A stretch of 64,000 nt of DNA from an uncultured virus (IMG/VR IMGVR_UViG_3300025120_000033) (lineage: Duplodnaviria > Heunggongvirae > Uroviricota > Caudoviricetes), in the IMG/VR virus record IMGVR_UViG_3300025120_000033. One strand, given 5' to 3'. The notes below the pieces were generated by a model. The model did no database searches, was not told the origin of the DNA, and saw nothing but the letters and a program-made list of their open reading frames with translations. A program made the translations under genes and the position numbers. Shown here in pieces: positions 1 to 64,000 of this stretch. How positions within the stretch are numbered: position 1 is the first letter of the stretch; each line of letters begins with the position of its first letter.

Positions 1-589
1 CATTTGTAGAGCCTTGACCTGTCAGGATAAGACCTTCTGCGGCTGTAAAGCCCATCGCCGCATTATCACCGGCGGCAGTATCACCCGTTGCTTCGACAGT
101 CGATCCCGTGATCACGCCAGAGGCGGTTAGGGCTGCAACCGTTGTTGTGCCGGTGAGGTCAAGGTCTGTAAACGCATCAACCACTGCTGCGCCAGATCCT
201 GCGCCGTCGAGGTATACGGCTTTGACTGCGCCGTTGGCAATATTGACTGTTGCGCCACTGCCTTGCTTGATCGTGATGATCTGAGATCCAGTCGTAGTAT
301 TCTCAATGAACATCAGTCGGCTGACGGTGTTGGGCGCGATTGTTAGTGTTCTTGTCGCATCCAAGGTAGCAGAGCTTGTGACCTTGAAGTAAATCGCCCT
401 TGCCGGATCTGCTGCACCGTCAGCAACTGTGGTAGTCGCGTTGGCGTTTGACGCAAAACAATCTTGCGTCCCAAATCCAAGCGCCTCGCCGATCAGCTCA
501 AGGTTAGTATTTGTTGTTGTTCCCCACGTCCCGCTGCCCTCACCCGTGGCAAGTTCTGTGAGTCTTAAATCGTTTACATACGTTGCCAT
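1..589 (-). CDS. Tail fibre/tail structural protein, N-terminal part (runs off window)
   Basis: ATG at 589, open to the edge: MATYVNDLRLTELATGEGSGTWGTTTNTNLELIGEALG..., Thr/Ala/Gly-rich; not in ORF track because it is truncated. Confidence 0.75.
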   Translation of the reverse strand, partial: MATYVNDLRLTELATGEGSGTWGTTTNTNLELIGEALGFGTQDCFASNANATTTVADGAADPARAIYFKVTSSATLDATRTLTIAPNTVSRLMFIENTTTGSQIITIKQGSGATVNIANGAVKAVYLDGAGSGAAVVDAFTDLDLTGTTTVAALTASGVITGSTVEATGDTAAGDNAAMGFTAAEGLILTGQGSTN

Positions 590-601
590 AGGGTAAATCC
601 T

Positions 602-907
602 CTAGCTTGTCAAGATATCATTGTAGTTGGGAGTCTGCTCGGTATCAATCTGTTCATATATATTTACGGTGCCAACCCCCAGAGTGCCTGAAACACCCGT
701 TGGGCGCACGTTTAGGCTACTCGTAAAAGTTGTTGCGCCGATCGAAAAGGTTGTCCCGACCCCAACAATTGGAAAAAAGTTGGCCGTCCGAAAAGATAGG
801 GTGCCAACGCCCATAGTCATCGCAAGACCTGCAACGTCTACTCCGTCAGGATCTCCAAATGGCCCGTCACCCCAAGCCTGTCTGCCCCAACCCGTAATCT
901 CTGTCAT
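602..907 (-). CDS. Small virion/tail-associated protein
   Basis: GWGRQAWG motif, beta-rich Gly/Thr composition, directly upstream of tail fibre. Confidence 0.6.
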   Translation of the reverse strand: MTEITGWGRQAWGDGPFGDPDGVDVAGLAMTMGVGTLSFRTANFFPIVGVGTTFSIGATTFTSSLNVRPTGVSGTLGVGTVNIYEQIDTEQTPNYNDILTS

Positions 908-916
908 CGGTCACCT

Positions 917-1708
917 TTATGCTGCGGCTGACATACCCTGAAATTTGCGTTTTAAAATGCGTCGCACTTGATGATACGTCATATCTGCGTTTATGTGAAG
1001 AGAGTTCACCTCGACGGCTATCCTCTTAGAACCCAGACCCCTGCGCTTGAGGGCGTAGATTGTCCTGAGCACCTCCTGCTCCGATTCGATTTCCACTAGC
1101 TTTGTGCGCTTTTTGTTGCCGTGCTTCTCCTCAACCGCCTCGTATCCGTAGGGAACACCGCCGCCAATGTGGTATCCGCGTGACGCCCAGTCCACCTTGC
1201 CGTCTCCGAATCGATCCTTAATCGTAGCGTGCTCGATCTCGGCAACCGCCGCGAGCACCATGATCATTATCTCATTTGCCATACGACTCATGTCAAACTT
1301 TGACTTCAAGCCGCGCTCCTTTGTCTCCTTCGGATAGACAATGGGCATCTCGCCGAACTGCTCGCAGAAATACAGGGCGATGCCGACATCTTCGAGCACG
1401 GGTATTGTGCTCAGCAGGTCGCCAGATGAGCGCGAGAGGCGATCCAACTTAGTGCAGATAACAACGTCGTATCTGTCGATCACGTCTGTAAGCTCACGAC
1501 TTGCCGGTCGGTCGAGTATCGGGCGCGTGCCGGAGATGCCGTCGTCGATAAAAAACTTGGTCACGTCGCGGTTGTACTTCTGACGCACAAACTCGCTGAT
1601 GTGGCGCTGCTGTACCTCTATTGATACGCCTGAGCGAACCTGCTCGCGGGTGCTAACGCGCACATAACCGTAGATGTGGTTGACCTGCTTGAGGGGTGTT
1701 ATGCTCAC
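917..1708 (-). CDS. Serine recombinase (resolvase/invertase family)
   Basis: YGYVRVSTREQ catalytic motif, DDGISG, RP, KLDRLSRS; C-terminal GGGVPYGY plus HTH-like end. Confidence 0.9.
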   Translation of the reverse strand: MSITPLKQVNHIYGYVRVSTREQVRSGVSIEVQQRHISEFVRQKYNRDVTKFFIDDGISGTRPILDRPASRELTDVIDRYDVVICTKLDRLSRSSGDLLSTIPVLEDVGIALYFCEQFGEMPIVYPKETKERGLKSKFDMSRMANEIMIMVLAAVAEIEHATIKDRFGDGKVDWASRGYHIGGGVPYGYEAVEEKHGNKKRTKLVEIESEQEVLRTIYALKRRGLGSKRIAVEVNSLHINADMTYHQVRRILKRKFQGMSAAA

Positions 1709-1938
1709 TTTATTCCTCCCGTCAGACCCTGCACGGTAAGATCTTCGTGCAGGCGTTTCCAGTTGATATCCAACGGCAGATAGTTATCCGCGTGATGACT
1801 AGCAAGCGTCTCGCCGTCTTTAATCAGATCTACGCCCATATAACACTTTGGGACGCCATCGTATTCGATGTCAATGTCGTGCTTGGCGCAGGTGCGCCTC
1901 ACACGATTGTAGTACACCTTCTTCTCTTGCGCGTTCAT
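1705..1938 (-). CDS. Hypothetical protein
   Basis: 77-aa ORF with 4-nt overlaps to both neighbours. Confidence 0.7.
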   Translation of the reverse strand: MNAQEKKVYYNRVRRTCAKHDIDIEYDGVPKCYMGVDLIKDGETLASHHADNYLPLDINWKRLHEDLTVQGLTGGIK

Positions 1939-2054
1939 TGCGCCACCTCTTCAGTTGTGTAGCACTCAGCTTTGGTCGGGCGCTTGTAGAAGCCAAACTT
2001 TGGGTCATCGTCTGAAGGCTCAACTGCAGCAAGAGCAGTAATAAGTTTTTTCAT
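1935..2054 (-). pseudogene. 39-aa remnant; C-terminal part matches the end of ORF 18262-18867
   Basis: AVEPSDDDPKFGFYKRPTKA vs TVEASEDDNKFGFYKRPTKA; AGGAGA RBS upstream of ATG 2054. Confidence 0.6.
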
Positions 2055-2079
2055 GTCATTTCTCCTTGGGTATGTGACC

Positions 2080-2190
2080 ATTATACATGGCGCGTGTCGT
2101 TGTGCAACAATTTGCAGCAAAATAAATTAATTAAATATTTTTGAATATTAGTGTATAAATAGTTGCACAACGACACGAAGCCTGTATAAT
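2080..2190. promoter_or_regulatory. Divergent sigma70-like promoter pair with TTGCACAACGACACG motif (hub 1)
   Basis: +: TTGCACAACGACACG-aagcctg-TATAAT at 2163-2190; -: same motif at 2093-2107 with TATAAT at 2080-2085. Confidence 0.8.
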
Positions 2191-2237
2191 GGATACCAGA
2201 AAGCAGAGAAACTAGCCCGAAAAAAGGAATACAAAGA

Positions 2238-2429
2238 ATGTTCAAACCAAGAAAATTAAACACAGGCTCTTACCTTGTAAGGATTTGTATCAGGGTTGGC
2301 TATATTGTGAAAAAAACGCAAAACGGTTGGCAGGTTCTGAGTGAAGTAACTGGCGAAGAGGCTTTCCACGGCGGGCCTTACAAAACTAAATGCGCAGCAT
2401 ATAACGCAATTATTGACCACAACTTTTAA
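2238..2429 (+). CDS. Hypothetical early protein
   Basis: AAGGA RBS, first gene after promoter. Confidence 0.65.
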   Translation: MFKPRKLNTGSYLVRICIRVGYIVKKTQNGWQVLSEVTGEEAFHGGPYKTKCAAYNAIIDHNF

Positions 2430-2433
2430 ATAC

Positions 2434-2458
2434 AACAGCCCCTTCGGGGGCAAGGAGA
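2434..2458 (+). repeat. Hairpin-RBS cassette element (GCCCC-TTCG-GGGGC-AAGGAG)
   Basis: One of 8 copies; others at ~3138, 3405, 17943, 18143, 19561, 20262, 54614. Confidence 0.8.
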
Positions 2459-2463
2459 AGGGC

Positions 2464-3132
2464 ATGAACGATAGAGCAAAGATGTTGGATAGAGTCGCCA
2501 AGCTACTGGCTATGGCGAAGCACTCAGCGTCCAACGAGAACGAGGCGTCGATAGCGTTGCGCCGAGCCGAGAGCATGATGCGTAAGCACGATATCCAGTT
2601 CGCCGAGCTGAATGCTCAGACACTCAAGGGCGACGACATGATCCAAGCTGACACTGGTGAGTCTCGCAACTCTCTGTGGGTGTGGAACTTGGCTTGGTCG
2701 GCTTCATATTTGACAAGCACAATGCCGACTAAAAGAGGAGGCGGTATCAAGTTCTGCGGAACGAAGGAGGATACTCAGGTGGCTGCGATGATGTTTGATT
2801 ACTTGGTCGCAGTGACCGAGCGCTTAGCTAAGAAGTTTGACGGCACTCGCGGTGAGCGCAACAGCTTCAAAGTAGGTGTTGTGTGCGCAATCCTTGAGCG
2901 CTGCAGGGCGATCAAAGCGGAGCGCGAGGATGAGCTGAGCCAAGCGACAACTGGCAAGGATCTTGTGGTTGTTAAAAAGGATCTGATTGTCAAGCAGTTC
3001 AATCTGGCATACAGGTCAGGAGGATCTTGGAGCATTGGCAGCAACAACGGCTTCAGCAGCGGTTACAAGCAGGGTCAGGGCGTGTCTCTCAACAACCAAG
3101 TGGGATCAACTAGCCGAGCGATGATCGCGTAG
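2464..3132 (+). CDS. DUF2786-domain protein (copy 1)
   Basis: MLDRVAKLLAMA...NENEASIALRRAESMMRKH; paralogue at 19590-20255; start set at ATG after the hairpin-RBS. Confidence 0.8.
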   Translation: MNDRAKMLDRVAKLLAMAKHSASNENEASIALRRAESMMRKHDIQFAELNAQTLKGDDMIQADTGESRNSLWVWNLAWSASYLTSTMPTKRGGGIKFCGTKEDTQVAAMMFDYLVAVTERLAKKFDGTRGERNSFKVGVVCAILERCRAIKAEREDELSQATTGKDLVVVKKDLIVKQFNLAYRSGGSWSIGSNNGFSSGYKQGQGVSLNNQVGSTSRAMIA

Positions 3133-3167
3133 GCACCAACCGCCCCTTCGGGGGCAAGGAGAAAGTC

Positions 3168-3395
3168 ATGGAAATTATCAAAGGTAAGCCAATCCCTGCG
3201 AGGCACGGCAGGTCTAAGAAGTACGGATTTGTCTATGAGATGGAGTATGGCGACTGCGTTGTCGTCAGCGATGATGTTGAGAAGCAAAAGATCTCCGCCG
3301 CTATACGCAACTCAGATCCAAAGTGCAAGGTTGTTACTCGCACGGAGAAGCCTGACGGCGTGTGTGAGATCACGATCTGGAAGGTCAAGAAGTAA
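3168..3395 (+). CDS. Small hypothetical protein (copy 1)
   Basis: MEIIKGKPIP...KYGF; near-identical paralogue at 18951-19178. Confidence 0.8.
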   Translation: MEIIKGKPIPARHGRSKKYGFVYEMEYGDCVVVSDDVEKQKISAAIRNSDPKCKVVTRTEKPDGVCEITIWKVKK

Positions 3396-3435
3396 TTTAA
3401 ATTTAACAGCCCCTTCGGGGGCAAGGGGAATTAAC

Positions 3436-3717
3436 ATGAAGACTAATATCTCGATTGATCTGAATGATCAACAGCGCAGCCACCTCGCCGGTGTCTTTCA
3501 CGGCAAGGCGAGCAAGAAGATGATCTCTAGGAAGGAGCTGAATGATCTGATGCAGCTCATGGTGAACGATCTGCTAAACTTAGACGTGGGTGCGCCAAGG
3601 GAGGTTGTGACCGAGCGTATATCACGCGAAGGGTTCAGCTATCGGTTTAACGATGTCGAAGTCTCAGAGGAGCAGTACGAAGGTGGCATTCAGGCGTGGC
3701 TAGGGGTGGAGGCGTGA
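3436..3717 (+). CDS. Hypothetical protein (copy 1)
   Basis: MKTNISIDLND...AWLGVEA; paralogue at 33010-33297. Confidence 0.75.
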   Translation: MKTNISIDLNDQQRSHLAGVFHGKASKKMISRKELNDLMQLMVNDLLNLDVGAPREVVTERISREGFSYRFNDVEVSEEQYEGGIQAWLGVEA

Positions 3718-3812
3718 GCATCATAGCTAGAGTCTTTGACCTAATATTAGCGGCACTTGCAATGCCGCTGATCTATGTCCTTGTCGTCTTTATTTTTGCG
3801 ATGGTAGAATGA
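3714..3812 (+). CDS. Small hydrophobic (membrane) peptide
   Basis: GTG start, MSIIARVFDLILAALAMPLIYVLVVFIFAMVE, 4-nt overlaps on both sides. Confidence 0.5.
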   Translation: MSIIARVFDLILAALAMPLIYVLVVFIFAMVE

Positions 3813-3964
3813 AAGCGGAGACGATAGACTGGGATATGGCTGAGACTGCGCAAAGCTCTGATGATTTCTGCGATGCGCACGACAGTCGCTTGATCGACGA
3901 TGGCTCTGGCGACAGAGGATGCTCGGTCTGCCGGCAGATTATTGAGGAGTGTCAGCGTGACTAA
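3809..3964 (+). CDS. Small CxxH...CxxC zinc-finger-like protein
   Basis: MKAETIDWD...CDAH...CSVC; translationally coupled. Confidence 0.55.
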   Translation: MKAETIDWDMAETAQSSDDFCDAHDSRLIDDGSGDRGCSVCRQIIEECQRD

Positions 3965-4142
3965 CAAATTTATCGCGCACGTCAGAATATTCGGCGAGTC
4001 TCCAGAGAAGCCAGAGCTGATTCAGGATGCTATGGAGAAGGCGATTAACATGGTCTTCGACGACAACGTGATCGCTCACACAGAGGTCTTGCTGTTGACC
4101 GAGGTAGACTTCGAGCCGCTACCGTCGTCTATGCTTCACTGA
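3957..4142 (+). CDS. Hypothetical protein
   Basis: GAGGAG RBS then GTG; MTNKFIAHVRIFG... Confidence 0.6.
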   Translation: MTNKFIAHVRIFGESPEKPELIQDAMEKAINMVFDDNVIAHTEVLLLTEVDFEPLPSSMLH

Positions 4143-7100
4143 CTAGCCAAAGATATCTATATCGTCGAGAGATACTATTCCGCCTGCGGCTAGGCTTATA
4201 CCAACCTCTTCTTCGTCAAATTTTTTCTTGACGCCAGATTTTTTTTCTACAGAAAGTTTTTCCGACAAATTCTCTAGGCCACCTGCCTGAACCTCCTCTG
4301 GTGATATCAGTGATCCGCTGATAAGCGTAAAGGCTAGAGCGCCCGGCGCTAAGCCAGTAAGAGAGTTTATGTCTACGCCCCTATCCTCCATGCGCCGCAA
4401 TATATTTTCTGTCACCGTGCCGCCGTAAGGCTTCATCTGCAGCGCTCTTATTTCTTCGGTTGTAGGCTTAGCCGGATCCTTAACTTTTTGTTGTTTAGCT
4501 CCGAGCCTAGCTTCTGGTATGAGGTCAAATATTGTAGCCTCGCCTGCCTTTGGCAGGGATCCAATGCCTTCGCCGGGTACTGCGAATGGGTATGACGGGT
4601 GCGTTGACGCTGTCAGACCTTCTCCTGTGTATATCCTTCCAACATTCTGTATTCCTGCGTCTTTAGCCAGAACCTGCGGTGGGTCTGTGTTGATCAGTCG
4701 GGCGGCACCGATTGACAGTCCTCCCTTTTTCCTGAACTGTACGTCCATCATGTTCATTAATTCTTTTCTAACCGAGTCGGGGGTATTCCTCCAGACTTCA
4801 ACGGAGGACGGGTCATCAACACCCTTCCATCCCTGTATCATACGCCCTTGGTTAACCCTCTTGCCTTGTACCATAGAGCCGACAGTCTTAAAGTTTTTTA
4901 TTGCCTTATCTAGCGATCGTTTTGTAGACTTATTCATGTTAGCCGAGGCAAAACCAAGCATAAGCTCGCCCGTGGTGGTAGAGAAGTCTCCGCCAGTGGG
5001 TGCCATACGCCAAGGCAAGAACAGGGGGTCGTTGCTAGATTTTTTCATCTCAGCAGCCATCTTTAGTATGTCGTTGGCAGGTTTTTCTGCAGATGCCCAC
5101 ACTTGATTTGGGTTCTCGAACATAAAACCTTGACCGCCACGCAGGTCAACCGCACGATACAGGGGCACGCCATCTATACCCAATATCAGGCCACCCGCCC
5201 TTGTGCGGTCTGACATAGACGTAATAAACTGCTCGCCCTCAAGGTCTGATAACCTCAATACTTTAGGGTCGATGCTTTCAGCCCTAGACTCAATCTCGTA
5301 TCTAAGATTATTTAGCCTATCTATTTCTCCAACGCGGGGGTCAAAGCGCTCGTCATATTTGCGCTCTGGGTATATTTTTTTGGGCCTAGATGACGGCTTG
5401 GAGGGAAGTTTGTCTGCCGCCTTTGCAGCCGCCCTCGCAACTCTCATGGGCGCAACTGCAGCCATCAGGGGTGGGATCAAGTCTCCAATACCGCCTGCTA
5501 TCTGCAGGCCAGAGTCTATGATCTCTCTATTGCGGATGTTTTCTGCTAATGATGGGCCTCTCGGCCCAACAATCATCTCAGCAGTGGTCATGTTCGGGTC
5601 GGTGGGGAAGGCGGCGTACTCGCCGAAGATATCTGCCATCCCACTGTACGGCAAGAATCCGCCGCCAATGTTTGCCGCCTGAGCCGGAGAGAGGCTTGGT
5701 GCCTCCCGCTGCAGGTTGCTCATCGATGGATCCCTGACCAGGTCGGACACGGAACCGCCGAGGTTGTAGCCCTCTGGTGTATCGCGGGTTATCTTCAGGC
5801 TCTCGGCATATTCGGGATCCGTCTGATTCAAAATCTCTTCGCGCATATCCCTCTGTCGTCGCTCTGGCGCTCTCAGATACTTAACAGCCTGCAGTTCATC
5901 TGCCGTTATGACCTTCGCATCAACTAATTTTTTCGCACGGCTCACGTCAAGGGTTTTGTCGATGATGCCGTCGTCTGACTTGTGATAATCCTTGAGAGAG
6001 TCCCGCCCCTTTATCCCAAGGGTCTTGAGCACGCGGTCAGGCTTCTCGGAAGCCTTGAGCGATGCTTCAAGAACCTTGTCCCGCATCTGCTTGTCGAAGT
6101 TATCTTCCTTAACCCTGACTCGCTGCATGGCCTTCTTCATCAGATCGCCGGGCGGGCCGGGCACCATCCCCGCCATAGCCGCCATTGTGTTAATGCCCGC
6201 GCCGTACATATCTCCCTCGCTGATCGAGTCAAAGATATCTATACCGCCCATCAGGTCGCCAACCACGGGGGTGAACTCAAGAGCCGTGATCGTGGCGTCG
6301 GTGTTATCGCCCATCATCGACTCGATAATGTCGCGCAGCTTGTCTTTTGCGCTCCGATTATCGACCTCACCCCCCTCAGCAAAAAGCTCAAGGCCCATCT
6401 GTACGCGCTTGCGCATCTCAGGGGTGATGTCTATGGAGTGTACGGTGTCTTCATCGAACTCAAGCGCGTTATCTTTTTTCTTCAGTAGCCTGAATCTTTC
6501 AAGCTGCGCTTCTGTTAGTTTGCCTTGAACCCCTCTTCTTGTTATTAAATAATCATACTCTTCTTTTTCGGCATCACTTAATACTCTGCGCATCCGCTTG
6601 GATGTCAGATTAGTCTTACCAACCTTGACGCCGTCTGGCTTAACTAGCTTGTTGAGCGCGTTGACGTAGGTCTTATCGTAAAACTGCTTCATGCCCTCGC
6701 CGCCGACATCTAGGTCGAGTCCACTAAGGGCGCGGGTGTTAGGCTCGTAGCTGTTGTCCAATTGTTTTTGGTCAAGAAAGTAGTATCGCTCAGCCTCTTG
6801 CTCTGACAGATTAGGAATCGCACGCTCTAAATTTTCATACTCCTGAAGCTGAGATCGGGTTAAGGGTGCGCCAGTAGCGTCCTGATCGAGTAGTTTTTTG
6901 GTCAACTCTTTGCCAATGATTTCTGGAATATCTTTTTCGGGGTCTTCAATTCGTTTGTTTAAGACTCTACTTCCCTCAAGGTCGTAGGCCGTAAGTACCT
7001 TTACAGGTCGTCCCTCAACAATATCTTCCTGATACCTGACGGAACTTACATTCTTGCTCAGGTTGTAGCGATCAGCTTGTTGGCGACCCGTGGTGAGGGC

Positions 7101-10082
7101 GAGCTTGTCGTAACCACCATCTACGGCATCTTGCAGCGCCTTTTTAAGCGTCAGGTTATACCAAGAAGACTTGTCGCCCGTCTTGAATGGAGCGTCTGGC
7201 AATGAATTTTCAAGCCTGTCTTCAAGGTTTTTTTGCATTTTGCGAAGATTGGCGATTCGATCTCCGAGTGCCGAATGCTCTAAAAATTCAGGTTTTATCG
7301 CCTCATCTGAAAACAACTCATCAAAGCCTAACTCTTCAAGCATTTTTTGATCGTCGTATTCACTATACTTAAACTTAGCTGCCTGCAACTCCTTGTTAAT
7401 GTCATCTAGCTGCCTTTTTAATTCTGGCGTTTTATAGCCAAACTCAGCACCCCTCTGATGCCAGTCGGACTGGATCTCTTCGATCAGCAATACCTTTTTG
7501 CCGTCCGTATCGACGCGATCCATCGTGCGCAGGTGGGCTAATACGTTTGGGTCACGCGCATAGTGACCGCCGGCATAATTATCTTGCACATCTCCAACGC
7601 TACTAATCTGCTCATCCAAATTTTTAATTGTACCCTCAAGGCTATTACTTTCTAGCCTAAAGTTTTTTAGCGCCTCCTCAGCCCCTCCGGGATTTACTCT
7701 TTGCACGGAGGGAGGTAGATCCCGCCCTCCTTCCAGATAACCAATTCTTTGCTTAACTAAATTCAGTGCATTGTTAGCATCAGCTCTAGCCAATTGTAGT
7801 TTGTCGAGCTTTTCTTTCTTAGTGTTGGGCAGCTTGATAATTTTCTCTTTGTAATTATCTCCACTCCTACCCTCGTCTAGCGTGTAGCGCTTGTGCTCAG
7901 GAATTGCTTGAAGACTTTCTTGGCGTACTTGAGCCACTTCCTGCACCTCAACTCTATAATTGTCTAATAGTGCGCGATAGTTATTGACGATCTGATCTCG
8001 CTCTTGAGGCGGAATGCTCGGTCTATATCCCCCCTGAAGCATATCGTAGTCGTGAATTATTTTCTCCACTGCATCAAACAATTCACCAGAATTAATATTC
8101 GCATATTCGAGGATATAATCAGCAATCTCGTTTTCGGTTACATTGCGAGCCTTCTGGGGAGCATCAGATATCGTCTTTATCTTGATGATAGGCTCGTCGG
8201 TCTGAAAATAATCCATCACATCATCGCGGGTAACGTCTGGCTTTTCGGAGAATATGTCGATAAAACCGCTCGCACGAAGCTCGTCTGGCTTAGCGCCTGA
8301 CTTCTGCAGGTCGTTAATGAACGCCTGACCAGAGCCTTTCTTGCGCTCTAGGTTAAGTGCCGCCTCTTCTGCCGCCGAATAAAAGCCCTCGTCGCTCCTA
8401 CGCGCATAGGTCTTGAGCTTTTTAGCCGCCCTCGCCGCCCTCAGCGGAGCTATCGCCGCCGCTACGGGTGGGATAAGGTCGCCGATACCGCCCAGAATCT
8501 GCAGGCCAGAGTCTATTACCTCCTTGTTTCGGATGTTCTCAGCTAGGGAAGGAGAGCGTGGGCCAACAATCATCTCTGCGGTTGTCATACCCTCTGGGGG
8601 GAAGGCGGAATATAGGCCAGATATATCAGCCATACCCGCGCCGGGGGCGAAGCCGCCGAGAATGTTGGCAGTCTGCGCGGGGGTGAGGGGTGTCTCCTGC
8701 GTTATTTCTGGCGTTACGGGGTTACCGTACTCGTCAAAATACTGTCCTACCGAGCCTCCGAGGTTGTAGCCAAAGATGTCTTCCTTATCGACCTCACCGC
8801 CACCCGCCCTCAAGATGTCTGCCGAGTCTTTTTGGCTAGGGTCAAACTGTGCCTGCGGAGATCTAATTTTATTTTCAGAACCACTAAAAACAATGTAGTG
8901 CTCCGTCTCATCATCCATGCCCTGCATCCTAAATTTTTTATTAACATTCCTGTCTATGATTCCCTCATAGTTTAATTCATCCTTGAAAAATTCCGCCGCC
9001 ATAGCGCTAGGGGTTCGCCTGCCATCCATGAGATAATTTTTATTAAACGCATTCACTAGCTGTGTTGCGTCAATCTCATCCATACCATATGAGCCATCAA
9101 AAACATCCTGCAGAATATCTGATGTAAGCCTCTCATCAGCGCCGTATCCACTCAAAAAATCTTTTAACTTTAAGTAATTTGAGTCGATATCATTGTCGTA
9201 AAACTCGTTTGCTCTTTCATATACGGCATCCTCGTAGGCATCATCTGAGTCAAAAGCCTTGCGACCGCCATCGTAGCTATCAATGTCATCAATTGCGCTT
9301 TGACGATAATCACTTCCGGCGGGTATTACCGTGCCGTCCCTCCCGATCTTGACAAAATTATCTGTATTAAGTTTTAGGGGATAGACAACACCGCGAGATG
9401 CTTCACCGATTAGTTCTTCACGCGCCTTTTTTGCTGCCAAGGCGGGATGCATACCCGATACTTCGGTATGATACTCGGTTGCCTGATCTATTCTGGTCTG
9501 CAGGTCAGGGCCAACGCCGGCATAATTTGTGCTCGCATCTTCTGGGTTATTGGTGAGGTAAACTCCACGACCAAAGTCACTCATGTCAGAGGCGTTCTCG
9601 GCGTCAAATGCATAAACGTCATGGGTCGAGCCATGATAAACGTCTGTGTTGTACCCGCCCGATTCCGCTCTGGACATTCTTGATGCGGTGTCCGTGGGCA
9701 GCTCAAGTTGAGACAACGCTCGCGCCCTACGGATAGGCATGGTTGCAGCCGCCGCAAAGGGAACCACACCCGCCAACTGCAACAGTGGATCCACTATGCT
9801 GCCCTGCCTAATATATTCCGCCATCGACGGCGATCTTGGGCCAGTCATCATCTCGCCAACCGTCGTGTTCGGGTCGGCAGGTATCTCAGGGGCACCGCCG
9901 AAGATATCTATCAGGCCATACGGCGTGCCGCCGAGGATTCCCGCACCAACGGCAGCTACCTGCGCCTTGGAGGGTAGTTCTGGCTTTTCGGGGCGCATAA
10001 TAGGCTGCAGGCCATCGTCAAAATAGTCTCCGACAGATCCGCCGAGGTTGTAGCCAAAGATGTCAGTATCATCACGCCGCAT
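4143..10082 (-). CDS. Large modular polyvalent protein/polyprotein (ART-PolyVal-like, EEIQSD domain, unknown domains)
   Basis: 1979 aa; repeated YNLGGSV plus ~110-aa carrier repeat; VYHGS...FD...FGRGVYLT...YA ART-like motif; VLLIEEIQSDWHQ. Confidence 0.8.
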   Translation of the reverse strand: MRRDDTDIFGYNLGGSVGDYFDDGLQPIMRPEKPELPSKAQVAAVGAGILGGTPYGLIDIFGGAPEIPADPNTTVGEMMTGPRSPSMAEYIRQGSIVDPLLQLAGVVPFAAAATMPIRRARALSQLELPTDTASRMSRAESGGYNTDVYHGSTHDVYAFDAENASDMSDFGRGVYLTNNPEDASTNYAGVGPDLQTRIDQATEYHTEVSGMHPALAAKKAREELIGEASRGVVYPLKLNTDNFVKIGRDGTVIPAGSDYRQSAIDDIDSYDGGRKAFDSDDAYEDAVYERANEFYDNDIDSNYLKLKDFLSGYGADERLTSDILQDVFDGSYGMDEIDATQLVNAFNKNYLMDGRRTPSAMAAEFFKDELNYEGIIDRNVNKKFRMQGMDDETEHYIVFSGSENKIRSPQAQFDPSQKDSADILRAGGGEVDKEDIFGYNLGGSVGQYFDEYGNPVTPEITQETPLTPAQTANILGGFAPGAGMADISGLYSAFPPEGMTTAEMIVGPRSPSLAENIRNKEVIDSGLQILGGIGDLIPPVAAAIAPLRAARAAKKLKTYARRSDEGFYSAAEEAALNLERKKGSGQAFINDLQKSGAKPDELRASGFIDIFSEKPDVTRDDVMDYFQTDEPIIKIKTISDAPQKARNVTENEIADYILEYANINSGELFDAVEKIIHDYDMLQGGYRPSIPPQERDQIVNNYRALLDNYRVEVQEVAQVRQESLQAIPEHKRYTLDEGRSGDNYKEKIIKLPNTKKEKLDKLQLARADANNALNLVKQRIGYLEGGRDLPPSVQRVNPGGAEEALKNFRLESNSLEGTIKNLDEQISSVGDVQDNYAGGHYARDPNVLAHLRTMDRVDTDGKKVLLIEEIQSDWHQRGAEFGYKTPELKRQLDDINKELQAAKFKYSEYDDQKMLEELGFDELFSDEAIKPEFLEHSALGDRIANLRKMQKNLEDRLENSLPDAPFKTGDKSSWYNLTLKKALQDAVDGGYDKLALTTGRQQADRYNLSKNVSSVRYQEDIVEGRPVKVLTAYDLEGSRVLNKRIEDPEKDIPEIIGKELTKKLLDQDATGAPLTRSQLQEYENLERAIPNLSEQEAERYYFLDQKQLDNSYEPNTRALSGLDLDVGGEGMKQFYDKTYVNALNKLVKPDGVKVGKTNLTSKRMRRVLSDAEKEEYDYLITRRGVQGKLTEAQLERFRLLKKKDNALEFDEDTVHSIDITPEMRKRVQMGLELFAEGGEVDNRSAKDKLRDIIESMMGDNTDATITALEFTPVVGDLMGGIDIFDSISEGDMYGAGINTMAAMAGMVPGPPGDLMKKAMQRVRVKEDNFDKQMRDKVLEASLKASEKPDRVLKTLGIKGRDSLKDYHKSDDGIIDKTLDVSRAKKLVDAKVITADELQAVKYLRAPERRQRDMREEILNQTDPEYAESLKITRDTPEGYNLGGSVSDLVRDPSMSNLQREAPSLSPAQAANIGGGFLPYSGMADIFGEYAAFPTDPNMTTAEMIVGPRGPSLAENIRNREIIDSGLQIAGGIGDLIPPLMAAVAPMRVARAAAKAADKLPSKPSSRPKKIYPERKYDERFDPRVGEIDRLNNLRYEIESRAESIDPKVLRLSDLEGEQFITSMSDRTRAGGLILGIDGVPLYRAVDLRGGQGFMFENPNQVWASAEKPANDILKMAAEMKKSSNDPLFLPWRMAPTGGDFSTTTGELMLGFASANMNKSTKRSLDKAIKNFKTVGSMVQGKRVNQGRMIQGWKGVDDPSSVEVWRNTPDSVRKELMNMMDVQFRKKGGLSIGAARLINTDPPQVLAKDAGIQNVGRIYTGEGLTASTHPSYPFAVPGEGIGSLPKAGEATIFDLIPEARLGAKQQKVKDPAKPTTEEIRALQMKPYGGTVTENILRRMEDRGVDINSLTGLAPGALAFTLISGSLISPEEVQAGGLENLSEKLSVEKKSGVKKKFDEEEVGISLAAGGIVSLDDIDIFG

Positions 10083-10482
10083 TCGCTAAAAACTCCTCGT
10101 TGGTAGAGAGGATATTAAACCACTCGTCGAGGGTCATTACCACCGTTCTGCCGTTATCCCTCGGCAGGGAGGGGTTTACAAAATAAAGTGGTGCGCAGAC
10201 GCGGATCCCCTTGTTGTTGAACTTGTATATCAGGATCGGCGTCTTGTCTCCGCACGACTCGACCACCTGCTGCCACCACTTGGGGGAAAACCACCATCCA
10301 GATTTATATGCTTTGCACTCGATCGCGTGGTTCGGAAGCTCAACGTCGCACATTCCTGCCATCTGATACTGATCGAGGTTGCGCTTGACGCGGATGGGGG
10401 AGTTCATGCCCACCAAAAAGTCATTTATCTTCGTACAGATCGCACGCTCGAAGCTCGCGCCCTTGGATCTTGAGTCAGCCAT
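10072..10482 (-). CDS. Holliday junction resolvase-like PD-(D/E)XK nuclease (copy A)
   Basis: SRSKGASFER...CD...IECK...WWQQ. Confidence 0.8.
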   Translation of the reverse strand: MADSRSKGASFERAICTKINDFLVGMNSPIRVKRNLDQYQMAGMCDVELPNHAIECKAYKSGWWFSPKWWQQVVESCGDKTPILIYKFNNKGIRVCAPLYFVNPSLPRDNGRTVVMTLDEWFNILSTNEEFLANAA

Positions 10483-10632
10483 TTACTTCTCCTTTTTGGG
10501 TAGGCAGAAGAACACGATTGCATCGCATTTGGGGCAGGATAGGTTGGAAACGATGAGGGGGTTGCCGTCCTCGTCCTCGTCATCGTGATCGCCGCCCCAT
10601 ATTAGGGGTGTATCGCAGTTATAGCAGTTCAT
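10483..10632 (-). CDS. Small zinc-ribbon protein
   Basis: MNCYNCDTPLIWGGDHD...LSCPKC, 49 aa, abuts the resolvase start. Confidence 0.65.
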   Translation of the reverse strand: MNCYNCDTPLIWGGDHDDEDEDGNPLIVSNLSCPKCDAIVFFCLPKKEK

Positions 10633-10789
10633 AGGGGGATTATGCGCGATCTGAAAAATAAAATAAAATTTTTGGGCAAATTCGTTTTGCTTAAAAAATA
10701 AGCAGACCCTAGAAATCGATGAGGATGGCGCGATTTGGGTCGGAGAAAGCGGATCGAGTTTAGGCGTTGAGTTTTTTTGGTGATTCAGT

Positions 10790-10935
10790 GCGCAAAACTC
10801 AGCTATAGCTATTGCGCCCGCCGCGCTCGCGCTCAGGGGGGGTACGGGGGCACCCCCAAACCGCTTTTTAGGCCCGGAATGCCAGTCTCAAGGGATCCTA
10901 GATGCGAATGATTCTTGTTAGCACACCCCCAAGGG
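10790..10935. other. Conserved non-coding block, candidate packaging/terminus region (copy A)
   Basis: Motifs AAAACTCAG, TCAGGGGGG, CCCCCAAA, AGGGnTCCT, CGAATGATTCT shared in order with 25500-25640. Confidence 0.45.
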
Positions 10936-11058
10936 ACTGCTGTGGTCACAGCGATCAATGCCCGACGCAGGATAAGTTTTAGGCAAATGCCAGAAAAGCC
11001 TTAAATATCAGGCACTTAGGGAGAAAAAGGGGAATTCCCCCGATTTTTGGGGGTCTGA

Positions 11059-11079
11059 GAAAAAGAGCGCCTCTTTTTC
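11059..11079 (-). terminator. Possible terminator after TerS copy A
   Basis: GAAAAAGAG-CGC-CTCTTTTTC palindrome. Confidence 0.35.
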
Positions 11080-11124
11080 AGGTTAGATCTAACGCGGCGC
11101 TCGATCAAGTTAGTTTGCAGGTTC

Positions 11125-11652
11125 TTACATATCTTTATCGTCGAGATCATCCTGCAGCCCTAGCAGCTCGCCTAGCCTTTGCTTGATGTCTGCCTTGTTC
11201 ATGCCGTCGATATTGGCATTTATGTTAAGGCTCTGGCTGCGCTGTATGTTTAAACCGGCGAGTTGATTCAGCTCCTTGATCGCGCTCACGCTCGCGTTGA
11301 AGTGGCCGCTCGCAAAACTCTCCTCAGCTATCTTCCACAGCATCGTGCCAGTCTTCTGTGGCGTAATAGCATACTTCTCCCTCAGCTCTTCCTGCGCGAT
11401 CCTAATCGCTCGCGTGACCTGCGGTTGATGTCTGCCGTTCAGCATCTTACTCGCCGAGGCTGCGGGGAAGCTAAATCCTGCCCTCCTCGCAGCCTCCGTC
11501 TGACCACAGGCACCCTCGGTATAGTGCCAGACGAATGCAGCCTGCATCTCGGTAAGACCTAGCTCCTCGTCTACCTCAAACTGCGCAGGCGCATCACCCG
11601 CCAACTTCGGTCGCCTGTTCTTTGGTCTACCAACCTTCTTCTTCTCTGTCAT
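11125..11652 (-). CDS. terS: Terminase small subunit (copy A)
   Basis: LTEMQAAFVWHY...QTEAARRAGFS HTH typical of TerS. Confidence 0.8.
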   Translation of the reverse strand: MTEKKKVGRPKNRRPKLAGDAPAQFEVDEELGLTEMQAAFVWHYTEGACGQTEAARRAGFSFPAASASKMLNGRHQPQVTRAIRIAQEELREKYAITPQKTGTMLWKIAEESFASGHFNASVSAIKELNQLAGLNIQRSQSLNINANIDGMNKADIKQRLGELLGLQDDLDDKDM

Positions 11653-11659
11653 TTTAAAA

Positions 11660-11947
11660 CCGCCATGAGTGTGTCAAGTGTGGGGTGTGTACAGCCTCCG
11701 TAAACTATATATACGACCTATATAAACTATAAATATCTTTCATTTATACTCTTAGTAAAACAAAGTCTTTTAAAGGGTATACTACCCCCCCCTACTGCTA
11801 TTAACCATATTTATCAATCGCTTACGTGAAAAAAAAAGAGTGTACAGGTCGGCACTTTTAATTCTTGCACACCTGTATAAGTTTCCGTGTCCTCTTATAC
11901 TACTCAAGTACATCAACACGGAGCAAACAACTACACCAAATGCCACC
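11660..11947. other. Candidate replication origin (copy A)
   Basis: Non-coding, AT-rich centre, GTGTACAG and CTATA repeats, IHF consensus TATCAATCGCTTA at 11812-11824, just downstream of the primase-helicase. Confidence 0.45.
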
Positions 11948-14128
11948 CTAATCCCAACTCCTATCGAGCAGCCCCACACCCTTTTCGCCTCCGTCAGGCT
12001 TCGTGTATTCTATGTCATATACCTTCTTTCCGCCCGTCCTGCGCGGCTCAAGACCGTGATCGGAGAGCGTGCGTGCAGCCTCCTTGAAGTCACTCATCCT
12101 TGGGTTTGGTATGCCGAGATCACGCAGTAACTTGGTCATCTGCACCGCATCTGTCAGCGTTGAATCAAACCTGACGTGCTCCAAGATAAGATCCTCGACA
12201 CTGCTCTGCGTGCGATAAAGCTCGTTGCTCGCCTGCAGCATCTCGCGCTCATCAGGCGTCAGGAACCACGTCCTGTTGCCCTCCTCATACATCGTCTCGC
12301 GCACCTCTGCCCACACCTGCTGCATCGTTAGCCTGTGCCTAATGTCGATAGCCTTGACGGGCACAACCCAGAACCTTCGGTTGCCACTGGTGTCCACCAG
12401 AAACTCGCGTGCGTTAACACTAGCGAAGAATGCTGTGCGCCTCTTGTAGCTCGTAAATGCGCGGTCGTAGGGTAGCCGTAGCTCGTCAGACCTGCGCGTA
12501 ATGAATGCCTTGAGCTGATCAATGTCAGCCTTCTTAAACGTGCTCTCGATCTCCCCTGCCTCCACGATCCAGTGGCTCACGATCTGCTTCACCGAGTCCT
12601 TGTCGGCAGGGTTAATCGTCACCCCCTCCAGTAGCCAGTCCTCGTTGGGTGGGCAGAGCTTCTTGAACCACAGAGTCTTGCCCATGCCCTGCGCACCTTG
12701 GAACACCAACATACCTTCGAGCGCAACACCCTCCGGCTCGTATGCCGCAGCCACACAGCTCACCATCCACTTCTTCATCAGCATCTCTTTCAATTCTGTG
12801 TTCGGGCTAGTGACCGTATCGAGAAACATCTGCAGGCGACTCTTGCCGTCCCACGGCTTGCTCTCTATCCACTCCTTAACAGGGTTGAACTCCTTCGCAA
12901 GTAGCTTGAGGCAGTCGCGCACCCTCTGGTGCGGCATCCCCATCGTTATGCAGCGATCTTCGATCTCGATGAGCGCCGATTCGTCCTGCATATCCTGTAT
13001 GAAATCCGAGTTAGGCACCGCAATTTCCATGCGCTTCTTGATGGTGTTGTACCGCGCATCTATCTGGTTAACCGTTAACACGCCGCGTATATTTTCTTTG
13101 CTCGCAATGTATTTTCCGCTGTTATTTTTTTGAAAGTCAAAGCTCATGGGCACGTTGATCTCCTGCAGGGTGGGCATGACCTCCCCCTCGATCGCATCGC
13201 CTATCAGCTCCTGCTTGTGGTCGTTGTAGTCGCCCTTAGACTGCGGCATCAGAACGTCTGCCTGAGAGCCTGCGTCCCTGATCACCTGCGCTGCCTTGAT
13301 CGCCTCCCGCTCGCCCGTCATGCTGTCGTCGCAGTCTGCGATGATAACGTGCTTGGCCTTGGGAAAGAATTTAACAATCGACTCAGCGACCGGCGATAGG
13401 TTGAACGCATCGAAGGCCACCACCACGGGCTGATTAACATCCTCGAAGTAGGATGCGGCAGTGGCGTAGCCCTCGGCATAGTTTATCGTCGTCGCCGAGT
13501 CTAGCTGATTCACGCCGAGTATATAAAAGCTGCCCTTCTTCTTGGAACCAGTGAGAAACTTCTTGCCGCCGTCCTCGTCGATAAACTGCAGGCCAACGAT
13601 GCTTAGATCCTCGTCCCACATGGGTAGCATGAGCTGATTACCATCGCCAACCTTTAATCCGTGGTTCTCCACCCCCTTCTTCTTCAGGTAGGGATGAATC
13701 TCGATGTCCTTACCCTTGATCCACATATTCTGCGCCCGCTTCGCAGCCCTGTTGTTCTTCTCCTGCCTGTCGATAGCCGCCTGCTCTTTAAGTGCGCGTA
13801 TCTCCTCCCTCTGCTCATCTGTGATGGCTCGGTTGCCCTTGTTCTGTGGACGCCACACCGCCGTAGGCTTTTTATGGTCGAGCCGATAGTCACCTGCGTG
13901 ACCGTAAGGTAAACTCTGATCGAGCCAGAGCTGATACCACCCCACTAGCTTGCGCTTGCCATCCACGTCCATAAAGGCGCGGCCCACACTGCCATCTACG
14001 ATCAAACCCTTGTTCGGATCAACCTCAAGACCATTGGTAGCCAGAAAGCTCTCAAAATCGTCGCGCAGGTTGCCTGAGAGGGGCGTTGATGCGTCTTTTT
14101 GGTTCGGTCTTTTTATTTTGAGGCTCAT
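11948..14128 (-). CDS. Primase-helicase, Toprim plus VirE/VapE P-loop (copy A)
   Basis: HPYL, AEGYATA, ADCD Toprim; GAQGMGKT Walker A; DTSGNRRFW; start MSLKIK set from paralogue B. Confidence 0.9.
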   Translation of the reverse strand: MSLKIKRPNQKDASTPLSGNLRDDFESFLATNGLEVDPNKGLIVDGSVGRAFMDVDGKRKLVGWYQLWLDQSLPYGHAGDYRLDHKKPTAVWRPQNKGNRAITDEQREEIRALKEQAAIDRQEKNNRAAKRAQNMWIKGKDIEIHPYLKKKGVENHGLKVGDGNQLMLPMWDEDLSIVGLQFIDEDGGKKFLTGSKKKGSFYILGVNQLDSATTINYAEGYATAASYFEDVNQPVVVAFDAFNLSPVAESIVKFFPKAKHVIIADCDDSMTGEREAIKAAQVIRDAGSQADVLMPQSKGDYNDHKQELIGDAIEGEVMPTLQEINVPMSFDFQKNNSGKYIASKENIRGVLTVNQIDARYNTIKKRMEIAVPNSDFIQDMQDESALIEIEDRCITMGMPHQRVRDCLKLLAKEFNPVKEWIESKPWDGKSRLQMFLDTVTSPNTELKEMLMKKWMVSCVAAAYEPEGVALEGMLVFQGAQGMGKTLWFKKLCPPNEDWLLEGVTINPADKDSVKQIVSHWIVEAGEIESTFKKADIDQLKAFITRRSDELRLPYDRAFTSYKRRTAFFASVNAREFLVDTSGNRRFWVVPVKAIDIRHRLTMQQVWAEVRETMYEEGNRTWFLTPDEREMLQASNELYRTQSSVEDLILEHVRFDSTLTDAVQMTKLLRDLGIPNPRMSDFKEAARTLSDHGLEPRRTGGKKVYDIEYTKPDGGEKGVGLLDRSWD

Positions 14129-14199
14129 TGATGTTGACTCCATGTGTGTGGTGTTGCACAATATCATACAAATTTGCAAACTGACAAGAGGATATGTAC

Positions 14200-14895
14200 A
14201 TGGGACTAACAATTTCTTCAAGCGGCACTGGCGATCGAGAGACGCTACCTGTCGGGCAATACTCAGCAGTGTGCTATAAGATCGTTGACGTGGGCACACG
14301 GATGGAAACCTTTCAGCAGGACGACCCTAAAAAAAGAACGTCGGTCTGCATCTACTGGGAGGTCTCACACCCCAAGATGGCAGATGGTCGGCCTTTCAGT
14401 ATTATGAAACAATACACCTCGTCGCTCAACGAAAACGCCACGCTGCACAAGGATCTGAAGTCTTGGCGCGGCAAGAGCTTCACGGAGGAGGAGCTTCGAG
14501 GCTTTGAGATACAGAATATACTATCTGTGTCGGCTCAGCTTGAGGTTGCGCACACCGAGGGCGGTAACGCCAAGGTTGTGTCGGTCTTTAAACCAGATGG
14601 CGGTGCGAAAAAAACACCGACCGTCAACCCTGCGCAGGTGTTTGACCTTGAGGTGTACTGCCAAGAGTTTAGCGGCAAGAGTGATGCCAAGAGCAAGGAG
14701 ATGTGTGACGTGTTCGCCGACCTGCCCTCCTTTATGCAGGAGATGGTGAATGAGTCGTTTGAGATGAAGGCGGCAGAGAACAGCATGGCGTCAACGACTG
14801 GCGTTGATGGTTTAGCCGCAATCGCAAAGAAGACGGCTGCGGATAAAAAATCTTCTGAGCCGATCGTCGAATTTGACGACGACATTCCGTTCTAG
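14200..14895 (+). CDS. Single-stranded DNA-binding-like protein (copy A)
   Basis: Acidic DDDIPF C-terminal tail; divergent from primase. Confidence 0.75.
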   Translation: MGLTISSSGTGDRETLPVGQYSAVCYKIVDVGTRMETFQQDDPKKRTSVCIYWEVSHPKMADGRPFSIMKQYTSSLNENATLHKDLKSWRGKSFTEEELRGFEIQNILSVSAQLEVAHTEGGNAKVVSVFKPDGGAKKTPTVNPAQVFDLEVYCQEFSGKSDAKSKEMCDVFADLPSFMQEMVNESFEMKAAENSMASTTGVDGLAAIAKKTAADKKSSEPIVEFDDDIPF

Positions 14896-14897
14896 CC

Positions 14898-15098
14898 GTG
14901 CTCAAGATTGAGATTGACCAATCGCTTACGTGCTCGCTAGAGTTTACGAAGGCTAATATCGAGAGTGCATCTATCGGCGAGTTGGCAGATGCACTTGAGC
15001 TTTTGCACTATCTGGCGCGTGACCTAAAGCACCAAGACATGGCGTGGAAGATTCTTGAGGTATCCGACACGCTCAAGGAGAGACTGAGAAATGCCTGA
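14898..15098 (+). CDS. Hypothetical protein (copy A)
   Basis: ELADALELLHYLARDLK shared with 29783-29992. Confidence 0.75.
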   Translation: MLKIEIDQSLTCSLEFTKANIESASIGELADALELLHYLARDLKHQDMAWKILEVSDTLKERLRNA

Positions 15099-15321
15099 CA
15101 TGATTAACAGTCCTGAGCACTATGCCGCAGGCGGTATCGAAACCATCGACAGCATCAAGTCTTCAATGGTTACCGCCGAGATGTTTAACGGCTATCTGCA
15201 GGGAAACATCATCAAGTATGCAAGCAGGTGCTTTAGGAAGAACGAAGACCCGACCGAGGATCTAAAGAAGATGATCTGGTACGCCAATCGACTAATCAAA
15301 GAGGTGGAGGAGAATGCTTGA
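15091..15321 (+). CDS. DUF3310 protein (T7 gp1.7-like nucleotide kinase family, copy A)
   Basis: DMINSPEHY...IETID...GNIIKY..R...EDLKKMIWY. Confidence 0.85.
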   Translation: MPDMINSPEHYAAGGIETIDSIKSSMVTAEMFNGYLQGNIIKYASRCFRKNEDPTEDLKKMIWYANRLIKEVEENA

Positions 15322-15505
15322 TCGCGGGGATGTAGATGAGAACCTGCGGGACTGCCCGTGGATCCAACCAGACCCCGTAATGTGCGATCAGCACGATGTG
15401 GAGATGTCGGCGGAGGAGGATGAGGACGGCTTTACTATTCACCTCTGCCACATCTGCGAGTCGTTGTCCTTTCGACCTTTTCATAATCGCAGGAGATCAA
15501 TATGA
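15314..15505 (+). CDS. Small CxxH/CxxC protein (copy A)
   Basis: MLDRGDVDENL...CDQH...CHIC; paralogue at 30199-30384. Confidence 0.7.
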   Translation: MLDRGDVDENLRDCPWIQPDPVMCDQHDVEMSAEEDEDGFTIHLCHICESLSFRPFHNRRRSI

Positions 15506-15765
15506 ACAAGCAGAAAACATTTTTCGGAGATCCACCGGCAGAGTGGGAAGAGCACTGGAGGTCAATGCCTGAGTTCGTGCAGCCTAAGCAGGAGCCATAT
15601 GCGTGCATCAATGTGCGCTTCAGCAAGCAAGAAGATCTGGATAATTTTTCACAATTATTGGGGCAGAGCTTAAACCAAAAAACAAAAAGCATCTGGTATC
15701 CGTTTAAATCGCATTGGGGTGCGGATCATAACAAACAAGTTTGGATAGACAATGACCCCGATTAG
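15502..15765 (+). CDS. Hypothetical protein associated with glycosyltransferase
   Basis: W..MPEFVQ...VRF...TKSIWYP; AGGAG RBS. Confidence 0.7.
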   Translation: MNKQKTFFGDPPAEWEEHWRSMPEFVQPKQEPYACINVRFSKQEDLDNFSQLLGQSLNQKTKSIWYPFKSHWGADHNKQVWIDNDPD

Positions 15766-16612
15766 TCCAGTCTATATTGTAAGTAAGGGCAGATGGAAGA
15801 CTCGACTTACAAGCACGGCGCTTGAAAGGATGGGCATTGAATATTTAATGGTTGTTGAGGATGATGAGCACGATCTTTATGCCGAAAACATAGCGCCAAA
15901 AAAACTTCTGGTTCTGCCAAAATCTTACCTGCAAAATTACGATACCTGTGACGATCTAGGGCAATCAAAGTCAAAAGGCCCCGGCGCTGCTAGAAATTTT
16001 GCTTGGGATCATGCGGTCGAACATGGACACAAATACCACTGGGTTTTAGACGACAACCTCGACGACTTCCACAGGCTAAACAGAAATAAAAAAATAAAGG
16101 TCAGGACTGGGGCAACATTTAAGGCGTCGGAAGATTTTGTGAACCGCTACGAAAATATAGCGATCAGTGGGTTTAATTATTATTCGTTTGCAAAATCAAC
16201 AGATGCAGTTCCTCCCTTTGTAACCAACACAAGAATATATTCATGTCTTCTCATACGAAACGACATACCTTATCGGTGGCGGGGAAGATATAACGAAGAC
16301 ACTGACATATGTCTGCGCGTTTTGAAGGATGGTTATTGCACGGTGCAGTTTAATGCTTTTCTTTGCGGAAAGGTGACAACGCAAAGAATGGCAGGCGGAA
16401 ATACCGAAGAGTTCTATCGAAGCGAAGGAACCAAGTTAAAGAGTCAAATGATAGCTGACCTACACCCCGACGTTGCCTCTGTCGTTTGGAGATTCAACAG
16501 GTGGCATCACCACGTTGATTATTCAAGATTTAAAAATAAACTTATTTTGCAGTCAGGGATAAAAATTAATAAAGACAACAACGAATTTAACATGAAATTA
16601 AGTACGTCTTAA
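15752..16612 (+). CDS. TET-associated/GREB1-like glycosyltransferase (TAGT), putative DNA modification
   Basis: PVYIVSKGR, GPGAARN, HWVLDDN, RIYSCLLI, WRGRYNEDTD, GGNT motifs. Confidence 0.75.
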   Translation: MTPISPVYIVSKGRWKTRLTSTALERMGIEYLMVVEDDEHDLYAENIAPKKLLVLPKSYLQNYDTCDDLGQSKSKGPGAARNFAWDHAVEHGHKYHWVLDDNLDDFHRLNRNKKIKVRTGATFKASEDFVNRYENIAISGFNYYSFAKSTDAVPPFVTNTRIYSCLLIRNDIPYRWRGRYNEDTDICLRVLKDGYCTVQFNAFLCGKVTTQRMAGGNTEEFYRSEGTKLKSQMIADLHPDVASVVWRFNRWHHHVDYSRFKNKLILQSGIKINKDNNEFNMKLSTS

Positions 16613-16639
16613 CCCCACTTTTAGATAGAGGAATGTGCT

Positions 16640-17410
16640 ATGGATTTTAAGGTAGGCATCTATGAAGATCTCGACTACCCAACCTATGACTCGATACCGG
16701 CGTGGCGATCCCACGATTTGACTAGCATCTCTCGGTGCCCGTATTCTTGGAAGAATAAGGTGTTTAACAACTCTCCTGCCCTTCTGGAAGGAAGGGTTCA
16801 ACACTCAGTATTCTTAGAGTTGGATAAGTTCGACGAGGAGTACGCCATCGAGCCTGCGGTCGATAAGAGAACCAAGGTCGGAAAGGCTGAGTATGAAGAC
16901 TGGAAGACAACCGTGGGCGACCGCACGCCAGTCAAGCAAGACCTCGTTGATGTATGCATGGAGCGACGTGAGGTTCTTGCCGAGCACATACCCAAGCCAG
17001 AGCATCGGTGTGAGCTAACACTGTGTTGGGAGTGGCACGGCTATCCCTGCAAGGGTAAGCTAGACTGGCACACCGGCACCGACATCTGGGATCTCAAGAC
17101 CTGCCGCGATGCGTCGCCCCGTGGCTTTAAGTCTGCGGTGAATAACTTTTTGTATTTCCAACAGGCAGCGTATTATCTGACAGGGTGCCGCGCCGTAGGT
17201 TTACCAACCGAGAAATTTTATTTTCTTGCGGTCGAGAAGATGCACCCCTACCCCTTTGGCGTATTTACCCTGACTGAGGAGGCGATCGAGTACGGCAACG
17301 CCAAGAATGAGCAGGCGTTGGCGCTCGGACTGAGGTGCAGGGAGACTGGCATCTATCGACCGTACAATATGTCCGAAACCATCGAGTTCGATGTCAATGA
17401 TCTTTACTGA
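16640..17410 (+). CDS. PD-(D/E)XK exonuclease, DUF3799/RecE-like (copy A)
   Basis: EGRVQH...CKGKLD...DLKT...YFQQAAYY. Confidence 0.85.
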   Translation: MDFKVGIYEDLDYPTYDSIPAWRSHDLTSISRCPYSWKNKVFNNSPALLEGRVQHSVFLELDKFDEEYAIEPAVDKRTKVGKAEYEDWKTTVGDRTPVKQDLVDVCMERREVLAEHIPKPEHRCELTLCWEWHGYPCKGKLDWHTGTDIWDLKTCRDASPRGFKSAVNNFLYFQQAAYYLTGCRAVGLPTEKFYFLAVEKMHPYPFGVFTLTEEAIEYGNAKNEQALALGLRCRETGIYRPYNMSETIEFDVNDLY

Positions 17411-17591
17411 AGAGGAGGCGATCAAGGAGCGGCAGTGGGCAGATGACAAGAAGTACCACGCCGCCCGCTTCGCTTGGAAGAACCAACATCGTTACATTCC
17501 TAGCGGTAAGCTGAACTGGCGGCAGTGGTGGGAGAAAATGTTCAGTGATAATTTGATGGATTATGCGATGAAGAAGAAGAAGGACGGCTGA
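17391..17591 (+). CDS. Hypothetical protein (copy A)
   Basis: YHAARFAWK motif shared with 32193-32420. Confidence 0.7.
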   Translation: MSMIFTEEEAIKERQWADDKKYHAARFAWKNQHRYIPSGKLNWRQWWEKMFSDNLMDYAMKKKKDG

Positions 17592-17594
17592 TGG

Positions 17595-17936
17595 TTAGTC
17601 CAACCAACCGTCATAATATCTGACCTCCATACCCTCAGCTTTCAGATAATCGAGAGCTGACATCACGCTCGCTTCTGCAGATAAATTGCCCTGTCCTGTG
17701 GGGCATCGAACAACGGTCTTTAGCTCCGCCGTGCGTTTGTTGCGACCGCAGAACCAAACCTGAATGCCCTTGCCGCCTGTGCAACTGCCCTCATCCTTGG
17801 AGCCTTGTGCGACCCACTCATCGTACCAGAGCTTCTCTGAGAACTTGAGTATCGACGTAAGTTTGTCGATGTCGGCAGGTTGATACGCTTCCACAGTGTC
17901 TTCGTTTCGAGTGTAAAACTTCGGTGCTGTTTTCAT
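17595..17936 (-). CDS. Hypothetical early protein
   Basis: Preceded by hairpin-RBS element. Confidence 0.75.
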   Translation of the reverse strand: MKTAPKFYTRNEDTVEAYQPADIDKLTSILKFSEKLWYDEWVAQGSKDEGSCTGGKGIQVWFCGRNKRTAELKTVVRCPTGQGNLSAEASVMSALDYLKAEGMEVRYYDGWLD

Positions 17937-17960
17937 TTTTTTCTCCTGTGCCCCCCGTAG

Positions 17961-18138
17961 GGGCGGTTGGTAATTAACTTATCTAAAGATACAGCCGGTT
18001 TAAGTCGTCAGGTTATTGATCAAAAACCTCACCAAATTTATTGGAGCGCCAAAGATTACGCGCTGTGCTCAAACTTTTCGGGCATGGCTGTCCCTATCTG
18101 TATCTTTAGAAAAATGAATTCTTTCTCAACAGTTCCCA
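17961..18138 (-). ncRNA. Candidate structured ncRNA element, copy 1
   Basis: 178-bp direct repeat of 20278-20455; 13-bp closing inverted repeat with compensatory change; internal hairpins. Confidence 0.5.
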
Positions 18139-18146
18139 CTAGTCTC

Positions 18147-18269
18147 CTATGCCCCCTTGGGGGCGGTTCGTCCGCGCAAAAGGGCGTGGATTAACTTCGC
18201 CTCTTTGCCTTTGATTTTTGGATCTTTCTTAATGGCCTTATCGACCGCCTTTTTGTTGTACTTAGTCAC
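18147..18269 (-). CDS. Small basic protein
   Basis: GTG start, MTKYNKKAVDKAIKKDPKIKGKEAKLIHALLRGR. Confidence 0.6.
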   Translation of the reverse strand: MTKYNKKAVDKAIKKDPKIKGKEAKLIHALLRGRTAPKGA

Positions 18270-18867
18270 CCTTGACCTCCATTTTTGCTTTGGTTGGTCG
18301 CTTGTAAAAGCCGAACTTGTTATCGTCTTCGCTAGCCTCAACAGTCGCAGAGAAGGTAACGCGACTGCCTTTGACGGTAGTCCTATCCTCGTAGGCCGCG
18401 TTACTCAGTGATCTAGGCACGGAACCCCAGACTTTAAAGCCTCGATCATCACGAACCAACATCTTCAGAGTATCGCCGTAATAGCCTTCCTGAGTCTTGA
18501 CAGTGATGACCTCACCAGTGATGACCTGCTTGCCGTTCACGATAGCCTCTGCGTTAGCGTTCTCAGCAGCGCTCTTTGCCGCCCACTCAGCTTTTTTGGC
18601 TATGTTGCCATCAATGATCTTCAAGACAGCCGCGCCCTGATTTGGTGAAAGCTTGCCGTAAGCGCTAAGAGCTTCGTCCAAGCTTCTCGCAAATTCGTTG
18701 CTCATCGCATTGGAGAGTAGCCAAGTGTGGATCTCATCAGCACGCTCCTGAGTTTTTAACCATGTCTTGCGAGCGTTGGCGATAATGTTGCGCTTGATAG
18801 CGTTGCTATACGCCTCTGGGTTTTCGATTTCGCTCCCGCCTGCTATATACCCTACCCTGTGTCCCAT
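18262..18867 (-). CDS. Hypothetical early protein with C-terminal OB-fold-like segment
   Basis: ITGEVITVK...KVWGSVP...VTFSATV; first gene after promoter at 18912. Confidence 0.75.
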   Translation of the reverse strand: MGHRVGYIAGGSEIENPEAYSNAIKRNIIANARKTWLKTQERADEIHTWLLSNAMSNEFARSLDEALSAYGKLSPNQGAAVLKIIDGNIAKKAEWAAKSAAENANAEAIVNGKQVITGEVITVKTQEGYYGDTLKMLVRDDRGFKVWGSVPRSLSNAAYEDRTTVKGSRVTFSATVEASEDDNKFGFYKRPTKAKMEVKGD

Positions 18868-18894
18868 AACTTTCTCCAATTGATTAACTACATT

Positions 18895-18935
18895 GCTATA
18901 GTCTCACATATCGTGTCGTTGTGCAAGTGTTTGGA
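18895..18935 (-). promoter_or_regulatory. Early promoter TTGCACAACGACACGATATGTGAGACTATAGC
   Basis: Identical core to the promoter at 53863-53894. Confidence 0.75.
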
Positions 18936-18950
18936 CAAAATAAATCAAAA

Positions 18951-19178
18951 TTATTCCTCGGTCTTCCAAATGGTGATCTCTCGAACGCCATTAACCCTTT
19001 CTGAGCGAGTCACAACTTTGCACTTGGGATCTGACTGGCGAATCGCGGCGGAGATCTTTTGCTTCTCCAGATCGTCTTTGACGATCACGCAGTCGCCGTA
19101 CTCCATAAAATAAACAAATCCATACTTGACAGATCGACCTGCTCTTGCTGGGATTGGCTTGCCTTTGATAATCTCCAT
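18951..19178 (-). CDS. Small hypothetical protein (copy 2)
   Basis: Paralogue of 3168-3395. Confidence 0.8.
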   Translation of the reverse strand: MEIIKGKPIPARAGRSVKYGFVYFMEYGDCVIVKDDLEKQKISAAIRQSDPKCKVVTRSERVNGVREITIWKTEE

Positions 19179-19188
19179 GATTTTCTCC

Positions 19189-19554
19189 TTATCTCAAGCT
19201 TCCGAGAAGCGGGAATTCCCAATAGTCACCGACCTCATAGTCGTATTCAGCCGCATTTGTATCAACGTGCGTCGCATAATCGTAGCGACCTTCTATCCAC
19301 ACGACCGCATCAGTACCGAATTCTTTGACCGCTTCCGCAACCACCTGTTTTATGTATGCCATCGATATTCGGCCAGAGCCGTAATTGTCGTAGCGTTCGT
19401 TGTCATCCTTGTCGGCCATCACTATCTTCCACCCGTCCGTGGTGACAATCGGATAACCCCTGATCTTGTTTGCCGCGACACCCGCACGGACATCTCTGCG
19501 CAGTTCAGCGATTTGGTTAAGAATGCTTGGCGCCTTTTCTGTTACATTTTTCAC
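19189..19554 (-). CDS. Hypothetical early protein
   Basis: Preceded by hairpin-RBS element. Confidence 0.75.
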   Translation of the reverse strand: MKNVTEKAPSILNQIAELRRDVRAGVAANKIRGYPIVTTDGWKIVMADKDDNERYDNYGSGRISMAYIKQVVAEAVKEFGTDAVVWIEGRYDYATHVDTNAAEYDYEVGDYWEFPLLGSLR

Positions 19555-19589
19555 ACTAGTCTCCTAGCCCCCGCAGGGGCGGTTGGTGG

Positions 19590-20255
19590 TTAAGCGACCA
19601 TTTTTCGCTTGGTTGAGCCGACTTGGCTGTTCAGTGATACCTTCTTTCCTTTTGCGTAACCCGCGTTGTAAGCGTTCTGCGATACGCTGTAAGATCTTCC
19701 TGCGCTGTAGCTTAGATTGAAGCGCTTGATAATCAGGTCTTTCTTCACAACAACCAGATCTGTGCCAGTCGTTGCCTTGCTGAGCTCTTCCTCTCGCTCG
19801 GCCTTGATCTCTCGGCATCGATCTAAAATTGCGAATACCACCCCCATCTTGAAACTGTTGCGATCTCGGCGCGAGCCATCAAACTTCTTAGCCAGCCGCT
19901 CAGTCACAGCAACCAAGTAGTCAAACATCAGTAGCGCAACCTGAGTGTCTTCGGGCGTGCCGCAAAACTTTATCTCGTTGTTTCGCTTGGTCGGCAACGT
20001 GCTTGTGAGATAAGAGGCTGACCACGCCAGATTCCATACCCAGCTAGAGTTGCGACTCTCGCCAGTCTCAGCGGCCACCATGTCGTCCTTGTTGATAGTC
20101 TGCGCGGTGAGCTCGGCGTACTGAATGTCGTGCTTTCGCATCATGCTCTCGGCGCGGCGCAGTGCTATCGACGCCTCGTTCTCGTTAGACGCGGAGTGCT
20201 TGGCCATAGCCAGCAGTTTCTGCACTCGATCTAATAATTTCGCTCTATCGTTCAC
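19590..20255 (-). CDS. DUF2786-domain protein (copy 2)
   Basis: Paralogue of 2464-3132; GTG start after hairpin-RBS. Confidence 0.8.
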   Translation of the reverse strand: MNDRAKLLDRVQKLLAMAKHSASNENEASIALRRAESMMRKHDIQYAELTAQTINKDDMVAAETGESRNSSWVWNLAWSASYLTSTLPTKRNNEIKFCGTPEDTQVALLMFDYLVAVTERLAKKFDGSRRDRNSFKMGVVFAILDRCREIKAEREEELSKATTGTDLVVVKKDLIIKRFNLSYSAGRSYSVSQNAYNAGYAKGKKVSLNSQVGSTKRKMVA

Positions 20256-20277
20256 ACTAGTCTCCTAGCCCCCTCGG

Positions 20278-20455
20278 GGGCGGTTGGTAATTAACTTATT
20301 TAAAGATACAGCAGGTTTAAGTCGTCAGGTTTTTGATCAATAACCTCACCAAATTTATTGGAGCGCCAAAGATTACGCGCTGTGCTCAAACTTTTCGGGC
20401 ATGGCTGTCCCTATCTGTATCTTTAAAAAAATGAATTCTCTCTCAACAGTTCCCA
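20278..20455 (-). ncRNA. Candidate structured ncRNA element, copy 2
   Basis: Directly downstream of the minus-strand TATAAT promoter; 6 differences from copy 1. Confidence 0.5.
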
Positions 20456-20597
20456 TTATACATGGATCGTGTCGGTGTGCAACAGTTTGCACAAATATAA
20501 TTAGACTATGAAGTAATAAGAATTGATAGTTATATAACTAATTGTTCTAATCAAAATGTATAAATAAGTGTACAACGACATGGTATGTGCTATTATA
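20455..20597. promoter_or_regulatory. Divergent promoter pair (hub 2)
   Basis: -: TTGCACACCGACACGATCCATGTATAAT; +: TGTACAACGACATGGTATGTGCTATTAT. Confidence 0.75.
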
Positions 20598-20628
20598 TCC
20601 ATGTAGTTAATTGATTGAGGAGATCAAA

Positions 20629-21012
20629 ATGAAATTAGGAAAAGAAACTGGTTCGCTTGTGAACTACATCTATGGAAACTCTACTATCGGTGATGTAAAG
20701 ATTGGTGATCCAGCCACTCTGACAAGCTGGTCTGATCGAAGCGCCGCCACTGTTACCGACGTTTTTGCTTACGGCAAATATGATTACATCTCGGTGACAA
20801 AGGACATCTCGAAAGTTGTTGGCGGTACTGGCTATGGCGACGAGGTTTACGAATACAGCCGTGATCCAAATGGCTACGAAGAAACCTTCAGGGTCGTAGA
20901 CGGCAAATTGATTTCTGTTTACAAAAACACTGCAACAGGACGATGGATTAAGAGAAACTCTGGCGGTTGTTTTGTCGGGCGCAGAGATTCTTACCGAGAT
21001 CCTTCTTTCTAA
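20629..21012 (+). CDS. Hypothetical early protein
   Basis: GAGGAG RBS; ...WSDR...G.RD.YRDPSF end. Confidence 0.75.
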   Translation: MKLGKETGSLVNYIYGNSTIGDVKIGDPATLTSWSDRSAATVTDVFAYGKYDYISVTKDISKVVGGTGYGDEVYEYSRDPNGYEETFRVVDGKLISVYKNTATGRWIKRNSGGCFVGRRDSYRDPSF

Positions 21013-21045
21013 CCCGCTACAATAGGTTTTTATTGAGGATTTGGA

Positions 21046-21159
21046 ATGAGCAAAATTACGGTTGAATTGGACAAAGAGGACGCGGAGGTCGTCCTCGCTA
21101 ACCAGCAAGAAATTGTCGAGCTACTGCGGCAAATACTGGAGGAGCTAAAAAGTGGATAA
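21046..21159 (+). CDS. Small helical protein
   Basis: MSKITVELDKEDAEVVLANQQEIVELLRQILEELKSG; GAGGA RBS. Confidence 0.55.
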   Translation: MSKITVELDKEDAEVVLANQQEIVELLRQILEELKSG

Positions 21160-21325
21160 ATATTTTAGAACGCTGGAGGCGGTAAAGATTTCGGCAATTA
21201 AGCCCGAGATGTCGAAGCCACAGCAAATTCGCGCTTACAAAACTGCGCTAATACGGCATCATGGTATTCGTGATGAGGCAAAATACATCATTAACACTTG
21301 GATTGGAGAATCAAAAAATGGCTGA
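21152..21325 (+). CDS. Hypothetical protein
   Basis: GGAGG RBS, GTG start, coupled overlaps. Confidence 0.55.
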   Translation: MDKYFRTLEAVKISAIKPEMSKPQQIRAYKTALIRHHGIRDEAKYIINTWIGESKNG

Positions 21326-21506
21326 CAGATATGAGTTGGAAGAGTTTGTAAGGTCAAAAACGGGTGCAGGGTACGTTGTCACGCACAGTTGCACGGAAGA
21401 TAAATTCGAGATGATTGAGCGGCGGGCAAAGAAACTTGAGTCAGAAAAGACGCCATACAGCATCTACTACATCAACGAAAGCGGCTCTCGGAGTAGAGTC
21501 GCCTAG
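21318..21506 (+). CDS. Hypothetical protein
   Basis: GGAG RBS; MADRYELEEF... Confidence 0.6.
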   Translation: MADRYELEEFVRSKTGAGYVVTHSCTEDKFEMIERRAKKLESEKTPYSIYYINESGSRSRVA

Positions 21507-21622
21507 CCCCGCTCTTCTGCCTGAATCATTTTAAGCACTCGCTTCACCATAGCTTTGTGTAGAGGCGAGTCTGCTTGTCTTTCACCTTCATCATCTGCCG
21601 CGTTGAAGTCGAATCTCGGCAT
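21503..21622 (-). CDS. Possible 39-aa protein overlapping the end of the zeta-like polyprotein
   Basis: MPRFDFNAADDEGERQADSPLHKAMVKRVLKMIQAEERG; fills the gap, weak RBS. Confidence 0.35.
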   Translation of the reverse strand: MPRFDFNAADDEGERQADSPLHKAMVKRVLKMIQAEERG

Positions 21623-24524
21623 CTGTGAAGATGTCTGCGGTGTCTTCAATGAGCGGTTTAGGGACTTCAATCCCGACCGAGTTGTCGATTCTTGCATAGC
21701 CATCTGCTACTCCTTCTTTTCTAAGTATATCATAAGTGACTGACGGGAGATCTCCAACTTCGCCCATGTAATCTGGCGGTATCAACTTCTTGCTTTTAAT
21801 AAACCGAAGCAACATTCGCCTAAGCGCCTCTTCTTTTGATACCACAACGTCAACCAGATTGACTTTGTATCCCGCATCTTTGTAAGCGCTGATCTCAGCC
21901 ATAATCTTTTCTGGATTTGCGCCAACTGTTGGGATGACAATGTTGTTTTTATTGGCGATCATTAAATTACGAATATCCTTGGTAATCGCCTTCGATTCAA
22001 CGTGGGTGGCGTTACTGCCAACCCCGCCAGCAAACTCAGGCATTGCCTTCTTTACTTCGTCAGGATCCAGTATCGCGGCGTTTAATTTTCGGGCCAAGGG
22101 GTTGGCGACAGAGCTTTTGCCCGAAGCGGGTGGCCCTAGAATTATTGTCGCCGTTGGGTTCTTAACTCGACCCTTAACTGATCCGTTATATGCCATCTTC
22201 TCGTCTGTCCAGCCCAGCGCTTTCAGGTCATCGTACATTCTTTTCACCGCACCATCCAAGCCAACGATTTCTGTATCGCCCTTATCAAACGAGAAGCGGC
22301 GCTCCTGAAAATATTTGTCGGTGCCGTAACCGTCAAAAAATTGCGTTTCAGGCATCGTATTCATTTCAGACACAACGCGGGCAACGGCAGGATGGTTCTG
22401 CACAGTTGAGGCGCTGGTAGCATCTAACTTGGTTGTGTTGAGGTAGTTCAGCAGATCAGCCAGATCTGGATCGTCTGGGACAAGCTGTTCAATGTTGGGC
22501 GCCGCATCAATCGCCGCAAGTCTCGCGGCATCAACGCTCTCTATTCCGTCTGGAGCAATCGCCGCCATCTGATCGATTGACGCAATCCCAGAGCTATCTG
22601 CGGCGTTATCGAGGCGACTCATCTTTTGCAGGGCTCGGGGTAGCTTGAGTGCGGCGCCAACGCCCAGACCAACTGGTCCCATAACTGAGGCGGCATCGCC
22701 AACAAGCCCCAGACCTTGGAATCCCGCATCCAGATAGTTTCCTTCGCCAAGGTTCTGTGCCAACGAAAGATTGTTTTGATCCGCAAATATGTCGTCACCA
22801 GAGCCCATGGCGGGCATTTGGCCTGCCGCATCGATAGTGCCAGCACCAACAGGAAGTTGTGCGGCGATATAGGCCATCTGCTCGGGTGTTAGCTTCAAAG
22901 AGGACTCTCGACCCATCATTTCGCTGACAGATCCGCCCATGTTGTACCCAAATATGTCTATTTTGTCCACAGAACCCCCGTCAGCGTAATCTGTGCCGTA
23001 ATTTTCGTTCATATACCTGTTCATAGCGTCAATCTTTTCGTCAGTCATTCTCTCAAACAAGTGGCGGCGCTCCAAAGCACCAACCTGCTGCTCATAAGGA
23101 AACAACTCGCCCGCCTTATTAACCGACTTTGAGAGCATATTGAAAGTATCTGGGAACATTATCTCGGGGGGAAGGCTCTGCTCTAGGCCACCGAGGTATT
23201 TGCCCGCGATACTCTTATTGTAGCTCTGATGAATAGGCTCATCAAAGATTGAGGCGTTAGGCACGGCATCAAACATGGCGTAACCAGATGCTCCACGTGG
23301 AACGTCGGCCAACTCGGGCATGGTGATGGTTTTTGCAACGTCTTCGTATACAGGAAAGCCTTGCTTGGTAAACATATCTTTCTTCATATGTGAAACAAGC
23401 GCGGTCCTGATCTGTCCTGCGCCCTTCCTAGGAAATCCGCCCTCACCAAGCAACTGATTAAATACGTCAGGACTTTCTAACCCTACCCAGTCTGGCCTAG
23501 CCTTCAGGGTGGGGTTCTTTTTAGTTTGATCGCCAATACCTCGGCGCATGGCGTCGTCAAATTCTTTGATTGCGCTCTTGGGTATGCCGATAGCGGGTAT
23601 CTGAGCAACCATTGCAGTAGCAACTGGGGCAGAGAAGTCGATGCCGTCTCGCGCCATGGCGGAATAGACGCCCACGGGGTCTAGCCCAGTTTCGTCGGCG
23701 GCAAGGGTTATATTGTTTTGCTTGGACTGGGCGATACCTTCCATCGATGCCCAGCCAGCGCCACGGCCTTCATTGATAATCATGTAGTCTGGGCCGCCCT
23801 GCACTGGAACCGCACGACTAAGTGGCACGCCATTGACGTCAACCAGAGAAGATATGCCTTGGCCCTGTATCGAGAGGGACCTGTCACCAGCCACGGGCAC
23901 CAAAACTTTACCCAAGAGGCTCTCTGGCGCCTGAATGATACGGGACTGTGGCGCGAACGTCGCTATCTCGCCCTCGGCGCGTAGTCTCTCTCGGCGGAAC
24001 ACGGCTGGAGTTTCGAGTTTTTTCTGATATGTGTTGGCTCGGGTCTTTACCGTAGCGGGCTTGACGCCCAAAGCCTCTTGCTCTTGACGGAACTTCTCTG
24101 TAAGATCTTTGCGACTCATCTTCGCTTGAGTAGCCATCTTCATGGTTTTCTGCACCGCCCTCGGCGCCTTCAGCGTAGCCCCTATCGCGGGCCCCACGGC
24201 AGGTATCGCATACGCAAAATCGCCTGCCGCACCCAATCCCTGAAGCGCGGCATCTAGGTATTTATCCGACCTCAAATTTTCAGCCATAGAAGGGTTGTTT
24301 TCAGCGCTAAACAGGTCAACTATGTCTGCCTCAGATGACGGCATACCCGCCATTTGACCAGCGGCATCTAGGGTTCCAGCGCTCGGAGCAAACTGCGCGG
24401 CAAGGTAGGCAAGTTGCGTGGGGGTGAGGATTGGCTCTTGATCGAGGTTTAACATGGTGGGGTCATTCATTAGCTGACCGACGCTACCGCCCATATTGTA
24501 CTCAAAGATGTCGATATCCTTCAC
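21591..24524 (-). CDS. Modular polyprotein (unknown domain plus zeta-toxin-like P-loop kinase)
   Basis: Two DIF[EG]YNMGGSV plus carrier units; IILGPPASGKS...ILDPDEVKK...H.ES zeta-toxin signature. Confidence 0.8.
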   Translation of the reverse strand: MKDIDIFEYNMGGSVGQLMNDPTMLNLDQEPILTPTQLAYLAAQFAPSAGTLDAAGQMAGMPSSEADIVDLFSAENNPSMAENLRSDKYLDAALQGLGAAGDFAYAIPAVGPAIGATLKAPRAVQKTMKMATQAKMSRKDLTEKFRQEQEALGVKPATVKTRANTYQKKLETPAVFRRERLRAEGEIATFAPQSRIIQAPESLLGKVLVPVAGDRSLSIQGQGISSLVDVNGVPLSRAVPVQGGPDYMIINEGRGAGWASMEGIAQSKQNNITLAADETGLDPVGVYSAMARDGIDFSAPVATAMVAQIPAIGIPKSAIKEFDDAMRRGIGDQTKKNPTLKARPDWVGLESPDVFNQLLGEGGFPRKGAGQIRTALVSHMKKDMFTKQGFPVYEDVAKTITMPELADVPRGASGYAMFDAVPNASIFDEPIHQSYNKSIAGKYLGGLEQSLPPEIMFPDTFNMLSKSVNKAGELFPYEQQVGALERRHLFERMTDEKIDAMNRYMNENYGTDYADGGSVDKIDIFGYNMGGSVSEMMGRESSLKLTPEQMAYIAAQLPVGAGTIDAAGQMPAMGSGDDIFADQNNLSLAQNLGEGNYLDAGFQGLGLVGDAASVMGPVGLGVGAALKLPRALQKMSRLDNAADSSGIASIDQMAAIAPDGIESVDAARLAAIDAAPNIEQLVPDDPDLADLLNYLNTTKLDATSASTVQNHPAVARVVSEMNTMPETQFFDGYGTDKYFQERRFSFDKGDTEIVGLDGAVKRMYDDLKALGWTDEKMAYNGSVKGRVKNPTATIILGPPASGKSSVANPLARKLNAAILDPDEVKKAMPEFAGGVGSNATHVESKAITKDIRNLMIANKNNIVIPTVGANPEKIMAEISAYKDAGYKVNLVDVVVSKEEALRRMLLRFIKSKKLIPPDYMGEVGDLPSVTYDILRKEGVADGYARIDNSVGIEVPKPLIEDTADIFTDAEIRLQRGR

Positions 24525-24574
24525 AGCGAGCTCCCCATTTTATTTAGCAACCATAATAATGCATATACGGCGCC

Positions 24575-24790
24575 TTAGTCACGTAGATTCTCCATTTCCA
24601 TGATCTTGTCATACGACAAAATCAAAACGTCAATAAGGGATTCGAGCTCAAGCGTATGGAACCATAAAGAAATGTTGGAATCCATGTGAGTAATCTCAAT
24701 GCCGCGCTCATACACAACAGCGTTGTGGCGCGAAAGCTCGGATTTGCCGTGTCTTTCCAAATAATCGGACATACTCAAAACATTGCTCAT
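24575..24790 (-). CDS. Hypothetical protein
   Basis: 4-nt overlap with resolvase. Confidence 0.6.
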   Translation of the reverse strand: MSNVLSMSDYLERHGKSELSRHNAVVYERGIEITHMDSNISLWFHTLELESLIDVLILSYDKIMEMENLRD

Positions 24791-25185
24791 GTCTCACTCC
24801 AAGTTCTTTTTAAAATCTCCAGCCATTGCGGCAACGTCATCACGACTGTTTGGGCGTTGTCGCGCTCCCAGCTAGGGTTTACGGCGTACATTGGCACGCA
24901 GACGCGAATAGCCTTGTTGTTAAATTTGTAAATCAACACGGGCGTTCTGTCGCCGCAGGATTCGCACACTTGATGCCACCAAGCAGGAGAATACCACCAG
25001 CCTGATTTATAACTCTTGGCTTCGATGGCGTGGTCGGGGATCTCGATATCACACTGACCAACGCTCTGATACTGATCCAAGTTGCGCTTGCACTCAAAAT
25101 CAAATCCGTGCTCGGCAAAAAAAGTATTTAGCCGCTTGACCAGATCGCGCTCAAAGCTGGCGCCTTTCGTTCGACTATCTGCCAC
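24787..25185 (-). CDS. Holliday junction resolvase-like nuclease (copy B)
   Basis: SRTKGASFER...CD...IEAK; paralogue of 10072-10482. Confidence 0.8.
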   Translation of the reverse strand: MADSRTKGASFERDLVKRLNTFFAEHGFDFECKRNLDQYQSVGQCDIEIPDHAIEAKSYKSGWWYSPAWWHQVCESCGDRTPVLIYKFNNKAIRVCVPMYAVNPSWERDNAQTVVMTLPQWLEILKRTWSET

Positions 25186-25499
25186 AAAATTCTCCTAAAA
25201 ATTTTAACCCTAGGATTCCTAGGGGGTCTTTCCTGAAAGCGATCCTGTAGCCAGTTTACCCAGAAAAAAGTTCAATCTCAAAAAACCAAATTGAGTTGCA
25301 AAATTATTCGGTGCGAGTACATTAAGAAAGACGCTGGCTCGATGCGTCGTTAAACAAAGCGGCAAGCGCTTTCCTAGCAAAATTATCAGCCGCCAAAATT
25401 GAGTAAGGGCGGGGTTGCGATTCCCACATAGCCGACCTAATCCCATCGGTGCCCGAAGCGGGATTAGTTGGTTGAGAATTTTTTGAATATTATATGAGA

Positions 25500-25640
25500 A
25501 AAACTCAGTTAAACCCGTATCGCCGCGCCGCGCCGCGATCAGGGGGGTGCCCCCCAAAAAACCATCCAAGATCTCAAATCTTTTTTCCCGACCCCATAGG
25601 GTTCCTTTATTAGTTCGAATGATTCTCACTCAACCCCCCA
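25500..25640. other. Conserved non-coding block, candidate packaging/terminus region (copy B)
   Basis: Same ordered motifs as 10790-10935. Confidence 0.45.
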
Positions 25641-25833
25641 TATGGGCCGTATCGTGACCCCCGTGCTCACAGGGGACGACCAGAGGGCGCCCAGATGCGT
25701 CGGCGAATCGCGCCTATATAACTGAAAGTTATAAGGAAAGTGCTTTTTATGCGATTTGCGCATAACTGGGGGCTGGCTGTGGGCGCCGCCCCCGCCCACT
25801 GTTTTCTCACGCACATTATACACGCGCATAACC

Positions 25834-26355
25834 CTAAAGATCTTTGTCGCTGTACGTGTCGCTGAGCCCGAACAATTCGTCCAGTCTTGACTTGATGTCG
25901 TCCTTCGTCATGGCCTCGATGTTAGCGTTGATGTTGAGGTTGTGACTGCGGTGTATGCTCAAGCCAGCGAGGTTGTTGAGCTCTTTGACTGCACTCACCG
26001 CCGCGTTGTACTGTCCGCTCTCGAACGACACCTCGGCTATGTTCCATAGCATTGCGCCCGTCTTGGCTGGAGTGATGGCATACTTCTCGCGCAACTCTTC
26101 CTGCGCTATGCGCACCGCCTTTGTAACCTTCGGTTGATCCTTGCCGTTAAGCATCTTCGATGCGGCATTTGCTGGGAAGCTAAAGCCTGCTCTTCGAGCC
26201 GCCTCGGTCTGTCCGCACGCACCTTCGGTGTAATGCCATACGAACGCCGCTTGCATATCTGTCAGCCCGAGCTCTTCGTTTGCTTCAAACTGATCTGGCA
26301 TCTTAACAAGCTGGCGCTTTTCTTTCTCTGGTCTTCCTACCTTTTTCTCGCCCAT
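25834..26355 (-). CDS. terS: Terminase small subunit (copy B)
   Basis: LTDMQAAFVWHYTEGACGQTEAARRAGFS; start MGEKKVGRP set from paralogue A. Confidence 0.8.
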   Translation of the reverse strand: MGEKKVGRPEKEKRQLVKMPDQFEANEELGLTDMQAAFVWHYTEGACGQTEAARRAGFSFPANAASKMLNGKDQPKVTKAVRIAQEELREKYAITPAKTGAMLWNIAEVSFESGQYNAAVSAVKELNNLAGLSIHRSHNLNINANIEAMTKDDIKSRLDELFGLSDTYSDKDL

Positions 26356-26498
26356 CTCTCTCTCATCTCCTCTGCGAACGTCCGTTCGGCCTCGCTCATT
26401 GTCACTACGTCCTCGCCGCTCTGCTCTTCGAGCATTAGCCGCCACGCTGTAAAGTTCTGTAAATACGTTTTGTCGTCGTCGTAAATAAACTGTTCCAT
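26337..26498 (-). CDS. Hypothetical protein
   Basis: GAGG RBS; MEQFIYDDDKTYLQNFTAWRLM..., 53 aa. Confidence 0.55.
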   Translation of the reverse strand: MEQFIYDDDKTYLQNFTAWRLMLEEQSGEDVVTMSEAERTFAEEMRERWARKR

Positions 26499-26504
26499 AT
26501 GCAC

Positions 26505-26814
26505 CTCAGTGTACAGTGTACAGTGTAGGCTACCCTTATAAGGGCTGGTGCCTGCATAAACATAACTAGGGTTTTATGTGCCCTATTATTTATATAAAAC
26601 TACTAAACTAAGTTTACTATACCCTACCCTACCCTGTACTAAAGCCCTTTAAATACGGTAGCTTGCGCATAAAGTGTACAGTGTACAGTGTACAGCAAGA
26701 TAATTTGTATACATCCTTATACATTATCGATCCCTCTTATATAAACATACACATCGACATCATAAGGGTATCATCGTCATTTGCTATACCCTTTGCCACC
26801 CTGCTGTACCCTGC
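26505..26814. repeat. Iteron-like repeats, candidate origin (copy B)
   Basis: (CAGTGTA)3 at 26507-26527 and again at ~26673-26695; multiple TACCCT; AT-rich centre. Confidence 0.55.
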
Positions 26815-28968
26815 TTAATCGCCCCACTTGGGCGCGGAGATCTCGCTAAGGTCGATAGGTAGACTGTAATCCAAGTCGTATATCTTCTTGCCATTGCTAC
26901 GCCTTGGTTCGAGTCCTCGGTCTGCCAACACCCGTGCGGCGTCTTTGAAGTCAGCCATGCGCGGGTTGGATATCCCTAGATCTTTCAGGAGACTGGTCAT
27001 CTGTATTGGCTTGGTTACTGCGCTGTCGAAGTCAATGTATTGCAAGAGCAAGTCTTCGACTGCACTCTGGGTGCGGAAAAACTCGTTGCTGTTCTGTAGG
27101 AGCTCGCGCTCTTCCGTCGTAAGAAACCAAGAACAGTTGTCAACTTCGTAGAGGGTTGCTTTGACCTCTGCCCACACCTGTTGCATATTCAGACCATGGC
27201 GCCAGTCCACTTCCTTGATAGGCACAACCCAGAACCTTCGGTTCCCTGACGTATCGATCAGGAACTCCTTCTCGTTTACGCTGGCAAAGAACGCTGTTCT
27301 CCGTTGGTATTGGCTGAAGGCTCTGTCATAAGGTAGGCGCAACTCGTCCCTGCGCTTCGTTAGGAACGCTTTGAGTTGGTCGATGTCGGCACGCTTAAAT
27401 GTGGAACCAAGCTCACCTAGCTCACATATCCAATGGCTAACGCACTGCTTGACGCTGTCCTTATCACTGGGGTTCAGTGTGGCGCCCTCAAGCAACCAGT
27501 CTTTCTCTGGTGCGAGCGAGTTGAACCACTGCGTCTTACCAGCGGCCTGCGCTCCTTGGAACACCAGTATGCCCTCAAGGTTGGCACCAGCAGGCTCATA
27601 CACTGCCGCAACACACCCAAGCATCCACTTGCGCATCAGCATCTCTTTCAAGGGTTCGTTGGTGCTCTTGATCGTGCCAAAGAACCTTTCCAGCCGCTCC
27701 TTACCATCCCAAGGCTCAGAGTCAATCCACTCTTTGACGGGATTGAACTCACGCGCCAGTAGCTTTAAGTTCCACCGCAACCGTTCGTGCGGTATCCCCG
27801 CCACAATACATCGGTCTTCGATCTCGATAATCGCCGCGTCATCCTTCAGGTCAGCGATAAACTCTTGGTTGGGTACGTGTATCTCGATGCTCTTCTTAAT
27901 GACGTTGTAGTCCACCTCAATGCCGTTAGTAATAAGCACGCCTCGGTGGTTCTCTTTCGTATGCATCATCCTGCCGTTGCTGTTGCGCTGAAAGTCAAAG
28001 CTCTCAGGGATCACAACCTGTTGCAGTGTAGGCATCACCTCGCCCTCAATCACCGCATGGTCGTTGTAATCGCCCTTTGACTGCGGGATCAACACCTCGG
28101 CTACGCCGTTAAGTGCCTTTAATGCCTGCGCACCGCGCACCGCCTCGTTCTCTCCAGTGTTCGAGTCGTCGCAGTCCGCGATAAAAATGTGCTTAGCTTT
28201 TGGGAAGTGCTCGAAGATAACCTCTGCGACTGGCGTTAGGTTGAACGCATCGAAGCAAACAACCGTTGGCTGACTCATGTCTTGATAGTAGCTTGCCGCC
28301 GTGGCGTAACCTTCAACGTAATTAATGGTCGTAGCCTTCTCTAAAAGCTCCTGCCCAAGTATAAAAAAGCTCGCCTTCTTTTTGGAGCCAGTAAGAAACA
28401 TCTTGGCGCCGTCGTCGTCAATGTACTGAAGTCCAACGATCTCAAGATCTGAGTTCAACATTGGGATCAACAAGCGCCCGTCAGATCCAACCCGCAACCC
28501 GTGGCTTCTTACGCTCTTCTTGGCCAAGTATGGGTGCGCGTCACAACCAGAGCTTGCCGCCCAGATACTTTGCGCACGCTTCGCCGCCTTGTTGTTGCGC
28601 TCGATCTTCTTTTGCTCAGCCTCGGCCTGCAACTGTTTGATCTCTTCGCGTTGCTCTTCGCTCATCTGATAAGAGCCGCTGTTATGTGGCTTCCAAGTTG
28701 CTGTTGGGTTAGCCTGATCGATACGGTAATCACCGCACCGACCATACGGTATGCTCTGATCAGCCCAAAACTGATACCAGCCTGTCAGCTTGCGCTTACC
28801 ATCAACTTCCATGTAAGCCCGCCCGATTGATCCATCAACCAAAAGCCCTTTCTTTGCATCCAAAACCATGTTGTTTTCTAAAAGAAAAGCTTCAAACTCC
28901 TGCCTAAAGTTGCCACTGATTGGTCTGCTATGATCTTTTTTAGGCGGGCTTTTAACTTTCAAGGACAT
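26815..28968 (-). CDS. Primase-helicase, Toprim plus VirE/VapE (copy B)
   Basis: VEGYATA, ADCD, GAQAAGKT, DTSGNRRFW. Confidence 0.9.
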   Translation of the reverse strand: MSLKVKSPPKKDHSRPISGNFRQEFEAFLLENNMVLDAKKGLLVDGSIGRAYMEVDGKRKLTGWYQFWADQSIPYGRCGDYRIDQANPTATWKPHNSGSYQMSEEQREEIKQLQAEAEQKKIERNNKAAKRAQSIWAASSGCDAHPYLAKKSVRSHGLRVGSDGRLLIPMLNSDLEIVGLQYIDDDGAKMFLTGSKKKASFFILGQELLEKATTINYVEGYATAASYYQDMSQPTVVCFDAFNLTPVAEVIFEHFPKAKHIFIADCDDSNTGENEAVRGAQALKALNGVAEVLIPQSKGDYNDHAVIEGEVMPTLQQVVIPESFDFQRNSNGRMMHTKENHRGVLITNGIEVDYNVIKKSIEIHVPNQEFIADLKDDAAIIEIEDRCIVAGIPHERLRWNLKLLAREFNPVKEWIDSEPWDGKERLERFFGTIKSTNEPLKEMLMRKWMLGCVAAVYEPAGANLEGILVFQGAQAAGKTQWFNSLAPEKDWLLEGATLNPSDKDSVKQCVSHWICELGELGSTFKRADIDQLKAFLTKRRDELRLPYDRAFSQYQRRTAFFASVNEKEFLIDTSGNRRFWVVPIKEVDWRHGLNMQQVWAEVKATLYEVDNCSWFLTTEERELLQNSNEFFRTQSAVEDLLLQYIDFDSAVTKPIQMTSLLKDLGISNPRMADFKDAARVLADRGLEPRRSNGKKIYDLDYSLPIDLSEISAPKWGD

Positions 28969-29038
28969 TATAGGGCTTCCCTTTTGTAATTAGGTGTGTA
29001 CAATAGTGCAAACATTAGCAAATAACAAGGATTAAATC

Positions 29039-29764
29039 ATGGCATTAACAACCTCAGTTGGGTCAGGTGGAGAGAGCTCGTTTGAGTCAGTACCGCCCGG
29101 TTCTTACGAAGCAGTATGTTACCGTCTCGTCGATGCGGGAACCGCAGAAGAAGATTATAAAGGTGAAATCAGCAAAAAGCACAAGCTCTATATATTTTGG
29201 GAAATACCCGAGCTCAAGCTTGACGATGGGCGCCCATACTCTATTTTCAATGGCTACACCAACAGCCTCAATGAGCGCTCGAACCTGCGCCGTGATCTGC
29301 AAGCTTGGCGTAACAAGCCTTTCACTGAAGCCGAACTCGAAGAGTTTGACCTCACGAAACTGTTGGGCGTCACCTGTAAGATCAACGTGGTTTTGAACAG
29401 CAACGGCAACCCCAAGATCGCTGGTGTGTTCTCAAGCGACAACGGGGTCAAGCGAGTGAAGACGATCAACGAAAGCCAGATCTTTGACCTTGAGGAATAC
29501 TGCAAAGAGTTCAGCGGCGAAAGCTGTGCAGAGTCAAAGCTTGCTTGCGACAGTTTCGACACCTTGCCTCGCTTTGTGCAGTGGCGCATTAAAGGATGTG
29601 ACGAACAAGGCAAAGACGCAATGGATCCGTGCTTTGAAGTACAGGCCGCTATCAAGAAGGGTGCGCCCAAGGAAGAAAAGACTGGGTTAAGCGGTATTGC
29701 CTCAAGCCAGAAAAAACCGCTTGAGCCTAACAACGAAATCATGGACGACGACATTCCGTTCTGA
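29039..29764 (+). CDS. Single-stranded DNA-binding-like protein (copy B)
   Basis: DDDIPF tail; paralogue of 14200-14895. Confidence 0.75.
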   Translation: MALTTSVGSGGESSFESVPPGSYEAVCYRLVDAGTAEEDYKGEISKKHKLYIFWEIPELKLDDGRPYSIFNGYTNSLNERSNLRRDLQAWRNKPFTEAELEEFDLTKLLGVTCKINVVLNSNGNPKIAGVFSSDNGVKRVKTINESQIFDLEEYCKEFSGESCAESKLACDSFDTLPRFVQWRIKGCDEQGKDAMDPCFEVQAAIKKGAPKEEKTGLSGIASSQKKPLEPNNEIMDDDIPF

Positions 29765-29782
29765 CGTCGATAGGGGCAGACC

Positions 29783-29992
29783 ATGATCGAGCTTAAAATT
29801 GGTAGTGCATCTAACAAGTCTCTGAACGTAACCAAGTGTGACGTCGAAAGCGCATCTGTATATGAATTAGCAGATGCGCTTGAGTTGTTACATTACTTGG
29901 CGCGTGATCTCAAATACGAAGACCTTGGTTGGAAAATCCTCGACGTATCGGATGAACTTAAAGAGAGGGCGAAAAATGACAGACATGATTAA
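29783..29992 (+). CDS. Hypothetical protein (copy B)
   Basis: Paralogue of 14898-15098. Confidence 0.75.
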   Translation: MIELKIGSASNKSLNVTKCDVESASVYELADALELLHYLARDLKYEDLGWKILDVSDELKERAKNDRHD

Positions 29993-30206
29993 CAGCCCAG
30001 AGCATTATGCCACGGGTGCAGTAGAGACAATTGACAGCATCAAATCGTCAATGGGTTCGTATCAATTTATGGGCTACCTGCAAGGCAATATTATCAAGTA
30101 CGCTTGCAGGATGTGGCGTAAGAATGACGACCCGACAGAAGACCTCAAGAAAATGATTTGGTATGCAAATAGACTAATTAAAGAAATAGAGGAAGACAAT
30201 GCTTGA
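29976..30206 (+). CDS. DUF3310 protein (copy B)
   Basis: DMINSPEHY...GNIIKY...EDLKKMIWY. Confidence 0.85.
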   Translation: MTDMINSPEHYATGAVETIDSIKSSMGSYQFMGYLQGNIIKYACRMWRKNDDPTEDLKKMIWYANRLIKEIEEDNA

Positions 30207-30384
30207 TCGCGGTGATGTTGACGAGAATTTGCCCAACTGTCCGTGGACACAAGAAGACGCAGTAATGTGCGACCAGCACGATGTGGAGATGTCAGCAGAT
30301 GAAGATGAGGAGGGCCAGATCATTTACCTTTGCCCAATTTGTGAGTCTTTTTCGTTTCGCCCTTTTCCCCAACGCAGGAGATGA
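30199..30384 (+). CDS. Small CxxH/CxxC protein (copy B)
   Basis: Paralogue of 15314-15505. Confidence 0.7.
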   Translation: MLDRGDVDENLPNCPWTQEDAVMCDQHDVEMSADEDEEGQIIYLCPICESFSFRPFPQRRR

Positions 30385-31396
30385 CATCAAAAACAAACTA
30401 CCAATCTTCCCGATACATCGATGCTCTCAGTTAGATGCTGAGCGCGACTTCATACAACTCAAGCGGGAAAGCTTTACAAACCTTATTATTCCCAAGCAAT
30501 GGAAGAGTCGAAGCAAACTTCCACAAGAGTTTGTGAAAGATTATGTTGTTGGGCGCTCGGTGGTCGGTAACAAGAGCTCTAGCTTTTATCACTGGCAGTC
30601 AAGAATGGCCTGCGACTCAAACAATTGCCCCGCCCCTATTCGTGCTTGGTATGACAGCAAACTACACAAGAACATCGCGTCTTCTCAGTATTATGAGGAG
30701 AGCCATAAGTCTGCGCTTACCATGCGTGGATACATAGCATCCCAGTTTAGGCCAAGCGCCGCCAAGTGTTTGTACGAAGTTTTTGAAGCAACCTCGATTT
30801 ATGATCCGTGCGGTGGGTGGGGAGATCGTCTCTCTGCCGCTCTGGCACACTCTTGCCACACCTACCATTGCCGAGATGTAAATCCACTTGTATTTACTGG
30901 TTACGCGCTACAACAGCACGCCTTTGATATGGATAGTAAGGCGAGTTTCGAGTATCAAGGTAGCGAGATCGACTGTCCAGCAGAGGGCGCCTTCGATTTC
31001 GTATTTACCAGCCCACCCTATTGGAAGGTGGAAAAGTATGCTGGCGACAAGCAAAGCTTCCGCGTGCATAAAAAGTTTGACGCATGGATGTCTGGATTCC
31101 TTTTTCCAATGCTCAAGAACGCTTGGGCCGCTTTGGAAGATGGTGGGGTTATGGCTATCAATGTGTCTGACTGTTACGCAAACCATACCCAAAACATCAT
31201 ATGTGAGCCAGCAATAGAGTACGCACTTGAGAACCTTAGCGGGTGCCATATGGCTGGCATCATCGGCTATGAGATCTCGACCCGCAAGAAAAACGGTTGC
31301 AACTCAGAGCCCATACTTATTTTTAGCAAGAACGCGCCGCTGTGCCTAGACACACTGCTGGCTAAGCAACTGAAACAACAATCATTGGAGTTATAA
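30281..31396 (+). CDS. Amino (N4-C/N6-A) DNA methyltransferase; start uncertain
   Basis: DPCGGWGDRL SAM-binding motif followed by FTSPPY catalytic motif. Confidence 0.8.
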   Translation: MWRCQQMKMRRARSFTFAQFVSLFRFALFPNAGDDIKNKLPIFPIHRCSQLDAERDFIQLKRESFTNLIIPKQWKSRSKLPQEFVKDYVVGRSVVGNKSSSFYHWQSRMACDSNNCPAPIRAWYDSKLHKNIASSQYYEESHKSALTMRGYIASQFRPSAAKCLYEVFEATSIYDPCGGWGDRLSAALAHSCHTYHCRDVNPLVFTGYALQQHAFDMDSKASFEYQGSEIDCPAEGAFDFVFTSPPYWKVEKYAGDKQSFRVHKKFDAWMSGFLFPMLKNAWAALEDGGVMAINVSDCYANHTQNIICEPAIEYALENLSGCHMAGIIGYEISTRKKNGCNSEPILIFSKNAPLCLDTLLAKQLKQQSLEL

Positions 31397-31444
31397 TGAA
31401 TTTTAAGTACCTCTTAACCCCACTTTTAGAGAGAGAAATGTGCT

Positions 31445-32215
31445 ATGGATTTTAAAGTAGGCATCTACGAAGATCTCGATTACCCAACTTACGACTCAAT
31501 ACCCGCATGGCGAAGTCACGATCTGACATCAATAGCCAAGTGCCCGTTTACTTGGAAGAACCGCGTCTTTCACAACAGCCCCGCGCTTCTTGAAGGGAGG
31601 GTACAACATACTGTTTTTTTGGAACACCACAAGTTCCACGAAGAGTTTGCCATTGAGCCGATTGTTGACCGACGAACGAAAGCGGGCAAAGAAGAGTACG
31701 CCGACTGGCTAATGACCGTAGGGGATAGGGCGCCAATCAAACAAGATATGTATGACGTCTGCATGGAGCGCCGAGAGGTTGTTGCGGATCACATTCCCAA
31801 GCCAGATCACTCCGTCGAACTCACTCTGTGCTGGATGTGGAACGGTCAGCCATGCAAAGGCAAGCTGGACTGGCACACTGGAACCGACATCTGGGATTTA
31901 AAAACGTGCAGAGACGCATCGCCTCGGGGCTTCAAGAGCGCCATCAACACATTCAAATACTATCAACAAGCCGCATATTACGTTGCTGGGTGCCGCGCTG
32001 TTGGCCTTCGTACAGATAAATTTTACTTCTTGGCTCAAGAGAAAATGCATCCTTACCCCTACGCAATCTACACTTTGACTGACGAGGCCATTGCCTACGG
32101 TGATGCAAAGAACGAGCAGGCTATGGCTGTTGGAATGGCGTGCAGAGAGCGCGACGAATATCTACCATATAACCAAAGCGAGATTAGAGAGTTTGACATT
32201 GCTGACCTTTACTAA
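31445..32215 (+). CDS. PD-(D/E)XK exonuclease, DUF3799/RecE-like (copy B)
   Basis: Paralogue of 16640-17410, same 256-aa length. Confidence 0.85.
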   Translation: MDFKVGIYEDLDYPTYDSIPAWRSHDLTSIAKCPFTWKNRVFHNSPALLEGRVQHTVFLEHHKFHEEFAIEPIVDRRTKAGKEEYADWLMTVGDRAPIKQDMYDVCMERREVVADHIPKPDHSVELTLCWMWNGQPCKGKLDWHTGTDIWDLKTCRDASPRGFKSAINTFKYYQQAAYYVAGCRAVGLRTDKFYFLAQEKMHPYPYAIYTLTDEAIAYGDAKNEQAMAVGMACRERDEYLPYNQSEIREFDIADLY

Positions 32216-32420
32216 AGAAGAGCAAGCCAAAGAAGATAAATGGGCGCAGGACAAGATGTATCATGCCGCCCGATACGCTTGGAAAAAACGGTTTGATCCT
32301 TTACCATTTGGCACGGGAACATGGGCGGAGTGGTTTAAGAAAATGTTCAATCGAGATCTTTTCGAGTATGCTAAAGAGATGTCAGCAAAAAAGAAGGAGG
32401 AAAGTCATGGCGAAATCTAA
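32193..32420 (+). CDS. Hypothetical protein (copy B)
   Basis: YHAARYAWK; TTG start approximate. Confidence 0.65.
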   Translation: MTLLTFTKEEQAKEDKWAQDKMYHAARYAWKKRFDPLPFGTGTWAEWFKKMFNRDLFEYAKEMSAKKKEESHGEI

Positions 32421-32583
32421 AGTTAACGAGGCAGGCAACTACACCAAGCCGACTATGCGGAAAAGGCTTTTTAACAAAATCAAAGCCAGCAGTAAAGGCG
32501 GTGCCGCAGGTCAGTGGTCAGGGCGTAAAGCTCAAATGCTCGCCAAGCAATATAAGGCGGCAGGCGGAGGATACAAAACATGA
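32407..32583 (+). CDS. Small basic protein
   Basis: NYTKPTMRKRLF...GQWSGRKAQMLAKQYKAAGGGYK; GGAGG RBS. Confidence 0.75.
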   Translation: MAKSKVNEAGNYTKPTMRKRLFNKIKASSKGGAAGQWSGRKAQMLAKQYKAAGGGYKT

Positions 32584-32744
32584 AAGGCGTCAATCATTAT
32601 AAAAGAGATGGCACATTGCACACTGGAGGAACTCACAAGATGCCAGACGGCTCTCTGCATTCTGGCAAGAAGCACGGCAAGACAAGTGTTAAGCTGTACC
32701 ACTACAAAGATTTGTCTGCTACGGCCAAGAAGAGGGCTAGGTAA
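32580..32744 (+). CDS. Small basic His-rich protein
   Basis: MKGVNHYKRDGTLHTGGTHKMPDGSLHSGKKH...; coupled overlaps. Confidence 0.7.
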   Translation: MKGVNHYKRDGTLHTGGTHKMPDGSLHSGKKHGKTSVKLYHYKDLSATAKKRAR

Positions 32745-33013
32745 TGGCGCTTAAAAAGACCCAGAAGTCTCTCAAGAATTGGACAAAGCAAGACTGGGGC
32801 ACAAAGTCTGGCAAGCCATCGACTCAAGGCAAGAATGCCACTGGCGAGCGTTACCTGCCCAAAAAGAAAATTGCCGCTATGTCTGACGCCGAGTATGCCA
32901 AAACCACGGCCAAGAAAAGACGGGACACCAAGGCAGGAAAGCAGTTTTCATCGCAACCCAAGAAGGTTGCGAGTGGCGGGGCCATAAAGAAAACCAAAAA
33001 GAAAAAAGGCTAG
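32744..33013 (+). CDS. Small basic protein
   Basis: QKSLKNWTKQDW...TGERYLPK. Confidence 0.75.
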   Translation: MALKKTQKSLKNWTKQDWGTKSGKPSTQGKNATGERYLPKKKIAAMSDAEYAKTTAKKRRDTKAGKQFSSQPKKVASGGAIKKTKKKKG

Positions 33014-33297
33014 GGTCCCTCCACCCCTAGCCACGCCTTAATGCCCTCATTGAAAACCTCGGGAGAGACTTCAACGTCGTTGAACCTGTACTTAAATCCT
33101 TCCTTGATGACTCGGTCCGTAACAGCCTTAACTTGAATGTTAGACTCAGATCCAAGCAGGTCGTTAACCATTAGAGATATCAGGTCGTTCAACTCCTTTC
33201 GGGTAATCATGGCCTTTGTCGCCTTACCCTGAAAAATCTTTGCCAGATGATTTCTCTCGGCATCGTTTAACTCAACAGCTATATTAGTTTTCATCAT
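33010..33297 (-). CDS. Hypothetical protein (copy 2)
   Basis: Paralogue of 3436-3717 in opposite orientation. Confidence 0.75.
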   Translation of the reverse strand: MMKTNIAVELNDAERNHLAKIFQGKATKAMITRKELNDLISLMVNDLLGSESNIQVKAVTDRVIKEGFKYRFNDVEVSPEVFNEGIKAWLGVEGP

Positions 33298-33548
33298 TCC
33301 TCCAAGTGCATACACATAATAAGTTCCTTGATTGGGCCCGTGATCTGCTCAATGTCGTCTAGCACATCGCTATTGAGGTGATCGCACAGGGCGCTCCAAT
33401 CCCCAAACTTTCGACCCAGCTTTGGAATGTACATCGTGCAATCATTCTCTGGGTCCTCACAAACAACCTGACATAACATTGAATCGGAGTAGTACCCGAA
33501 ACAATGTATCTGCCTGCCGCCCTCAAGGTTGTGAACATAATTAGCCAT
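33294..33548 (-). CDS. Hypothetical early protein
   Basis: GGAGG RBS; MANYVHNLEGG. Confidence 0.65.
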   Translation of the reverse strand: MANYVHNLEGGRQIHCFGYYSDSMLCQVVCEDPENDCTMYIPKLGRKFGDWSALCDHLNSDVLDDIEQITGPIKELIMCMHLEE

Positions 33549-33828
33549 GGGCCCACACCTCCTTGATCTTCCACTTCTCAACAACAGGGCCGCCCTCATC
33601 GTCGATGTCGATAACAACATGAGCGACGGTCTTCATAACCTTGCCGATCCTGTACCCACAGTCGCCGCCTGCGGTCCCGTTATATACCCAGATCTTGTCT
33701 GGATACTCTGGATTCCAGTCCCAATTGAAATCTTCCTCGGTCCTCTTCTCCCACTCAAAATCTTTCTTGAACTCGGCCTCAACAAACCTGCCCATCACGG
33801 TCTCACTTTCAAACGGTGCCCAACCCAT
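33541..33828 (-). CDS. Hypothetical early protein
   Basis: GAGAGGAGATAGTTATG start. Confidence 0.7.
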   Translation of the reverse strand: MGWAPFESETVMGRFVEAEFKKDFEWEKRTEEDFNWDWNPEYPDKIWVYNGTAGGDCGYRIGKVMKTVAHVVIDIDDEGGPVVEKWKIKEVWAHG

Positions 33829-33830
33829 AA

Positions 33831-33980
33831 CTATCTCCTCTCAACTTCAATCTGGTCAACCCAAGCAGTACCACGCCCAAGATGGGTCATTCGGTAGTTA
33901 AGGGCATCGACCATGGTGTCGAATGGTTTGCAGTTGATCAACTGATCGTTAACAACATTTCTCAATACATATTTAATCAT
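33831..33980 (-). CDS. Hypothetical early protein
   Basis: Identical GAGAGGAGATAGTTATG start; MIKYVLRNVVND..., 49 aa. Confidence 0.6.
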   Translation of the reverse strand: MIKYVLRNVVNDQLINCKPFDTMVDALNYRMTHLGRGTAWVDQIEVERR

Positions 33981-34011
33981 AACTATCTCCTCTCAATTCC
34001 TCAGTACATGT

Positions 34012-34157
34012 ACATTATGGACCATATCGTGTCGATGTGCAAGTTTTGACACCCCCATGCTTAGTAGAAATATGCATAAAAAAGCACATGTGTATAACTA
34101 TTTAGTCTAAGTATTGTGTGCAATTATGTGTACAACGACACGATATATGCTATTATA
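34012..34157. promoter_or_regulatory. Divergent promoter pair (hub 3)
   Basis: -: TTGCACATCGACACGATATGGTCCATAAT; +: TGTACAACGACACGATATATGCTATTAT. Confidence 0.75.
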
Positions 34158-34320
34158 TACATGTGGTGAGGGAAAATTGATAGGAGAGTTGAGATGGTTG
34201 TTAGTGTTCAGAGCGTGATCAGTAAGAAGGGTGGGATGCCAGTGGGTGTTGAGAACAAGATGATCATGGCGGTACTTGCAATTGGCTTGATGACTTCTGT
34301 TTTGGTTTTTGTTTAAGGAG

Positions 34321-34560
34321 ATGATGATGAGCGATTTACCCATGACGGTTTATAAGAATAAGACTGAAAATACTTTCGTCTATTACTACAACCGAACCAA
34401 GGATGTGTTCGTTGACAAGATGGAGTTCTTGGAGCTCAACGGTGATGTGGACTGCGTTGTTGTCGATGACACCCTGACCGCACAAGAAGTTGATGAAGTG
34501 TTCGGCGAGATCTACGGTCGAGAAAAATATGTTTACTACAAAGAGGGAGATGAGAGATGA
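34321..34560 (+). CDS. Hypothetical early protein
   Basis: AAGGAG RBS. Confidence 0.65.
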   Translation: MMMSDLPMTVYKNKTENTFVYYYNRTKDVFVDKMEFLELNGDVDCVVVDDTLTAQEVDEVFGEIYGREKYVYYKEGDER

Positions 34561-35129
34561 AAGCACCAAGAGAATATTGGATACCCAAGGGCGCTGTTGA
34601 GGTTAATTTAGAGGGCGCAAACTGTGTTGTTTATACATACTTCAACAATGGCCACTGCGCCATGAGCTTCCACGGCAAGAAATCAACGGCAACCGACAGG
34701 TATAGGTTTGCCACTGTCGAGAAGCGTGATGCTTGGGTGGCAGATACTCTTGCCAATGCCAAGGCTTGGGAAGATAAGAAAGCCGAGGACAAAGCCAAGA
34801 GGGCGGCTGATAAGAAAGAGGCCATGGCCAAGGCGGTTGTTGGTGACATTTATTACTGCTCTTGGGGTTACGATCAGACCAACATTGATTTTTACGAGAT
34901 AGTTGCCAAGAAGGGCGTCAACATCGAGATCCGTAAAGTCTCTAAGATATTGGATCGATCAGAGCGTGGCGCCGATTATGTTTGTGCCAAGAAGGGCTCA
35001 TACATTGGCGAGGAAGTCATCAAAAAAAGATTCAATGGTAGCGGCAACATCACCATGAATTCATACAGCAGTGCTTACCCTTGGAGCGGAACACCAAAAT
35101 ATGAAACCGCTTGGGGGTACGGTCACTAG
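34557..35129 (+). CDS. Hypothetical early protein
   Basis: 190 aa, VGDI...SWGYDQTNIDFYEIV motif. Confidence 0.75.
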   Translation: MKAPREYWIPKGAVEVNLEGANCVVYTYFNNGHCAMSFHGKKSTATDRYRFATVEKRDAWVADTLANAKAWEDKKAEDKAKRAADKKEAMAKAVVGDIYYCSWGYDQTNIDFYEIVAKKGVNIEIRKVSKILDRSERGADYVCAKKGSYIGEEVIKKRFNGSGNITMNSYSSAYPWSGTPKYETAWGYGH

Positions 35130-35869
35130 AGATCTTCAACCATGTGAGTTGCGCGGCTTTTGTCGTGCAACCACATCACAAGAAGATATCGGTCACCAGA
35201 CTGCACAGGAAGCCCCCTGTGGAGGTTTGTGAATGAAGGGAATATCAGGGCATGGCCTGACGGTAAGGGCTTTAAAACGCCATGATTATGGAATTCTGTG
35301 CCCCCTCCTATGTAATCCCCAGTGTTCAATGGAATAACCACCGATATATCTGAGGATTCGTCGTGGTGCCACGCCCCCGCCTTCTTGTCCTTTGGATTGT
35401 AATTAGCAATTTGTATTGCAGAGATGTCAAAGCAATCACGTTGATAAAGGCTCAAAAACAACGGATTTAAAATCGTCTGCACCACAAACCACATCCTTTC
35501 ATATAACTGTGGCACATGATCTTTTAAAACGATCTCGGGTATCTGCCGTAGCTCATCCTCTTCGTCATTCACCTTAAAGGCTACGTGCTTCTCCATCTCT
35601 TTTATCTCTTCCACTATCATCTTGCACCATGCCCTACGAAACAGTGGCACGGTATAAATGTCTGGAAACGGATTCTTGCACATTTTTTGCGCTGGGGTTT
35701 TTTCTAGGTTCTCCTTCCCCTCGCTGACTCTATATTTTGCAATGACTGGAATCGATTCTTCAACGGCTTGATACAACGGCTGATTGATGAACCAGTTAGA
35801 TTTCATGCTGAGCAAATAATTTTTTAGGGTATATTTCATAGTTGTAAATTGTTGCACATATCTATACAA
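35126..35869 (-). CDS. 2OG-Fe(II) oxygenase (lysyl-hydroxylase-like)
   Basis: HHD...LN...YIGGGTEF...HRGLPV..GDRY (HxD...H...R). Confidence 0.85.
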   Translation of the reverse strand: MYRYVQQFTTMKYTLKNYLLSMKSNWFINQPLYQAVEESIPVIAKYRVSEGKENLEKTPAQKMCKNPFPDIYTVPLFRRAWCKMIVEEIKEMEKHVAFKVNDEEDELRQIPEIVLKDHVPQLYERMWFVVQTILNPLFLSLYQRDCFDISAIQIANYNPKDKKAGAWHHDESSDISVVIPLNTGDYIGGGTEFHNHGVLKPLPSGHALIFPSFTNLHRGLPVQSGDRYLLVMWLHDKSRATHMVEDL

Positions 35870-35904
35870 TCTACAAACTTATATAGCATAAAGAGCCTTA
35901 AAAA

Positions 35905-36093
35905 ATGGAATCAGTGATAACGGAAAAAAGCCAGCAAGATAGGCAACGCAAAAGTTTGGCGGTGGATCAACATACATACGATCTTCTAGCGGAGATTTGT
36001 TTCGATCAGCGCCGATCTAAAATTGATCAACTTAAAATGTTAATTGAGCACGAACATGACAAATTGTTTTTGCCTAGGAACGTGGCTAGATGA
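35905..36093 (+). CDS. Ribbon-helix-helix-like DNA-binding protein
   Basis: RKSLAVDQHTYDLLAEIC...RSKIDQLKMLIE. Confidence 0.6.
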   Translation: MESVITEKSQQDRQRKSLAVDQHTYDLLAEICFDQRRSKIDQLKMLIEHEHDKLFLPRNVAR

Positions 36094-36329
36094 TCAACTT
36101 TGCAAAGAAAAAGTCTCTTCCGCAATCTTACAAGCCAGTGCTTGAGGGCGGCGAAGTCATAGACCTTTTTGCTCGACTCACGTTGTATCAACAAGCGGCG
36201 TTAATGCGTTTACTTAGCAGAAACACCGTGATCAACGTCAACGGCGAGCAATATATGGGCTATGAATTCGATTATGAGGTTGATGGCGCCGTGATCTCTA
36301 TCTCAGAATCTTCTGAAGATTTAGATTAA
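36090..36329 (+). CDS. Hypothetical protein
   Basis: 4-nt overlap with RHH gene. Confidence 0.6.
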   Translation: MINFAKKKSLPQSYKPVLEGGEVIDLFARLTLYQQAALMRLLSRNTVINVNGEQYMGYEFDYEVDGAVISISESSEDLD

Positions 36330-38855
36330 ACCAGCTATCCCAGCGCTTGGCTGTTGGAGCCTAGCCGCCAACTCTCTATCCGCGTCATTAGGCAGGATCG
36401 TTGGGGACATACTCGACTGCCCTGAAAAAGACCCAGATCCCATAGACGGAAGGGGCTCAAACATTGGAGCGCCAACATCTGGAACATCTATTGACGACAT
36501 CTGAGACATTAACTCTTCTCTGGTTGGCAACAGCTTGTCTGCTACAGATCTTGGCACCGCTTGCCGAAAAGATACCTCGTTGTTATCTGAAATTCCCTCA
36601 GTAACTGACCCTTTTAAAGTTTCGGTATCTTGCCATTCAATTGGTTCAATAGACTCTTGCGTTAACCCCTGAACAACTGCGCGAACCTCGTCTCGAATGT
36701 CTGGGTTTAACTCAGATATCTGGGCAAGTCTGCGGATGTGTTGACCAAAAGACTGCGGATTATATGCCGCCTTCTCCACACCCTCTGTAAGCCACTTAAC
36801 AAAATTTGGATTTGTCATTAATTTTGCAGAGGCATACGGAGCAATAAGTCCGCTCAAACCGTACTCAAACCCCTCGCCTCCGATAAGCCTACCTGACTCT
36901 CCAGCTAACGGGCCAAAAGTTCCCATGGCACCTAACAACCTTGCGGTTCCAGACGGGTTTGCCATGTCGCTCGCTGACTTGCCAACTCGATCTATTGTAA
37001 AAACCAAATCGTCAAGCGCGGGGGCTAATTTCTCGTATTCTGTGCCGCCAAATAACGCTTCCCTTGCTTCTTTTGAAGTGTTATTCCAATTGCGAATAAA
37101 TGTGTTAGGAGAAAATCCAGCGTCTAATATTGTCTCGGCGCCCTCTTTAAAGGCTTGCTCCCCCATCTCCGAGGCGCCAGCGGCCCCAGCATTTGGAAGC
37201 CCCATCCTTCCGAGCATATAACCAGACAAGACATTAAATTCTTCCGAGGTAAATTGCCGACGCATTTTTTCTAGGCGCTCTGCGCCCTCTTTATTGCCGC
37301 CTAGAACCAGCCGCAATGCTCCAGTCGCCTCCTGCTCCCCAGACTTAATAACCTTGTCAATAAAAGCAATGTCACCGCCCTTACGCATATTGTCAGCAAC
37401 AAAAGAGTTGGCTTCTTTGTAAAGTTTCAATACATCTTTGGCGTTTTTCTGCCCAGCTTGACCGCCCAAAAGATCCATCTGCGATCTGGATGCGTTTTTA
37501 ACCAGATTATCTAAGTCGCTAGAAACATATCCGATCAACTCTTTTACTTTTCTGTCCGAGGCATTTAAAGCCCCTTGGGACTCTGACTTTCTAACTGTAG
37601 CCATTAAACTACTTCGGAAATTTTTAAGCTGATTGTAATCTAACAGCCCTTCTCCTGCGTCACGCAAAACCTTTGCCGCAAGCTCCAATGCTGGGTCAAC
37701 GTCTGCCGACCCAGTGGCTGTTTTACTTGTAGCAATATATTTATCAACAAAAGTTTTTGTTGCAGATCCGCTTGAAGTAACGTCACCAATTAATTCGCCA
37801 ACCTCGTTATACATTGCGTTAACTTTTTCGTCGTAACGCGATCTTGCCGCTTGTGCGGCGTCCATTGTTTTATATGCCGCATCCGAAGTTGTTCTTGCGC
37901 CGCCGTATTGTTGAGCAAGCTTTGCCGCAGAATCTTGTATTTGAACTAAAGTCTGTTCGGCGTTTTGCTTCATTGTCGCAACAGATGGGGGAGCCGCAGA
38001 TAAATATTGCTCAAAAAGATTCGCTAAGGGGCTACCAGTAATTTGACCTGCTGTTGGGTTGGTTACTCCAGCACTTTGCATTCTAGTCAAAGCTTCTTTT
38101 GCGGGCGCCGACATTGTGCGCGTGGCAAATCTTACTGGAGCACCAGCAACAACTTTTACTCCCTGAAATACCTTTGATGCAATTGGCCCAGCCGCCGCAT
38201 TAATAGTTGCTGTAGTTGCAAAGTCAGAAAGCCTGTCCCCAGCCCCGCGATTATCTTCGGTTTCCCCAAAGTAATCTAAGATTCCAATATATGCTTCTCT
38301 TGCCGCCGCGCTTCCGACACCTTCGCCAGCAATAAATGCCGCAGTTGCCGCAGGAACCGTTCCAATAACTGTGGGCGCAGTTGCTGTAGCCGCCGCACCA
38401 GCGGCTAAGGTTCCGCCAACGATTGCGCCAGTCATTTCTGCAATTTCTGGCCCTGCGTCAGCAAAGTCGCCAAGCGTTGGGATTGGTATACCAAACAGGC
38501 GTATGTCTTCATCAAACAAACTTAATTTGCCAGTCTCTGGATTTGTTATTATAAAATTTCCGCGCCCAAAATTAGCCGCTCCACTTTCTGGGTCAAAAAC
38601 TTCCACAGGAATAGCGTCTGGATAAAACTTTTTAATTGTAGCCAACTTGTCGTCGGTATTTTGGGCGGCGGCAACCTGCGCTCTTATGCCTGCGGGGGCG
38701 CCCGACTTTGTATCAATAGATTTGTTTAAATCTTCTTGCGCCAAATTCATTAAAAAATTGTCGTCGTATGAGGGGACGTCTGGATTTGGGGCGCTATCAA
38801 CAACCATACTTAATAACTGATCGTCGTTTAAAGTACCAAGTGAAGTTTCGCTCAT
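36321..38855 (-). CDS. Internal virion/DNA ejection protein
   Basis: 844 aa, Ala-rich helical with hydrophobic segment, NPSGTA motif, last gene of virion operon. Confidence 0.6.
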   Translation of the reverse strand: MSETSLGTLNDDQLLSMVVDSAPNPDVPSYDDNFLMNLAQEDLNKSIDTKSGAPAGIRAQVAAAQNTDDKLATIKKFYPDAIPVEVFDPESGAANFGRGNFIITNPETGKLSLFDEDIRLFGIPIPTLGDFADAGPEIAEMTGAIVGGTLAAGAAATATAPTVIGTVPAATAAFIAGEGVGSAAAREAYIGILDYFGETEDNRGAGDRLSDFATTATINAAAGPIASKVFQGVKVVAGAPVRFATRTMSAPAKEALTRMQSAGVTNPTAGQITGSPLANLFEQYLSAAPPSVATMKQNAEQTLVQIQDSAAKLAQQYGGARTTSDAAYKTMDAAQAARSRYDEKVNAMYNEVGELIGDVTSSGSATKTFVDKYIATSKTATGSADVDPALELAAKVLRDAGEGLLDYNQLKNFRSSLMATVRKSESQGALNASDRKVKELIGYVSSDLDNLVKNASRSQMDLLGGQAGQKNAKDVLKLYKEANSFVADNMRKGGDIAFIDKVIKSGEQEATGALRLVLGGNKEGAERLEKMRRQFTSEEFNVLSGYMLGRMGLPNAGAAGASEMGEQAFKEGAETILDAGFSPNTFIRNWNNTSKEAREALFGGTEYEKLAPALDDLVFTIDRVGKSASDMANPSGTARLLGAMGTFGPLAGESGRLIGGEGFEYGLSGLIAPYASAKLMTNPNFVKWLTEGVEKAAYNPQSFGQHIRRLAQISELNPDIRDEVRAVVQGLTQESIEPIEWQDTETLKGSVTEGISDNNEVSFRQAVPRSVADKLLPTREELMSQMSSIDVPDVGAPMFEPLPSMGSGSFSGQSSMSPTILPNDADRELAARLQQPSAGIAGLI

Positions 38856-39496
38856 TTAATAAGACCCCTATCCCGCAATTTTTTTGCTAAATCTGGGTCA
38901 TTTTGCGCTCTTTTCTTTAAAATTTCCAGAGCCTCAATTGGCGCTTGACCAGCAGTTTCGCTTTTTGCAATGCCTTCTTCTACTTGATCAAAAGCTTTTC
39001 CCGCTTGAGAAATCATTCCAGAAACTGCTATTTTTCTGGCTTTTGATTTTTGAGCTAAAACTTCGGTTCGATCACCCGGTTGTGGAATATACAACTCAAA
39101 CATCATTTCTTGCTCTGTTGGTGTTATCGCGGCGCCCGACTCTTTTCGTAGAACCGCCATAGCAAAATCCATAGCCGCATTTTCAAAAACTTGTCTTTTT
39201 CCAGACTTTAAATAATTTTCTGCAAGCTCTGGAATAAATGGGGATTTGTCTATTAAAACAGCATCTTTGAAATTAATTGGGTTAAAACCAGAGTCAATTA
39301 GTTGCTGTATGTTTTTATTTGCTTCTTGCATTCTTACAGCAAAAGTTGCCGATTCTTTTTGGCCTTCACCAAAAGGATCTTTTTTCTTTTCTGTCCCTTC
39401 GATTACACCAAAACTTTCAATCTTTTGTGAAGGGGTAGACGCTGGGCGAGAAGAAATATTTGTAAACTCTTCCATACTTATAGCTTCTCTTGGCAT
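38852..39496 (-). CDS. Putative internal virion protein
   Basis: AVLRKESGAAI motif; position in operon. Confidence 0.6.
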   Translation of the reverse strand: MPREAISMEEFTNISSRPASTPSQKIESFGVIEGTEKKKDPFGEGQKESATFAVRMQEANKNIQQLIDSGFNPINFKDAVLIDKSPFIPELAENYLKSGKRQVFENAAMDFAMAVLRKESGAAITPTEQEMMFELYIPQPGDRTEVLAQKSKARKIAVSGMISQAGKAFDQVEEGIAKSETAGQAPIEALEILKKRAQNDPDLAKKLRDRGLIK

Positions 39497-39502
39497 TCCC
39501 GA

Positions 39503-40249
39503 TTACTCCGTAAAATATATTGTTGTAGCGTTAGGGTCGTTGTCTTTAAATATGGGCTTTCCGTCTTTGTATTGTCCCGTAAAAGTAGATCCTGCTGGCG
39601 CATTTACGGTAGCCGCAGGGGCCGAAGAAGAATTGTTTAATACGTCATCCAGATTTAAGCCGGGTAACATAATGCTTTCGGTTCCCCTTTCTGTCTGAAT
39701 GGTAGACGGCCTCGGCTTAGTGATTAATGCCAAAGCAATTTTGTATTCTGTTGTTTTTTTAAGCTCTGGGTTTTTTTCTCCCTCAATAATCATATTTAAT
39801 GCGGCAGACTCAACGCTTTTGCCTTGAAAGTAACCATTGTTCTGCTTGAGCATTTCTAGTTCATATTTAAAATTAGAATCCAACATCTTTTCTTGCATTA
39901 ACTGGCTGTCGGCTTTTTTCTTCTCAAGATCAGAGTAAGCCATCTGCATTAACTTAGATTGCATTTCATCCGCAACCGCTCGGCGTTTTTGTGCCGCTTC
40001 GGAAAACAGATTAAACCCTGCCGCCAAACCATAGCCCACAGACGATGGTCGCCCACTTGCCGCCTGCTGAGTTAAGCCCTGCGACAAAGATGTAGCAAGA
40101 TCATAGATGTTGGCTTTGCGTTGCTGTGGCATAAGCATCGAAAGCTCTCTCGCACGCTCACTAATGTCAGCATACGTTGGGGGAGCCTGATCTTTCTGTA
40201 ACGCAGTCAGTTGATCAAAATAACTAGTTGTTGGATTTGGCGTTGCCAT
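39503..40249 (-). CDS. Putative internal virion protein
   Basis: 248 aa helical; position in operon. Confidence 0.6.
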   Translation of the reverse strand: MATPNPTTSYFDQLTALQKDQAPPTYADISERARELSMLMPQQRKANIYDLATSLSQGLTQQAASGRPSSVGYGLAAGFNLFSEAAQKRRAVADEMQSKLMQMAYSDLEKKKADSQLMQEKMLDSNFKYELEMLKQNNGYFQGKSVESAALNMIIEGEKNPELKKTTEYKIALALITKPRPSTIQTERGTESIMLPGLNLDDVLNNSSSAPAATVNAPAGSTFTGQYKDGKPIFKDNDPNATTIYFTE

Positions 40250-40257
40250 ATTTTAAC

Positions 40258-43188
40258 CTACTGGTAATAGTATTGTGACGGCTGATTATTTCCGCTTGTC
40301 TGCCCAACAAAGTTTCCTACGGCGCCCAAGGTTCCCAGACCTGTTGCTAAACCAGCCTGCAATGCGCTTGGCGTGGGGGCGTAGTTTGTATTGATCTGAG
40401 AGGATCCGCCTGCACCAACGCCCATGTTCATAAATGGCATCAAGGATTGGTACTGAGCCAACGGCGCCTGCTGGGCTTGCAACAATGACGCTCTCTGAGC
40501 ATCTAGTTGCTGTTGTGACAGACCCTGTTGCATATTGCCCATGTTCATCAGCGTGTTCATATCTTGGCTATTGGCGTTAGAGATCTGCCCGCCCAAACCT
40601 TGGAGGAAGTTTCCATATCCCTGCTGGGCTTGCAGTTGCTGTTGACCAATTTGATTCTGCACATTGCCTAGCTGAGCCTGACCCTGCGATACTGCTTGCG
40701 CGTTAGCCATGGTATTTTGACCATACATATTTCTTGCGTTGCTTGACGCCTGACCCATGTTAGCCATCGTGTTGCCTAACTGTTGCTGAGCCGCAAGGTT
40801 TTGAGACGCGCTGTTGCGCAACTGCGTGTTCATGTTTTGATTGGCGCCCAACATACCTTGAGCTTGAGCCATTTGCTGACCTGTTAGAGCTTGGTTGGCA
40901 CCAAAGTTTGTCTGCGAAACATCACCGATTCTGCGAGCAAGAGATTGACCTGCCGACCCAAGCTGAGACGCTTGATTGCCAAGCATATTGGCTAGAGATT
41001 GATCTGCACCAAACTGCTGGGTTGCTTGATTGGCTCTCATATTTGCGGTTGCTTGATCTGCGGCCAAAGCGGCATTTGCTTGGCTGTTCATTAGGCTCGA
41101 TAGCCCTTGATCTGCCCCATATCTTTGTGCCGCATTACTGCCTATCATGCCAGCCAATGCCTGATCGGCGCCAAACTCTTGAGACGCCTGATTACCCATC
41201 ATTGACGCCAAAGACTGCCCTGCGCCGAAGCGCTGGCTTCCTGCGGCTGACAATCTATCTGCAATGCTTCGCTCTGCCTGCAAGCGCTGTGCCGCGTCTG
41301 ACGACAACTGTCCAGACAAGCTTTGCTCTGCACCAAGGCGTTGACCTGCGCCAGAACCGAGAGCCCCAGCAAATCTTTCCGAGGCGCCAAGACCTTGACT
41401 GCTCAGTGACGCCAATCCTGAAGCGCCTTGCCTTTGGGCATCTTGCTGTCGCTGAAACTCATTCATTGCGGCGGTTTGTGCATTCTGGAATCCAGCCGCA
41501 CGAATGCCGCCAACTTCTTTTGCTAAACCCCGACCAACGGCTTCTGCTCGTTCTGAGGCTCCCAGCCGAGCGCGAGAACCAAAGGCCGACTCTCCGCCCC
41601 TAGCTATGTTGCTGGCAAACTCCTGCATATCGGCTTGAGAGAGGTTTTTGGTGGCATCGTCGATTGTCTGTTGAACCACCGCATCTTCGTATGGATTATA
41701 AAAATTGCTTACCGACGAGGGATCAAACGACTGGTTGGTTGTCCCACGCAATAGTTGCTGTGACTCATCCAAGTCGTCAGTAAAGTCGCTGAGAGCGCCA
41801 ATCCCCAAACGCTCAACGTCATCAAGTCTATTGCCAAAACGATCCACAGAACCAGCAAGACGGCCAGTAGCAAGCGCCGACTCTCGACCAAACCGATCCA
41901 CAGCGCCACGCTCTGCGCCAATTGCGCCATAAAGTTCGTCGCCTAACCTTTCTTCGGCAAAGCTTAGCGCGTCCGTTGCTCCAGACAATCCGCTTCCTAG
42001 CCTTTTGCCAGCGAAGCCAAGAGCGCTTTCCGCTCTTGATAAACCGCCGCCTAAAACGTCCCCTGCTTGGCGCAATGTGTTTGACGCACCCAACTGACCA
42101 CTGCGCAAATCACTCGCCGCAGATCCCATGGCACCTGTTGCTTGAGACAATCCTTGGCCCAGAGAAGTTCCCGCACGACCTAAAGTATCAGAAGCGCCAG
42201 ACAATCCAGACCTCAAGTTGTTGAATGATCCTGCCTCGGCACCTAAAGATCGATCCAGCCCAAAGCCTAAATCTGAAACACCGCGCTGTAAGTTTCCTGT
42301 GGCGCCTTGGGTCATGTTACCAAACTGATCAACAGCGCCACGAGAGAGCGAATCCAATCCGCCTAAACTTCTACCAAATCTTGAAGTGGCTCCCCTAGAA
42401 ATTGCTTCATTAATATCGTTTCCGCGTAGCGCGTCCTGAAGACCAAGGCGAGACTGAAAATCAGACTGTCCAGAACCGCGTTGCAATTCCCGTAAAGACT
42501 GACCCTGAGATCCCAACTGTTGAGCTTGACCACGATCAAGTGCGCCAAGGCCAGCACGCATTTCCGCTTCCGACTGCTGAAGGAATGGAAGTTGAGAGCC
42601 AGTGTTGCTTCTAGCCAAATTCATGGCCGCCAATTGGTCTTGATTAAAGCCAGCAATTTCTTGCGGTATTACAATTGGCTTGCCTTCGGCATCAAAAAAC
42701 GTGCGGTTTGCGGCTCGCATCGCGCCGGGTATAAACCCGCCTTGCCCATCTAAACCGTAAAGCAACTGCTGAGTAACCGGATCCATGGTTGTCTGCGTGG
42801 AGGTAACGCCGCTGACATATGGATTGTCGCTTGGCGCTATTATTTGTTCATTTGTTTGAGCGGCGGGCCCCCCAACCATCACATCTGGAGTCTGAGGAAA
42901 ATTACTCGGGCCCATCATGGGTGAGTCTTTCTCTAAACCGTATTGGTCAAGCTGGCTTTGCATCAACTGATCCCGAAGGGCGTTCTTTTGAGACAGGCGA
43001 GAATTAAGGTCGCCCTCAAAACCGTAGTCGTCGAGAGCCTTGCCTGATTCTGCCATCGCGGCTTCAAACTGTTGAATTATGGAGGCGTCGGGCTCTGACC
43101 CAAATTTATTCTTATATGCAAAAGCAAACTCATCAACGTCACCGCTTCCGGTAGCGTTGCCCGCTTCCGTTCTAAAAAATACACTCAT
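40258..43188 (-). CDS. Gln/Gly/Ala-rich repetitive ejection (pilot-like) protein
   Basis: ~18-aa repeats (QxFGAxQxLAxMxG); YNPYEDAVV and AFGSR motifs. Confidence 0.65.
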   Translation of the reverse strand: MSVFFRTEAGNATGSGDVDEFAFAYKNKFGSEPDASIIQQFEAAMAESGKALDDYGFEGDLNSRLSQKNALRDQLMQSQLDQYGLEKDSPMMGPSNFPQTPDVMVGGPAAQTNEQIIAPSDNPYVSGVTSTQTTMDPVTQQLLYGLDGQGGFIPGAMRAANRTFFDAEGKPIVIPQEIAGFNQDQLAAMNLARSNTGSQLPFLQQSEAEMRAGLGALDRGQAQQLGSQGQSLRELQRGSGQSDFQSRLGLQDALRGNDINEAISRGATSRFGRSLGGLDSLSRGAVDQFGNMTQGATGNLQRGVSDLGFGLDRSLGAEAGSFNNLRSGLSGASDTLGRAGTSLGQGLSQATGAMGSAASDLRSGQLGASNTLRQAGDVLGGGLSRAESALGFAGKRLGSGLSGATDALSFAEERLGDELYGAIGAERGAVDRFGRESALATGRLAGSVDRFGNRLDDVERLGIGALSDFTDDLDESQQLLRGTTNQSFDPSSVSNFYNPYEDAVVQQTIDDATKNLSQADMQEFASNIARGGESAFGSRARLGASERAEAVGRGLAKEVGGIRAAGFQNAQTAAMNEFQRQQDAQRQGASGLASLSSQGLGASERFAGALGSGAGQRLGAEQSLSGQLSSDAAQRLQAERSIADRLSAAGSQRFGAGQSLASMMGNQASQEFGADQALAGMIGSNAAQRYGADQGLSSLMNSQANAALAADQATANMRANQATQQFGADQSLANMLGNQASQLGSAGQSLARRIGDVSQTNFGANQALTGQQMAQAQGMLGANQNMNTQLRNSASQNLAAQQQLGNTMANMGQASSNARNMYGQNTMANAQAVSQGQAQLGNVQNQIGQQQLQAQQGYGNFLQGLGGQISNANSQDMNTLMNMGNMQQGLSQQQLDAQRASLLQAQQAPLAQYQSLMPFMNMGVGAGGSSQINTNYAPTPSALQAGLATGLGTLGAVGNFVGQTSGNNQPSQYYYQ

Positions 43189-45206
43189 GCTGGCTCCCCT
43201 GCAAACTCTTTAAAGAGCTCCATCATCTGATACATTAGGTCGGTGCCCTTGTCTCGCGACTCCTTGCCGTTAGCCTCTAAGGTAATGATGCCGCCATCTT
43301 TCTTCATGGTAAACGCTCCAGCGCCACGCACCGCTTGTCCGTTCATCACGAACTCGCCATCGCTAAGCATGGCTGGGATGTCGTCAGATATCTCTGTGCC
43401 TTCGCCTTCAATATCGCCAACCATTCTCTGAAACTCTTGCATACTGACGTTTCCGCCATCTGCATAAGCCATTACTGGCCCGCCGTATGCCATGCTTTGA
43501 GGGGCGCCGCCCGCAAGTTGCGGCAACGTGTTGCTCGGCAACAATCCAAATTCAGTCGGGTTCGGCGCCTTATCGCCCATTCTTCTAGCGATTTCGGCCT
43601 CAATGTTGTATCTGCCTGCGGCGTTCATTGTAGTCAGAGGCGTTAGCGCAACCCCGCGATCTTTCTTCGCTTCGTCGTAAGCCATCTTACCCAGCAAGTA
43701 AGCGGGTATTCCTGCGGTAGCCAATTGACCTAGACCGCCCATTCCACCCCCACCGCCAAGCAAGCCACCTAAACCGCCCGCAAATCCGCCTTGCACGTTG
43801 GGATTGGTTAAGCCTTTAATCATGTCAGGCGTTGGATTTTTACTACCAAGGCCAAAGCTCTTGCCAAGGTCTTTCATCCACTGGGGCGTGTCGAAAGCGT
43901 TGTCTATGGCGCCACCACTAATGAATGGGTTGAGTGCTCGATTTAAAGAAGATAGCCCACCTGAACCTTGGCTTGCGGCGTAACTTTGATTCATGGCATC
44001 TTGATACGCCTGTTCTGCCATAATCCCCGCATCGTCTTGAGACATCCCTTGATCCATTAAACTTTGGTAAACCCCCGCCGCATAATCCTCTGGGGTCTGG
44101 CCGCTTTGCATACCACCGCCGGGATATAGCTGGCTTAATGACATACCGCCACCGCCGCCACCCATGCCAGCCAACTGCATACCAACTTTTTGAAATCCGC
44201 CTTGTGGAGCGCCAGATAAGCTTCCCGGATTGAATACACTAGATCCAGCCCTAGCAACAGTGCCTGCGGGAATTGGTTGACCAGAATATGATGCGGTTCG
44301 TAGCAGGCCCGGTATTCCTCCGCCAGTCGCAGAGCCAGTAAAGGTTCCGAGAGGATCTGCCATCAATCCGCCAATACCAGATTTAAGCGCACCGTATGAT
44401 CCAGTCATTGACTTGCCTAGGCCAGACATAAAACTTCCACTGCCTGCCTTGGAGATGTTAGAAATGTTATCGGTCAAACTTCCGCCAGTAGCAAGCGGCC
44501 CAGCTACAGTTAATAACGCCAGAGGATTGCCGCCTTTCGCGACGTCGTAAACAGTAAACGCTTTGTTCGCCAATGCGGCGATAGGTTGCCAAGGGCCGGG
44601 CACAAACTGCGCAACTTGGGCTAGGGGTTTGACTACTTTCTTAACTACTTTTTTTACGCCCTTTGCAATTTTCTTAAAAAATCCAAACTCTTCCAAACCA
44701 GTAATTGGGTTCAGGGAGGCAATGCCCACACCTACAACCGCTTGCATTGGATCTATGTCGAGCTCGGCAAATCTATTCTGCACAGCCATCTCAAAGGCTT
44801 CGTCTTCAAAAGCTTCTGGTGGTAGTACGACTTCGCCGGGCCGTAAATGCGCCAGCGCAGAGTCGTCACCGCGCCCCTGTTGCGCCAGAAGAATTGCTTG
44901 CTCAGCCATCGGAGCTTGAGAGCCAACCATTGCGGCCTCGGCTAAATGCTCAAGCTTTGCCTTTTCTGTGGGGTCATCGGTCATGCCCGACTGCATCATT
45001 AGCTCTTCAATTGCTTGAGCGATTGCGACATTCGGATCTGCTGGCGCTTCAGCAACAGCTTGCTCCGCCTGCATCATCATATCCATCTGATTCTGGCTGG
45101 GAACATTTCCCCCATCAGCCATTTTGCGAGGCTGTACACTGCCGCCATACGACATTGATTGCGCGGTAGCTATTCCCATCAACGTATCTTCTAATTCTGT
45201 ATTCAT
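43185..45206 (-). CDS. Internal virion protein with GG motifs and SDxIPAMLSxGEFV domain
   Basis: HLRPGEVVLP, SLNPITGLEEF, GEGTEISDDIPAMLSDGEFV. Confidence 0.65.
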   Translation of the reverse strand: MNTELEDTLMGIATAQSMSYGGSVQPRKMADGGNVPSQNQMDMMMQAEQAVAEAPADPNVAIAQAIEELMMQSGMTDDPTEKAKLEHLAEAAMVGSQAPMAEQAILLAQQGRGDDSALAHLRPGEVVLPPEAFEDEAFEMAVQNRFAELDIDPMQAVVGVGIASLNPITGLEEFGFFKKIAKGVKKVVKKVVKPLAQVAQFVPGPWQPIAALANKAFTVYDVAKGGNPLALLTVAGPLATGGSLTDNISNISKAGSGSFMSGLGKSMTGSYGALKSGIGGLMADPLGTFTGSATGGGIPGLLRTASYSGQPIPAGTVARAGSSVFNPGSLSGAPQGGFQKVGMQLAGMGGGGGGMSLSQLYPGGGMQSGQTPEDYAAGVYQSLMDQGMSQDDAGIMAEQAYQDAMNQSYAASQGSGGLSSLNRALNPFISGGAIDNAFDTPQWMKDLGKSFGLGSKNPTPDMIKGLTNPNVQGGFAGGLGGLLGGGGGMGGLGQLATAGIPAYLLGKMAYDEAKKDRGVALTPLTTMNAAGRYNIEAEIARRMGDKAPNPTEFGLLPSNTLPQLAGGAPQSMAYGGPVMAYADGGNVSMQEFQRMVGDIEGEGTEISDDIPAMLSDGEFVMNGQAVRGAGAFTMKKDGGIITLEANGKESRDKGTDLMYQMMELFKEFAGEPA

Positions 45207-45209
45207 TGA

Positions 45210-45521
45210 TTAAATGCTCACTGTCAAGGCGCCGACCGCCGAAGTAATGCCGCTACTATTCAGCACGTAAGTTTGGTGACCGTAAAGATCTCTAAGTGCA
45301 ACCCCATCAAAGGCTTGATGAATCTCTAAAGTCGTGTTAAAGATTATAGCACCAGTGGCAAACTGTAAACTAGCCACTTCGTCTGAATTAAAATGCGGCG
45401 ATATAGTAAAATCGACGGCGCCAAGGTTTATTTCTAATATTCTGACAAGGCGATTAAAGGTTGCTGAGTCAACAGAACCGCCAGCGGCAACTGGTAATCG
45501 AGTTTGTAGCAACCGACTCAT
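45210..45521 (-). CDS. Small virion protein
   Basis: Coupled to tail gene. Confidence 0.6.
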   Translation of the reverse strand: MSRLLQTRLPVAAGGSVDSATFNRLVRILEINLGAVDFTISPHFNSDEVASLQFATGAIIFNTTLEIHQAFDGVALRDLYGHQTYVLNSSGITSAVGALTVSI

Positions 45522-47410
45522 TAGCGTCTTCCGCTAGGCTGAATGTCAATCCTTGTAGATCCCAGCCGCCATTTGTAGCCCAACTGTTGTGTGGCGTCGT
45601 CGTCACTCTCAAACCGCAAGACAATCTGCCTAGCCCTGCTTCTCACGTTACTAAACTTTGAGCTTTGAGTAACCTGAGTCGTTGAATCTGTGGTTAAAGT
45701 TTCATTGTTGTAGTCTCGGCGCTTTAACACAAGATTCATAGCGGGCGTAGTCCCTACACCCGTTTGAGTAAAAAACGCCAAGTCTGGAATAATTTTTTTA
45801 ACAAAAGCAAATTGATCGCCATCGCCAATGGCAATGTCCGCTGACTCAATAAACACGCCATCCATAGCGGATTCGTTGTCGTCGTATCCACTTTCTTGCA
45901 AATAGTTTACATAGCTTCCAGCTTCTATGCCTGAAGCAATGGGGTTATTCTCTACGCCAGAATCTATCCAAGAGTACCTGATCAGAGATCCAATAGACCA
46001 AGTATTTTCTTCATAGTTAAAAATAACGTAGCGAGATATCTCTTCGGTGCCGTCAGTGAGTGACGGATAGAAGAACCACATCTCACCAAACTCACTGTTC
46101 AGTCCCATATGACATTTAAATGCTTGGCTTAGATCTATGTCCTCGAAAACGTATTCCTGAACAGAGCAAGGAAGCTTTGTAACAGTTCCCGAGTAAAGAT
46201 AGAACCCAGCCTTGCTTGCAAAGAAAACGCCTGCCGAAGAGGCCACTGCCGCCTTGGGGCCAATTAAACCAGCGCCCTCATTAATTAAATTGATGGCAAA
46301 AGTTAGCGGTGGGCCAATAAATGCCATGCTGTACAGGGCGGTGTCTGTCCAGATCAATACTTCTTGCTGTGATTTTAATCCACCAACGATCAGTGATCCA
46401 GAGGAAAGTCTGACGCTACCTGCGCTGTTTGTTGCAAGCGGCTCAAATTCTAATTCGTTTTCGCTGTCAGAGAACGCAACCAACATTGGGTCAAGAGTGC
46501 CAGTCCTAGATCCGCCTGATATCGGATCGGCGCCAAGCACTATCAAGTGCCTGTCGGTTTCGGAAGTAATAACCTGAAGTGCCGCCGTAGGAACTAAGTT
46601 GGCGCCAGTGGCAGTAGCCAAATCTAACGCCCGAGTGCCTAACCCGTTATTCTCGACCCATCGGTAAATGGAGCCGCCTCTAGGGTTAATTATTAAGTTC
46701 TCACCGTAATTGTCGTGCGTCCAAAGACGCAACTGATTCAGAAATCCTATTGAGGAAGATGAACCAAACGCGCCAGATCCCCAAGCGTTTACTCCCCAGC
46801 CAGTGCCAGATACAAAATTGTCTAGCCCAACACTAATTTGATAAGTGCCTCTGGTGCTTCCCCCACTGTTACCGCTATCACCACTGGTCGCCTGTACAAC
46901 ATTTCCGCTAGTGTCTTTAGTAGTAATTATGTAAGTGTTCGCCCCAGTGACTAATAGTATTTGATACTCTTGATTTAAAACAGCCGCAGTGATTGCTCCG
47001 CCTAGAGTCGCGGCGCCGTCGAAAGTAACAAAATCCCCAGTAACAGCACCATGGCTAACGTCATTTACGGCTAAGGTGGTTGATCCGTTTGTGGCGCTAA
47101 ATGTAACGTCACCAGCGCTGGTGGTAGACCGAATTGGCGTGACGTCATAATATATGTCACCGCTTTCGATGTAATACTTAAAAGTTGTGCCTGTGCCTAA
47201 AAGCCTTGTACCGCCCAAGGTTATCCAACTGTGTAGAGCTCGCGCAATTCCCAGAAAAGTATTCTGGCCGAGCGTAACCCATCCGCCAATTTTCTCGGCT
47301 CTCGACTTTCTGAAGCGTATAAGGTTACCGTCAACCCACCCCCCAGATGCGGAGTAATCAGTCTCTTCTTTGTTGATACCCGGCTGAAACTCTACTTTTG
47401 ACAGCGGCAT
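45521..47410 (-). CDS. Tail nozzle/packaged-DNA stabilisation-like protein
   Basis: 629 aa beta-rich, PGINKE.T.Y...W.DG..IRF, ends LG..RIDIQPSGRR. Confidence 0.65.
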   Translation of the reverse strand: MPLSKVEFQPGINKEETDYSASGGWVDGNLIRFRKSRAEKIGGWVTLGQNTFLGIARALHSWITLGGTRLLGTGTTFKYYIESGDIYYDVTPIRSTTSAGDVTFSATNGSTTLAVNDVSHGAVTGDFVTFDGAATLGGAITAAVLNQEYQILLVTGANTYIITTKDTSGNVVQATSGDSGNSGGSTRGTYQISVGLDNFVSGTGWGVNAWGSGAFGSSSSIGFLNQLRLWTHDNYGENLIINPRGGSIYRWVENNGLGTRALDLATATGANLVPTAALQVITSETDRHLIVLGADPISGGSRTGTLDPMLVAFSDSENELEFEPLATNSAGSVRLSSGSLIVGGLKSQQEVLIWTDTALYSMAFIGPPLTFAINLINEGAGLIGPKAAVASSAGVFFASKAGFYLYSGTVTKLPCSVQEYVFEDIDLSQAFKCHMGLNSEFGEMWFFYPSLTDGTEEISRYVIFNYEENTWSIGSLIRYSWIDSGVENNPIASGIEAGSYVNYLQESGYDDNESAMDGVFIESADIAIGDGDQFAFVKKIIPDLAFFTQTGVGTTPAMNLVLKRRDYNNETLTTDSTTQVTQSSKFSNVRSRARQIVLRFESDDDATQQLGYKWRLGSTRIDIQPSGRR

Positions 47411-47416
47411 ATAGCA

Positions 47417-47842
47417 TTAAGCCAGTCGAATAATAGCGCCAGTCGCCGTAGGGCTAGGAAAGACCACGGTAAAGTCTCCAGCGTTCGAGGTTTTATTTTC
47501 GCCAAAGTCAACCGAGCAAACAGCCTTATCACTATTCGTATCGTTGTAAATCAAGCAACCCCTAGCCGTAACCGTTACATTCGAGAAGGTCAAGTCTGAG
47601 AAGTCGCAGACAGCGGTTGTGCCTGTGGCAAACGGGGTCACGTTAGTCAAAGCATTTCCGCCAGCGGTGTAGTTCGTGCCAGAAGATTGCCCCGCCGTAA
47701 CGTAAGCCGTTGTGCCAGAACCAAGGTTGGCACTACTAGTATAAAGCGCCAGCTTAAAAGAGTTCGCGCCGTTGGTAAAATTATGCGTTCCAACAAGCAA
47801 CTCTTGCTTGAAGGATACTGCGATTGCAGATGCTATAGCCAT
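47417..47842 (-). CDS. Conserved phage structural (tail) protein
   Basis: SFKQELL.G.HNF...FKLALYT...TARGCLIYN. Confidence 0.7.
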   Translation of the reverse strand: MAIASAIAVSFKQELLVGTHNFTNGANSFKLALYTSSANLGSGTTAYVTAGQSSGTNYTAGGNALTNVTPFATGTTAVCDFSDLTFSNVTVTARGCLIYNDTNSDKAVCSVDFGENKTSNAGDFTVVFPSPTATGAIIRLA

Positions 47843-48133
47843 TTACATCTCCTTGAGAATTTTTGCTATTTCTGAATGCCCAATGCTGTTAAACTTATTA
47901 GACATCGTAGTGCGATCAGAGGCAATTGCACTCTTCATCCCATTTAGTATAACACCGTAAATGGCTCCACGGAAAGCCAACGCCTGCTCTTTTATGTGGG
48001 GCGCCGCCTGCTCAGAAATTCCACAAATCCTGTTTGTGGTTTTTTCCGCCCAAAACTCTACGTCGTGGCCCTTGTTGTTCGTGGTTTCAACGGTAAGCTT
48101 TCCCATCGAAAACCCGATATTATCATTAATCAT
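47843..48133 (-). CDS. Hypothetical virion-operon protein
   Basis: Operon context. Confidence 0.65.
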   Translation of the reverse strand: MINDNIGFSMGKLTVETTNNKGHDVEFWAEKTTNRICGISEQAAPHIKEQALAFRGAIYGVILNGMKSAIASDRTTMSNKFNSIGHSEIAKILKEM

Positions 48134-48855
48134 CCTTTGTATGGCTCCGGTGATGTGGGCATCTTGATGGTTTCAAGATTGTGTTTCTGAACCATCGTTG
48201 AGAGTTGAGATCTTGGGCAAAGTATCCAATCGCCTTCAGGACTAGCCATGGCGACAAGCGGGTCGGCAAGTCTGTGATAGCCATACAGGCGCTCAGTAAC
48301 TGGCACGTTTGAATCGAGCAACGTCGATCTAGGAGATACGCCAATCTTAATTTTAGCGTCAATGCACTTGGAAATCCAAAACTCTAGGCAAGCTCTGCCA
48401 GCCTCGGCAAAGTAAATATTCTCTTTATAGCTAAAGTCCATGCCAAAAAGATCCATCTCGGCAACTTCTGCCCACAAACCAAAGGCTATGCTGTACGCCG
48501 CAGTGGTATTTAAATAGGCGCATTTGCCTTCGGTACACACTTCGGCAAGTGGATACTCAACAATCGCTGGTACGCGGTCGTCTTTCTCGCATGAATAAAT
48601 AGGTTTTGTTACGCTTGGTAACAGTCTTCGCATGACTTCGGTTTGGTTGCCAGCATCTTCCGTGTCAAGATAACGGCTTGCTGGATCCATCATAAATACT
48701 CTGTCGTAGTCGTAAGCGGCTACCGCAGAGTTGATTACCCAGACCTCATCCCATTGTTTAGAGTTTTCCAGACCGATTATAAAATCGATCTGAGAGGCGC
48801 CAAGCCCGATTATTGCTATTTTCTTACCTTTGAGTTCTTTTGGTTTCTTCATCAA
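48130..48855 (-). CDS. Rossmann-like transferase (GT29/DUF115-like)
   Basis: KIAIIGLGAS...VWVIN...LFGMDF pattern. Confidence 0.5.
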   Translation of the reverse strand: MMKKPKELKGKKIAIIGLGASQIDFIIGLENSKQWDEVWVINSAVAAYDYDRVFMMDPASRYLDTEDAGNQTEVMRRLLPSVTKPIYSCEKDDRVPAIVEYPLAEVCTEGKCAYLNTTAAYSIAFGLWAEVAEMDLFGMDFSYKENIYFAEAGRACLEFWISKCIDAKIKIGVSPRSTLLDSNVPVTERLYGYHRLADPLVAMASPEGDWILCPRSQLSTMVQKHNLETIKMPTSPEPYKG

Positions 48856-49502
48856 GTAACGCCCGTGCGAAGTAGATCATATCGATATTCATCTCGGCTC
48901 GCCCTGCCTTCGCTAGAGTTCTTCATTCTAGCTACCGCTTGGTTGAACCGAGTCTCGATGGAAGCTACGACGTCGGGGGTTTCTTTTAGGAATATAGCGG
49001 CCTCTGCTAAGGTGCCGTACAACAGCGCATCCGAATACTCTGTGGATAACAGCGTACTGGTTGAGTCGTCATTACCCAGCGTGATGCTGTTGGGTTTGTA
49101 CAGATAGTGCAACTCTACGTCGTGCTGTGCGCTCGGGACTGGCGCCAATGCAAAAGACGCCTGATCAAATAGACTGTAATATTTCGGGCGCCCTGTCACA
49201 GTAGTATCTGGACTATATTCTTTTAAAAAGCTTGGGTGCTTATAAATCAAATAATGATACTTATTTGAATCAATTACAGCCAGAGAAAAGGGCGCGTAAA
49301 AATCTGTTGGCGTTGCCAAAAACCTATTGTTTTGCGACAACAACCCAGCGACGTTTTTTCTCTGCTCTGGAAGCTGAACCAACGAAAATATTCTGTCCTC
49401 GCTCTCTCTAATAAACTCATCGAGATTGTCGTTGAACGTCGTCTCGTCAACTTGCATATAATTCTGCACAGCAGTTTTCAGTGTTCCAAGCGTGAAACTC
49501 AT
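48852..49502 (-). CDS. Head-tail adaptor-like protein
   Basis: GRPKYY...LAPVP...LLYGTLAEA. Confidence 0.7.
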   Translation of the reverse strand: MSFTLGTLKTAVQNYMQVDETTFNDNLDEFIRESEDRIFSLVQLPEQRKNVAGLLSQNNRFLATPTDFYAPFSLAVIDSNKYHYLIYKHPSFLKEYSPDTTVTGRPKYYSLFDQASFALAPVPSAQHDVELHYLYKPNSITLGNDDSTSTLLSTEYSDALLYGTLAEAAIFLKETPDVVASIETRFNQAVARMKNSSEGRASRDEYRYDLLRTGVT

Positions 49503-49825
49503 GTTATCGTAACTCCCACTGTGCCAACATTAGCACTCATTGCAAAAGTTTGCAACTTTGTGCCTAACATTCCATCTTTGTAATTTGTGTATACTAAAAA
49601 GTTTGCGTAAAAATCGTTGCCATTCGACGATGGGTCTGGTCTTGGGTCTTTAAGCGCCTGCGGATCTACCGCCGTAGGCTTGGGCATTAACTGCGGCTCT
49701 TTGGGCGACCATTGATCCGGCCCAACCAACAAGCCATCCCAAGTCTTTCGCATATCTCTCAGGCGATAGCGAAATCCAGTGATATCGCAAATCCCGTATG
49801 CCAGCCTGTCGGATGCGTAAGCCAT
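49499..49825 (-). CDS. Conserved virion-operon protein
   Basis: CDITGFRY...WDGLLV...DPQALKDPRP. Confidence 0.7.
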   Translation of the reverse strand: MAYASDRLAYGICDITGFRYRLRDMRKTWDGLLVGPDQWSPKEPQLMPKPTAVDPQALKDPRPDPSSNGNDFYANFLVYTNYKDGMLGTKLQTFAMSANVGTVGVTIT

Positions 49826-50517
49826 TAGCTAAGATTATAGCCGCGCAAGTCTGGGGCTACTCTGAAAGATACTCTATCTTGATCTTGAGACAAAGCACGC
49901 TCAAACTCTTCTTCGTAAAGTTGCTTGAGCATAGATACTTTTTCTGGCGCACGCTTTAAGGCAATATAGTAAGCCAACCCAGCGGCAAGGCACGGATAAA
50001 AGCGAAAAGGCATTTGCAGGGTATTGGCGCCAACATCGGCATCATCCATTCTTGTCAGGGCATTAATGTATAGAGAGTAGCTGGTTGAGCTTGGTACAGG
50101 CCACACCGTGATTGTGGGGGTAATTTGCTTGTCCACAAAATACTGGTTTGGCTTACCAGTCGTGCTCTTGGTCGAAAGATTTCCATACTCGGATCGGCTC
50201 ATGCGAGTCATTGGTACGTCAGTCACCTGAGATCCAATTGTCTCGCGCACAAAAACATCCAAAACGTCAATCGTCGCGGTGGGGTTGGCGGCATCTATCG
50301 TATAAACAGCCGTGCCCTCTACCATCGGCAAAACTTTTTGACTGATCGTCCATTGGTTTAAACCGCGATTCGCCCACTCTGACAGCATAAGGTTTAAGCT
50401 TCGATTGGCCGATTTTAAGTCGTAACCAGTTCGTAGCTCCAAGCCACAGCGCTCGAATGCTTCTTCGACGTAATCAGCAACGTCTAACTCAAATGTTTTG
50501 GTTCCGCTTACAGCCAT
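49825..50517 (-). CDS. Head-tail adaptor/tail tubular-like protein
   Basis: EEAFERCG...RSLNLMLSEWANRG...PFRFYPCLAAGLAYY. Confidence 0.7.
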   Translation of the reverse strand: MAVSGTKTFELDVADYVEEAFERCGLELRTGYDLKSANRSLNLMLSEWANRGLNQWTISQKVLPMVEGTAVYTIDAANPTATIDVLDVFVRETIGSQVTDVPMTRMSRSEYGNLSTKSTTGKPNQYFVDKQITPTITVWPVPSSTSYSLYINALTRMDDADVGANTLQMPFRFYPCLAAGLAYYIALKRAPEKVSMLKQLYEEEFERALSQDQDRVSFRVAPDLRGYNLS

Positions 50518-50891
50518 TATGGTCGCCGTAAATTATTTTTACCAATATTGGGCATACCGCCGCCCTTCATTCCAACAGGCTTCATTTTGCCGCCGCCCAT
50601 CTTGTTTTGAGTCCTGCCGAACAAACCGCAGTTCATGTTTGATGGAGCACGCACTTTACTGGAGGCCGCGCCGCCCATGTTCATTTTTCTTGGCATTCCG
50701 CCATCCTTTAAGCCAAGTTCTTTTTTGGCAAATTTTCTTTCTTTAGCAGTGACCGCCGCGCCCGATTCTTTTTTCAAGAGCTTGTTTACAAGTTTGTCTA
50801 TTTCGGCGTTAGAAATTGCCGCGCCCGATTCTCTTTTCAAGGCTTTCGCGGCTTTTTTTACGGCAGTAATGTTTTTATCTACGTTTGGCAT
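50517..50891 (-). CDS. Basic protein with multiple GG motifs
   Basis: LKDGGM, MNMGGA, MKGGGM; two ESGAA repeats. Confidence 0.65.
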   Translation of the reverse strand: MPNVDKNITAVKKAAKALKRESGAAISNAEIDKLVNKLLKKESGAAVTAKERKFAKKELGLKDGGMPRKMNMGGAASSKVRAPSNMNCGLFGRTQNKMGGGKMKPVGMKGGGMPNIGKNNLRRP

Positions 50892-52099
50892 TATCGTCCT
50901 CCTCGGAACATTGGGTTTCTGCCCATCATCATTGGTCTTGGAGCGCCAGTCTTTACGGTGCTACCGCCGCCACTGATTGTTCTTGGGCCATCCATTTTAA
51001 CTGGGTTTACAGCGTTCTGCGCTTGCATGGCTTTAATTCTAGCCATTAGTGCTTCTCTATCAAAAGCCCCGCCCATAAAAGAATTGTTGGGCATTTGCGC
51101 CATCAAAGATTCCGGTGTCGTCGCAGGTGCCGCCTCTGGCGCCACTGCCTGTGTTGGGATGTTGAAGTTGCCTCCAAAGCCACCGAAATTCATGTTGCCC
51201 AGTCGCTCTCGCAAAGCCGCCAGTTCTTCTGGGCTCATCGTCATCGCAGGATTTGCGGCAGGGGCCGCTTGATTAGCCGCTACCTTTGCCTGCATTTCAT
51301 CAATGCGGGCCTGCATATCTGGGGTTAGCAAGAAGGAGCCGCCGCCCGGTAAGGATATTCTTGTGCCTGCGGGATCTGCCGTCACATCCTCCATCACTGG
51401 GTCTGGCACAATTGTCTCTGGGGCCGTAAATTCTGTAGGAAAACGAATATCAGGCATTATTTCCGGCCTAGGCGCGGAATTAATGATGGGCTCTGGGGCC
51501 GTAACTTCTGGAGGAAAACGAATATCAGGCATTATTTCCGGCCTAGGCGCGGAATTAATGATGGGCTCGTCAAAAACGTCCATTGGTTCGTTGAGCTCTT
51601 CAGGAGTTCTGGTGTCAATGTCGCTGGGATCTATTGGCCCAAGATCAACTCCGTAAGCCTCATCTACAGGCGGTGGTACAAAACCATAGCCGCGTTCACT
51701 AGCGGGAGTGTCCAAAAGATACTGAAAGTCCGCATAAGGTGACGGCCCTGCTTCGGCTTGAGGTGGAGCTATCTGATCATAAAGAGGGCTATTTCCGCCG
51801 CCTTGTAACGCCGCCAGCAAATCCGAAATCCCACCCGCTTGTGCTCGGGGCTGTTGCATAAGGGGCGGTGGAGGTGGCATTCGCCCGCCGCCGAATATAG
51901 GTGGCAACAAGGGAATTGAATCTGGCCTAGGCATTGGCATCGGCGTTCTCATTGGAGGCATCTGCGTTGTCGTTTCAAGAAACGGCCCTTGGCCTGTCAT
52001 ATTGTCGCGATCCATTGGAGGAAAACGAATATCAGGCGCCTGATTTGGGCGCTGTGTTTTAGATGTGAAGAGCGGTGTTGGATTTCTAAAAAAAGCCAT
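50891..52099 (-). CDS. Pro/Met-rich low-complexity protein
   Basis: 402-aa ORF with internal 25-aa duplication. Confidence 0.65.
   Translation of the reverse strand: MAFFRNPTPLFTSKTQRPNQAPDIRFPPMDRDNMTGQGPFLETTTQMPPMRTPMPMPRPDSIPLLPPIFGGGRMPPPPPLMQQPRAQAGGISDLLAALQGGGNSPLYDQIAPPQAEAGPSPYADFQYLLDTPASERGYGFVPPPVDEAYGVDLGPIDPSDIDTRTPEELNEPMDVFDEPIINSAPRPEIMPDIRFPPEVTAPEPIINSAPRPEIMPDIRFPTEFTAPETIVPDPVMEDVTADPAGTRISLPGGGSFLLTPDMQARIDEMQAKVAANQAAPAANPAMTMSPEELAALRERLGNMNFGGFGGNFNIPTQAVAPEAAPATTPESLMAQMPNNSFMGGAFDREALMARIKAMQAQNAVNPVKMDGPRTISGGGSTVKTGAPRPMMMGRNPMFRGGR
51416..51568. repeat. 75-bp tandem duplication (x2)
   Basis: Units start at 51416 and 51491, encoding EPIINSAPRPEIMPDIRFP; partial third copy at ~52018. 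Confidence 0.9.
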
Positions 52100-52105
52100 A
52101 ATTAA

Positions 52106-52399
52106 TTACCAATTTTTGCAAGACCAATAGCTTGGGGCAAATACATCTTTCTTCTTCTGCACCGAGTCGCAATTGTGCCTAGCCCGAAAGGACTTACGCC
52201 TTTCTGGTTGATTAACTTTTATTTTCATGTTCGGGTCGCCATATCTAACCAACTTGATTTGGTCGCCCTTTTTTGCCAAAACTTTAAACTTTTTCTTTCC
52301 ACCAGAAGTTCTTACCTGCTTATTGTAAGCAGGAAAAGACTCACCCCTATAGGTGAGCCTTCCCGATTTGCTTCTTGTGACGTCTTTCGTCGTAGCCAT
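52106..52399 (-). CDS. Small basic conserved phage protein
   Basis: KLVRYGDPNM...RRKSFRARHNC...YWSCKNW. Confidence 0.75.
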   Translation of the reverse strand: MATTKDVTRSKSGRLTYRGESFPAYNKQVRTSGGKKKFKVLAKKGDQIKLVRYGDPNMKIKVNQPERRKSFRARHNCDSVQKKKDVFAPSYWSCKNW

Positions 52400-52400
52400 T

Positions 52401-53027
52401 CTAGGCGTGGAAGACGGTCATGTTGGCGAAGTCAGCTACATCATAGAGCAAAAATATTCCGTCCGTGAACAAAATACCCTCGTCAGGAATAGTCACATCC
52501 CTGCTCACAGTAGCAGAAGCAACCGTTCCCAATTTTAATTGAGACGCGCCTGTGACGCCTGTGGTGACAAAGTTTAAGATGCCAGCGCTTGTACTGCACA
52601 CAATAAACGTGCCTTGCAATCGAGCTCTTCCGCCATAAATGTTCACAGCCACCGCATCGGACATTCCGAGGCTTACATTTTGTGCTGGCTGAGCGCTAAC
52701 AACCGCCCCACTTATAGTTTTAAAATACAAAGAACCAACAACTGTGGCCGCGCTTCCGAGCATCGTAAGCTCTTCAGACTGAGCCGCACCGTTAATGTCT
52801 GTACCCGTGATGGTTGCTTTCTTGCCAGCGTCGTTCGTACTTGTCGTCGTAACCGAAACTTTACGGGCACTAGCAAAAACTACCGCACCACCATCGGCGT
52901 CAGTGCCGTTAATAGTGAAGGCGCTCGTTGGACGTTGGTTGGCGGCAATCGATGCAACGTCAGCCGCATTTGTATCCGCCTCTACGAAAATCGCAGAAGC
53001 GTCAGAGCCAGTAAATCTTGAGCCCAT
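52401..53027 (-). CDS. Virion structural protein
   Basis: Beta-rich Ala/Thr/Gly; position after capsid. Confidence 0.65.
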   Translation of the reverse strand: MGSRFTGSDASAIFVEADTNAADVASIAANQRPTSAFTINGTDADGGAVVFASARKVSVTTTSTNDAGKKATITGTDINGAAQSEELTMLGSAATVVGSLYFKTISGAVVSAQPAQNVSLGMSDAVAVNIYGGRARLQGTFIVCSTSAGILNFVTTGVTGASQLKLGTVASATVSRDVTIPDEGILFTDGIFLLYDVADFANMTVFHA

Positions 53028-53042
53028 GTCGCTTCTCCTTGG

Positions 53043-53753
53043 TTATCGTTCGATTGAGGCGATCACATAATCCAATGTCATGCTCTTAGCCGCCGCCGCA
53101 CCATTCTGAATGCCAAACGAAACGGTTAAATCTTCGTCGTCTGTAACATTTGTCAGCGTAGCTTGAGAAGCAACGTGTACATCATCAACAAAGATCTTGA
53201 ACGCACCCGCTCCGTCTTGACCGCCGTTTGGATCGTAGTGGAAAGCAACAGTGATAAAAGTATCGTCTACCATTACATGAATGTCTTCGTTTGCCGTAAC
53301 CGCGTTATTCTTTTCGATGTTGAAATCAAGACCAGTGCCGCCGTCAACTTTGATGAAATAGAGGCCATCGGTAGTATCAAGAGGTGTAGTGTCGGTGATT
53401 CCAAGACCCATCACGAAGTCTGACTGGGTAGCGTCACTGACTTTAAACCGAGCTTTGAAGAAAAGATTCTTGTTGGCAACATATCGGAAACCTTCGCCCT
53501 TCAACTGCAAGAAGTCGAGATCGTCGTCGCCCGCGTCATTGAGGATCTGCAAAAGACCGCCAGAGCCAGATACTAAGCCCTCGGTAGCATCTCCGCCGCC
53601 AGCTTCGGTAGTTGTGATCGTCCAGTCAGCCGCAGTGTAAGTAAAGAAGTCGTTCGCGTAAGTCGCGTACTTGAAAGGATCCAAGTAAGGGTAATCATAC
53701 AGTGGGTCGCCAACTTGTTGATTGGACACGCCGTTTTTAAAGTGTGTAGGCAT
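53043..53753 (-). CDS. Virion structural protein (capsid-associated)
   Basis: MPTHFKNGV start after AGGAG RBS. Confidence 0.65.
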   Translation of the reverse strand: MPTHFKNGVSNQQVGDPLYDYPYLDPFKYATYANDFFTYTAADWTITTTEAGGGDATEGLVSGSGGLLQILNDAGDDDLDFLQLKGEGFRYVANKNLFFKARFKVSDATQSDFVMGLGITDTTPLDTTDGLYFIKVDGGTGLDFNIEKNNAVTANEDIHVMVDDTFITVAFHYDPNGGQDGAGAFKIFVDDVHVASQATLTNVTDDEDLTVSFGIQNGAAAAKSMTLDYVIASIER

Positions 53754-53852
53754 AACAGTTTCTCCTAGAAAACCAGCGCGTAATTGCGCCATTAGCTACA
53801 GTGAGTCCCAAGTATACCGCACAGTTTTTAACAAAAATAGTTTATTTTATTT

Positions 53853-53894
53853 GTACAAACACTTGCACAACGACACGATATGTGAGACTATAGC
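53853..53894 (+). promoter_or_regulatory. Early promoter driving inserted 3-gene island
   Basis: ACTTGCACAACGACACGATATGTGAGACTATAGC, same as 18895-18928. Confidence 0.8.
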
Positions 53895-53930
53895 TGTGTA
53901 GTCAATCAACGGCAGAAAGGAGAAAGAAAA

Positions 53931-54326
53931 ATGAATGAAGTTAAGGTATATCACAGTGCAATGTTTGGCCGTCCAGATAGTGGCTTTTCTCTGGTAGCAA
54001 AAGTAGCGGTTCCTGAAGACAAAGATCCCATGGATTGCCTTGAGTATGCCTTTCGTTGGACTAACAACGTCAACGGATCTTGGTCAAAAGAAGAGGTGAT
54101 ATCTTACATGAATGAATACGGTGACTCTGTGACAGAGGCCAACGGGGATTACAACAAAGATGTTACTTCATTGGCCATCCTAGAAGATGGGCTTGGCGCC
54201 AGATCAACTTCAGTTGAAGATCGAATGATTTTAAACGGTGTTGTTTACAAAGTGGCTGGTTGCGGATTTGAGGAGCTTGATCTAACGCCAGCAGAAATTA
54301 ATGTTGACCTCTTTAACCGAAAATAG
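53931..54326 (+). CDS. Hypothetical protein (island)
   Basis: AAGGAG RBS; RSTSVEDRM. Confidence 0.75.
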   Translation: MNEVKVYHSAMFGRPDSGFSLVAKVAVPEDKDPMDCLEYAFRWTNNVNGSWSKEEVISYMNEYGDSVTEANGDYNKDVTSLAILEDGLGARSTSVEDRMILNGVVYKVAGCGFEELDLTPAEINVDLFNRK

Positions 54327-54337
54327 GAGAACGTAAG

Positions 54338-54607
54338 ATGATTGATAAAAAAACTGAAACCGTAATTGCTAAAGCAAAAGCATTTTGCGAAGCAAATTAT
54401 GAAAATGGATTTGACGAGTTTGTCGAGTGTTATAGCGACGCTGATTGGCTTGAAGAAGCAAAGTATGAAGATTATCACGAAAAAGTCATTAGCGGTGAAG
54501 TGAAGGAAGGAGAAACTATGACTTGGCGTGACCTAAAAGCCAAAATCAAGTGGGTCAAGACAATACGCGCTGATTATGCCGCAGAGTGCAGGGCGTCTTG
54601 GGATTGA
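54338..54607 (+). CDS. Hypothetical protein (island)
   Basis: AGGAG RBS. Confidence 0.7.
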   Translation: MIDKKTETVIAKAKAFCEANYENGFDEFVECYSDADWLEEAKYEDYHEKVISGEVKEGETMTWRDLKAKIKWVKTIRADYAAECRASWD

Positions 54608-54647
54608 TAATTTAACCGCCCCCTGCGGGGGGCATAGGAGATACAAA

Positions 54648-54950
54648 ATGAACAGAGAAAGACGCAAAAAAATTGCCAAAATACAGGGTAGCTTGGGGCA
54701 GATTGAGCAGTCATTAGATGCGCTAAAAGAGCAAGCGCAGGAGATGCTCGACGATTTAAACGAAGTAATGGAAGAGGAACAAGAGTACCTCGACAATATG
54801 CCCGAGAATCTTCAAGATTCAGAAAAAGCAGAAACTGCAAATGAAGCCGTTGAGAATCTTCAAGAAGCAATTTGTTTGCTCGAAGAGATTGCCGATCTTG
54901 ACTTTGATCAGGAAGAAATCAACGAAAAAATTGACGCGGCCTGCAATTAA
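54648..54950 (+). CDS. Acidic coiled-coil protein (island)
   Basis: MNRERRKKI...EEQEYLDNMPENLQDSEK; after hairpin-RBS. Confidence 0.75.
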   Translation: MNRERRKKIAKIQGSLGQIEQSLDALKEQAQEMLDDLNEVMEEEQEYLDNMPENLQDSEKAETANEAVENLQEAICLLEEIADLDFDQEEINEKIDAACN

Positions 54951-54955
54951 GGCAT

Positions 54956-54984
54956 AAAAAAAGGGAGCCATAAGCTCCCTTTTT
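54956..54984. terminator. Bidirectional rho-independent terminator
   Basis: A7-GGGAGC-CATAA-GCTCCC-T5 between convergent genes. Confidence 0.85.
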
Positions 54985-55003
54985 CGATTTACAGCCTTTG
55001 GGA

Positions 55004-55921
55004 TTAAGCTCCCTGAGAACCGTAAATTCCGCGCCAGTCCGAGAAACCGAAGCTATAACGCTCGCGGGCTTTATAGCGAATGTTGCCCGTGGTGAAGTCT
55101 GGCTCCATCGAAGTCTCCATTGGAGTACGCTGGAACATTTTCAGACCTTCGCCGCTGTCGGTGACAGATGTCAACAAGAAGAAGGCATCGGGGTCAGTCA
55201 GATAGTGATTAACTGTGTATCCCGCTGGTAAAACGCCTGTGTTCTTGATGGCATTGATGTCGTTGTCAGCAGTACCAGATCGCAGTGTAGAATTAAGAAT
55301 GCGATCAGCCACAAATACTAACTGTGGTGGTACAACAAGCTTAGTCGCCTGAACCGAGATGGTTAATCCCTTGTCATCGGTAAACGTGCTGATATCAATC
55401 AGCGCATCTTCCAAAGACGTCTCGTTCAAGTCCGCCATTGTGGTTGCACGGTTAGCCGCAACTCCGCCGCCAGCTAATGGGTGAGCGGTGTTAATCATTG
55501 ATACACCGTCGCCGCCAGTGAAATTAGCATTGAATGCGTTGTTTAGAATATCCGCACCCTTAACTTCTTTCGTGTTAGCCATTGATCGAGCCAAAGCTTT
55601 TGTATAACGCTTGCCTAGCGAGTCATATAAATTGTCCTCGACTGCCTCATCGGTAAGCGAAAAAGCGAGAGAAATTGTTTGAGCGACATATCTGGCAGAG
55701 TAAGACTCTGAAGCTGTGTCGAAAACAACGCCCTGACCTTCTGTTTTAGTTGGTGCGGCTCCGAAGCCAGTAATTAAGACTTCTTCCTCGAATGCACGTT
55801 GAGAATCTTCAATAGCAAAAATCTCTTCGTACTCTTTTTCGTAGCTGTCGTAGCTCAGTCCAAACAAGCTGTTTAAACCGGGCTCTAACTCTTTTGCTAA
55901 TTGCGCTCTTGAAATAGCCAT
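55004..55921 (-). CDS. Major capsid protein
   Basis: MAISRAQLAKELEPGLNSLFG...YKARERYSFGFSDWRG. Confidence 0.9.
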   Translation of the reverse strand: MAISRAQLAKELEPGLNSLFGLSYDSYEKEYEEIFAIEDSQRAFEEEVLITGFGAAPTKTEGQGVVFDTASESYSARYVAQTISLAFSLTDEAVEDNLYDSLGKRYTKALARSMANTKEVKGADILNNAFNANFTGGDGVSMINTAHPLAGGGVAANRATTMADLNETSLEDALIDISTFTDDKGLTISVQATKLVVPPQLVFVADRILNSTLRSGTADNDINAIKNTGVLPAGYTVNHYLTDPDAFFLLTSVTDSGEGLKMFQRTPMETSMEPDFTTGNIRYKARERYSFGFSDWRGIYGSQGA

Positions 55922-55934
55922 TCGTCAATCTCCT

Positions 55935-56522
55935 TTATGCTAAGCCTGCACCTTTAACACCCATGATGTGATTTTGAATCACACACAATACGTTGGTGTT
56001 AGCGGTGGCTACATCGCTGTTAGATGGATCCTGACTTATGTCAATACATTTCAGGGGCAAAGTTGTTGCGGTGGCGCCAGTAGAAACAGCAAGCTCTACG
56101 TTACTACGACCACTTGCGGTGTCACCAACTGGGCTTTGATCAACAATATCAAAATTGCCAAACAAATCAGCTACTGGGAAAGCGGCATTTGCCTGAACAG
56201 TAAACACAACATTTGGATCGTCAATTACAAAAGCAATGATATCTGCGGCGGTAATACCACCGGGATACGAATTGCTAAATACTTGCTCACCGGATGTTGG
56301 GTCAGTGTACTGACAACCATTAAAAACCCCTACTATGGGTGTAGTGTCTCCAGCGCCAAGGCGAGAAATTGTTCCGCCTGTAAGTTGCTGAATTAAATCG
56401 CCCTGAAAAATTGCACCACTAAGACCCGACGCAATTCTATAGCGAGACTGACCACCTGAATAGGGAGCACCACCCATCATACGACTGGGCTTCAAACCAA
56501 ACGCGGCATCTTTATTAGCCAT
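55935..56522 (-). CDS. Capsid decoration/minor head protein
   Basis: MANKDAAFGLKP; directly upstream of MCP. Confidence 0.7.
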   Translation of the reverse strand: MANKDAAFGLKPSRMMGGAPYSGGQSRYRIASGLSGAIFQGDLIQQLTGGTISRLGAGDTTPIVGVFNGCQYTDPTSGEQVFSNSYPGGITAADIIAFVIDDPNVVFTVQANAAFPVADLFGNFDIVDQSPVGDTASGRSNVELAVSTGATATTLPLKCIDISQDPSNSDVATANTNVLCVIQNHIMGVKGAGLA

Positions 56523-56535
56523 GTTATTATCTCCG

Positions 56536-57009
56536 TTATCGTCTTCCGAAAGTTACTTGGGAGCTCCTCTGCGGATCATACTTAACGTAACGAGAGTCTT
56601 TCGCGGCATCGCCAAACATTGTGTTGTCAAGAGCCTGATTTGCTTCACTGGTCTTGCCTTCATAATATTCTTTTCGCTCAGCTATCGTTTCATTAGGCAT
56701 CTTCGCAAGAAGAAGTCCTTCGTTATATATGACGCCAGCGTGTCTGCCATTATCCATTGTCGGGAGAGTTTCTGCCCACTCAGGAGGAAGATCCGTACCA
56801 CGAACCAACTCCCAACCTTCTCGAACTCTGCGAGAGACGTTACTTCTGTCTTCCGCTCCTAGCATGGATTCCCTGATCCACCGATAGGTATAACCCGGTG
56901 GTGGCTCTGGGGTATCAAGCTTTCTTACTGGTCGCCACGGTTTACGGCGAGTCTGATTATCGTGCGTCGCACTCTCACGGGTTGTGCGGTTTGAGCTCTT
57001 AGCTGTCAT
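56536..57009 (-). CDS. Conserved head-module protein
   Basis: PPPGYTYRWIR...EGWELV. Confidence 0.7.
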   Translation of the reverse strand: MTAKSSNRTTRESATHDNQTRRKPWRPVRKLDTPEPPPGYTYRWIRESMLGAEDRSNVSRRVREGWELVRGTDLPPEWAETLPTMDNGRHAGVIYNEGLLLAKMPNETIAERKEYYEGKTSEANQALDNTMFGDAAKDSRYVKYDPQRSSQVTFGRR

Positions 57010-57950
57010 TATCGATTCTCCTTAGCTGATATTTTCTGCTTTTCTTTGGCTACGTGTTTTAACCACACATCCATAGTCATATTCGCAGGCTTTAGACCAG
57101 CAAGCCTTTCAACTTCTGAGTTGCTAAAAGTCACTCCACTATTTTTTCGTGTTTGTTGCCGACCACTGGGTGCAGTGGAGGACGAAACTCTTTGCACGGC
57201 GGGCTTCTGTCCAGTTGTTTCGGCGTTTCCAACGAGGTTAGGATATACTTTTTTAACTCGATTATCTAGTGCGCCGTAATATTCATCACTATCGGCCTCA
57301 AATCCTTCGTTTAAGAGATTGAAGTGAGTAAAGTAAGCAAACTGAGTCGCCTGCAAATTCTCCTCGTTTTCCTTATCGCCGTACCAAGAATTTCTATCAT
57401 GCCAAGAAAGAGCCTCCGTTGTTGGAGTAACTTCTTGCTGTTGTTGCGGCGCCTGCGGTTGTTGTTGATAAGTCTGGTACTGCCCTGAGTCTGCCTGCGG
57501 AGCTTGTTGCTGTTGCGGCTGTCTTGCTTGGGCTACGCGCAGTCGCTCTTGCTGAATAGCAATCTCATTTTTGAGATCAGTTGCTTTTGACATTAGATCG
57601 GCATCGCCAGATCGCACGGCTTGACGATAAACCTCGTCAATTTGGGCGGTCTTTGCTTTAACGGCTTCGGCTTCTTTAGCTAAAACCGTATTGCTTTGCT
57701 GGCTCGTCAGAGCTCGGTATTGCTGTAGCTCTTGCTCTTTTTGCATCGCAATTTGTTCAAGTTGCGCGGCGCGTTGCTCAGTCTCTTTGTTTTTTGCGTT
57801 TAGCTTATTTATTCGTTTACTAACCGACTTTGTGTAATTCTCTAGCTCATCCTCTGGGCTTACTGGCGCCCCAGATTCTTCTGGAGAATCAGCAACGATT
57901 TCAATTTCAATTTCTTCAGAGTTTAATTCTTCTTGATCAGCATTAATCAT
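57009..57950 (-). CDS. Scaffolding protein
   Basis: Acidic N-terminus, coiled coil, VSKRINKL. Confidence 0.7.
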   Translation of the reverse strand: MINADQEELNSEEIEIEIVADSPEESGAPVSPEDELENYTKSVSKRINKLNAKNKETEQRAAQLEQIAMQKEQELQQYRALTSQQSNTVLAKEAEAVKAKTAQIDEVYRQAVRSGDADLMSKATDLKNEIAIQQERLRVAQARQPQQQQAPQADSGQYQTYQQQPQAPQQQQEVTPTTEALSWHDRNSWYGDKENEENLQATQFAYFTHFNLLNEGFEADSDEYYGALDNRVKKVYPNLVGNAETTGQKPAVQRVSSSTAPSGRQQTRKNSGVTFSNSEVERLAGLKPANMTMDVWLKHVAKEKQKISAKENR

Positions 57951-58396
57951 TATCGAAAGCTCACTATGTCGTCAGGGTTAAGAATTGTGCCAATAACTTC
58001 GTCGTCATTGATCATTCTAACTTCGGCGCCGTCCTCAAGCTTAAATCTGGCACCAGAATATCTTCCGATCAACACCCAGTCTTTAGCTTTGCACCAAGGA
58101 GTTTCGCCGTACTTTTCCTTATCGCTATAGCAGAGAGGGCCAACTTTAACCACGTATGCCACCACAGTAGCCAAAGCTTCTCTATCGAGCGTTTCTTTCG
58201 TTAGCGCAATTCCTCCAGAGGTCATGCCTTGACCAGTATATGGAAGAACCAGCATTCTCCAACCAGTTGGGCTTGGCATTCTTTCTACAAGACTTAAATC
58301 CAGAAGCTCTGGGCGCAATGTCCTTTCGTCGCCCTCAACATATGCGCTATCAATATTTGATTTTTTGGCGGGGGGTTTTTTACTCAGATCGGTCAA
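57950..58396 (-). CDS. groES: Co-chaperonin GroES-like
   Basis: PTGWRMLV...TSGGIAL...VVKVG...YSG...INDDEVIG. Confidence 0.85.
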   Translation of the reverse strand: MTDLSKKPPAKKSNIDSAYVEGDERTLRPELLDLSLVERMPSPTGWRMLVLPYTGQGMTSGGIALTKETLDREALATVVAYVVKVGPLCYSDKEKYGETPWCKAKDWVLIGRYSGARFKLEDGAEVRMINDDEVIGTILNPDDIVSFR

Positions 58397-58581
58397 AACT
58401 TATTTTCCTTATAAAAGTCAGAAATGCTGTATTCTACTAAGTTTAGCACTTCTAGCTGTCCTTGCAAACTTTTATAATGTTCTATATCTTTGAGCATACC
58501 ATCCATTAGTAAGTTCTGAATCGATTCCCGCCTTTCACGAATTGTCTTTTTGAGGGCCGAAGAAAGACCTAAGTCATCCAT
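58393..58581 (-). CDS. Hypothetical protein
   Basis: Coupled overlaps. Confidence 0.7.
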   Translation of the reverse strand: MDDLGLSSALKKTIRERRESIQNLLMDGMLKDIEHYKSLQGQLEVLNLVEYSISDFYKENKF

Positions 58582-58778
58582 TACGTTCTCTCGTAATAGA
58601 AAAGACCCTTAGTCGCGGCGCCTGTTCCCCTAGTCTTCATGCGCTTAACCTCGCCACCCATCTTCATTCCTTTGGCAGTCTTCATTGCAATTGCAACAGC
58701 CTGAGCTTGGGGCTTGCCTTCGTCACGAAGAGTCTTTATGTTTTTGCTGATTGATTTCTTACCTTTTGCTAATGGCAT
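58581..58778 (-). CDS. Small basic protein with GG motif
   Basis: ISKNI...QAVAIA...MKMGGEV...RGTGAATKG. Confidence 0.7.
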   Translation of the reverse strand: MPLAKGKKSISKNIKTLRDEGKPQAQAVAIAMKTAKGMKMGGEVKRMKTRGTGAATKGLFYYERT

Positions 58779-59101
58779 TATTTTTTACTCCTAGTGGGTT
58801 TCTTTTTTGGCGCTGATTTCTTTTTAGCGGTAACCTTTGCCTTGGGTGTTTTTTGCTCAACAACAATTCCCACTGTTGGAGCAACGGCGGACTCAATCAC
58901 TGGTTTTTCTGGTGCTTTAATTGCAACAGGTTTCTCGCCTCGCATCCTAGCTTCTTTTGCCGCAATTCGTGCTTTTGAAGCGTTCTCTTCATCCAGAGCT
59001 TCTTTGGCGTTCCAAGCGGCTTTTAATCTTTCCGCCTGCCGCTCTAGTTTTTTCATCTTCCGAAGGTCTTCTTGTTGTTGCAATATATAGTCAGTTGTCA
59101 T
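58778..59101 (-). CDS. Lys-rich hypothetical protein
   Basis: Coupled to portal. Confidence 0.65.
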   Translation of the reverse strand: MTTDYILQQQEDLRKMKKLERQAERLKAAWNAKEALDEENASKARIAAKEARMRGEKPVAIKAPEKPVIESAVAPTVGIVVEQKTPKAKVTAKKKSAPKKKPTRSKK

Positions 59102-61596
59102 TGTCTGCCCCCAAATTTTGCGCCCATTTCCATAAGCTTCAAGTTGTTTTGTTGTTCAAGACGCTGAAGACCCAAGTCTAACTTGTCATCAGCCACTTGC
59201 TTTTGAACTCCAATTCTTTGCTTGGCAATTTCGGCTTCCAGAAGTTTTTCGCTCTGCTTAGCCGCTTGCTTTTCAGAAAACTGTTGGGAATCTTGATCGA
59301 TTTCTTTGTCTCTGAGAGCAAGCTCTTGCTCTCTAATTTGAACCAGAGGATCGTTTTCATCGCCTTGCCCAATACTTGCCATCAACTCTTGAGTTAACTG
59401 CGCCAGAATCGGAGAGCTAAATCGCTCTTTCATCATTTGAATGTCCGCCTGCATCTGCGGAATTTGCTCTTGGGGTATTTGCTGAGCCTGCATCATTTGA
59501 TTTGCCTGCTCTATTTGCTGAGTTACCTCTGGAGGCATTTGCTCGGCAGAGAGCTCAACAGATAAAAACTGCAAATGTTGCATCATATGCGCAATGATTA
59601 CACTCTGTAGCGGTGGCGTAGTCTTAACCACCTCTGTTAAAAACAAAGATCTGTGCGCGTCAATGTGGGCTTGATGATTTTGCCCCTCAAACGCCTGCGC
59701 TTGACTGCCCATCATAAACCCAGAGTTTTCAATTCCCGCGTCAATTGGCATTGGTGGTGGCGGAGGTGGTGGCGGCGGCTGTATTAGAGAGTCAACATCG
59801 TCAACTCCAAGCGCCGCATACATACGCCGATAAGCCTCATAAATTCCTTCTGGCCCATGTATTTGAGGGTTAGACTGAACCATCGTCAACAACTCTTGCG
59901 CCATAGTAATTCTCTGCGACTGCGAAAATATATTTGGATCGCTGACGGGTATGACGTCAACTCTGCCGTCAAAGTCTTGGCCTTTAATCTCTTGTGCGCC
60001 ACTGCCTGTGTTGTATGGGTAAGACGGCGGCAAATATTCTCCAAACACTTTTGCCAACAACTTAAACTCAAGTCTCTGTGAATAATGCAGGCGCTTATGG
60101 ATTGCGCTCATTACCTTTGTGCCGCGCTCCAAAAGAGCCACGGTAGTGCCGACTGGCATATTTTGCGCCGCGTCGCCAATGTTCATATCGCCAATACTTG
60201 CAAAGCGTTTGCCGCTGTCAACCAACAGCCCCAGCATTTGTACTAGGACATTTGACGGCTCTTTAATTGGGAGCGGGATTAAATTCTCTCGAAGAGACGC
60301 GCCAGTAGTGTCGATGTCCCTGAATTCACCCGGCTGGAGCGGCTCATCCTCGTCTCGAATGCGCATTCCTCGCGCCTTAAATCCAGCAGGAAGGTTTGCC
60401 AAGGTTCCCGCGTCAATAAGCTGTCGCAGTATGCTGGTTGCTGACTTAGATATTCCGCCAATCATGTGGCTTAGACCAAGGCCGTAAAAGCCAAGGCCCG
60501 GTAAAAACTTATATTGCACAAAGAAATTAATCTTATTTTTCTTTATATCTCCTTCGAGATAATTTCTTCTAATTGATAGAATCTGTTGAGAATCCTCATC
60601 AATGGTAACGATGTAAGGGAGCTTTAATCCAGTGGGCTCGCCATCTTCGCCAAGGTCTTCAAAACCGGGCAAGTCAAGAACCGTGTGCGTCTCAAAAACC
60701 GTGTTGTCTCGGTCTTCTTGATAACTGGGCGACATTCCTTCGATTTCGTTAATTTCTTTTTTAATGTCGCTTTCGGTAAAGGATGTGCCGCCGCCTGACA
60801 GTTCAATGTCAGCATAAAATCCAGAAAGCTGTTGTTTCTTAATTTCGTTTTGGCTCATCTTTAAAACGTGAGTAACCCTCTCCGCCGAGGACAAGTCTGT
60901 CGCCTCATAAGGCACAACCAAGTTTTCTGGGGCAATAAACTTTGAAAGGGCTCGATCTCTAACCGTATCGTAATAGACTTTTTTGAACGCGGATCCAGCC
61001 AAAGGAAGGTAGAACAACAGCATATCTAGCTCTGGGTCGTACTCTTCCATGATGTTCATAATGTAAAAATTCATAAACTCTTGAACGCGCTCCGCCTGCA
61101 TCTCGACATCAGAGTTTCGCGTTCCTACGATCTCAGTCTTTACTGGCCCCTTCGCTGGGAGAAGCTCCTTGTATGCCTGCGCTTGAAACTGAGTTACTGC
61201 CTCCGCCAAGATGGGATGAATTACGCCCGAGCTACCCTGAAACGGGGTGCTTCGAGTTTCATCAAACTTCATGCCAAGATATTTTAGGCCGTCCGTGTAG
61301 GTCTTTTCCCACTCTGAGCGAGATTCTATGTCGGCTTGAATTGACGACAAAACATCGCCCGCTAAGCCAGAGAGCTCAGAAGAGTCTAAGAAGTCCACCA
61401 AGTTTGCGTTGAAGTCGGTCTGAATAACTTCATCCATTGCGTTCATTTCTTCGTCAACGAGGATGTCTTGCTCGGTGACTAGGATTTGGGCCGCGTTCCT
61501 AATCATTTCAGATCGGTCTGGCTCCTGAAAGATTTCAACTGAATTTCCAATATCAGGAATTTCTGGCGTGCCTAGATCTCTTCGCTCAATAACCAT
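59098..61596 (-). CDS. Portal protein
   Basis: 832 aa, HPILAEAVTQFQA, GFYGLGL; follows TerL. Confidence 0.85.
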   Translation of the reverse strand: MVIERRDLGTPEIPDIGNSVEIFQEPDRSEMIRNAAQILVTEQDILVDEEMNAMDEVIQTDFNANLVDFLDSSELSGLAGDVLSSIQADIESRSEWEKTYTDGLKYLGMKFDETRSTPFQGSSGVIHPILAEAVTQFQAQAYKELLPAKGPVKTEIVGTRNSDVEMQAERVQEFMNFYIMNIMEEYDPELDMLLFYLPLAGSAFKKVYYDTVRDRALSKFIAPENLVVPYEATDLSSAERVTHVLKMSQNEIKKQQLSGFYADIELSGGGTSFTESDIKKEINEIEGMSPSYQEDRDNTVFETHTVLDLPGFEDLGEDGEPTGLKLPYIVTIDEDSQQILSIRRNYLEGDIKKNKINFFVQYKFLPGLGFYGLGLSHMIGGISKSATSILRQLIDAGTLANLPAGFKARGMRIRDEDEPLQPGEFRDIDTTGASLRENLIPLPIKEPSNVLVQMLGLLVDSGKRFASIGDMNIGDAAQNMPVGTTVALLERGTKVMSAIHKRLHYSQRLEFKLLAKVFGEYLPPSYPYNTGSGAQEIKGQDFDGRVDVIPVSDPNIFSQSQRITMAQELLTMVQSNPQIHGPEGIYEAYRRMYAALGVDDVDSLIQPPPPPPPPPMPIDAGIENSGFMMGSQAQAFEGQNHQAHIDAHRSLFLTEVVKTTPPLQSVIIAHMMQHLQFLSVELSAEQMPPEVTQQIEQANQMMQAQQIPQEQIPQMQADIQMMKERFSSPILAQLTQELMASIGQGDENDPLVQIREQELALRDKEIDQDSQQFSEKQAAKQSEKLLEAEIAKQRIGVQKQVADDKLDLGLQRLEQQNNLKLMEMGAKFGGRQ

Positions 61597-63083
61597 CAGT
61601 AATACACCGTTCTGTTTTGTGGTAGCAATTTAACTTCGTCAAGATAATCGCTATCTAAATTTAAAAATCCGCCTTGGCGGAATCGCATCAACGCCATGGT
61701 AGCGCTGTCAGTATAATCGTCATGCTCGGCAAATGGAAAGCTTGCCATCTCGTCGATTACTTCCTCGGCAAATCCTTCGTCTGGGGCCCATACCATGCCG
61801 CTTTCAAAGATTGGCGCCACGCTGTTCATTCTAGCTATTTTGTCCTGCCCTCGGCTGGGCGTATAAGCCGTAACAGGAATACCCATTCGTCTTAACTCTT
61901 GGGTTAATGGGGTGCCAGAGGCTTTTGCTTCAATCAATATGCAATCAGGCTCCCAATACTTGTACTCATCATACGCTAATTTCTTTAATTCTGGAAAGTC
62001 CAGCCTCACACGCTTGGCGTCGAGAAGTATTATCTGATCTCCCGCCTCTGCTTCTGGCTCGAAAACCGCCCAAGTTGTAATGGCGGAATAATCTGCCGTC
62101 TCTTTTTTACTAAAAGCGGTATCGTAACTTTGAATGATATAAGAGTATGCTGGCACAATTTCTGATTCGTATATGTTCCACCACTCTCTTTTTACAATGG
62201 CGCCTGACGCGGCGGTGGGGTTTTGCATCCACTGCGCATTCCACTTTGAAAGTGGCAAAGAAGCCTTGACCGACAATAATTCTTCTTTTTTCCAAAACTG
62301 GGGCCACAGTGGCTCGTCAGTTTCTGGCATAATCGCAGGAAACTCCACAACATCCCATTGATCTGCGTGGTCTTCGCCCTGACGCTTTAGAACCTTGCCG
62401 ACAAGATCTTTGGTGCTCCATCGGGTCATTACAATTATGATGATCCCGCCGGGCTGTAATCTCTGCCGTGGCCCAGACGTATACCACTCGTAAGCGGCAT
62501 CCATAGCGCTTGGAGACATGGCGTCTTGCTCAGAATGTGGGTCATCAATAATCAAAAGGTCGGCGCCGCGACCTGTGATGGCGCCACCTACGCCCGCATA
62601 AAAGCTTTCGCCGTCTTGATTAGTTGTCCATCGCCCAGCGCTTTTGTTGTCGGCTTGGAGCTTTAGCTCTGGAAAAATGCCTTGATAGTCTTCGCCATCA
62701 ATTATGTTTCTCACCTTACGGCCAAAACGCACAGCAAGCTCAGCGGTGTGCGTTGTTTGAATGATTTTTAAGTTGCCGCGCAATCCCATCATCCACGCTG
62801 GGAAGAATGTAGATGCAAATTCAGATTTGGAGTGTCTGGGCGGGAGGCATACTATTAATCTTTTGAGCTTGCCTTGGGCTATACGATTAAATTTTTCGCC
62901 AATAATTTTGTGGTGCCGCCCCTCAACAAACTCAGGCCACATATGCTTGACGAATTTTATGAAGTCGCCTTGGCACTCTTCTTGTTTTTCGAGGCTTTTG
63001 TAACGGTTAAGCAAAGATTTTGCTTCAATTTGCTCTTGCTCTGACAAGACATCAAAGTCTTTAAAGGCCAGTTCTTTAGACAT
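61596..63083 (-). CDS. terL: Terminase large subunit
   Basis: PPRHSKS, ITGRGADLLIIDD, MTRW, SYDTA, HDDYTD. Confidence 0.92.
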   Translation of the reverse strand: MSKELAFKDFDVLSEQEQIEAKSLLNRYKSLEKQEECQGDFIKFVKHMWPEFVEGRHHKIIGEKFNRIAQGKLKRLIVCLPPRHSKSEFASTFFPAWMMGLRGNLKIIQTTHTAELAVRFGRKVRNIIDGEDYQGIFPELKLQADNKSAGRWTTNQDGESFYAGVGGAITGRGADLLIIDDPHSEQDAMSPSAMDAAYEWYTSGPRQRLQPGGIIIIVMTRWSTKDLVGKVLKRQGEDHADQWDVVEFPAIMPETDEPLWPQFWKKEELLSVKASLPLSKWNAQWMQNPTAASGAIVKREWWNIYESEIVPAYSYIIQSYDTAFSKKETADYSAITTWAVFEPEAEAGDQIILLDAKRVRLDFPELKKLAYDEYKYWEPDCILIEAKASGTPLTQELRRMGIPVTAYTPSRGQDKIARMNSVAPIFESGMVWAPDEGFAEEVIDEMASFPFAEHDDYTDSATMALMRFRQGGFLNLDSDYLDEVKLLPQNRTVYY

Positions 63084-63528
63084 TTGTCCACTCTTTTCCC
63101 TGCCACAACAAAGCTTCCGCTTCTCTGCGTCTAACTAACCCTTCTAACACCTTGCCTCCAGCCCTGTTCCAGCGCCTTATCTGATAAGGTATATCAGCAC
63201 GACTGCTGTCATTATTGTCATTAATACGACGAAGCAAAGTAGATTCAGAAAAGTTAGTTGCACCCAAATTGTATATCCAAGAAATGAGCGCATCAAACTC
63301 GTTTTGCTTGAGAGGAACATCAACCATCTTGAGTATTGATTGCTCAAATTGAAATAAGTCGTGCGCAAGCGAAGCTTCAGCCTCGTCCATTGTACAGACG
63401 TCTCTCTCCTTAACTCCCTTAGTTGTTCCAAAACCGATTGTCCACACGCCAGCAGAACACTGATAAGCATCTAATTTACAACCTTCAAATTTTTTAATGA
63501 GAGCTATGCCCTCTGCACTAGTTTTCAT
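63076..63528 (-). CDS. Phage lysozyme (GH24) endolysin
   Basis: IKKFEG...WTIGFG...GLVRRREAEA. Confidence 0.9.
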   Translation of the reverse strand: MKTSAEGIALIKKFEGCKLDAYQCSAGVWTIGFGTTKGVKERDVCTMDEAEASLAHDLFQFEQSILKMVDVPLKQNEFDALISWIYNLGATNFSESTLLRRINDNNDSSRADIPYQIRRWNRAGGKVLEGLVRRREAEALLWQGKEWTNV

Positions 63529-63665
63529 TTAGACTTTTCCAACTCCTCAAACCGCAATTTCTGCTTTTCAATTACTGCTTTTTGAGCCTCTATCTCAATT
63601 TTTTGTTTTGCCGCCCGCTCTTGTTGCTTTTGCTCTGGCGACATCACCGGAAAAGGTATAATCAT
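63525..63665 (-). CDS. Small coiled-coil protein
   Basis: MIIPFPVMSPEQKQQERAAK..., 4-nt overlaps on both sides. Confidence 0.5.
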   Translation of the reverse strand: MIIPFPVMSPEQKQQERAAKQKIEIEAQKAVIEKQKLRFEELEKSK

Positions 63666-64000
63666 TTTTCTCGGCTCACTTTCTGTATTTTTTCTACAGT
63701 TCTCATGCCGCCCAGTCCAAGCATACCTAATAGCACAGGCATCATTTCAGACATCTGAAGCAATGGGATGGTTATATCGCTACCTGCAATGGCTAGAGCA
63801 AAGTTGCCCATTGGTATTAAGATGTAATTTGAGGCCATGCCGATTACAGTCACCCATCCCACGGCTGGGCGCCATCCAGCGACGAACATGGATTTCGAGG
63901 CCGCTTCGACTTTATTGACCTCTAATTGTCCCTTGGCTAATTCTTGCGCATGGACTTCCGCCATGGTGCTAATTTGATGAGCAAGAGCGTTTTTTGTGTC
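63662..64000 (-). CDS. 3-TM holin family protein (5' end off window)
   Basis: VNKVEA...FVAGWRPAVGW...LLGMLGLGGMRTVEK. Confidence 0.8.
   Translation of the reverse strand, partial: DTKNALAHQISTMAEVHAQELAKGQLEVNKVEAASKSMFVAGWRPAVGWVTVIGMASNYILIPMGNFALAIAGSDITIPLLQMSEMMPVLLGMLGLGGMRTVEKIQKVSREK

What the first reader, a model, noticed from the sequence alone, without database searches (positions are those of the whole stretch)
4143..24524. Candidate novel system: concatenated phage effector polyproteins of [GG signal + carrier + variable payload] units
Seen: the 1979-aa (4143-10082) and 977-aa (21591-24524) ORFs occupy the same slot in modules A and B and are chains of units. Five units begin with YN[LM]GGSV (four preceded by DIF[GE]), then a ~110-aa amphipathic repeat (TPxQxA...G.xD..G...PS[LM]AEN[IL]...D..LQ.xG..GD...R..R), then a payload. 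Payloads: ART-like (~9650-8830), EEIQSD domain (~8390-6400), a domain shared by both proteins (DR.....GVPL.R.V...GG), and a zeta-toxin-like kinase (~22140-21600). A short TPVVGD unit (~6385-5775) lacks the full carrier. Established: ART-PolyVal and zeta kinases are conflict effectors in phage polyvalent proteins and polymorphic toxins. Inference: a virion-delivered polymorphic effector array cut into separate carrier-effector pieces; unlike MuF toxins, several units are fused and the carrier is repeated.
Basis: partly seen in the sequence, partly recalled or inferred. Interest (0 to 1): 0.88.

Follow-up and report, generated by a model that had tools for sequence, protein, structure and literature searches.

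The report
Swappable toxin chains in marine phages
Two giant genes of an abundant uncultured marine phage encode chains of toxin-like enzymes, each headed by the same previously uncatalogued 125-residue module, and related phages shuffle these units like cassettes, which points to a new way for phages to carry interchangeable weapons.

Summary
The 1979-aa and 977-aa ORFs carry five copies of a ~125-aa module (DIDIF-G-YN[LM]GGSV…PS[LM]AEN…LQ.LG). Both lie after RusA in two versions of one replication module.

The module is a real family with no Pfam, PHROG or PDB match: 386 clusters in an exhaustive profile search. In all 55 related loci with a called ORF it lies away from portal, capsid and terminase genes. 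In relatives it precedes ART-PolyVal, PBECR5, RelA/SpoT, Zeta kinase, a shared unknown domain and an "EEIQSD" domain. These are polyvalent proteins with a new head module.

Alleles on near-identical backbones differ by whole units. Single-unit alleles have chimeric modules, so recombination inside the module swaps cassettes.

A short delimiter, GGxV…D[IV]DIF, marks unit borders and the extreme N- and C-termini. Some relatives carry LGIGSL there instead, which resembles encapsulin targeting peptides.

Cutting into pieces is not supported: no protease was found. Virion delivery has only indirect support. Only 29 of 208 family members have two or more modules.

Verdict: new variant of a known kind; moderately high interest.

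The parts
4143..10082 (-). Polyvalent protein A, 1979 aa: module, ART-like domain, module, EEIQSD domain, short unit, module, shared domain, DIDIF tail
9690..10070 (-). Head module copy A1 (residues 5-131), begins DTDIFGYNLGGSV
8811..9686 (-). ART-like payload (residues 133-424); DUF3990 and ART-PolyVal matches below Pfam cut-offs
8769..8804 (-). Unit delimiter GGGEVDKEDIFG (residues 427-438)
8394..8786 (-). Head module copy A2 (residues 433-563)
6363..8390 (-). EEIQSD domain (residues 565-1240), unknown function; ends in AEGGEVD
5778..6374 (-). Short unit (residues 1237-1435) with GGIDIF; no significant match to the module
5394..5783 (-). Head module copy A3 (residues 1434-1563), preceded by TPEG and not DIF
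4203..5399 (-). Shared domain, copy A (residues 1562-1960), unknown fold
4146..4187 (-). C-terminal tail AGGIVSLDDIDIFG followed by the stop codon
21591..24524 (-). Polyvalent protein B, 977 aa: module, shared domain, module, Zeta kinase
24123..24518 (-). Head module copy B1 (residues 3-134)
22986..24125 (-). Shared domain, copy B (residues 134-513)
22947..22985 (-). Unit delimiter ADGGSVDKIDIFG (residues 514-526)
22599..22964 (-). Head module copy B2 (residues 521-642)
21768..22169 (-). Zeta-toxin-like P-loop kinase (residues 786-919)
10072..10482 (-). RusA-like resolvase immediately upstream of protein A (slot marker)
24787..25185 (-). RusA-like resolvase upstream of protein B (slot marker)
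43185..45206 (-). Tape-measure-like, Gly-rich structural protein (673 aa) that shares the SYGGSV, ADGGNV and GIASLN motifs with the polyvalent proteins; possible co-packaged partner

Best explanation
The two ORFs are polyvalent multi-effector proteins, in the sense of Iyer et al. 2017, of an abundant uncultured marine phage lineage. The lineage's portal resembles those of HTVC023P-type pelagiphages and of CRP-901/902 roseophages. The ORFs fill a hypervariable slot after RusA.

The constant part is a previously uncatalogued ~125-aa head module. It consists of a flexible N-terminal peptide (D[IV]DIF-G-YN[LM]GGSV) and a ~90-aa helical domain. A short delimiter, GGxV...D[IV]DIF, marks unit borders and ORF ends.

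Shown: the module family, its linkage to ART, PBECR5, RelA-SpoT, Zeta, shared and EEIQSD domains, and cassette exchange by recombination inside the module.

Inferred: the module and delimiter peptides act as the common handle that brings interchangeable effectors into the virion, in the way MuF does elsewhere, so that they enter the next host with the DNA. Proteolytic release of units is possible but not needed for this model.
For: Family and linkage:
- The profile search gave 386 clusters at E<=1e-3, 189 at <=1e-10 and 43 at <=1e-30.
- Among 208 non-redundant members there are 62 architectures. ART-PolyVal occurs in 48, the shared domain in 44, DUF3990-like ART in 20, RelA/SpoT in 20, EEIQSD in 18, PBECR5 in 13 and Zeta in 10. 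Pfam confirms these on 38 plus 74 proteins.

Slot:
- RusA lies upstream in 34 of the 44 loci that have 1.5 kb or more of upstream DNA. TerS-like is upstream in 41 of 55 and primase-helicase in 39 of 55. A serine recombinase followed by a tail fibre lies downstream in 19 of 55.
- Remote members sit in the same slot.

Cassette exchange: the single-unit alleles P0038 and P0039 have a chimeric module whose first ~98 residues match copy B1 and whose tail matches copy B2.

Delimiter:
- D[IVL]F lies in the first 14 residues of 95 of 205 proteins (shuffle mean 1.4) and in the last 8 residues of 34 of 205 (shuffle mean 0.6).
- Synonymous sites differ between junctions, so selection acts on the peptide.

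Structure: in the AF2 model residues 1-40 are below pLDDT 50 and the helical core scores 83-89. There was no PDB sequence match.

Virion link (all indirect):
- Shared-domain homologues lie between portal and capsid in CRP-902, beside the portal in C72C1, and at the end of the structural genes in MW202879.
- Outside the two ORFs, the motifs Y..GG[SP]V and [YMF]A[DEQ]GGxV occur only in the 673-aa tape-measure-like protein, twice each against 0.06 and 0.015 expected.
- The same effector set is fused to MuF in other phages (passages of PMC5512222).
Against: - No portal, capsid or TerL gene lies within 10 kb in any of 55 loci. The genes sit at the end of a replication operon, which also fits expression inside the infected cell.
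- No virion proteomics exists for this lineage; the listings and passages seen mention none.
- No cultured phage in the 50,697-record collection carries the module by tblastn.
- The motif sharing with the 673-aa protein was defined after seeing the data.
- 143 of 208 members hold stretches that none of my domain probes explains.
- The model of the shared domain is mediocre (pLDDT 65.7).
Confidence: 0.5

Rival explanations
1. One reading: a true polyprotein cut at the delimiters (after ...DIDIF, or at the GG of YNLGGSV) by a phage or host protease into separate module-effector pieces before or after packaging.
For: The delimiter sits exactly at unit borders. At N-termini its D lies at residue 5-9 in 96 cases. 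At C-termini it is always followed by 1-4 variable residues, and 0 of 34 end at F, as if a P1' residue were needed. Units also exist as separate genes that split at the delimiter. Polyvalent proteins of other phages are known to be processed, for example P1 DdrB (passage in PMC5512222).
Against: No peptidase family was hit in 42 ORFs against PHROGs or in the head-module and payload segments against Pfam. The region between portal and capsid holds a GroES-like gene and coiled-coil or unknown ORFs only. Most family members have one module followed by several domains with no module between them. Removing 1-2 terminal residues has no obvious use.
Confidence: 0.2
2. The proteins are not packaged. 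They are made in the infected cell as host-takeover or anti-defence enzymes, and the module and the DIDIF peptides tether them to a replication or repair hub, for example by imitating the acidic-hydrophobic SSB tip.
For: The genes end the primase-helicase / RusA operon. The phage encodes two SSB-like proteins ending in DDDIPF (window 14194-14895 and 29039-29764), and DDIDIF resembles that tip.
Against: None of 34 C-terminal motifs ends at F, whereas the SSB tip, from recalled knowledge, needs the free terminal Phe. The motif is as common at N-termini. It is interchangeable with the non-acidic LGIGSL in homologous tails. Shared-domain homologues lie in structural modules elsewhere.
Confidence: 0.22
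3. The repeats are only recombination scaffolds. The module has no biochemical role beyond providing homology for cassette shuffling, like conserved junctions in polymorphic toxin loci.
For: A chimeric module marks a recombination event. 23 identical nucleotides are shared by junctions A1 and A2.
Against: Synonymous positions differ between junctions while the peptide is kept. The family keeps conserved residues at 27-64% identity across 30 aligned copies. Most members have a single module, where no intragenic homology is needed. The core is predicted to fold.
Confidence: 0.06

Closest known systems
Polyvalent proteins of phages and conjugative elements (Iyer, Burroughs, Anand, de Souza, Aravind 2017, PMC5512222)
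   Same: Large multi-domain proteins that combine ART (ART-PolyVal), PBECR RNase, RelA/SpoT and zeta-like kinase domains in mosaic, fast-changing architectures; predicted conflict effectors.
   Different: No MuF, portal, MPTase or other hub domain of that network was found. A ~125-aa module with no Pfam match takes the N-terminal position and can be repeated. A short delimiter peptide marks unit borders and ORF ends. The genes lie after RusA, not among head genes.
MuF-toxin fusions (MuF/SPP1 gp7 minor head protein with C-terminal effectors)
   Same: A constant N-terminal part followed by a swappable C-terminal toxin drawn from the same repertoire (PBECR, RelA/SpoT, zeta kinase; passages).
   Different: No Phage_Mu_F match; the constant part is far smaller and partly disordered; several units can be fused; the genes are not next to the portal gene.
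Polymorphic toxins with demarcation motifs (CdiA VENN, Rhs PxxxxDPxGL; recalled, not from a call)
   Same: A conserved short motif separates the constant region from variable toxin tips, and recombination swaps the tips.
   Different: Phage-encoded; no immunity gene was recognised beside the ORFs; the delimiter occurs at both ends of units and at ORF termini; several toxins lie in series.
Encapsulin cargo-loading (targeting) peptides, consensus DGSLGIGSLKG (PMC7925596)
   Same: A short terminal peptide after a Gly-rich linker. 9 of 208 family members end in G[IVL]GS[LI] (0.03 expected). Both systems involve an HK97-fold shell (the phage capsid matches Phage_capsid_4).
   Different: The window's own proteins carry DIDIF-type tails, with GGIVSL just before. 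The motif is also found at N-termini and internally. Binding to the capsid is untested.
T4 Alt and internal proteins with the capsid targeting sequence (recalled; Alt described in PMC5512222)
   Same: An ART enzyme packaged in the head and injected; in T4 a ~10-residue N-terminal signal is removed by the prohead protease.
   Different: No prohead protease was found here; there is no sequence similarity; the units are chained.

Membership tests
Polyvalent proteins (Iyer et al. 2017) | One polypeptide of a phage or plasmid with two or more unrelated conflict-type domains | tested here: met
   Protein B: shared domain plus Zeta kinase. Protein A: ART-like, EEIQSD and shared domains.
Polyvalent proteins (Iyer et al. 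2017) | Domains drawn from the polyvalent repertoire (ART-PolyVal, PBECR, RelA/SpoT, zeta kinase) | tested here: met
   Zeta_toxin scores above the cut-off in protein B. ART-PolyVal, PBECR5, RelA_SpoT and Zeta occur in module-bearing relatives, several above cut-off.
Polyvalent proteins (Iyer et al. 2017) | Gene context of virion packaging (late) genes, or fusion to MuF or portal | tested here: inconclusive
   0 of 55 loci have portal, capsid or TerL within 10 kb. A TerS-like gene lies upstream and a tail-fibre gene downstream.
Polyvalent proteins (Iyer et al. 2017) | Transfer into the host together with the DNA | not testable with these tools
   Needs virion proteomics or injection assays.
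MuF-toxin fusions | N-terminal Phage_Mu_F domain | tested here: not met
   No MuF match in either protein at E<=0.1 or in the relatives scanned.
Zeta toxin (PF06414) | Profile match above the curated cut-off, with a P-loop | tested here: met
   65.3 bits against 22.3, residues 786-919; GPPASGKS is visible in the translation.
Zeta toxin (PF06414) | Cognate epsilon-type antitoxin, or UNAG kinase activity | not tested
   Neighbours were not searched for an antitoxin; the activity needs an assay.
ART-PolyVal / DUF3990 ADP-ribosyltransferase-like | Profile match above the curated cut-off | tested here: inconclusive
   DUF3990 30.6 bits against 32.2 and ART-PolyVal 25.1 against 31.2 on the excised segment. 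Homology at E 4e-39 to the part of P0097 that holds a short DUF3990 match just above the cut-off.
Double-glycine leader peptides (C39 peptidase export) | A cognate C39 peptidase / ABC exporter encoded nearby | tested here: not met
   None among the 42 ORFs scanned against PHROGs or the ORFs scanned against Pfam; not every small ORF was scanned.
Viral polyproteins released by a protease | A protease embedded in the protein or encoded by the virus | tested here: inconclusive
   No peptidase family was hit, but several head-module ORFs have no known family.
Encapsulin-type cargo-loading peptides | Terminal LGIGSL-like peptide behind a flexible linker | tested here: inconclusive
   Present in 9 of 208 relatives and interchangeable with the DIDIF tail. 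The window's proteins have GGIVSLDDIDIFG and ...DIFTDAEIRLQRGR.
Encapsulin-type cargo-loading peptides | Binding to the inner face of the HK97-fold shell | not testable with these tools

The most novel reading that the evidence does not exclude
The short peptides that flank the units (GGxV...D[IV]DIF, replaceable by LGIGSL) are capsid-interior targeting peptides. They would work like, and may share ancestry with, encapsulin cargo-loading peptides. A tailed phage would then load a swappable set of toxins into its HK97-fold head through terminal and internal peptides. The ~90-aa helical module would act as adaptor, and the Gly-rich tape-measure-like protein, which carries the same motifs, would be loaded by the same route.
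Probability: 0.2. Interest if true: 0.85.

Novelty: new variant of a known kind. Interest (0 to 1): 0.62.

Why it matters
The capsid gene of this phage lineage has at least 8000 close relatives in public data (the scored candidate cap; the 120 listed are 86-100% identical). Its hypervariable effector slot is therefore a widespread site of phage-host conflict in the sea.

The work defines a new domain family and a motif grammar that annotation pipelines miss. It shows how toxins (ART, RNase, alarmone synthetase, zeta kinase) are exchanged as cassettes.

It also offers a testable idea: small peptides, not MuF, may address effectors to a phage head. If the encapsulin-like reading is right, it links phage cargo packaging and encapsulin cargo loading, and gives a simple tag for loading proteins into phage capsids.

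Tried and rejected
- Fold of the shared domain: Foldseek against the PDB gave no match (best E 0.082). The wide VIA search gave a best Z of 5.7 over 43 residues. No fold was assigned.
- Fold of the module: best Z 4.5. A profile of the module against PDB sequences found nothing at E<=10.
- ESM Atlas look-ups of the shared and EEIQSD domains gave only unnamed viral clusters, at scores 0.76 and 0.86.
- PDB sequence searches with the EEIQSD domain, the capsid protein and the 313-aa ORF after the portal found nothing meaningful.
- Cultured phages: tblastn with both proteins found no module, only payload domains. The nearest virus record, G001, has none. HTVC027P has a different replication module.
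- Bacterial and archaeal species genomes: 15 pattern matches, none confirmed. An earlier try with the larger alignment was rejected as too divergent.
Capsid binding therefore remains open.
- Double-glycine leader idea: rejected, because the motif does not fit the leader pattern as I recall it and no C39 peptidase was seen.
- SSB-tip mimicry: weakened by 0 of 34 C-terminal motifs ending at F.
- Recombination signal at the DNA level only: rejected, because synonymous sites vary.
- Earlier findings of this scan: nothing on record.
- Literature strings YNLGG, DIFGYN and PSLAEN: none occurs in the 10 of 145 papers listed, whose hits come from 'didif' in unrelated words; the other 135 were not seen.
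- The HTVC023P-type genome paper has no mention of toxin, zeta, ADP-ribosyl, RusA, polyvalent or hypervariable.
- Tandem or chimera: contigs of four runs were laid on 16800-19300. Depth steps from about 30-39 to 220-300 at ~17950 in X1 and X3, and contigs on the right-hand side enter from other sequence. One X1 contig runs 16800-18054 without a difference, but that run may be the window's own source. This remains unresolved.
Full report
**Setting.** The window is a phage contig; its own assembly is not held.
- PHROG and Pfam scans give, on the minus strand from 64000 to about 36300: endolysin, TerL, an SU10-type portal, a GroES-like gene, a Phage_capsid_4 major capsid protein and tail genes.
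- Two versions of one replication module follow.
  - Module B (about 36000 to 17600): 2OG oxygenase; a divergent block with an SSB-like gene, a methyltransferase and exonuclease VIII; then primase-helicase, TerS-like, RusA and the 977-aa ORF.
  - Module A (about 17400 to 1): the same order with the 1979-aa ORF, then a serine recombinase and the start of a tail-fibre gene.
- The closest cultured portals are those of Pelagibacter phages HTVC023P and HTVC027P (46% and 44% identity), phage DSL-LC04, and roseophages CRP-901/902.
- HTVC027P has a different replication module.
- The capsid protein returned 8000 relatives, which is the cap of scored candidates. The 120 listed are 86-100% identical, so the lineage is abundant.

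**The observation.**
- Both ORFs are as described.
- YN[LM]GGSV occurs five times, four of them preceded by DIF[GE].
- The five ~125-aa repeats align with 18 invariant columns.
- Zeta_toxin is a clear match (65 bits).
- The ART-like payload is below the Pfam cut-offs. It is homologous at E 4e-39 to the part of relative P0097 that holds a short DUF3990 match just above the cut-off.
- The domain shared by both proteins is real.
- The short TPVVGD unit does not match the repeat profile.
- In the window the repeat occurs only in these two ORFs.

**The repeat is a family tied to varied payloads.**
- A profile of the five copies found 133 longer proteins among 8000 candidates.
- A 30-copy profile read against 1.84 billion representatives found 386 clusters at E<=1e-3, 189 at <=1e-10 and 43 at <=1e-30.
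- Pfam on 38 and then 74 of these proteins shows ART-PolyVal, PBECR5, RelA_SpoT, Zeta_toxin, DUF3990, DUF7178 and one GAF/PAS protein; many have no match.
- With my own domain probes, 208 non-redundant members fall into 62 architectures.
- Only 29 of 208 have two or more modules. The commonest form is one N-terminal module followed by one to several domains.
- The module itself has no Pfam, PHROG or PDB sequence match.
- No paper among those listed holds its motif strings.
- These payloads are those that Iyer et al. describe in polyvalent proteins and in MuF fusions (passages read). No MuF is present here.

**One slot, many alleles.**
- 57 viral loci encode the module; an ORF was called in 55.
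- RusA lies upstream in 34 of the 44 loci with enough upstream DNA. TerS-like is upstream in 41 of 55 and primase-helicase in 39 of 55. The serine recombinase is downstream in 19 of 55, followed by a tail fibre with a Peptidase_S74 end. Portal, capsid or TerL is never within 10 kb.
- Remote members with other N-termini sit in the same slot.
- On backbones 94-100% identical to module B, the slot holds four different alleles: module-shared-module-Zeta (the window), module-shared-module-RelA/SpoT, module-RelA/SpoT, or module-Zeta.
- The single-unit alleles have a chimeric module. Its first ~98 residues are those of copy B1 and its tail is that of copy B2. Recombination inside the module therefore removed the intervening unit.
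- In other loci the chain is split into two genes exactly behind a DIDIF tail.

**The delimiter.**
- Across the family, D[IVL]F sits in the first 14 residues of 95 of 205 proteins (shuffle mean 1.4, maximum 5).
- It sits in the last 8 residues of 34 of 205 (shuffle mean 0.6, maximum 4).
- In all it occurs 415 times against 80 expected.
- The usual context at borders is [AE]GGx[VI]x0-3 D[IV]DIF.
- At N-termini the D lies at residue 5-9.
- At C-termini F is always followed by 1-4 variable residues, never zero.
- Codons differ between the window's junctions, so the peptide is what is conserved.
- In homologous tails, DIDIF is replaced by LGIGSL...GGAIDINDIDIFAR* against ...GGEIRKSQMNLGIGSLMQ*.
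- G[IVL]GS[LI] lies in the last 15 residues of 9 of 208 proteins (0.03 expected) and occurs 47 times in all (1.9 expected). A looser pattern gives 9 N-terminal and 23 C-terminal cases.
- The encapsulin targeting-peptide consensus is DGSLGIGSLKG (PMC7925596, passages).

**Structure.**
- AlphaFold2 on delimiter plus module (28-row alignment) gives mean pLDDT 67. Residues 1-40, which hold the delimiter and YNLGGSV, are below 50. A helical core scores 83-89. No fold match was found (best Z 4.5).
- The model of the shared domain (pLDDT 65.7, pTM 0.61) found no match either.

**Is it in the virion? The evidence is indirect.**
- For: shared-domain homologues are encoded between portal and capsid in CRP-902, just upstream of the portal in phage C72C1, and at the end of the structural genes in MW202879.
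- For: outside the two ORFs, the motifs Y..GG[SP]V and [YMF]A[DEQ]GGxV occur only in the Gly-rich 673-aa tape-measure-like protein. They occur twice each against 0.06 and 0.015 expected. The patterns were chosen after seeing the data.
- For: the 976-aa tail-region protein has five G[IL]x[SA]L motifs against 0.26 expected.
- Against: the genes end a replication operon and are never near head genes.
- No proteomics was found, and the complex predictor was unavailable.

**Is it cut?**
- No peptidase was recognised in the ORFs scanned.
- The ORFs between portal and capsid are GroES-like, coiled-coil-like or unknown.
- The terminal position of the delimiter fits a processing site and a docking peptide equally well.

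**Verdict.**
- The best name is polyvalent proteins with a new head module and delimiter grammar.
- Delivery by the virion is the most likely use (about even odds).
- Cleavage is unproven (about 0.2).
- An intracellular role remains open (about 0.2).
- The boldest reading that survives is encapsulin-like capsid targeting by the short peptides (about 0.2).

Noticed in passing
window 14194-14895 (+) and 29039-29764 (+): The first genes of the two divergent operons (233 and 241 aa, no Pfam match) end in ...DDDIPF, the canonical bacterial SSB C-terminal tip. They are probably phage SSB-like proteins that plug into the host's SSB interaction network.
   Followed up: partly
window about 17400-18300 (junction of modules A and B): Modules A and B are two versions of one genome segment placed in tandem. 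In related contigs only one module follows the 2OG gene (L003, L053). Contig depth steps from about 30-39 to 220-300 at ~17950 in runs X1 and X3, with loose ends at 17952 and 17960 in X3 (X5 and X9 show one or both). One X1 contig bridges 16800-18054. It could be a real tandem, a rare recombinant or an assembly chimera.
   Followed up: partly
window 40258-43188 (-): The 976-aa tail-region protein carries five G[IL]x[SA]L motifs (0.26 expected; 0 of 2000 shuffles reach 5), in repeat-like contexts.
   Followed up: partly
window 43185-45206 (-): The 673-aa Gly/Met/Gln-rich protein carries SYGGSV...MADGGNV at its N-terminus and AYGGPVMAYADGGNV near residue 575-590. That second region is the part that matches tape-measure PHROGs. 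It is probably an internal or ejection protein of a short-tailed phage.
   Followed up: partly
window 917-1708 (-) and 2-589 (-): A serine recombinase (matches integrase and DNA-invertase PHROGs) sits directly upstream of a large tail-fibre gene (Peptidase_S74 end in relatives). The pairing is conserved in 19 of 55 loci. It could be an integrase or a host-range invertase.
   Followed up: no
window 57950-58396 (-): A GroES-like (Cpn10) gene lies between portal and capsid, as annotated in HTVC027P and CRP-902.
   Followed up: no
window 36090-36329 (+) and 53931-54326 (+): Two small ORFs outside the slot carry delimiter-like peptides: ...LEGGEVIDLFARL... (79 aa, conserved in related loci) and a C-terminal ...PAEINVDLFNRK* (131 aa, next to the capsid gene).
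   Followed up: no
window 2413-3132 (+) and 19590-20255 (-): A DUF2786/DUF7168 protein (phrog_421) lies downstream of the polyvalent gene in both modules, in opposite orientations.
   Followed up: no
L064:9380-10711: In a different phage contig, an EEIQSD-like protein (27% identity to the long protein) lies directly after genes related to the window's 629-aa virion protein and 976-aa tail-region protein.
   Followed up: partly

What the first reader, a model, noticed from the sequence alone, without database searches (positions are those of the whole stretch)
17961..20455. Duplicated 178-bp structured non-coding element with compensatory changes and retron-ncRNA-like layout
Seen: 17961-18138 and 20278-20455 differ at only 6 positions. 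A perfect 13-bp closing inverted repeat co-varies (TCTAAAGATACAG/CTGTATCTTTAGA vs TTTAAAGATACAG/CTGTATCTTTAAA) and encloses about four hairpins. Copy 2 starts right behind an early TATAAT promoter, so it would lead the transcript. Established: retron msr-msd RNAs have terminal a1/a2 repeats around stem-loops, and some phages make RNA mimics of defence RNAs. No RT is present here. Inference: an early structured ncRNA, possibly an anti-defence decoy. It also holds a 27-codon ORF (MGTVE.EFIFLKIQIGTAMPEKFEHSA) with an RBS in copy 1 only.
Basis: partly seen in the sequence, partly recalled or inferred. Interest (0 to 1): 0.75.

Follow-up and report, generated by a model that had tools for sequence, protein, structure and literature searches.

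The report
Shared structured RNA cassette in phages
The duplicated stretch is a real, roughly 150-base folded RNA module, carried twice in this marine phage's early genes and also found in an unrelated marine phage group, belonging to no known RNA family and showing no sign of being a retron.

Summary
17961-18138 and 20278-20455 differ at 6 of 178 positions, and the full repeat is 190 nt.

The unit is composite. On the minus strand, the strand of the genes, it reads: a conserved promoter leader, a ~150-nt core, a short linker, then the phage's usual GC hairpin plus ribosome-binding site.

The core is at 17972-18120 and 20289-20437. A 22-23 bp A/T-rich helix closes five inner helices. Nine distinct variants come from two phage lineages that share no detectable protein. 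They keep 99.1% of pair cells, and 5 pairs show changes on both sides. G-U pairs favour the gene strand.

Close relatives have a small ORF or nothing in the same slot, so the element is accessory and exchanged horizontally.

- **Known families:** no Rfam family matches.
- **Retron:** no reverse transcriptase was found among 63 ORFs.
- **Peptide:** the 27-codon frame shows 0 synonymous changes in its 10 differing codons.

Best reading, inferred: an early co-transcribed RNA cassette whose two-turn helix is cut by host RNase III, releasing a stable small RNA. Its function is unknown. The retron-like reading is not supported.

The parts
17972..18120 (-). Copy 1 of the structured core, 149 nt. Closing helix arms at 18098-18120 (5' arm) and 17972-17994 (3' arm). 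Inner helices: H2 18080-18094, H3 18068-18074 with 17998-18004, H4 18045-18064, H5 18033-18043, H6 18007-18032.
   Evidence: Consensus fold of 9 variants and pair counts. Covariance model R1 scores 173.2 bits on the minus strand and 30 bits on the plus strand.
20289..20437 (-). Copy 2 of the structured core, 149 nt. Closing helix arms at 20415-20437 and 20289-20311. Inner helices: H2 20397-20411, H3 20385-20391 with 20315-20321, H4 20362-20381, H5 20350-20360, H6 20324-20349.
   Evidence: 172.8 bits on the minus strand, 28.9 on the plus strand.
17952..18141 (-). Whole 190-nt repeat unit, copy 1: leader, core, linker and the start of the GC hairpin.
   Evidence: (D1).
20269..20458 (-). Whole 190-nt repeat unit, copy 2.
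   Evidence: (D1).
20434..20454 (-). Conserved leader just downstream of the promoter-like block. It is also present in relatives L005, L007 and L008, which lack the core. A second copy is at 18117-18137.
   Evidence: (2 matches, 0.01 expected).
20455..20482 (-). Promoter-like block: TTGCAC at 20482-20477, a 16-nt spacer, TATAAT at 20460-20455. It is conserved upstream of the homologous gene in L006, L007, L008 and L009, and at window 2160-2190.
   Evidence: Read by eye. The consensus scan does not list it.
17943..17963 (-). GC hairpin plus Shine-Dalgarno module in front of gene F.
   Evidence: 7 such sites in the window, 0.07 expected; D2.
18137..18163 (-). GC hairpin plus Shine-Dalgarno plus GTG module, fused directly to the leader of copy 1. 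This creates the start of the 27-codon frame.
   Evidence: The same junction occurs in L032 and L033 behind other upstream genes.
20255..20280 (-). GC hairpin plus Shine-Dalgarno plus GTG start of gene A, directly after copy 2.
18056..18139 (-). 27-codon frame over the 5' half of copy 1. It is probably a by-product of the fusion and is not conserved as a gene.
19590..20255 (-). Gene A, 221 aa (DUF2786 plus DUF7168, phrog_421), downstream of copy 2.
17595..17936 (-). Gene F, 113 aa with no family match, downstream of copy 1.

Best explanation
The element is a portable, accessory RNA cassette of marine phages.

Shown:
- A ~150-nt stretch, always oriented like the flanking genes, folds into a 22-23 bp A/T-rich closing helix around a three-way and a four-way junction (helices H2 to H6).
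- The pairing is kept by compensatory and G-U changes across two phage lineages that share no detectable protein.
- Close relatives lack the element or hold a small ORF in its place.

Inferred:
- It is co-transcribed with early genes by the host RNA polymerase. Copy 2 starts about 12 nt behind the expected start of a promoter-like block. Copy 1 lies between cistrons.
- The two-turn helix is cut by host RNase III. That separates the flanking messages and releases a stable core RNA of roughly 110-130 nt.
- The invariant unpaired parts are the GAAAA junction, the whole H5 hairpin and a GATC-centred palindromic loop in H6. These would be read by a host partner rather than a phage one, so the RNA acts in trans as a host-takeover or counter-defence factor.

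My odds: structured RNA under selection about 0.85; RNase III processing about 0.6; trans-acting released RNA about 0.4.

The duplication in this phage arose by cassette shuffling at the repeated hairpin and ribosome-binding modules, not by transposition.
For: Structure: 49 pairs in 6 helices. 99.1% of 441 cells are paired, against 31-45% when the 3' partners are slid. 5 pairs and 15 cells changed on both sides. 0 of 500 shuffles reach the covariation score. Of 16 pairs that vary, 14 stay paired in all 9 sequences.

Strand: 437 of 441 cells pair on the gene strand against 422 on the other. 8 pairs show G-U on the gene strand. Only 1 pair shows A-C, which would be G-U on the other strand.

Orientation: the element matches the downstream gene in every context seen. 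These are in front of gene A, in front of gene F, in L039, and in front of two different genes of the AT-rich lineage.

Two lineages: the window is 48.5% GC with an SU10-like portal and adaptor. The second lineage is 35-37% GC with T7-like primase/helicase and DNA polymerase. blastp finds nothing at E<=1e-4 between them. The cores are 79-89% identical.

Accessory status: the element is present upstream of 3 of 14 gene-A homologues, absent in 10, with 1 truncated. It is present upstream of 1 of 9 gene-F homologues, absent in 7, with 1 truncated. An element-less join is seen in DNA contigs of run X2. 1 of 10 related records searched whole holds it.

Helix length: 23 continuous pairs in 5 of 5 AT-rich variants and 22 in the window lineage. 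The idealised E. coli RNase III substrate is 22 bp, and T7 early RNA carries five such signals (PMC3867540, passages).

Varied positions: a 5' leader (copy 2, L006, L009), between cistrons (copy 1, L032, L033), and ahead of an intrinsic terminator (L039). This argues against a regulator tied to one gene.

Conservation: the J2/3 junction, H5 and its loop have 0 variable columns, while the H4 loop varies at 8 of 10.
Against: - There is no RNA evidence. No listed sequencing run that holds the stretch is RNA, so transcription, processing and a discrete product are all inferred.
- The promoter is read by eye, and the consensus scan does not list it.
- There are only 9 variants in two lineages plus one hybrid (L006), so the independent compensatory events are few. 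I count about 6.
- The number of pairs changed on both sides is reached by 73 of 500 shuffles, and further pair types by 340 of 500.
- In the AT-rich lineage the element travels with its own ribosome-binding site in front of two different genes. That fits a cis role equally well.
- G-T pairs are also tolerated in single-stranded DNA, so a gene-strand ssDNA signal is not excluded.
- The second lineage is known only from fragments, the largest 17 kb. A shared phage protein partner could lie in unseen parts.
- Folding energy does not separate the strands: z is -3.07 on the gene strand and -3.18 on the other.
Confidence: 0.4

Rival explanations
1. It is a cis-acting processing and insulation module. 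The helix is an RNase III or stability signal that uncouples neighbouring cistrons and sets the 5' end and translation of the downstream message. This is how T7 early processing sites work, and how transcribed Correia elements work. The core has no trans role.
For: The closing helix ends 0-6 nt before the Shine-Dalgarno sequence in all AT-rich variants. The block of element plus ribosome-binding site plus ATG is shared in front of two different genes, L034 and L038. The second lineage has a T7-like replication module, and T7 early RNA has five RNase III signals (PMC3867540). Correia elements of 70-157 bp are RNase III substrates when transcribed (PMC2649163, passages).
Against: A plain processing helix does not need a conserved 105-nt multi-helix core. 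H2, H3, H4 and H6 keep their pairing through changes, and H5 plus the GAAAA junction are invariant. In L039 the element is followed by a terminator, not directly by a gene. In the window lineage another hairpin lies between the element and the ribosome-binding site.
Confidence: 0.28
2. It is a selfish, miniature inverted-repeat DNA element (MITE-like or Correia-like) that transposes between phage genomes. The RNA fold is a side effect of its terminal inverted repeats.
For: It has 23-bp terminal inverted repeats and is about 150 bp long. It shows presence/absence polymorphism among close relatives. Near-identical copies occur in unrelated genomes. The core's GC of 0.29-0.38 is nearer the AT-rich lineage, which suggests import. 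In L046 the hexamer AAGGAG lies on both sides.
Against: The outer arm positions covary rather than stay fixed: pairs 9-143 and 12-140 show AU/UA and AU/CG/UA. Ends read by a transposase should be conserved. The inner hairpins also keep pairing by compensated changes. No consistent target-site duplication is seen in the other contexts. There are only 2 copies in 64 kb, both sharing 20-33 nt of non-element leader, so this duplication came from recombination. No transposase is linked. The exact 20-mer is absent from 185,579 species genomes.
Confidence: 0.1
3. It is a processive antitermination RNA, working as the put RNAs of phage HK022 do (recalled from memory). It would fold just behind an early promoter, bind host RNA polymerase and carry it through the hairpins between the early genes.
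For: It sits promoter-proximal in copy 2, L006 and L009. There are two copies in one phage. The operon is studded with GC hairpins. Sequence conservation across lineages would be expected if the partner were the conserved host polymerase.
Against: The GC hairpins lack T runs, and the scan does not call them terminators. A 23-bp closing helix is not a feature I recall for such RNAs. Copy 1 and the L032, L033 and L039 contexts are far from a promoter. There is no Rfam match.
Confidence: 0.06
4. It works at the DNA level, as a replication origin, a recombination site for the window's serine recombinase (917-1708), a set of operators, or a single-strand initiation signal.
For: It holds several palindromes, has very A/T-rich outer arms and carries a GATC. 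There are two direct copies 2.3 kb apart, and a resolvase-family gene lies in the window. The H6 near-palindrome is swapped between the copies as if inverted (I2).
Against: Strand asymmetry of wobble pairs: 8 pairs against 1. Strict co-orientation with transcription. It is dispensable in close relatives. It is also present in a lineage where no resolvase was seen among 19 scanned ORFs.
Confidence: 0.05
5. One reading: a retron-type msr-msd RNA, or a mimic of one that acts as a decoy for a retron defence system.
For: A terminal inverted repeat encloses stem-loops. It is an early, accessory cassette.
Against: No reverse transcriptase was found among 63 window ORFs, which include every non-overlapping ORF of 160 aa or more, nor among 19 ORFs of G002. 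No Rfam family, msr included, comes near its threshold. There is no long msd-like hairpin. Nothing ties it to any host retron.
Confidence: 0.03
6. The conservation reflects a small peptide, the 27-codon frame.
For: The frame has a ribosome-binding site plus GTG in copy 1, L032 and L033, and an ATG in copy 2. It is open as far as the same stop in 6 of 9 variants.
Against: Between the lineages 10 of 20 codons differ, and every difference changes the residue. None is synonymous. The stop is lost in L006, L027 and L031. The AT-rich lineage has no start codon or ribosome-binding site in that frame (sequence). The frame covers only the first ~84 of 190 nt, yet the rest is equally conserved. In copy 2 the ATG lies inside the -10 hexamer.
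Confidence: 0.02

Closest known systems
RNase III processing signals of phage T7 early RNA
   Same: An intercistronic hairpin in a host-transcribed polycistronic early message. The helix is about two turns long. The window-lineage variants have mismatches in the helix, as many natural sites do (PMC3867540, passages).
   Different: Here the helix closes a conserved 105-nt core of five helices with invariant loops. The same element is shared by unrelated phages and is dispensable in close relatives. There is no sequence or Rfam relation.
Correia repeat-enclosed elements (CREE) of Neisseria
   Same: Both are about 70-157 bp, with inverted-repeat ends around a conserved directional core. Both sit mostly 5' of genes, vary in presence between strains, occur within a prophage, and are RNase III substrates when transcribed (PMC2649163, passages).
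   Different: CREE occur in over 100 copies per bacterial genome. Here there are 2 per phage, and the exact 20-mer was absent from the genome-contig scan. The arm sequences here covary instead of being fixed, and the inner hairpins are under structural selection. No IHF site or target duplication has been shown.
PeSL-type regulatory cassettes that mediate modular shuffling in T4-type phages
   Same: Repeated promoter and stem-loop modules bound small accessory early genes, and insertions, deletions and replacements happen at them (PMC2839356 and PMC4122927, search listing only). Here the GC hairpin plus ribosome-binding module occurs 7 times and marks the crossover points.
   Different: This describes how the cassette moves within the window lineage, not what it is. 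The cargo here is an RNA structure, not an ORF.
Phage-encoded RNA decoys, for example RNA anti-CRISPRs (Racr)
   Same: Small non-coding RNAs carried as accessory elements in viral genomes and acting on host immunity (PMC10651486, start of abstract only).
   Different: Racrs mimic CRISPR repeats. No likeness to any repeat or host RNA was found or tested here, so this is only a functional analogy.
Retron msr-msd RNA
   Same: Terminal complementary stretches enclose stem-loops.
   Different: There is no reverse transcriptase, no msr match and no long msd hairpin.

Membership tests
Retron (msr-msd ncRNA with reverse transcriptase) | A reverse transcriptase gene next to the ncRNA | tested here: not met
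   Pfam on 63 window ORFs found no RT family. PHROGs on 19 of 32 ORFs of G002 found none.
Retron (msr-msd ncRNA with reverse transcriptase) | Match to known msr RNA models | tested here: not met
   Rfam 15 scans at E<=10 over 16000-22500, 17930-18180 and L038 1380-1660 gave only chance-level rows, all far below their gathering scores.
Retron (msr-msd ncRNA with reverse transcriptase) | Terminal a1/a2 inverted repeats around the RNA | tested here: met
   A 22-23 bp closing helix. This feature is not specific to retrons.
Retron (msr-msd ncRNA with reverse transcriptase) | A priming guanosine after a1 and a long msd hairpin that is copied into DNA | tested here: inconclusive
   The core has four short hairpins of 3-7 pairs and no long one. 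A branching G cannot be told from sequence.
Bacterial RNase III processing signal (works-like claim) | A continuous or nearly continuous dsRNA helix of about 22 bp | tested here: met
   23 pairs in 5 of 5 AT-rich variants. 22 pairs with 1-2 mismatches in 4 of 4 window-lineage variants. The reference length comes from PMC3867540.
Bacterial RNase III processing signal (works-like claim) | Cleavage by RNase III in vivo or in vitro | not testable with these tools
   No RNA run holds the stretch.
MITE / Correia-like transposable repeat | Conserved terminal inverted repeats | tested here: inconclusive
   The inner 11 bp of the arms are invariant. The outer 12 positions differ between lineages while remaining complementary.
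MITE / Correia-like transposable repeat | A target-site duplication of fixed length at independent insertions | tested here: inconclusive
   The flanks are A/T-rich and differ. Only L046 shows a flanking repeat, AAGGAG.
MITE / Correia-like transposable repeat | Many dispersed copies per genome | tested here: not met
   Model R1 finds 2 copies in the 64-kb window and 1 each in G002, G003 and G004.
Any Rfam 15 family | A score at or above the family's gathering threshold | tested here: not met
   The best row over the element is 14.9 bits against a threshold of 49.
tRNA / tmRNA | Detection by ARAGORN | tested here: not met
   0 genes in the whole window.
Small protein gene | A conserved frame with a start signal and an excess of synonymous change | tested here: not met
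   0 of the 10 differing codons are synonymous, the stop is lost in 3 of 9 variants, and the AT-rich lineage has no start.

The most novel reading that the evidence does not exclude
The element is an RNA 'moron': a horizontally exchanged early cassette whose product is RNA, not protein. Host RNase III would cut it out of the early message. Its invariant surfaces are the GAAAA junction, the H5 hairpin and the palindromic GATC loop, which could also let two copies pair loop to loop. These surfaces would capture a conserved host factor, for example a defence or RNA-surveillance protein. That would explain why two phage lineages with no detectable protein in common keep the same 150 nt.
Probability: 0.2. 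Interest if true: 0.8.

Novelty: new variant of a known kind. Interest (0 to 1): 0.52.

Why it matters
Accessory early cassettes of phages are where host-takeover and counter-defence functions are usually found, and nearly all known ones are proteins. Here an RNA structure fills such a slot and is kept by selection. Two otherwise unrelated marine phage lineages, found in contigs of the same record sets, share it.

If the RNA is released and acts on a host factor, it adds a class to the short list of phage RNA effectors. If it is only a processing and insulating module, it is a natural, portable way to uncouple genes in a polycistronic message.

Either way, natural variants with and without the element exist side by side, so the question can be tested directly.

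The finding also corrects the retron reading. It shows how the duplication arose: by shuffling at repeated hairpin and ribosome-binding modules.

Tried and rejected
- **RNA evidence:** The look-up of sequencing runs listed 20 holders from 11 studies, all DNA contigs, with no RNA holder listed. Expression is therefore untested.
- **DNA contigs:** Read laying on 4 DNA runs gave population variants but cannot show RNA ends.
- **Known phages:** megablast of 17900-20650 and blastn of the 190-nt unit against 50,697 phage records gave no match. Records near the window may be left out of that collection.
- **Rfam:** three scans found nothing near threshold.
- **tRNA and tmRNA:** none.
- **Bacterial and archaeal genomes:** the exact 20-mer gave 0 hits. 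A loose pattern of the two inner arms gave more than 120 chance hits in unrelated taxa. Model R1 found 0 matches in the 80 loci fetched.
- **Nearest virus record:** G001 has no copy, but it covers only window 34546-64000.
- **IMG/VR:** four different patterns always returned the same 2-6 contigs, 7 distinct contigs in all. More distant members could not be reached without a collection-wide model search.
- **Promoter scan:** it does not list the minus-strand block, so I keep the promoter as an eye reading backed by conservation.
- **Fremin et al. 2023:** 6 supplement files were searched for two motif spellings and two record numbers without a hit. Files 1, 2 and 4 were not searched. Whether the motif is among their 10,006 candidates stays open.
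- **Earlier notes of this scan:** none.
- **Target-site duplication:** inconclusive.
- **Failed look-ups:** a search of the window's own assembly and a draw of relatives for a virus record were not possible.
- **Considered from recall only and dropped for lack of any shared feature that could be tested:** Y RNA, phi29 packaging RNA, integron attC, IS200/IS605-type hairpin ends, riboswitch (a 23-bp P1 is too stable to switch), and attP (no genome match).


Full report
**1. The observation**

17961-18138 and 20278-20455 are 178 nt long and differ at 6 positions. The repeat finder extends the pair to 190 nt at 95% identity, 17952-18141 and 20269-20458. Each copy carries a 13-nt perfect inverted repeat. 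This extends to 23 nt at 87% complementarity, with 103 nt between the arms (I4 and I5). The 11-mer of the arm occurs exactly four times in the window, only at these arms. At up to one mismatch there are 5 matches where 0.96 are expected.

**2. Strand and anatomy**

Every plausible gene between 17595 and 20255 lies on the minus strand, so the element is read on that strand. On the minus strand, copy 2 reads in this order:
- a promoter-like block: TTGCAC at 20482-20477, 16 nt, TATAAT at 20460-20455;
- a leader at 20454-20434;
- the inverted-repeat-bounded core at 20437-20289;
- a short linker;
- a GC hairpin with Shine-Dalgarno sequence and GTG at 20280-20255;
- gene A.

The promoter is my reading by eye. 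The consensus scan does not list it, because its first hexamer matches only 3 of 6. The block is, however, conserved in front of the homologous gene in L006, L007, L008 and L009 and at window 2160-2190.

Copy 1 has the same leader, core and linker, but it sits behind the hairpin, Shine-Dalgarno and GTG module that follows gene E (18163-18137). That fusion supplies the ribosome-binding site and GTG of the 27-codon frame. The GC hairpin plus Shine-Dalgarno module occurs at 7 sites in the window, where 0.07 are expected.

**3. The repeat is composite and the core is accessory**

Of 14 IMG/VR loci that encode a gene-A homologue, I read the upstream DNA of all:
- 3 carry the core (L003, which is identical to the window, plus L009 and L006);
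- 10 do not (L005, L007, L008, L010-L016);
- 1 is cut off (L004).

L007 and L008 have the promoter and leader joined straight to the gene's ribosome-binding site. L005 has a small ORF in the slot, and L010-L012 have a different ORF.

Of 9 gene-F loci, 1 carries the core (L017), 7 have other genes ending in the same hairpin module, and 1 is cut off. Ten related viral records were searched whole with the model. Only G004, which is identical to the window here, has it.

DNA contigs of four marine or brine runs show the same mosaic. Run X2 holds an element-less join of the L007 type at depth 75.6, beside element-bearing contigs. Runs also hold joins of the leader to other cassettes.

In L032 and L033 the leader plus core sits behind two further upstream genes, with the identical junction seen in copy 1. 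In L039 it is followed by the GC hairpin, then an intrinsic terminator, then the next gene.

So the 190-nt duplication is a cassette moved by recombination at the repeated regulatory modules. This is the pattern described for PeSL modules of T4-type phages (PMC2839356 and PMC4122927, seen only as search listing).

**4. A second, unrelated lineage**

A 20-mer of the core found 5 stretches in IMG/VR and 11 in metagenome contigs. A second pattern added L046. Several of these lie in DNA of 35-37% GC, against 48.5% for the window.

The largest such record, G002 of 17 kb, has a T7-like primase/helicase, DNA polymerase, gp2.5-like protein, MazG and HNH endonuclease. The window has an SU10-like portal and adaptors, a terminase and VapE-type primases. 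blastp of all ORFs of 40 aa or more from five AT-rich loci against the window's ORFs gave nothing at E<=1e-4.

Even so, the cores are 79-89% identical between the lineages. In the AT-rich lineage the closing helix is 23 continuous pairs. The element is followed within 0-6 nt by a Shine-Dalgarno sequence and sits in front of two different genes. Contig names of both lineages share prefixes, which fits co-occurrence.

**5. Structure and selection**

Nine distinct full-length variants were aligned on the gene strand (alignment A3). RNAalifold gives 49 pairs in six helices:
- H1 is the closing helix.
- H2 is a hairpin.
- H3 closes a four-way junction with hairpins H4, H5 and H6.

Pair counts:

| Measure | Result |
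|---|---|
| Cells forming standard pairs | 99.1% of 441 |
| Same, with 3' partners slid by 1-3 columns | 31-45% |
| Pairs changed on both sides | 5 (15 cells) |
| Shuffles reaching the covariation score | 0 of 500 |
| Shuffles reaching the share of paired cells | 0 of 500 |
| Shuffles reaching the number of pairs changed on both sides | 73 of 500 |
| Shuffles reaching the number of further pair types | 340 of 500 |

Pair 12-140 shows three Watson-Crick types (AU, CG, UA). H2 has three pairs changed on both sides. Of 16 variable pairs, 14 stay paired in all sequences.

Variable columns make up 20 of 98 paired and 21 of 53 unpaired columns. The variable unpaired columns are concentrated in the loops of H4 (8 of 10) and H6 (5 of 11). 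The GAAAA junction, H5 and its loop never vary.

The sample is small. It amounts to two lineages and one hybrid (L006), so I count only about six independent compensated events.

**6. Which strand**

On the gene strand 437 of 441 cells pair; on the other strand 422 do. Eight pairs show G-U on the gene strand. One shows A-C, which would be G-U on the other strand. If both strands were equal, 8 or more out of 9 has a chance of about 0.02 by my arithmetic.

Model R1 scores 173 bits on the minus strand and 29-30 on the plus strand, though it was built on the minus strand. Folding energies do not separate the strands. The result favours a single-stranded form of the gene strand, most simply RNA. 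Single-stranded DNA is not excluded.

**7. What it is not**

- **No known RNA family.** There is no Rfam match and no tRNA or tmRNA.
- **Not a retron.** No reverse transcriptase was found among 63 window ORFs, a set that includes every non-overlapping ORF of 160 aa or more, nor among the 19 scanned ORFs of G002. The core has no long msd-type hairpin.
- **Not a peptide gene.** Between the lineages 10 of 20 codons differ, and every difference changes the residue. The stop is lost in 3 of 9 variants. The AT-rich lineage has no start.
- **Probably not a classic MITE.** There are two copies only, the outer arm positions covary, and no consistent target duplication is seen.
- **Not found elsewhere.** It is absent from isolated phages in the collection searched and from 185,579 species genomes by exact 20-mer.

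**8. How it most likely works**

Shown: this is a conserved, strand-specific fold, always co-oriented with genes. It occupies a slot that otherwise holds small accessory early ORFs, and it is exchanged between unrelated phages.

Inferred:
- It is co-transcribed with early genes.
- Its 22-23 bp A/T-rich helix has the length of the idealised E. coli RNase III substrate. T7 early RNA carries five such signals (PMC3867540, passages). Host RNase III probably cuts it, separating the flanking messages and freeing the core.
- The core keeps five helices and invariant unpaired motifs, and the two lineages share no detectable protein. I therefore favour a released RNA read by a host partner, at about 0.4, over a purely cis processing and insulation role, at about 0.28.
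- The cis reading is helped by the tight link to a ribosome-binding site in the AT-rich lineage.
- The H6 loop holds a palindrome centred on an invariant GATC. It could allow loop-to-loop pairing of two copies, or it could simply be a methylation site in DNA. This is unexplained.

**9. Comparison and novelty**

The element works most like a T7-type RNase III signal or a transcribed Correia element (PMC2649163, passages). It moves within its lineage like a PeSL-bounded cassette. It belongs to none of these families.

Large screens have listed thousands of candidate viral RNA structures (PMC10690425, abstract and outline). Part of that paper's supplements could be searched and gave no hit, but three files were not searched. 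I therefore cannot say the motif is unlisted there.

I rate it a new variant of a known kind. It is of moderate interest, and the interest would be higher if the RNA proves to be a trans-acting effector.

Noticed in passing
window 10072-17482 vs 24875-32287; 2426-3405 vs 20294-18941 (inverted): The window holds two paralogous early/replication modules. Each has a PDDEXK_15 nuclease, a VapE/Toprim primase, DUF3310 and a DUF3799 exonuclease, and there are two DUF2786/DUF7168 genes. They are 66-79% identical in nucleotides. Either the phage carries a diverged duplicate, or the record joins two related phages. The nearest held record, G001, covers only 34546-64000.
   Followed up: partly
window 2439-2457, 3143-3161, 17943-17963, 18144-18163, 19561-19579, 20262-20280, 54619-54640: A GC hairpin immediately followed by a Shine-Dalgarno sequence recurs at 7 sites, where 0.07 are expected. 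It marks the boundaries at which relatives differ in gene content.
   Followed up: partly
window 18877-18939, 20466-20495, 20557-20617, 2078-2125, 53836-53919: A conserved promoter-like block is repeated on both strands around the early regions (D4 and I1). The copy at 20466-20495 holds an inverted repeat, TGTGCAA..TTGCACA, that could be an operator.
   Followed up: no
window 18007-18032 vs 20324-20349: The near-palindrome in helix 6 differs between the two copies at two mirror positions (T..T against A..A on the minus strand). As a result each copy equals the reverse complement of the other there (I2). This could be a small inversion or two point changes. L006 has the paired A..T form.
   Followed up: partly
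window 21591-24524 (-): A 977-aa ORF has a C-terminal zeta-toxin-like/AAA_33 kinase domain at residues 786-919 and internally repeated N-terminal halves. Its weak PHROG hits include a minor head protein.
   Followed up: no
window 15752-16612 (+) and 35126-35869 (-): A TET-associated glycosyltransferase (E 5.7e-52) and a weak OGFOD2-like dioxygenase hit below its cut-off suggest modified DNA bases in this phage.
   Followed up: no
window 51416-51568: There is a tandem 78-nt (75-nt offset) repeat at 97% identity inside the 402-aa ORF at 50891-52099.
   Followed up: no
window 17400-18125 vs 18126-21000: In contigs of runs X1, X2 and X5, summed depth over gene F and copy 1 is several-fold lower than over 18126-21000. 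Loose ends at 18143-18156 lead into other sequence. This suggests the gene E, copy 1, gene F arrangement is a minority form. Contig depth is a weak measure.
   Followed up: no
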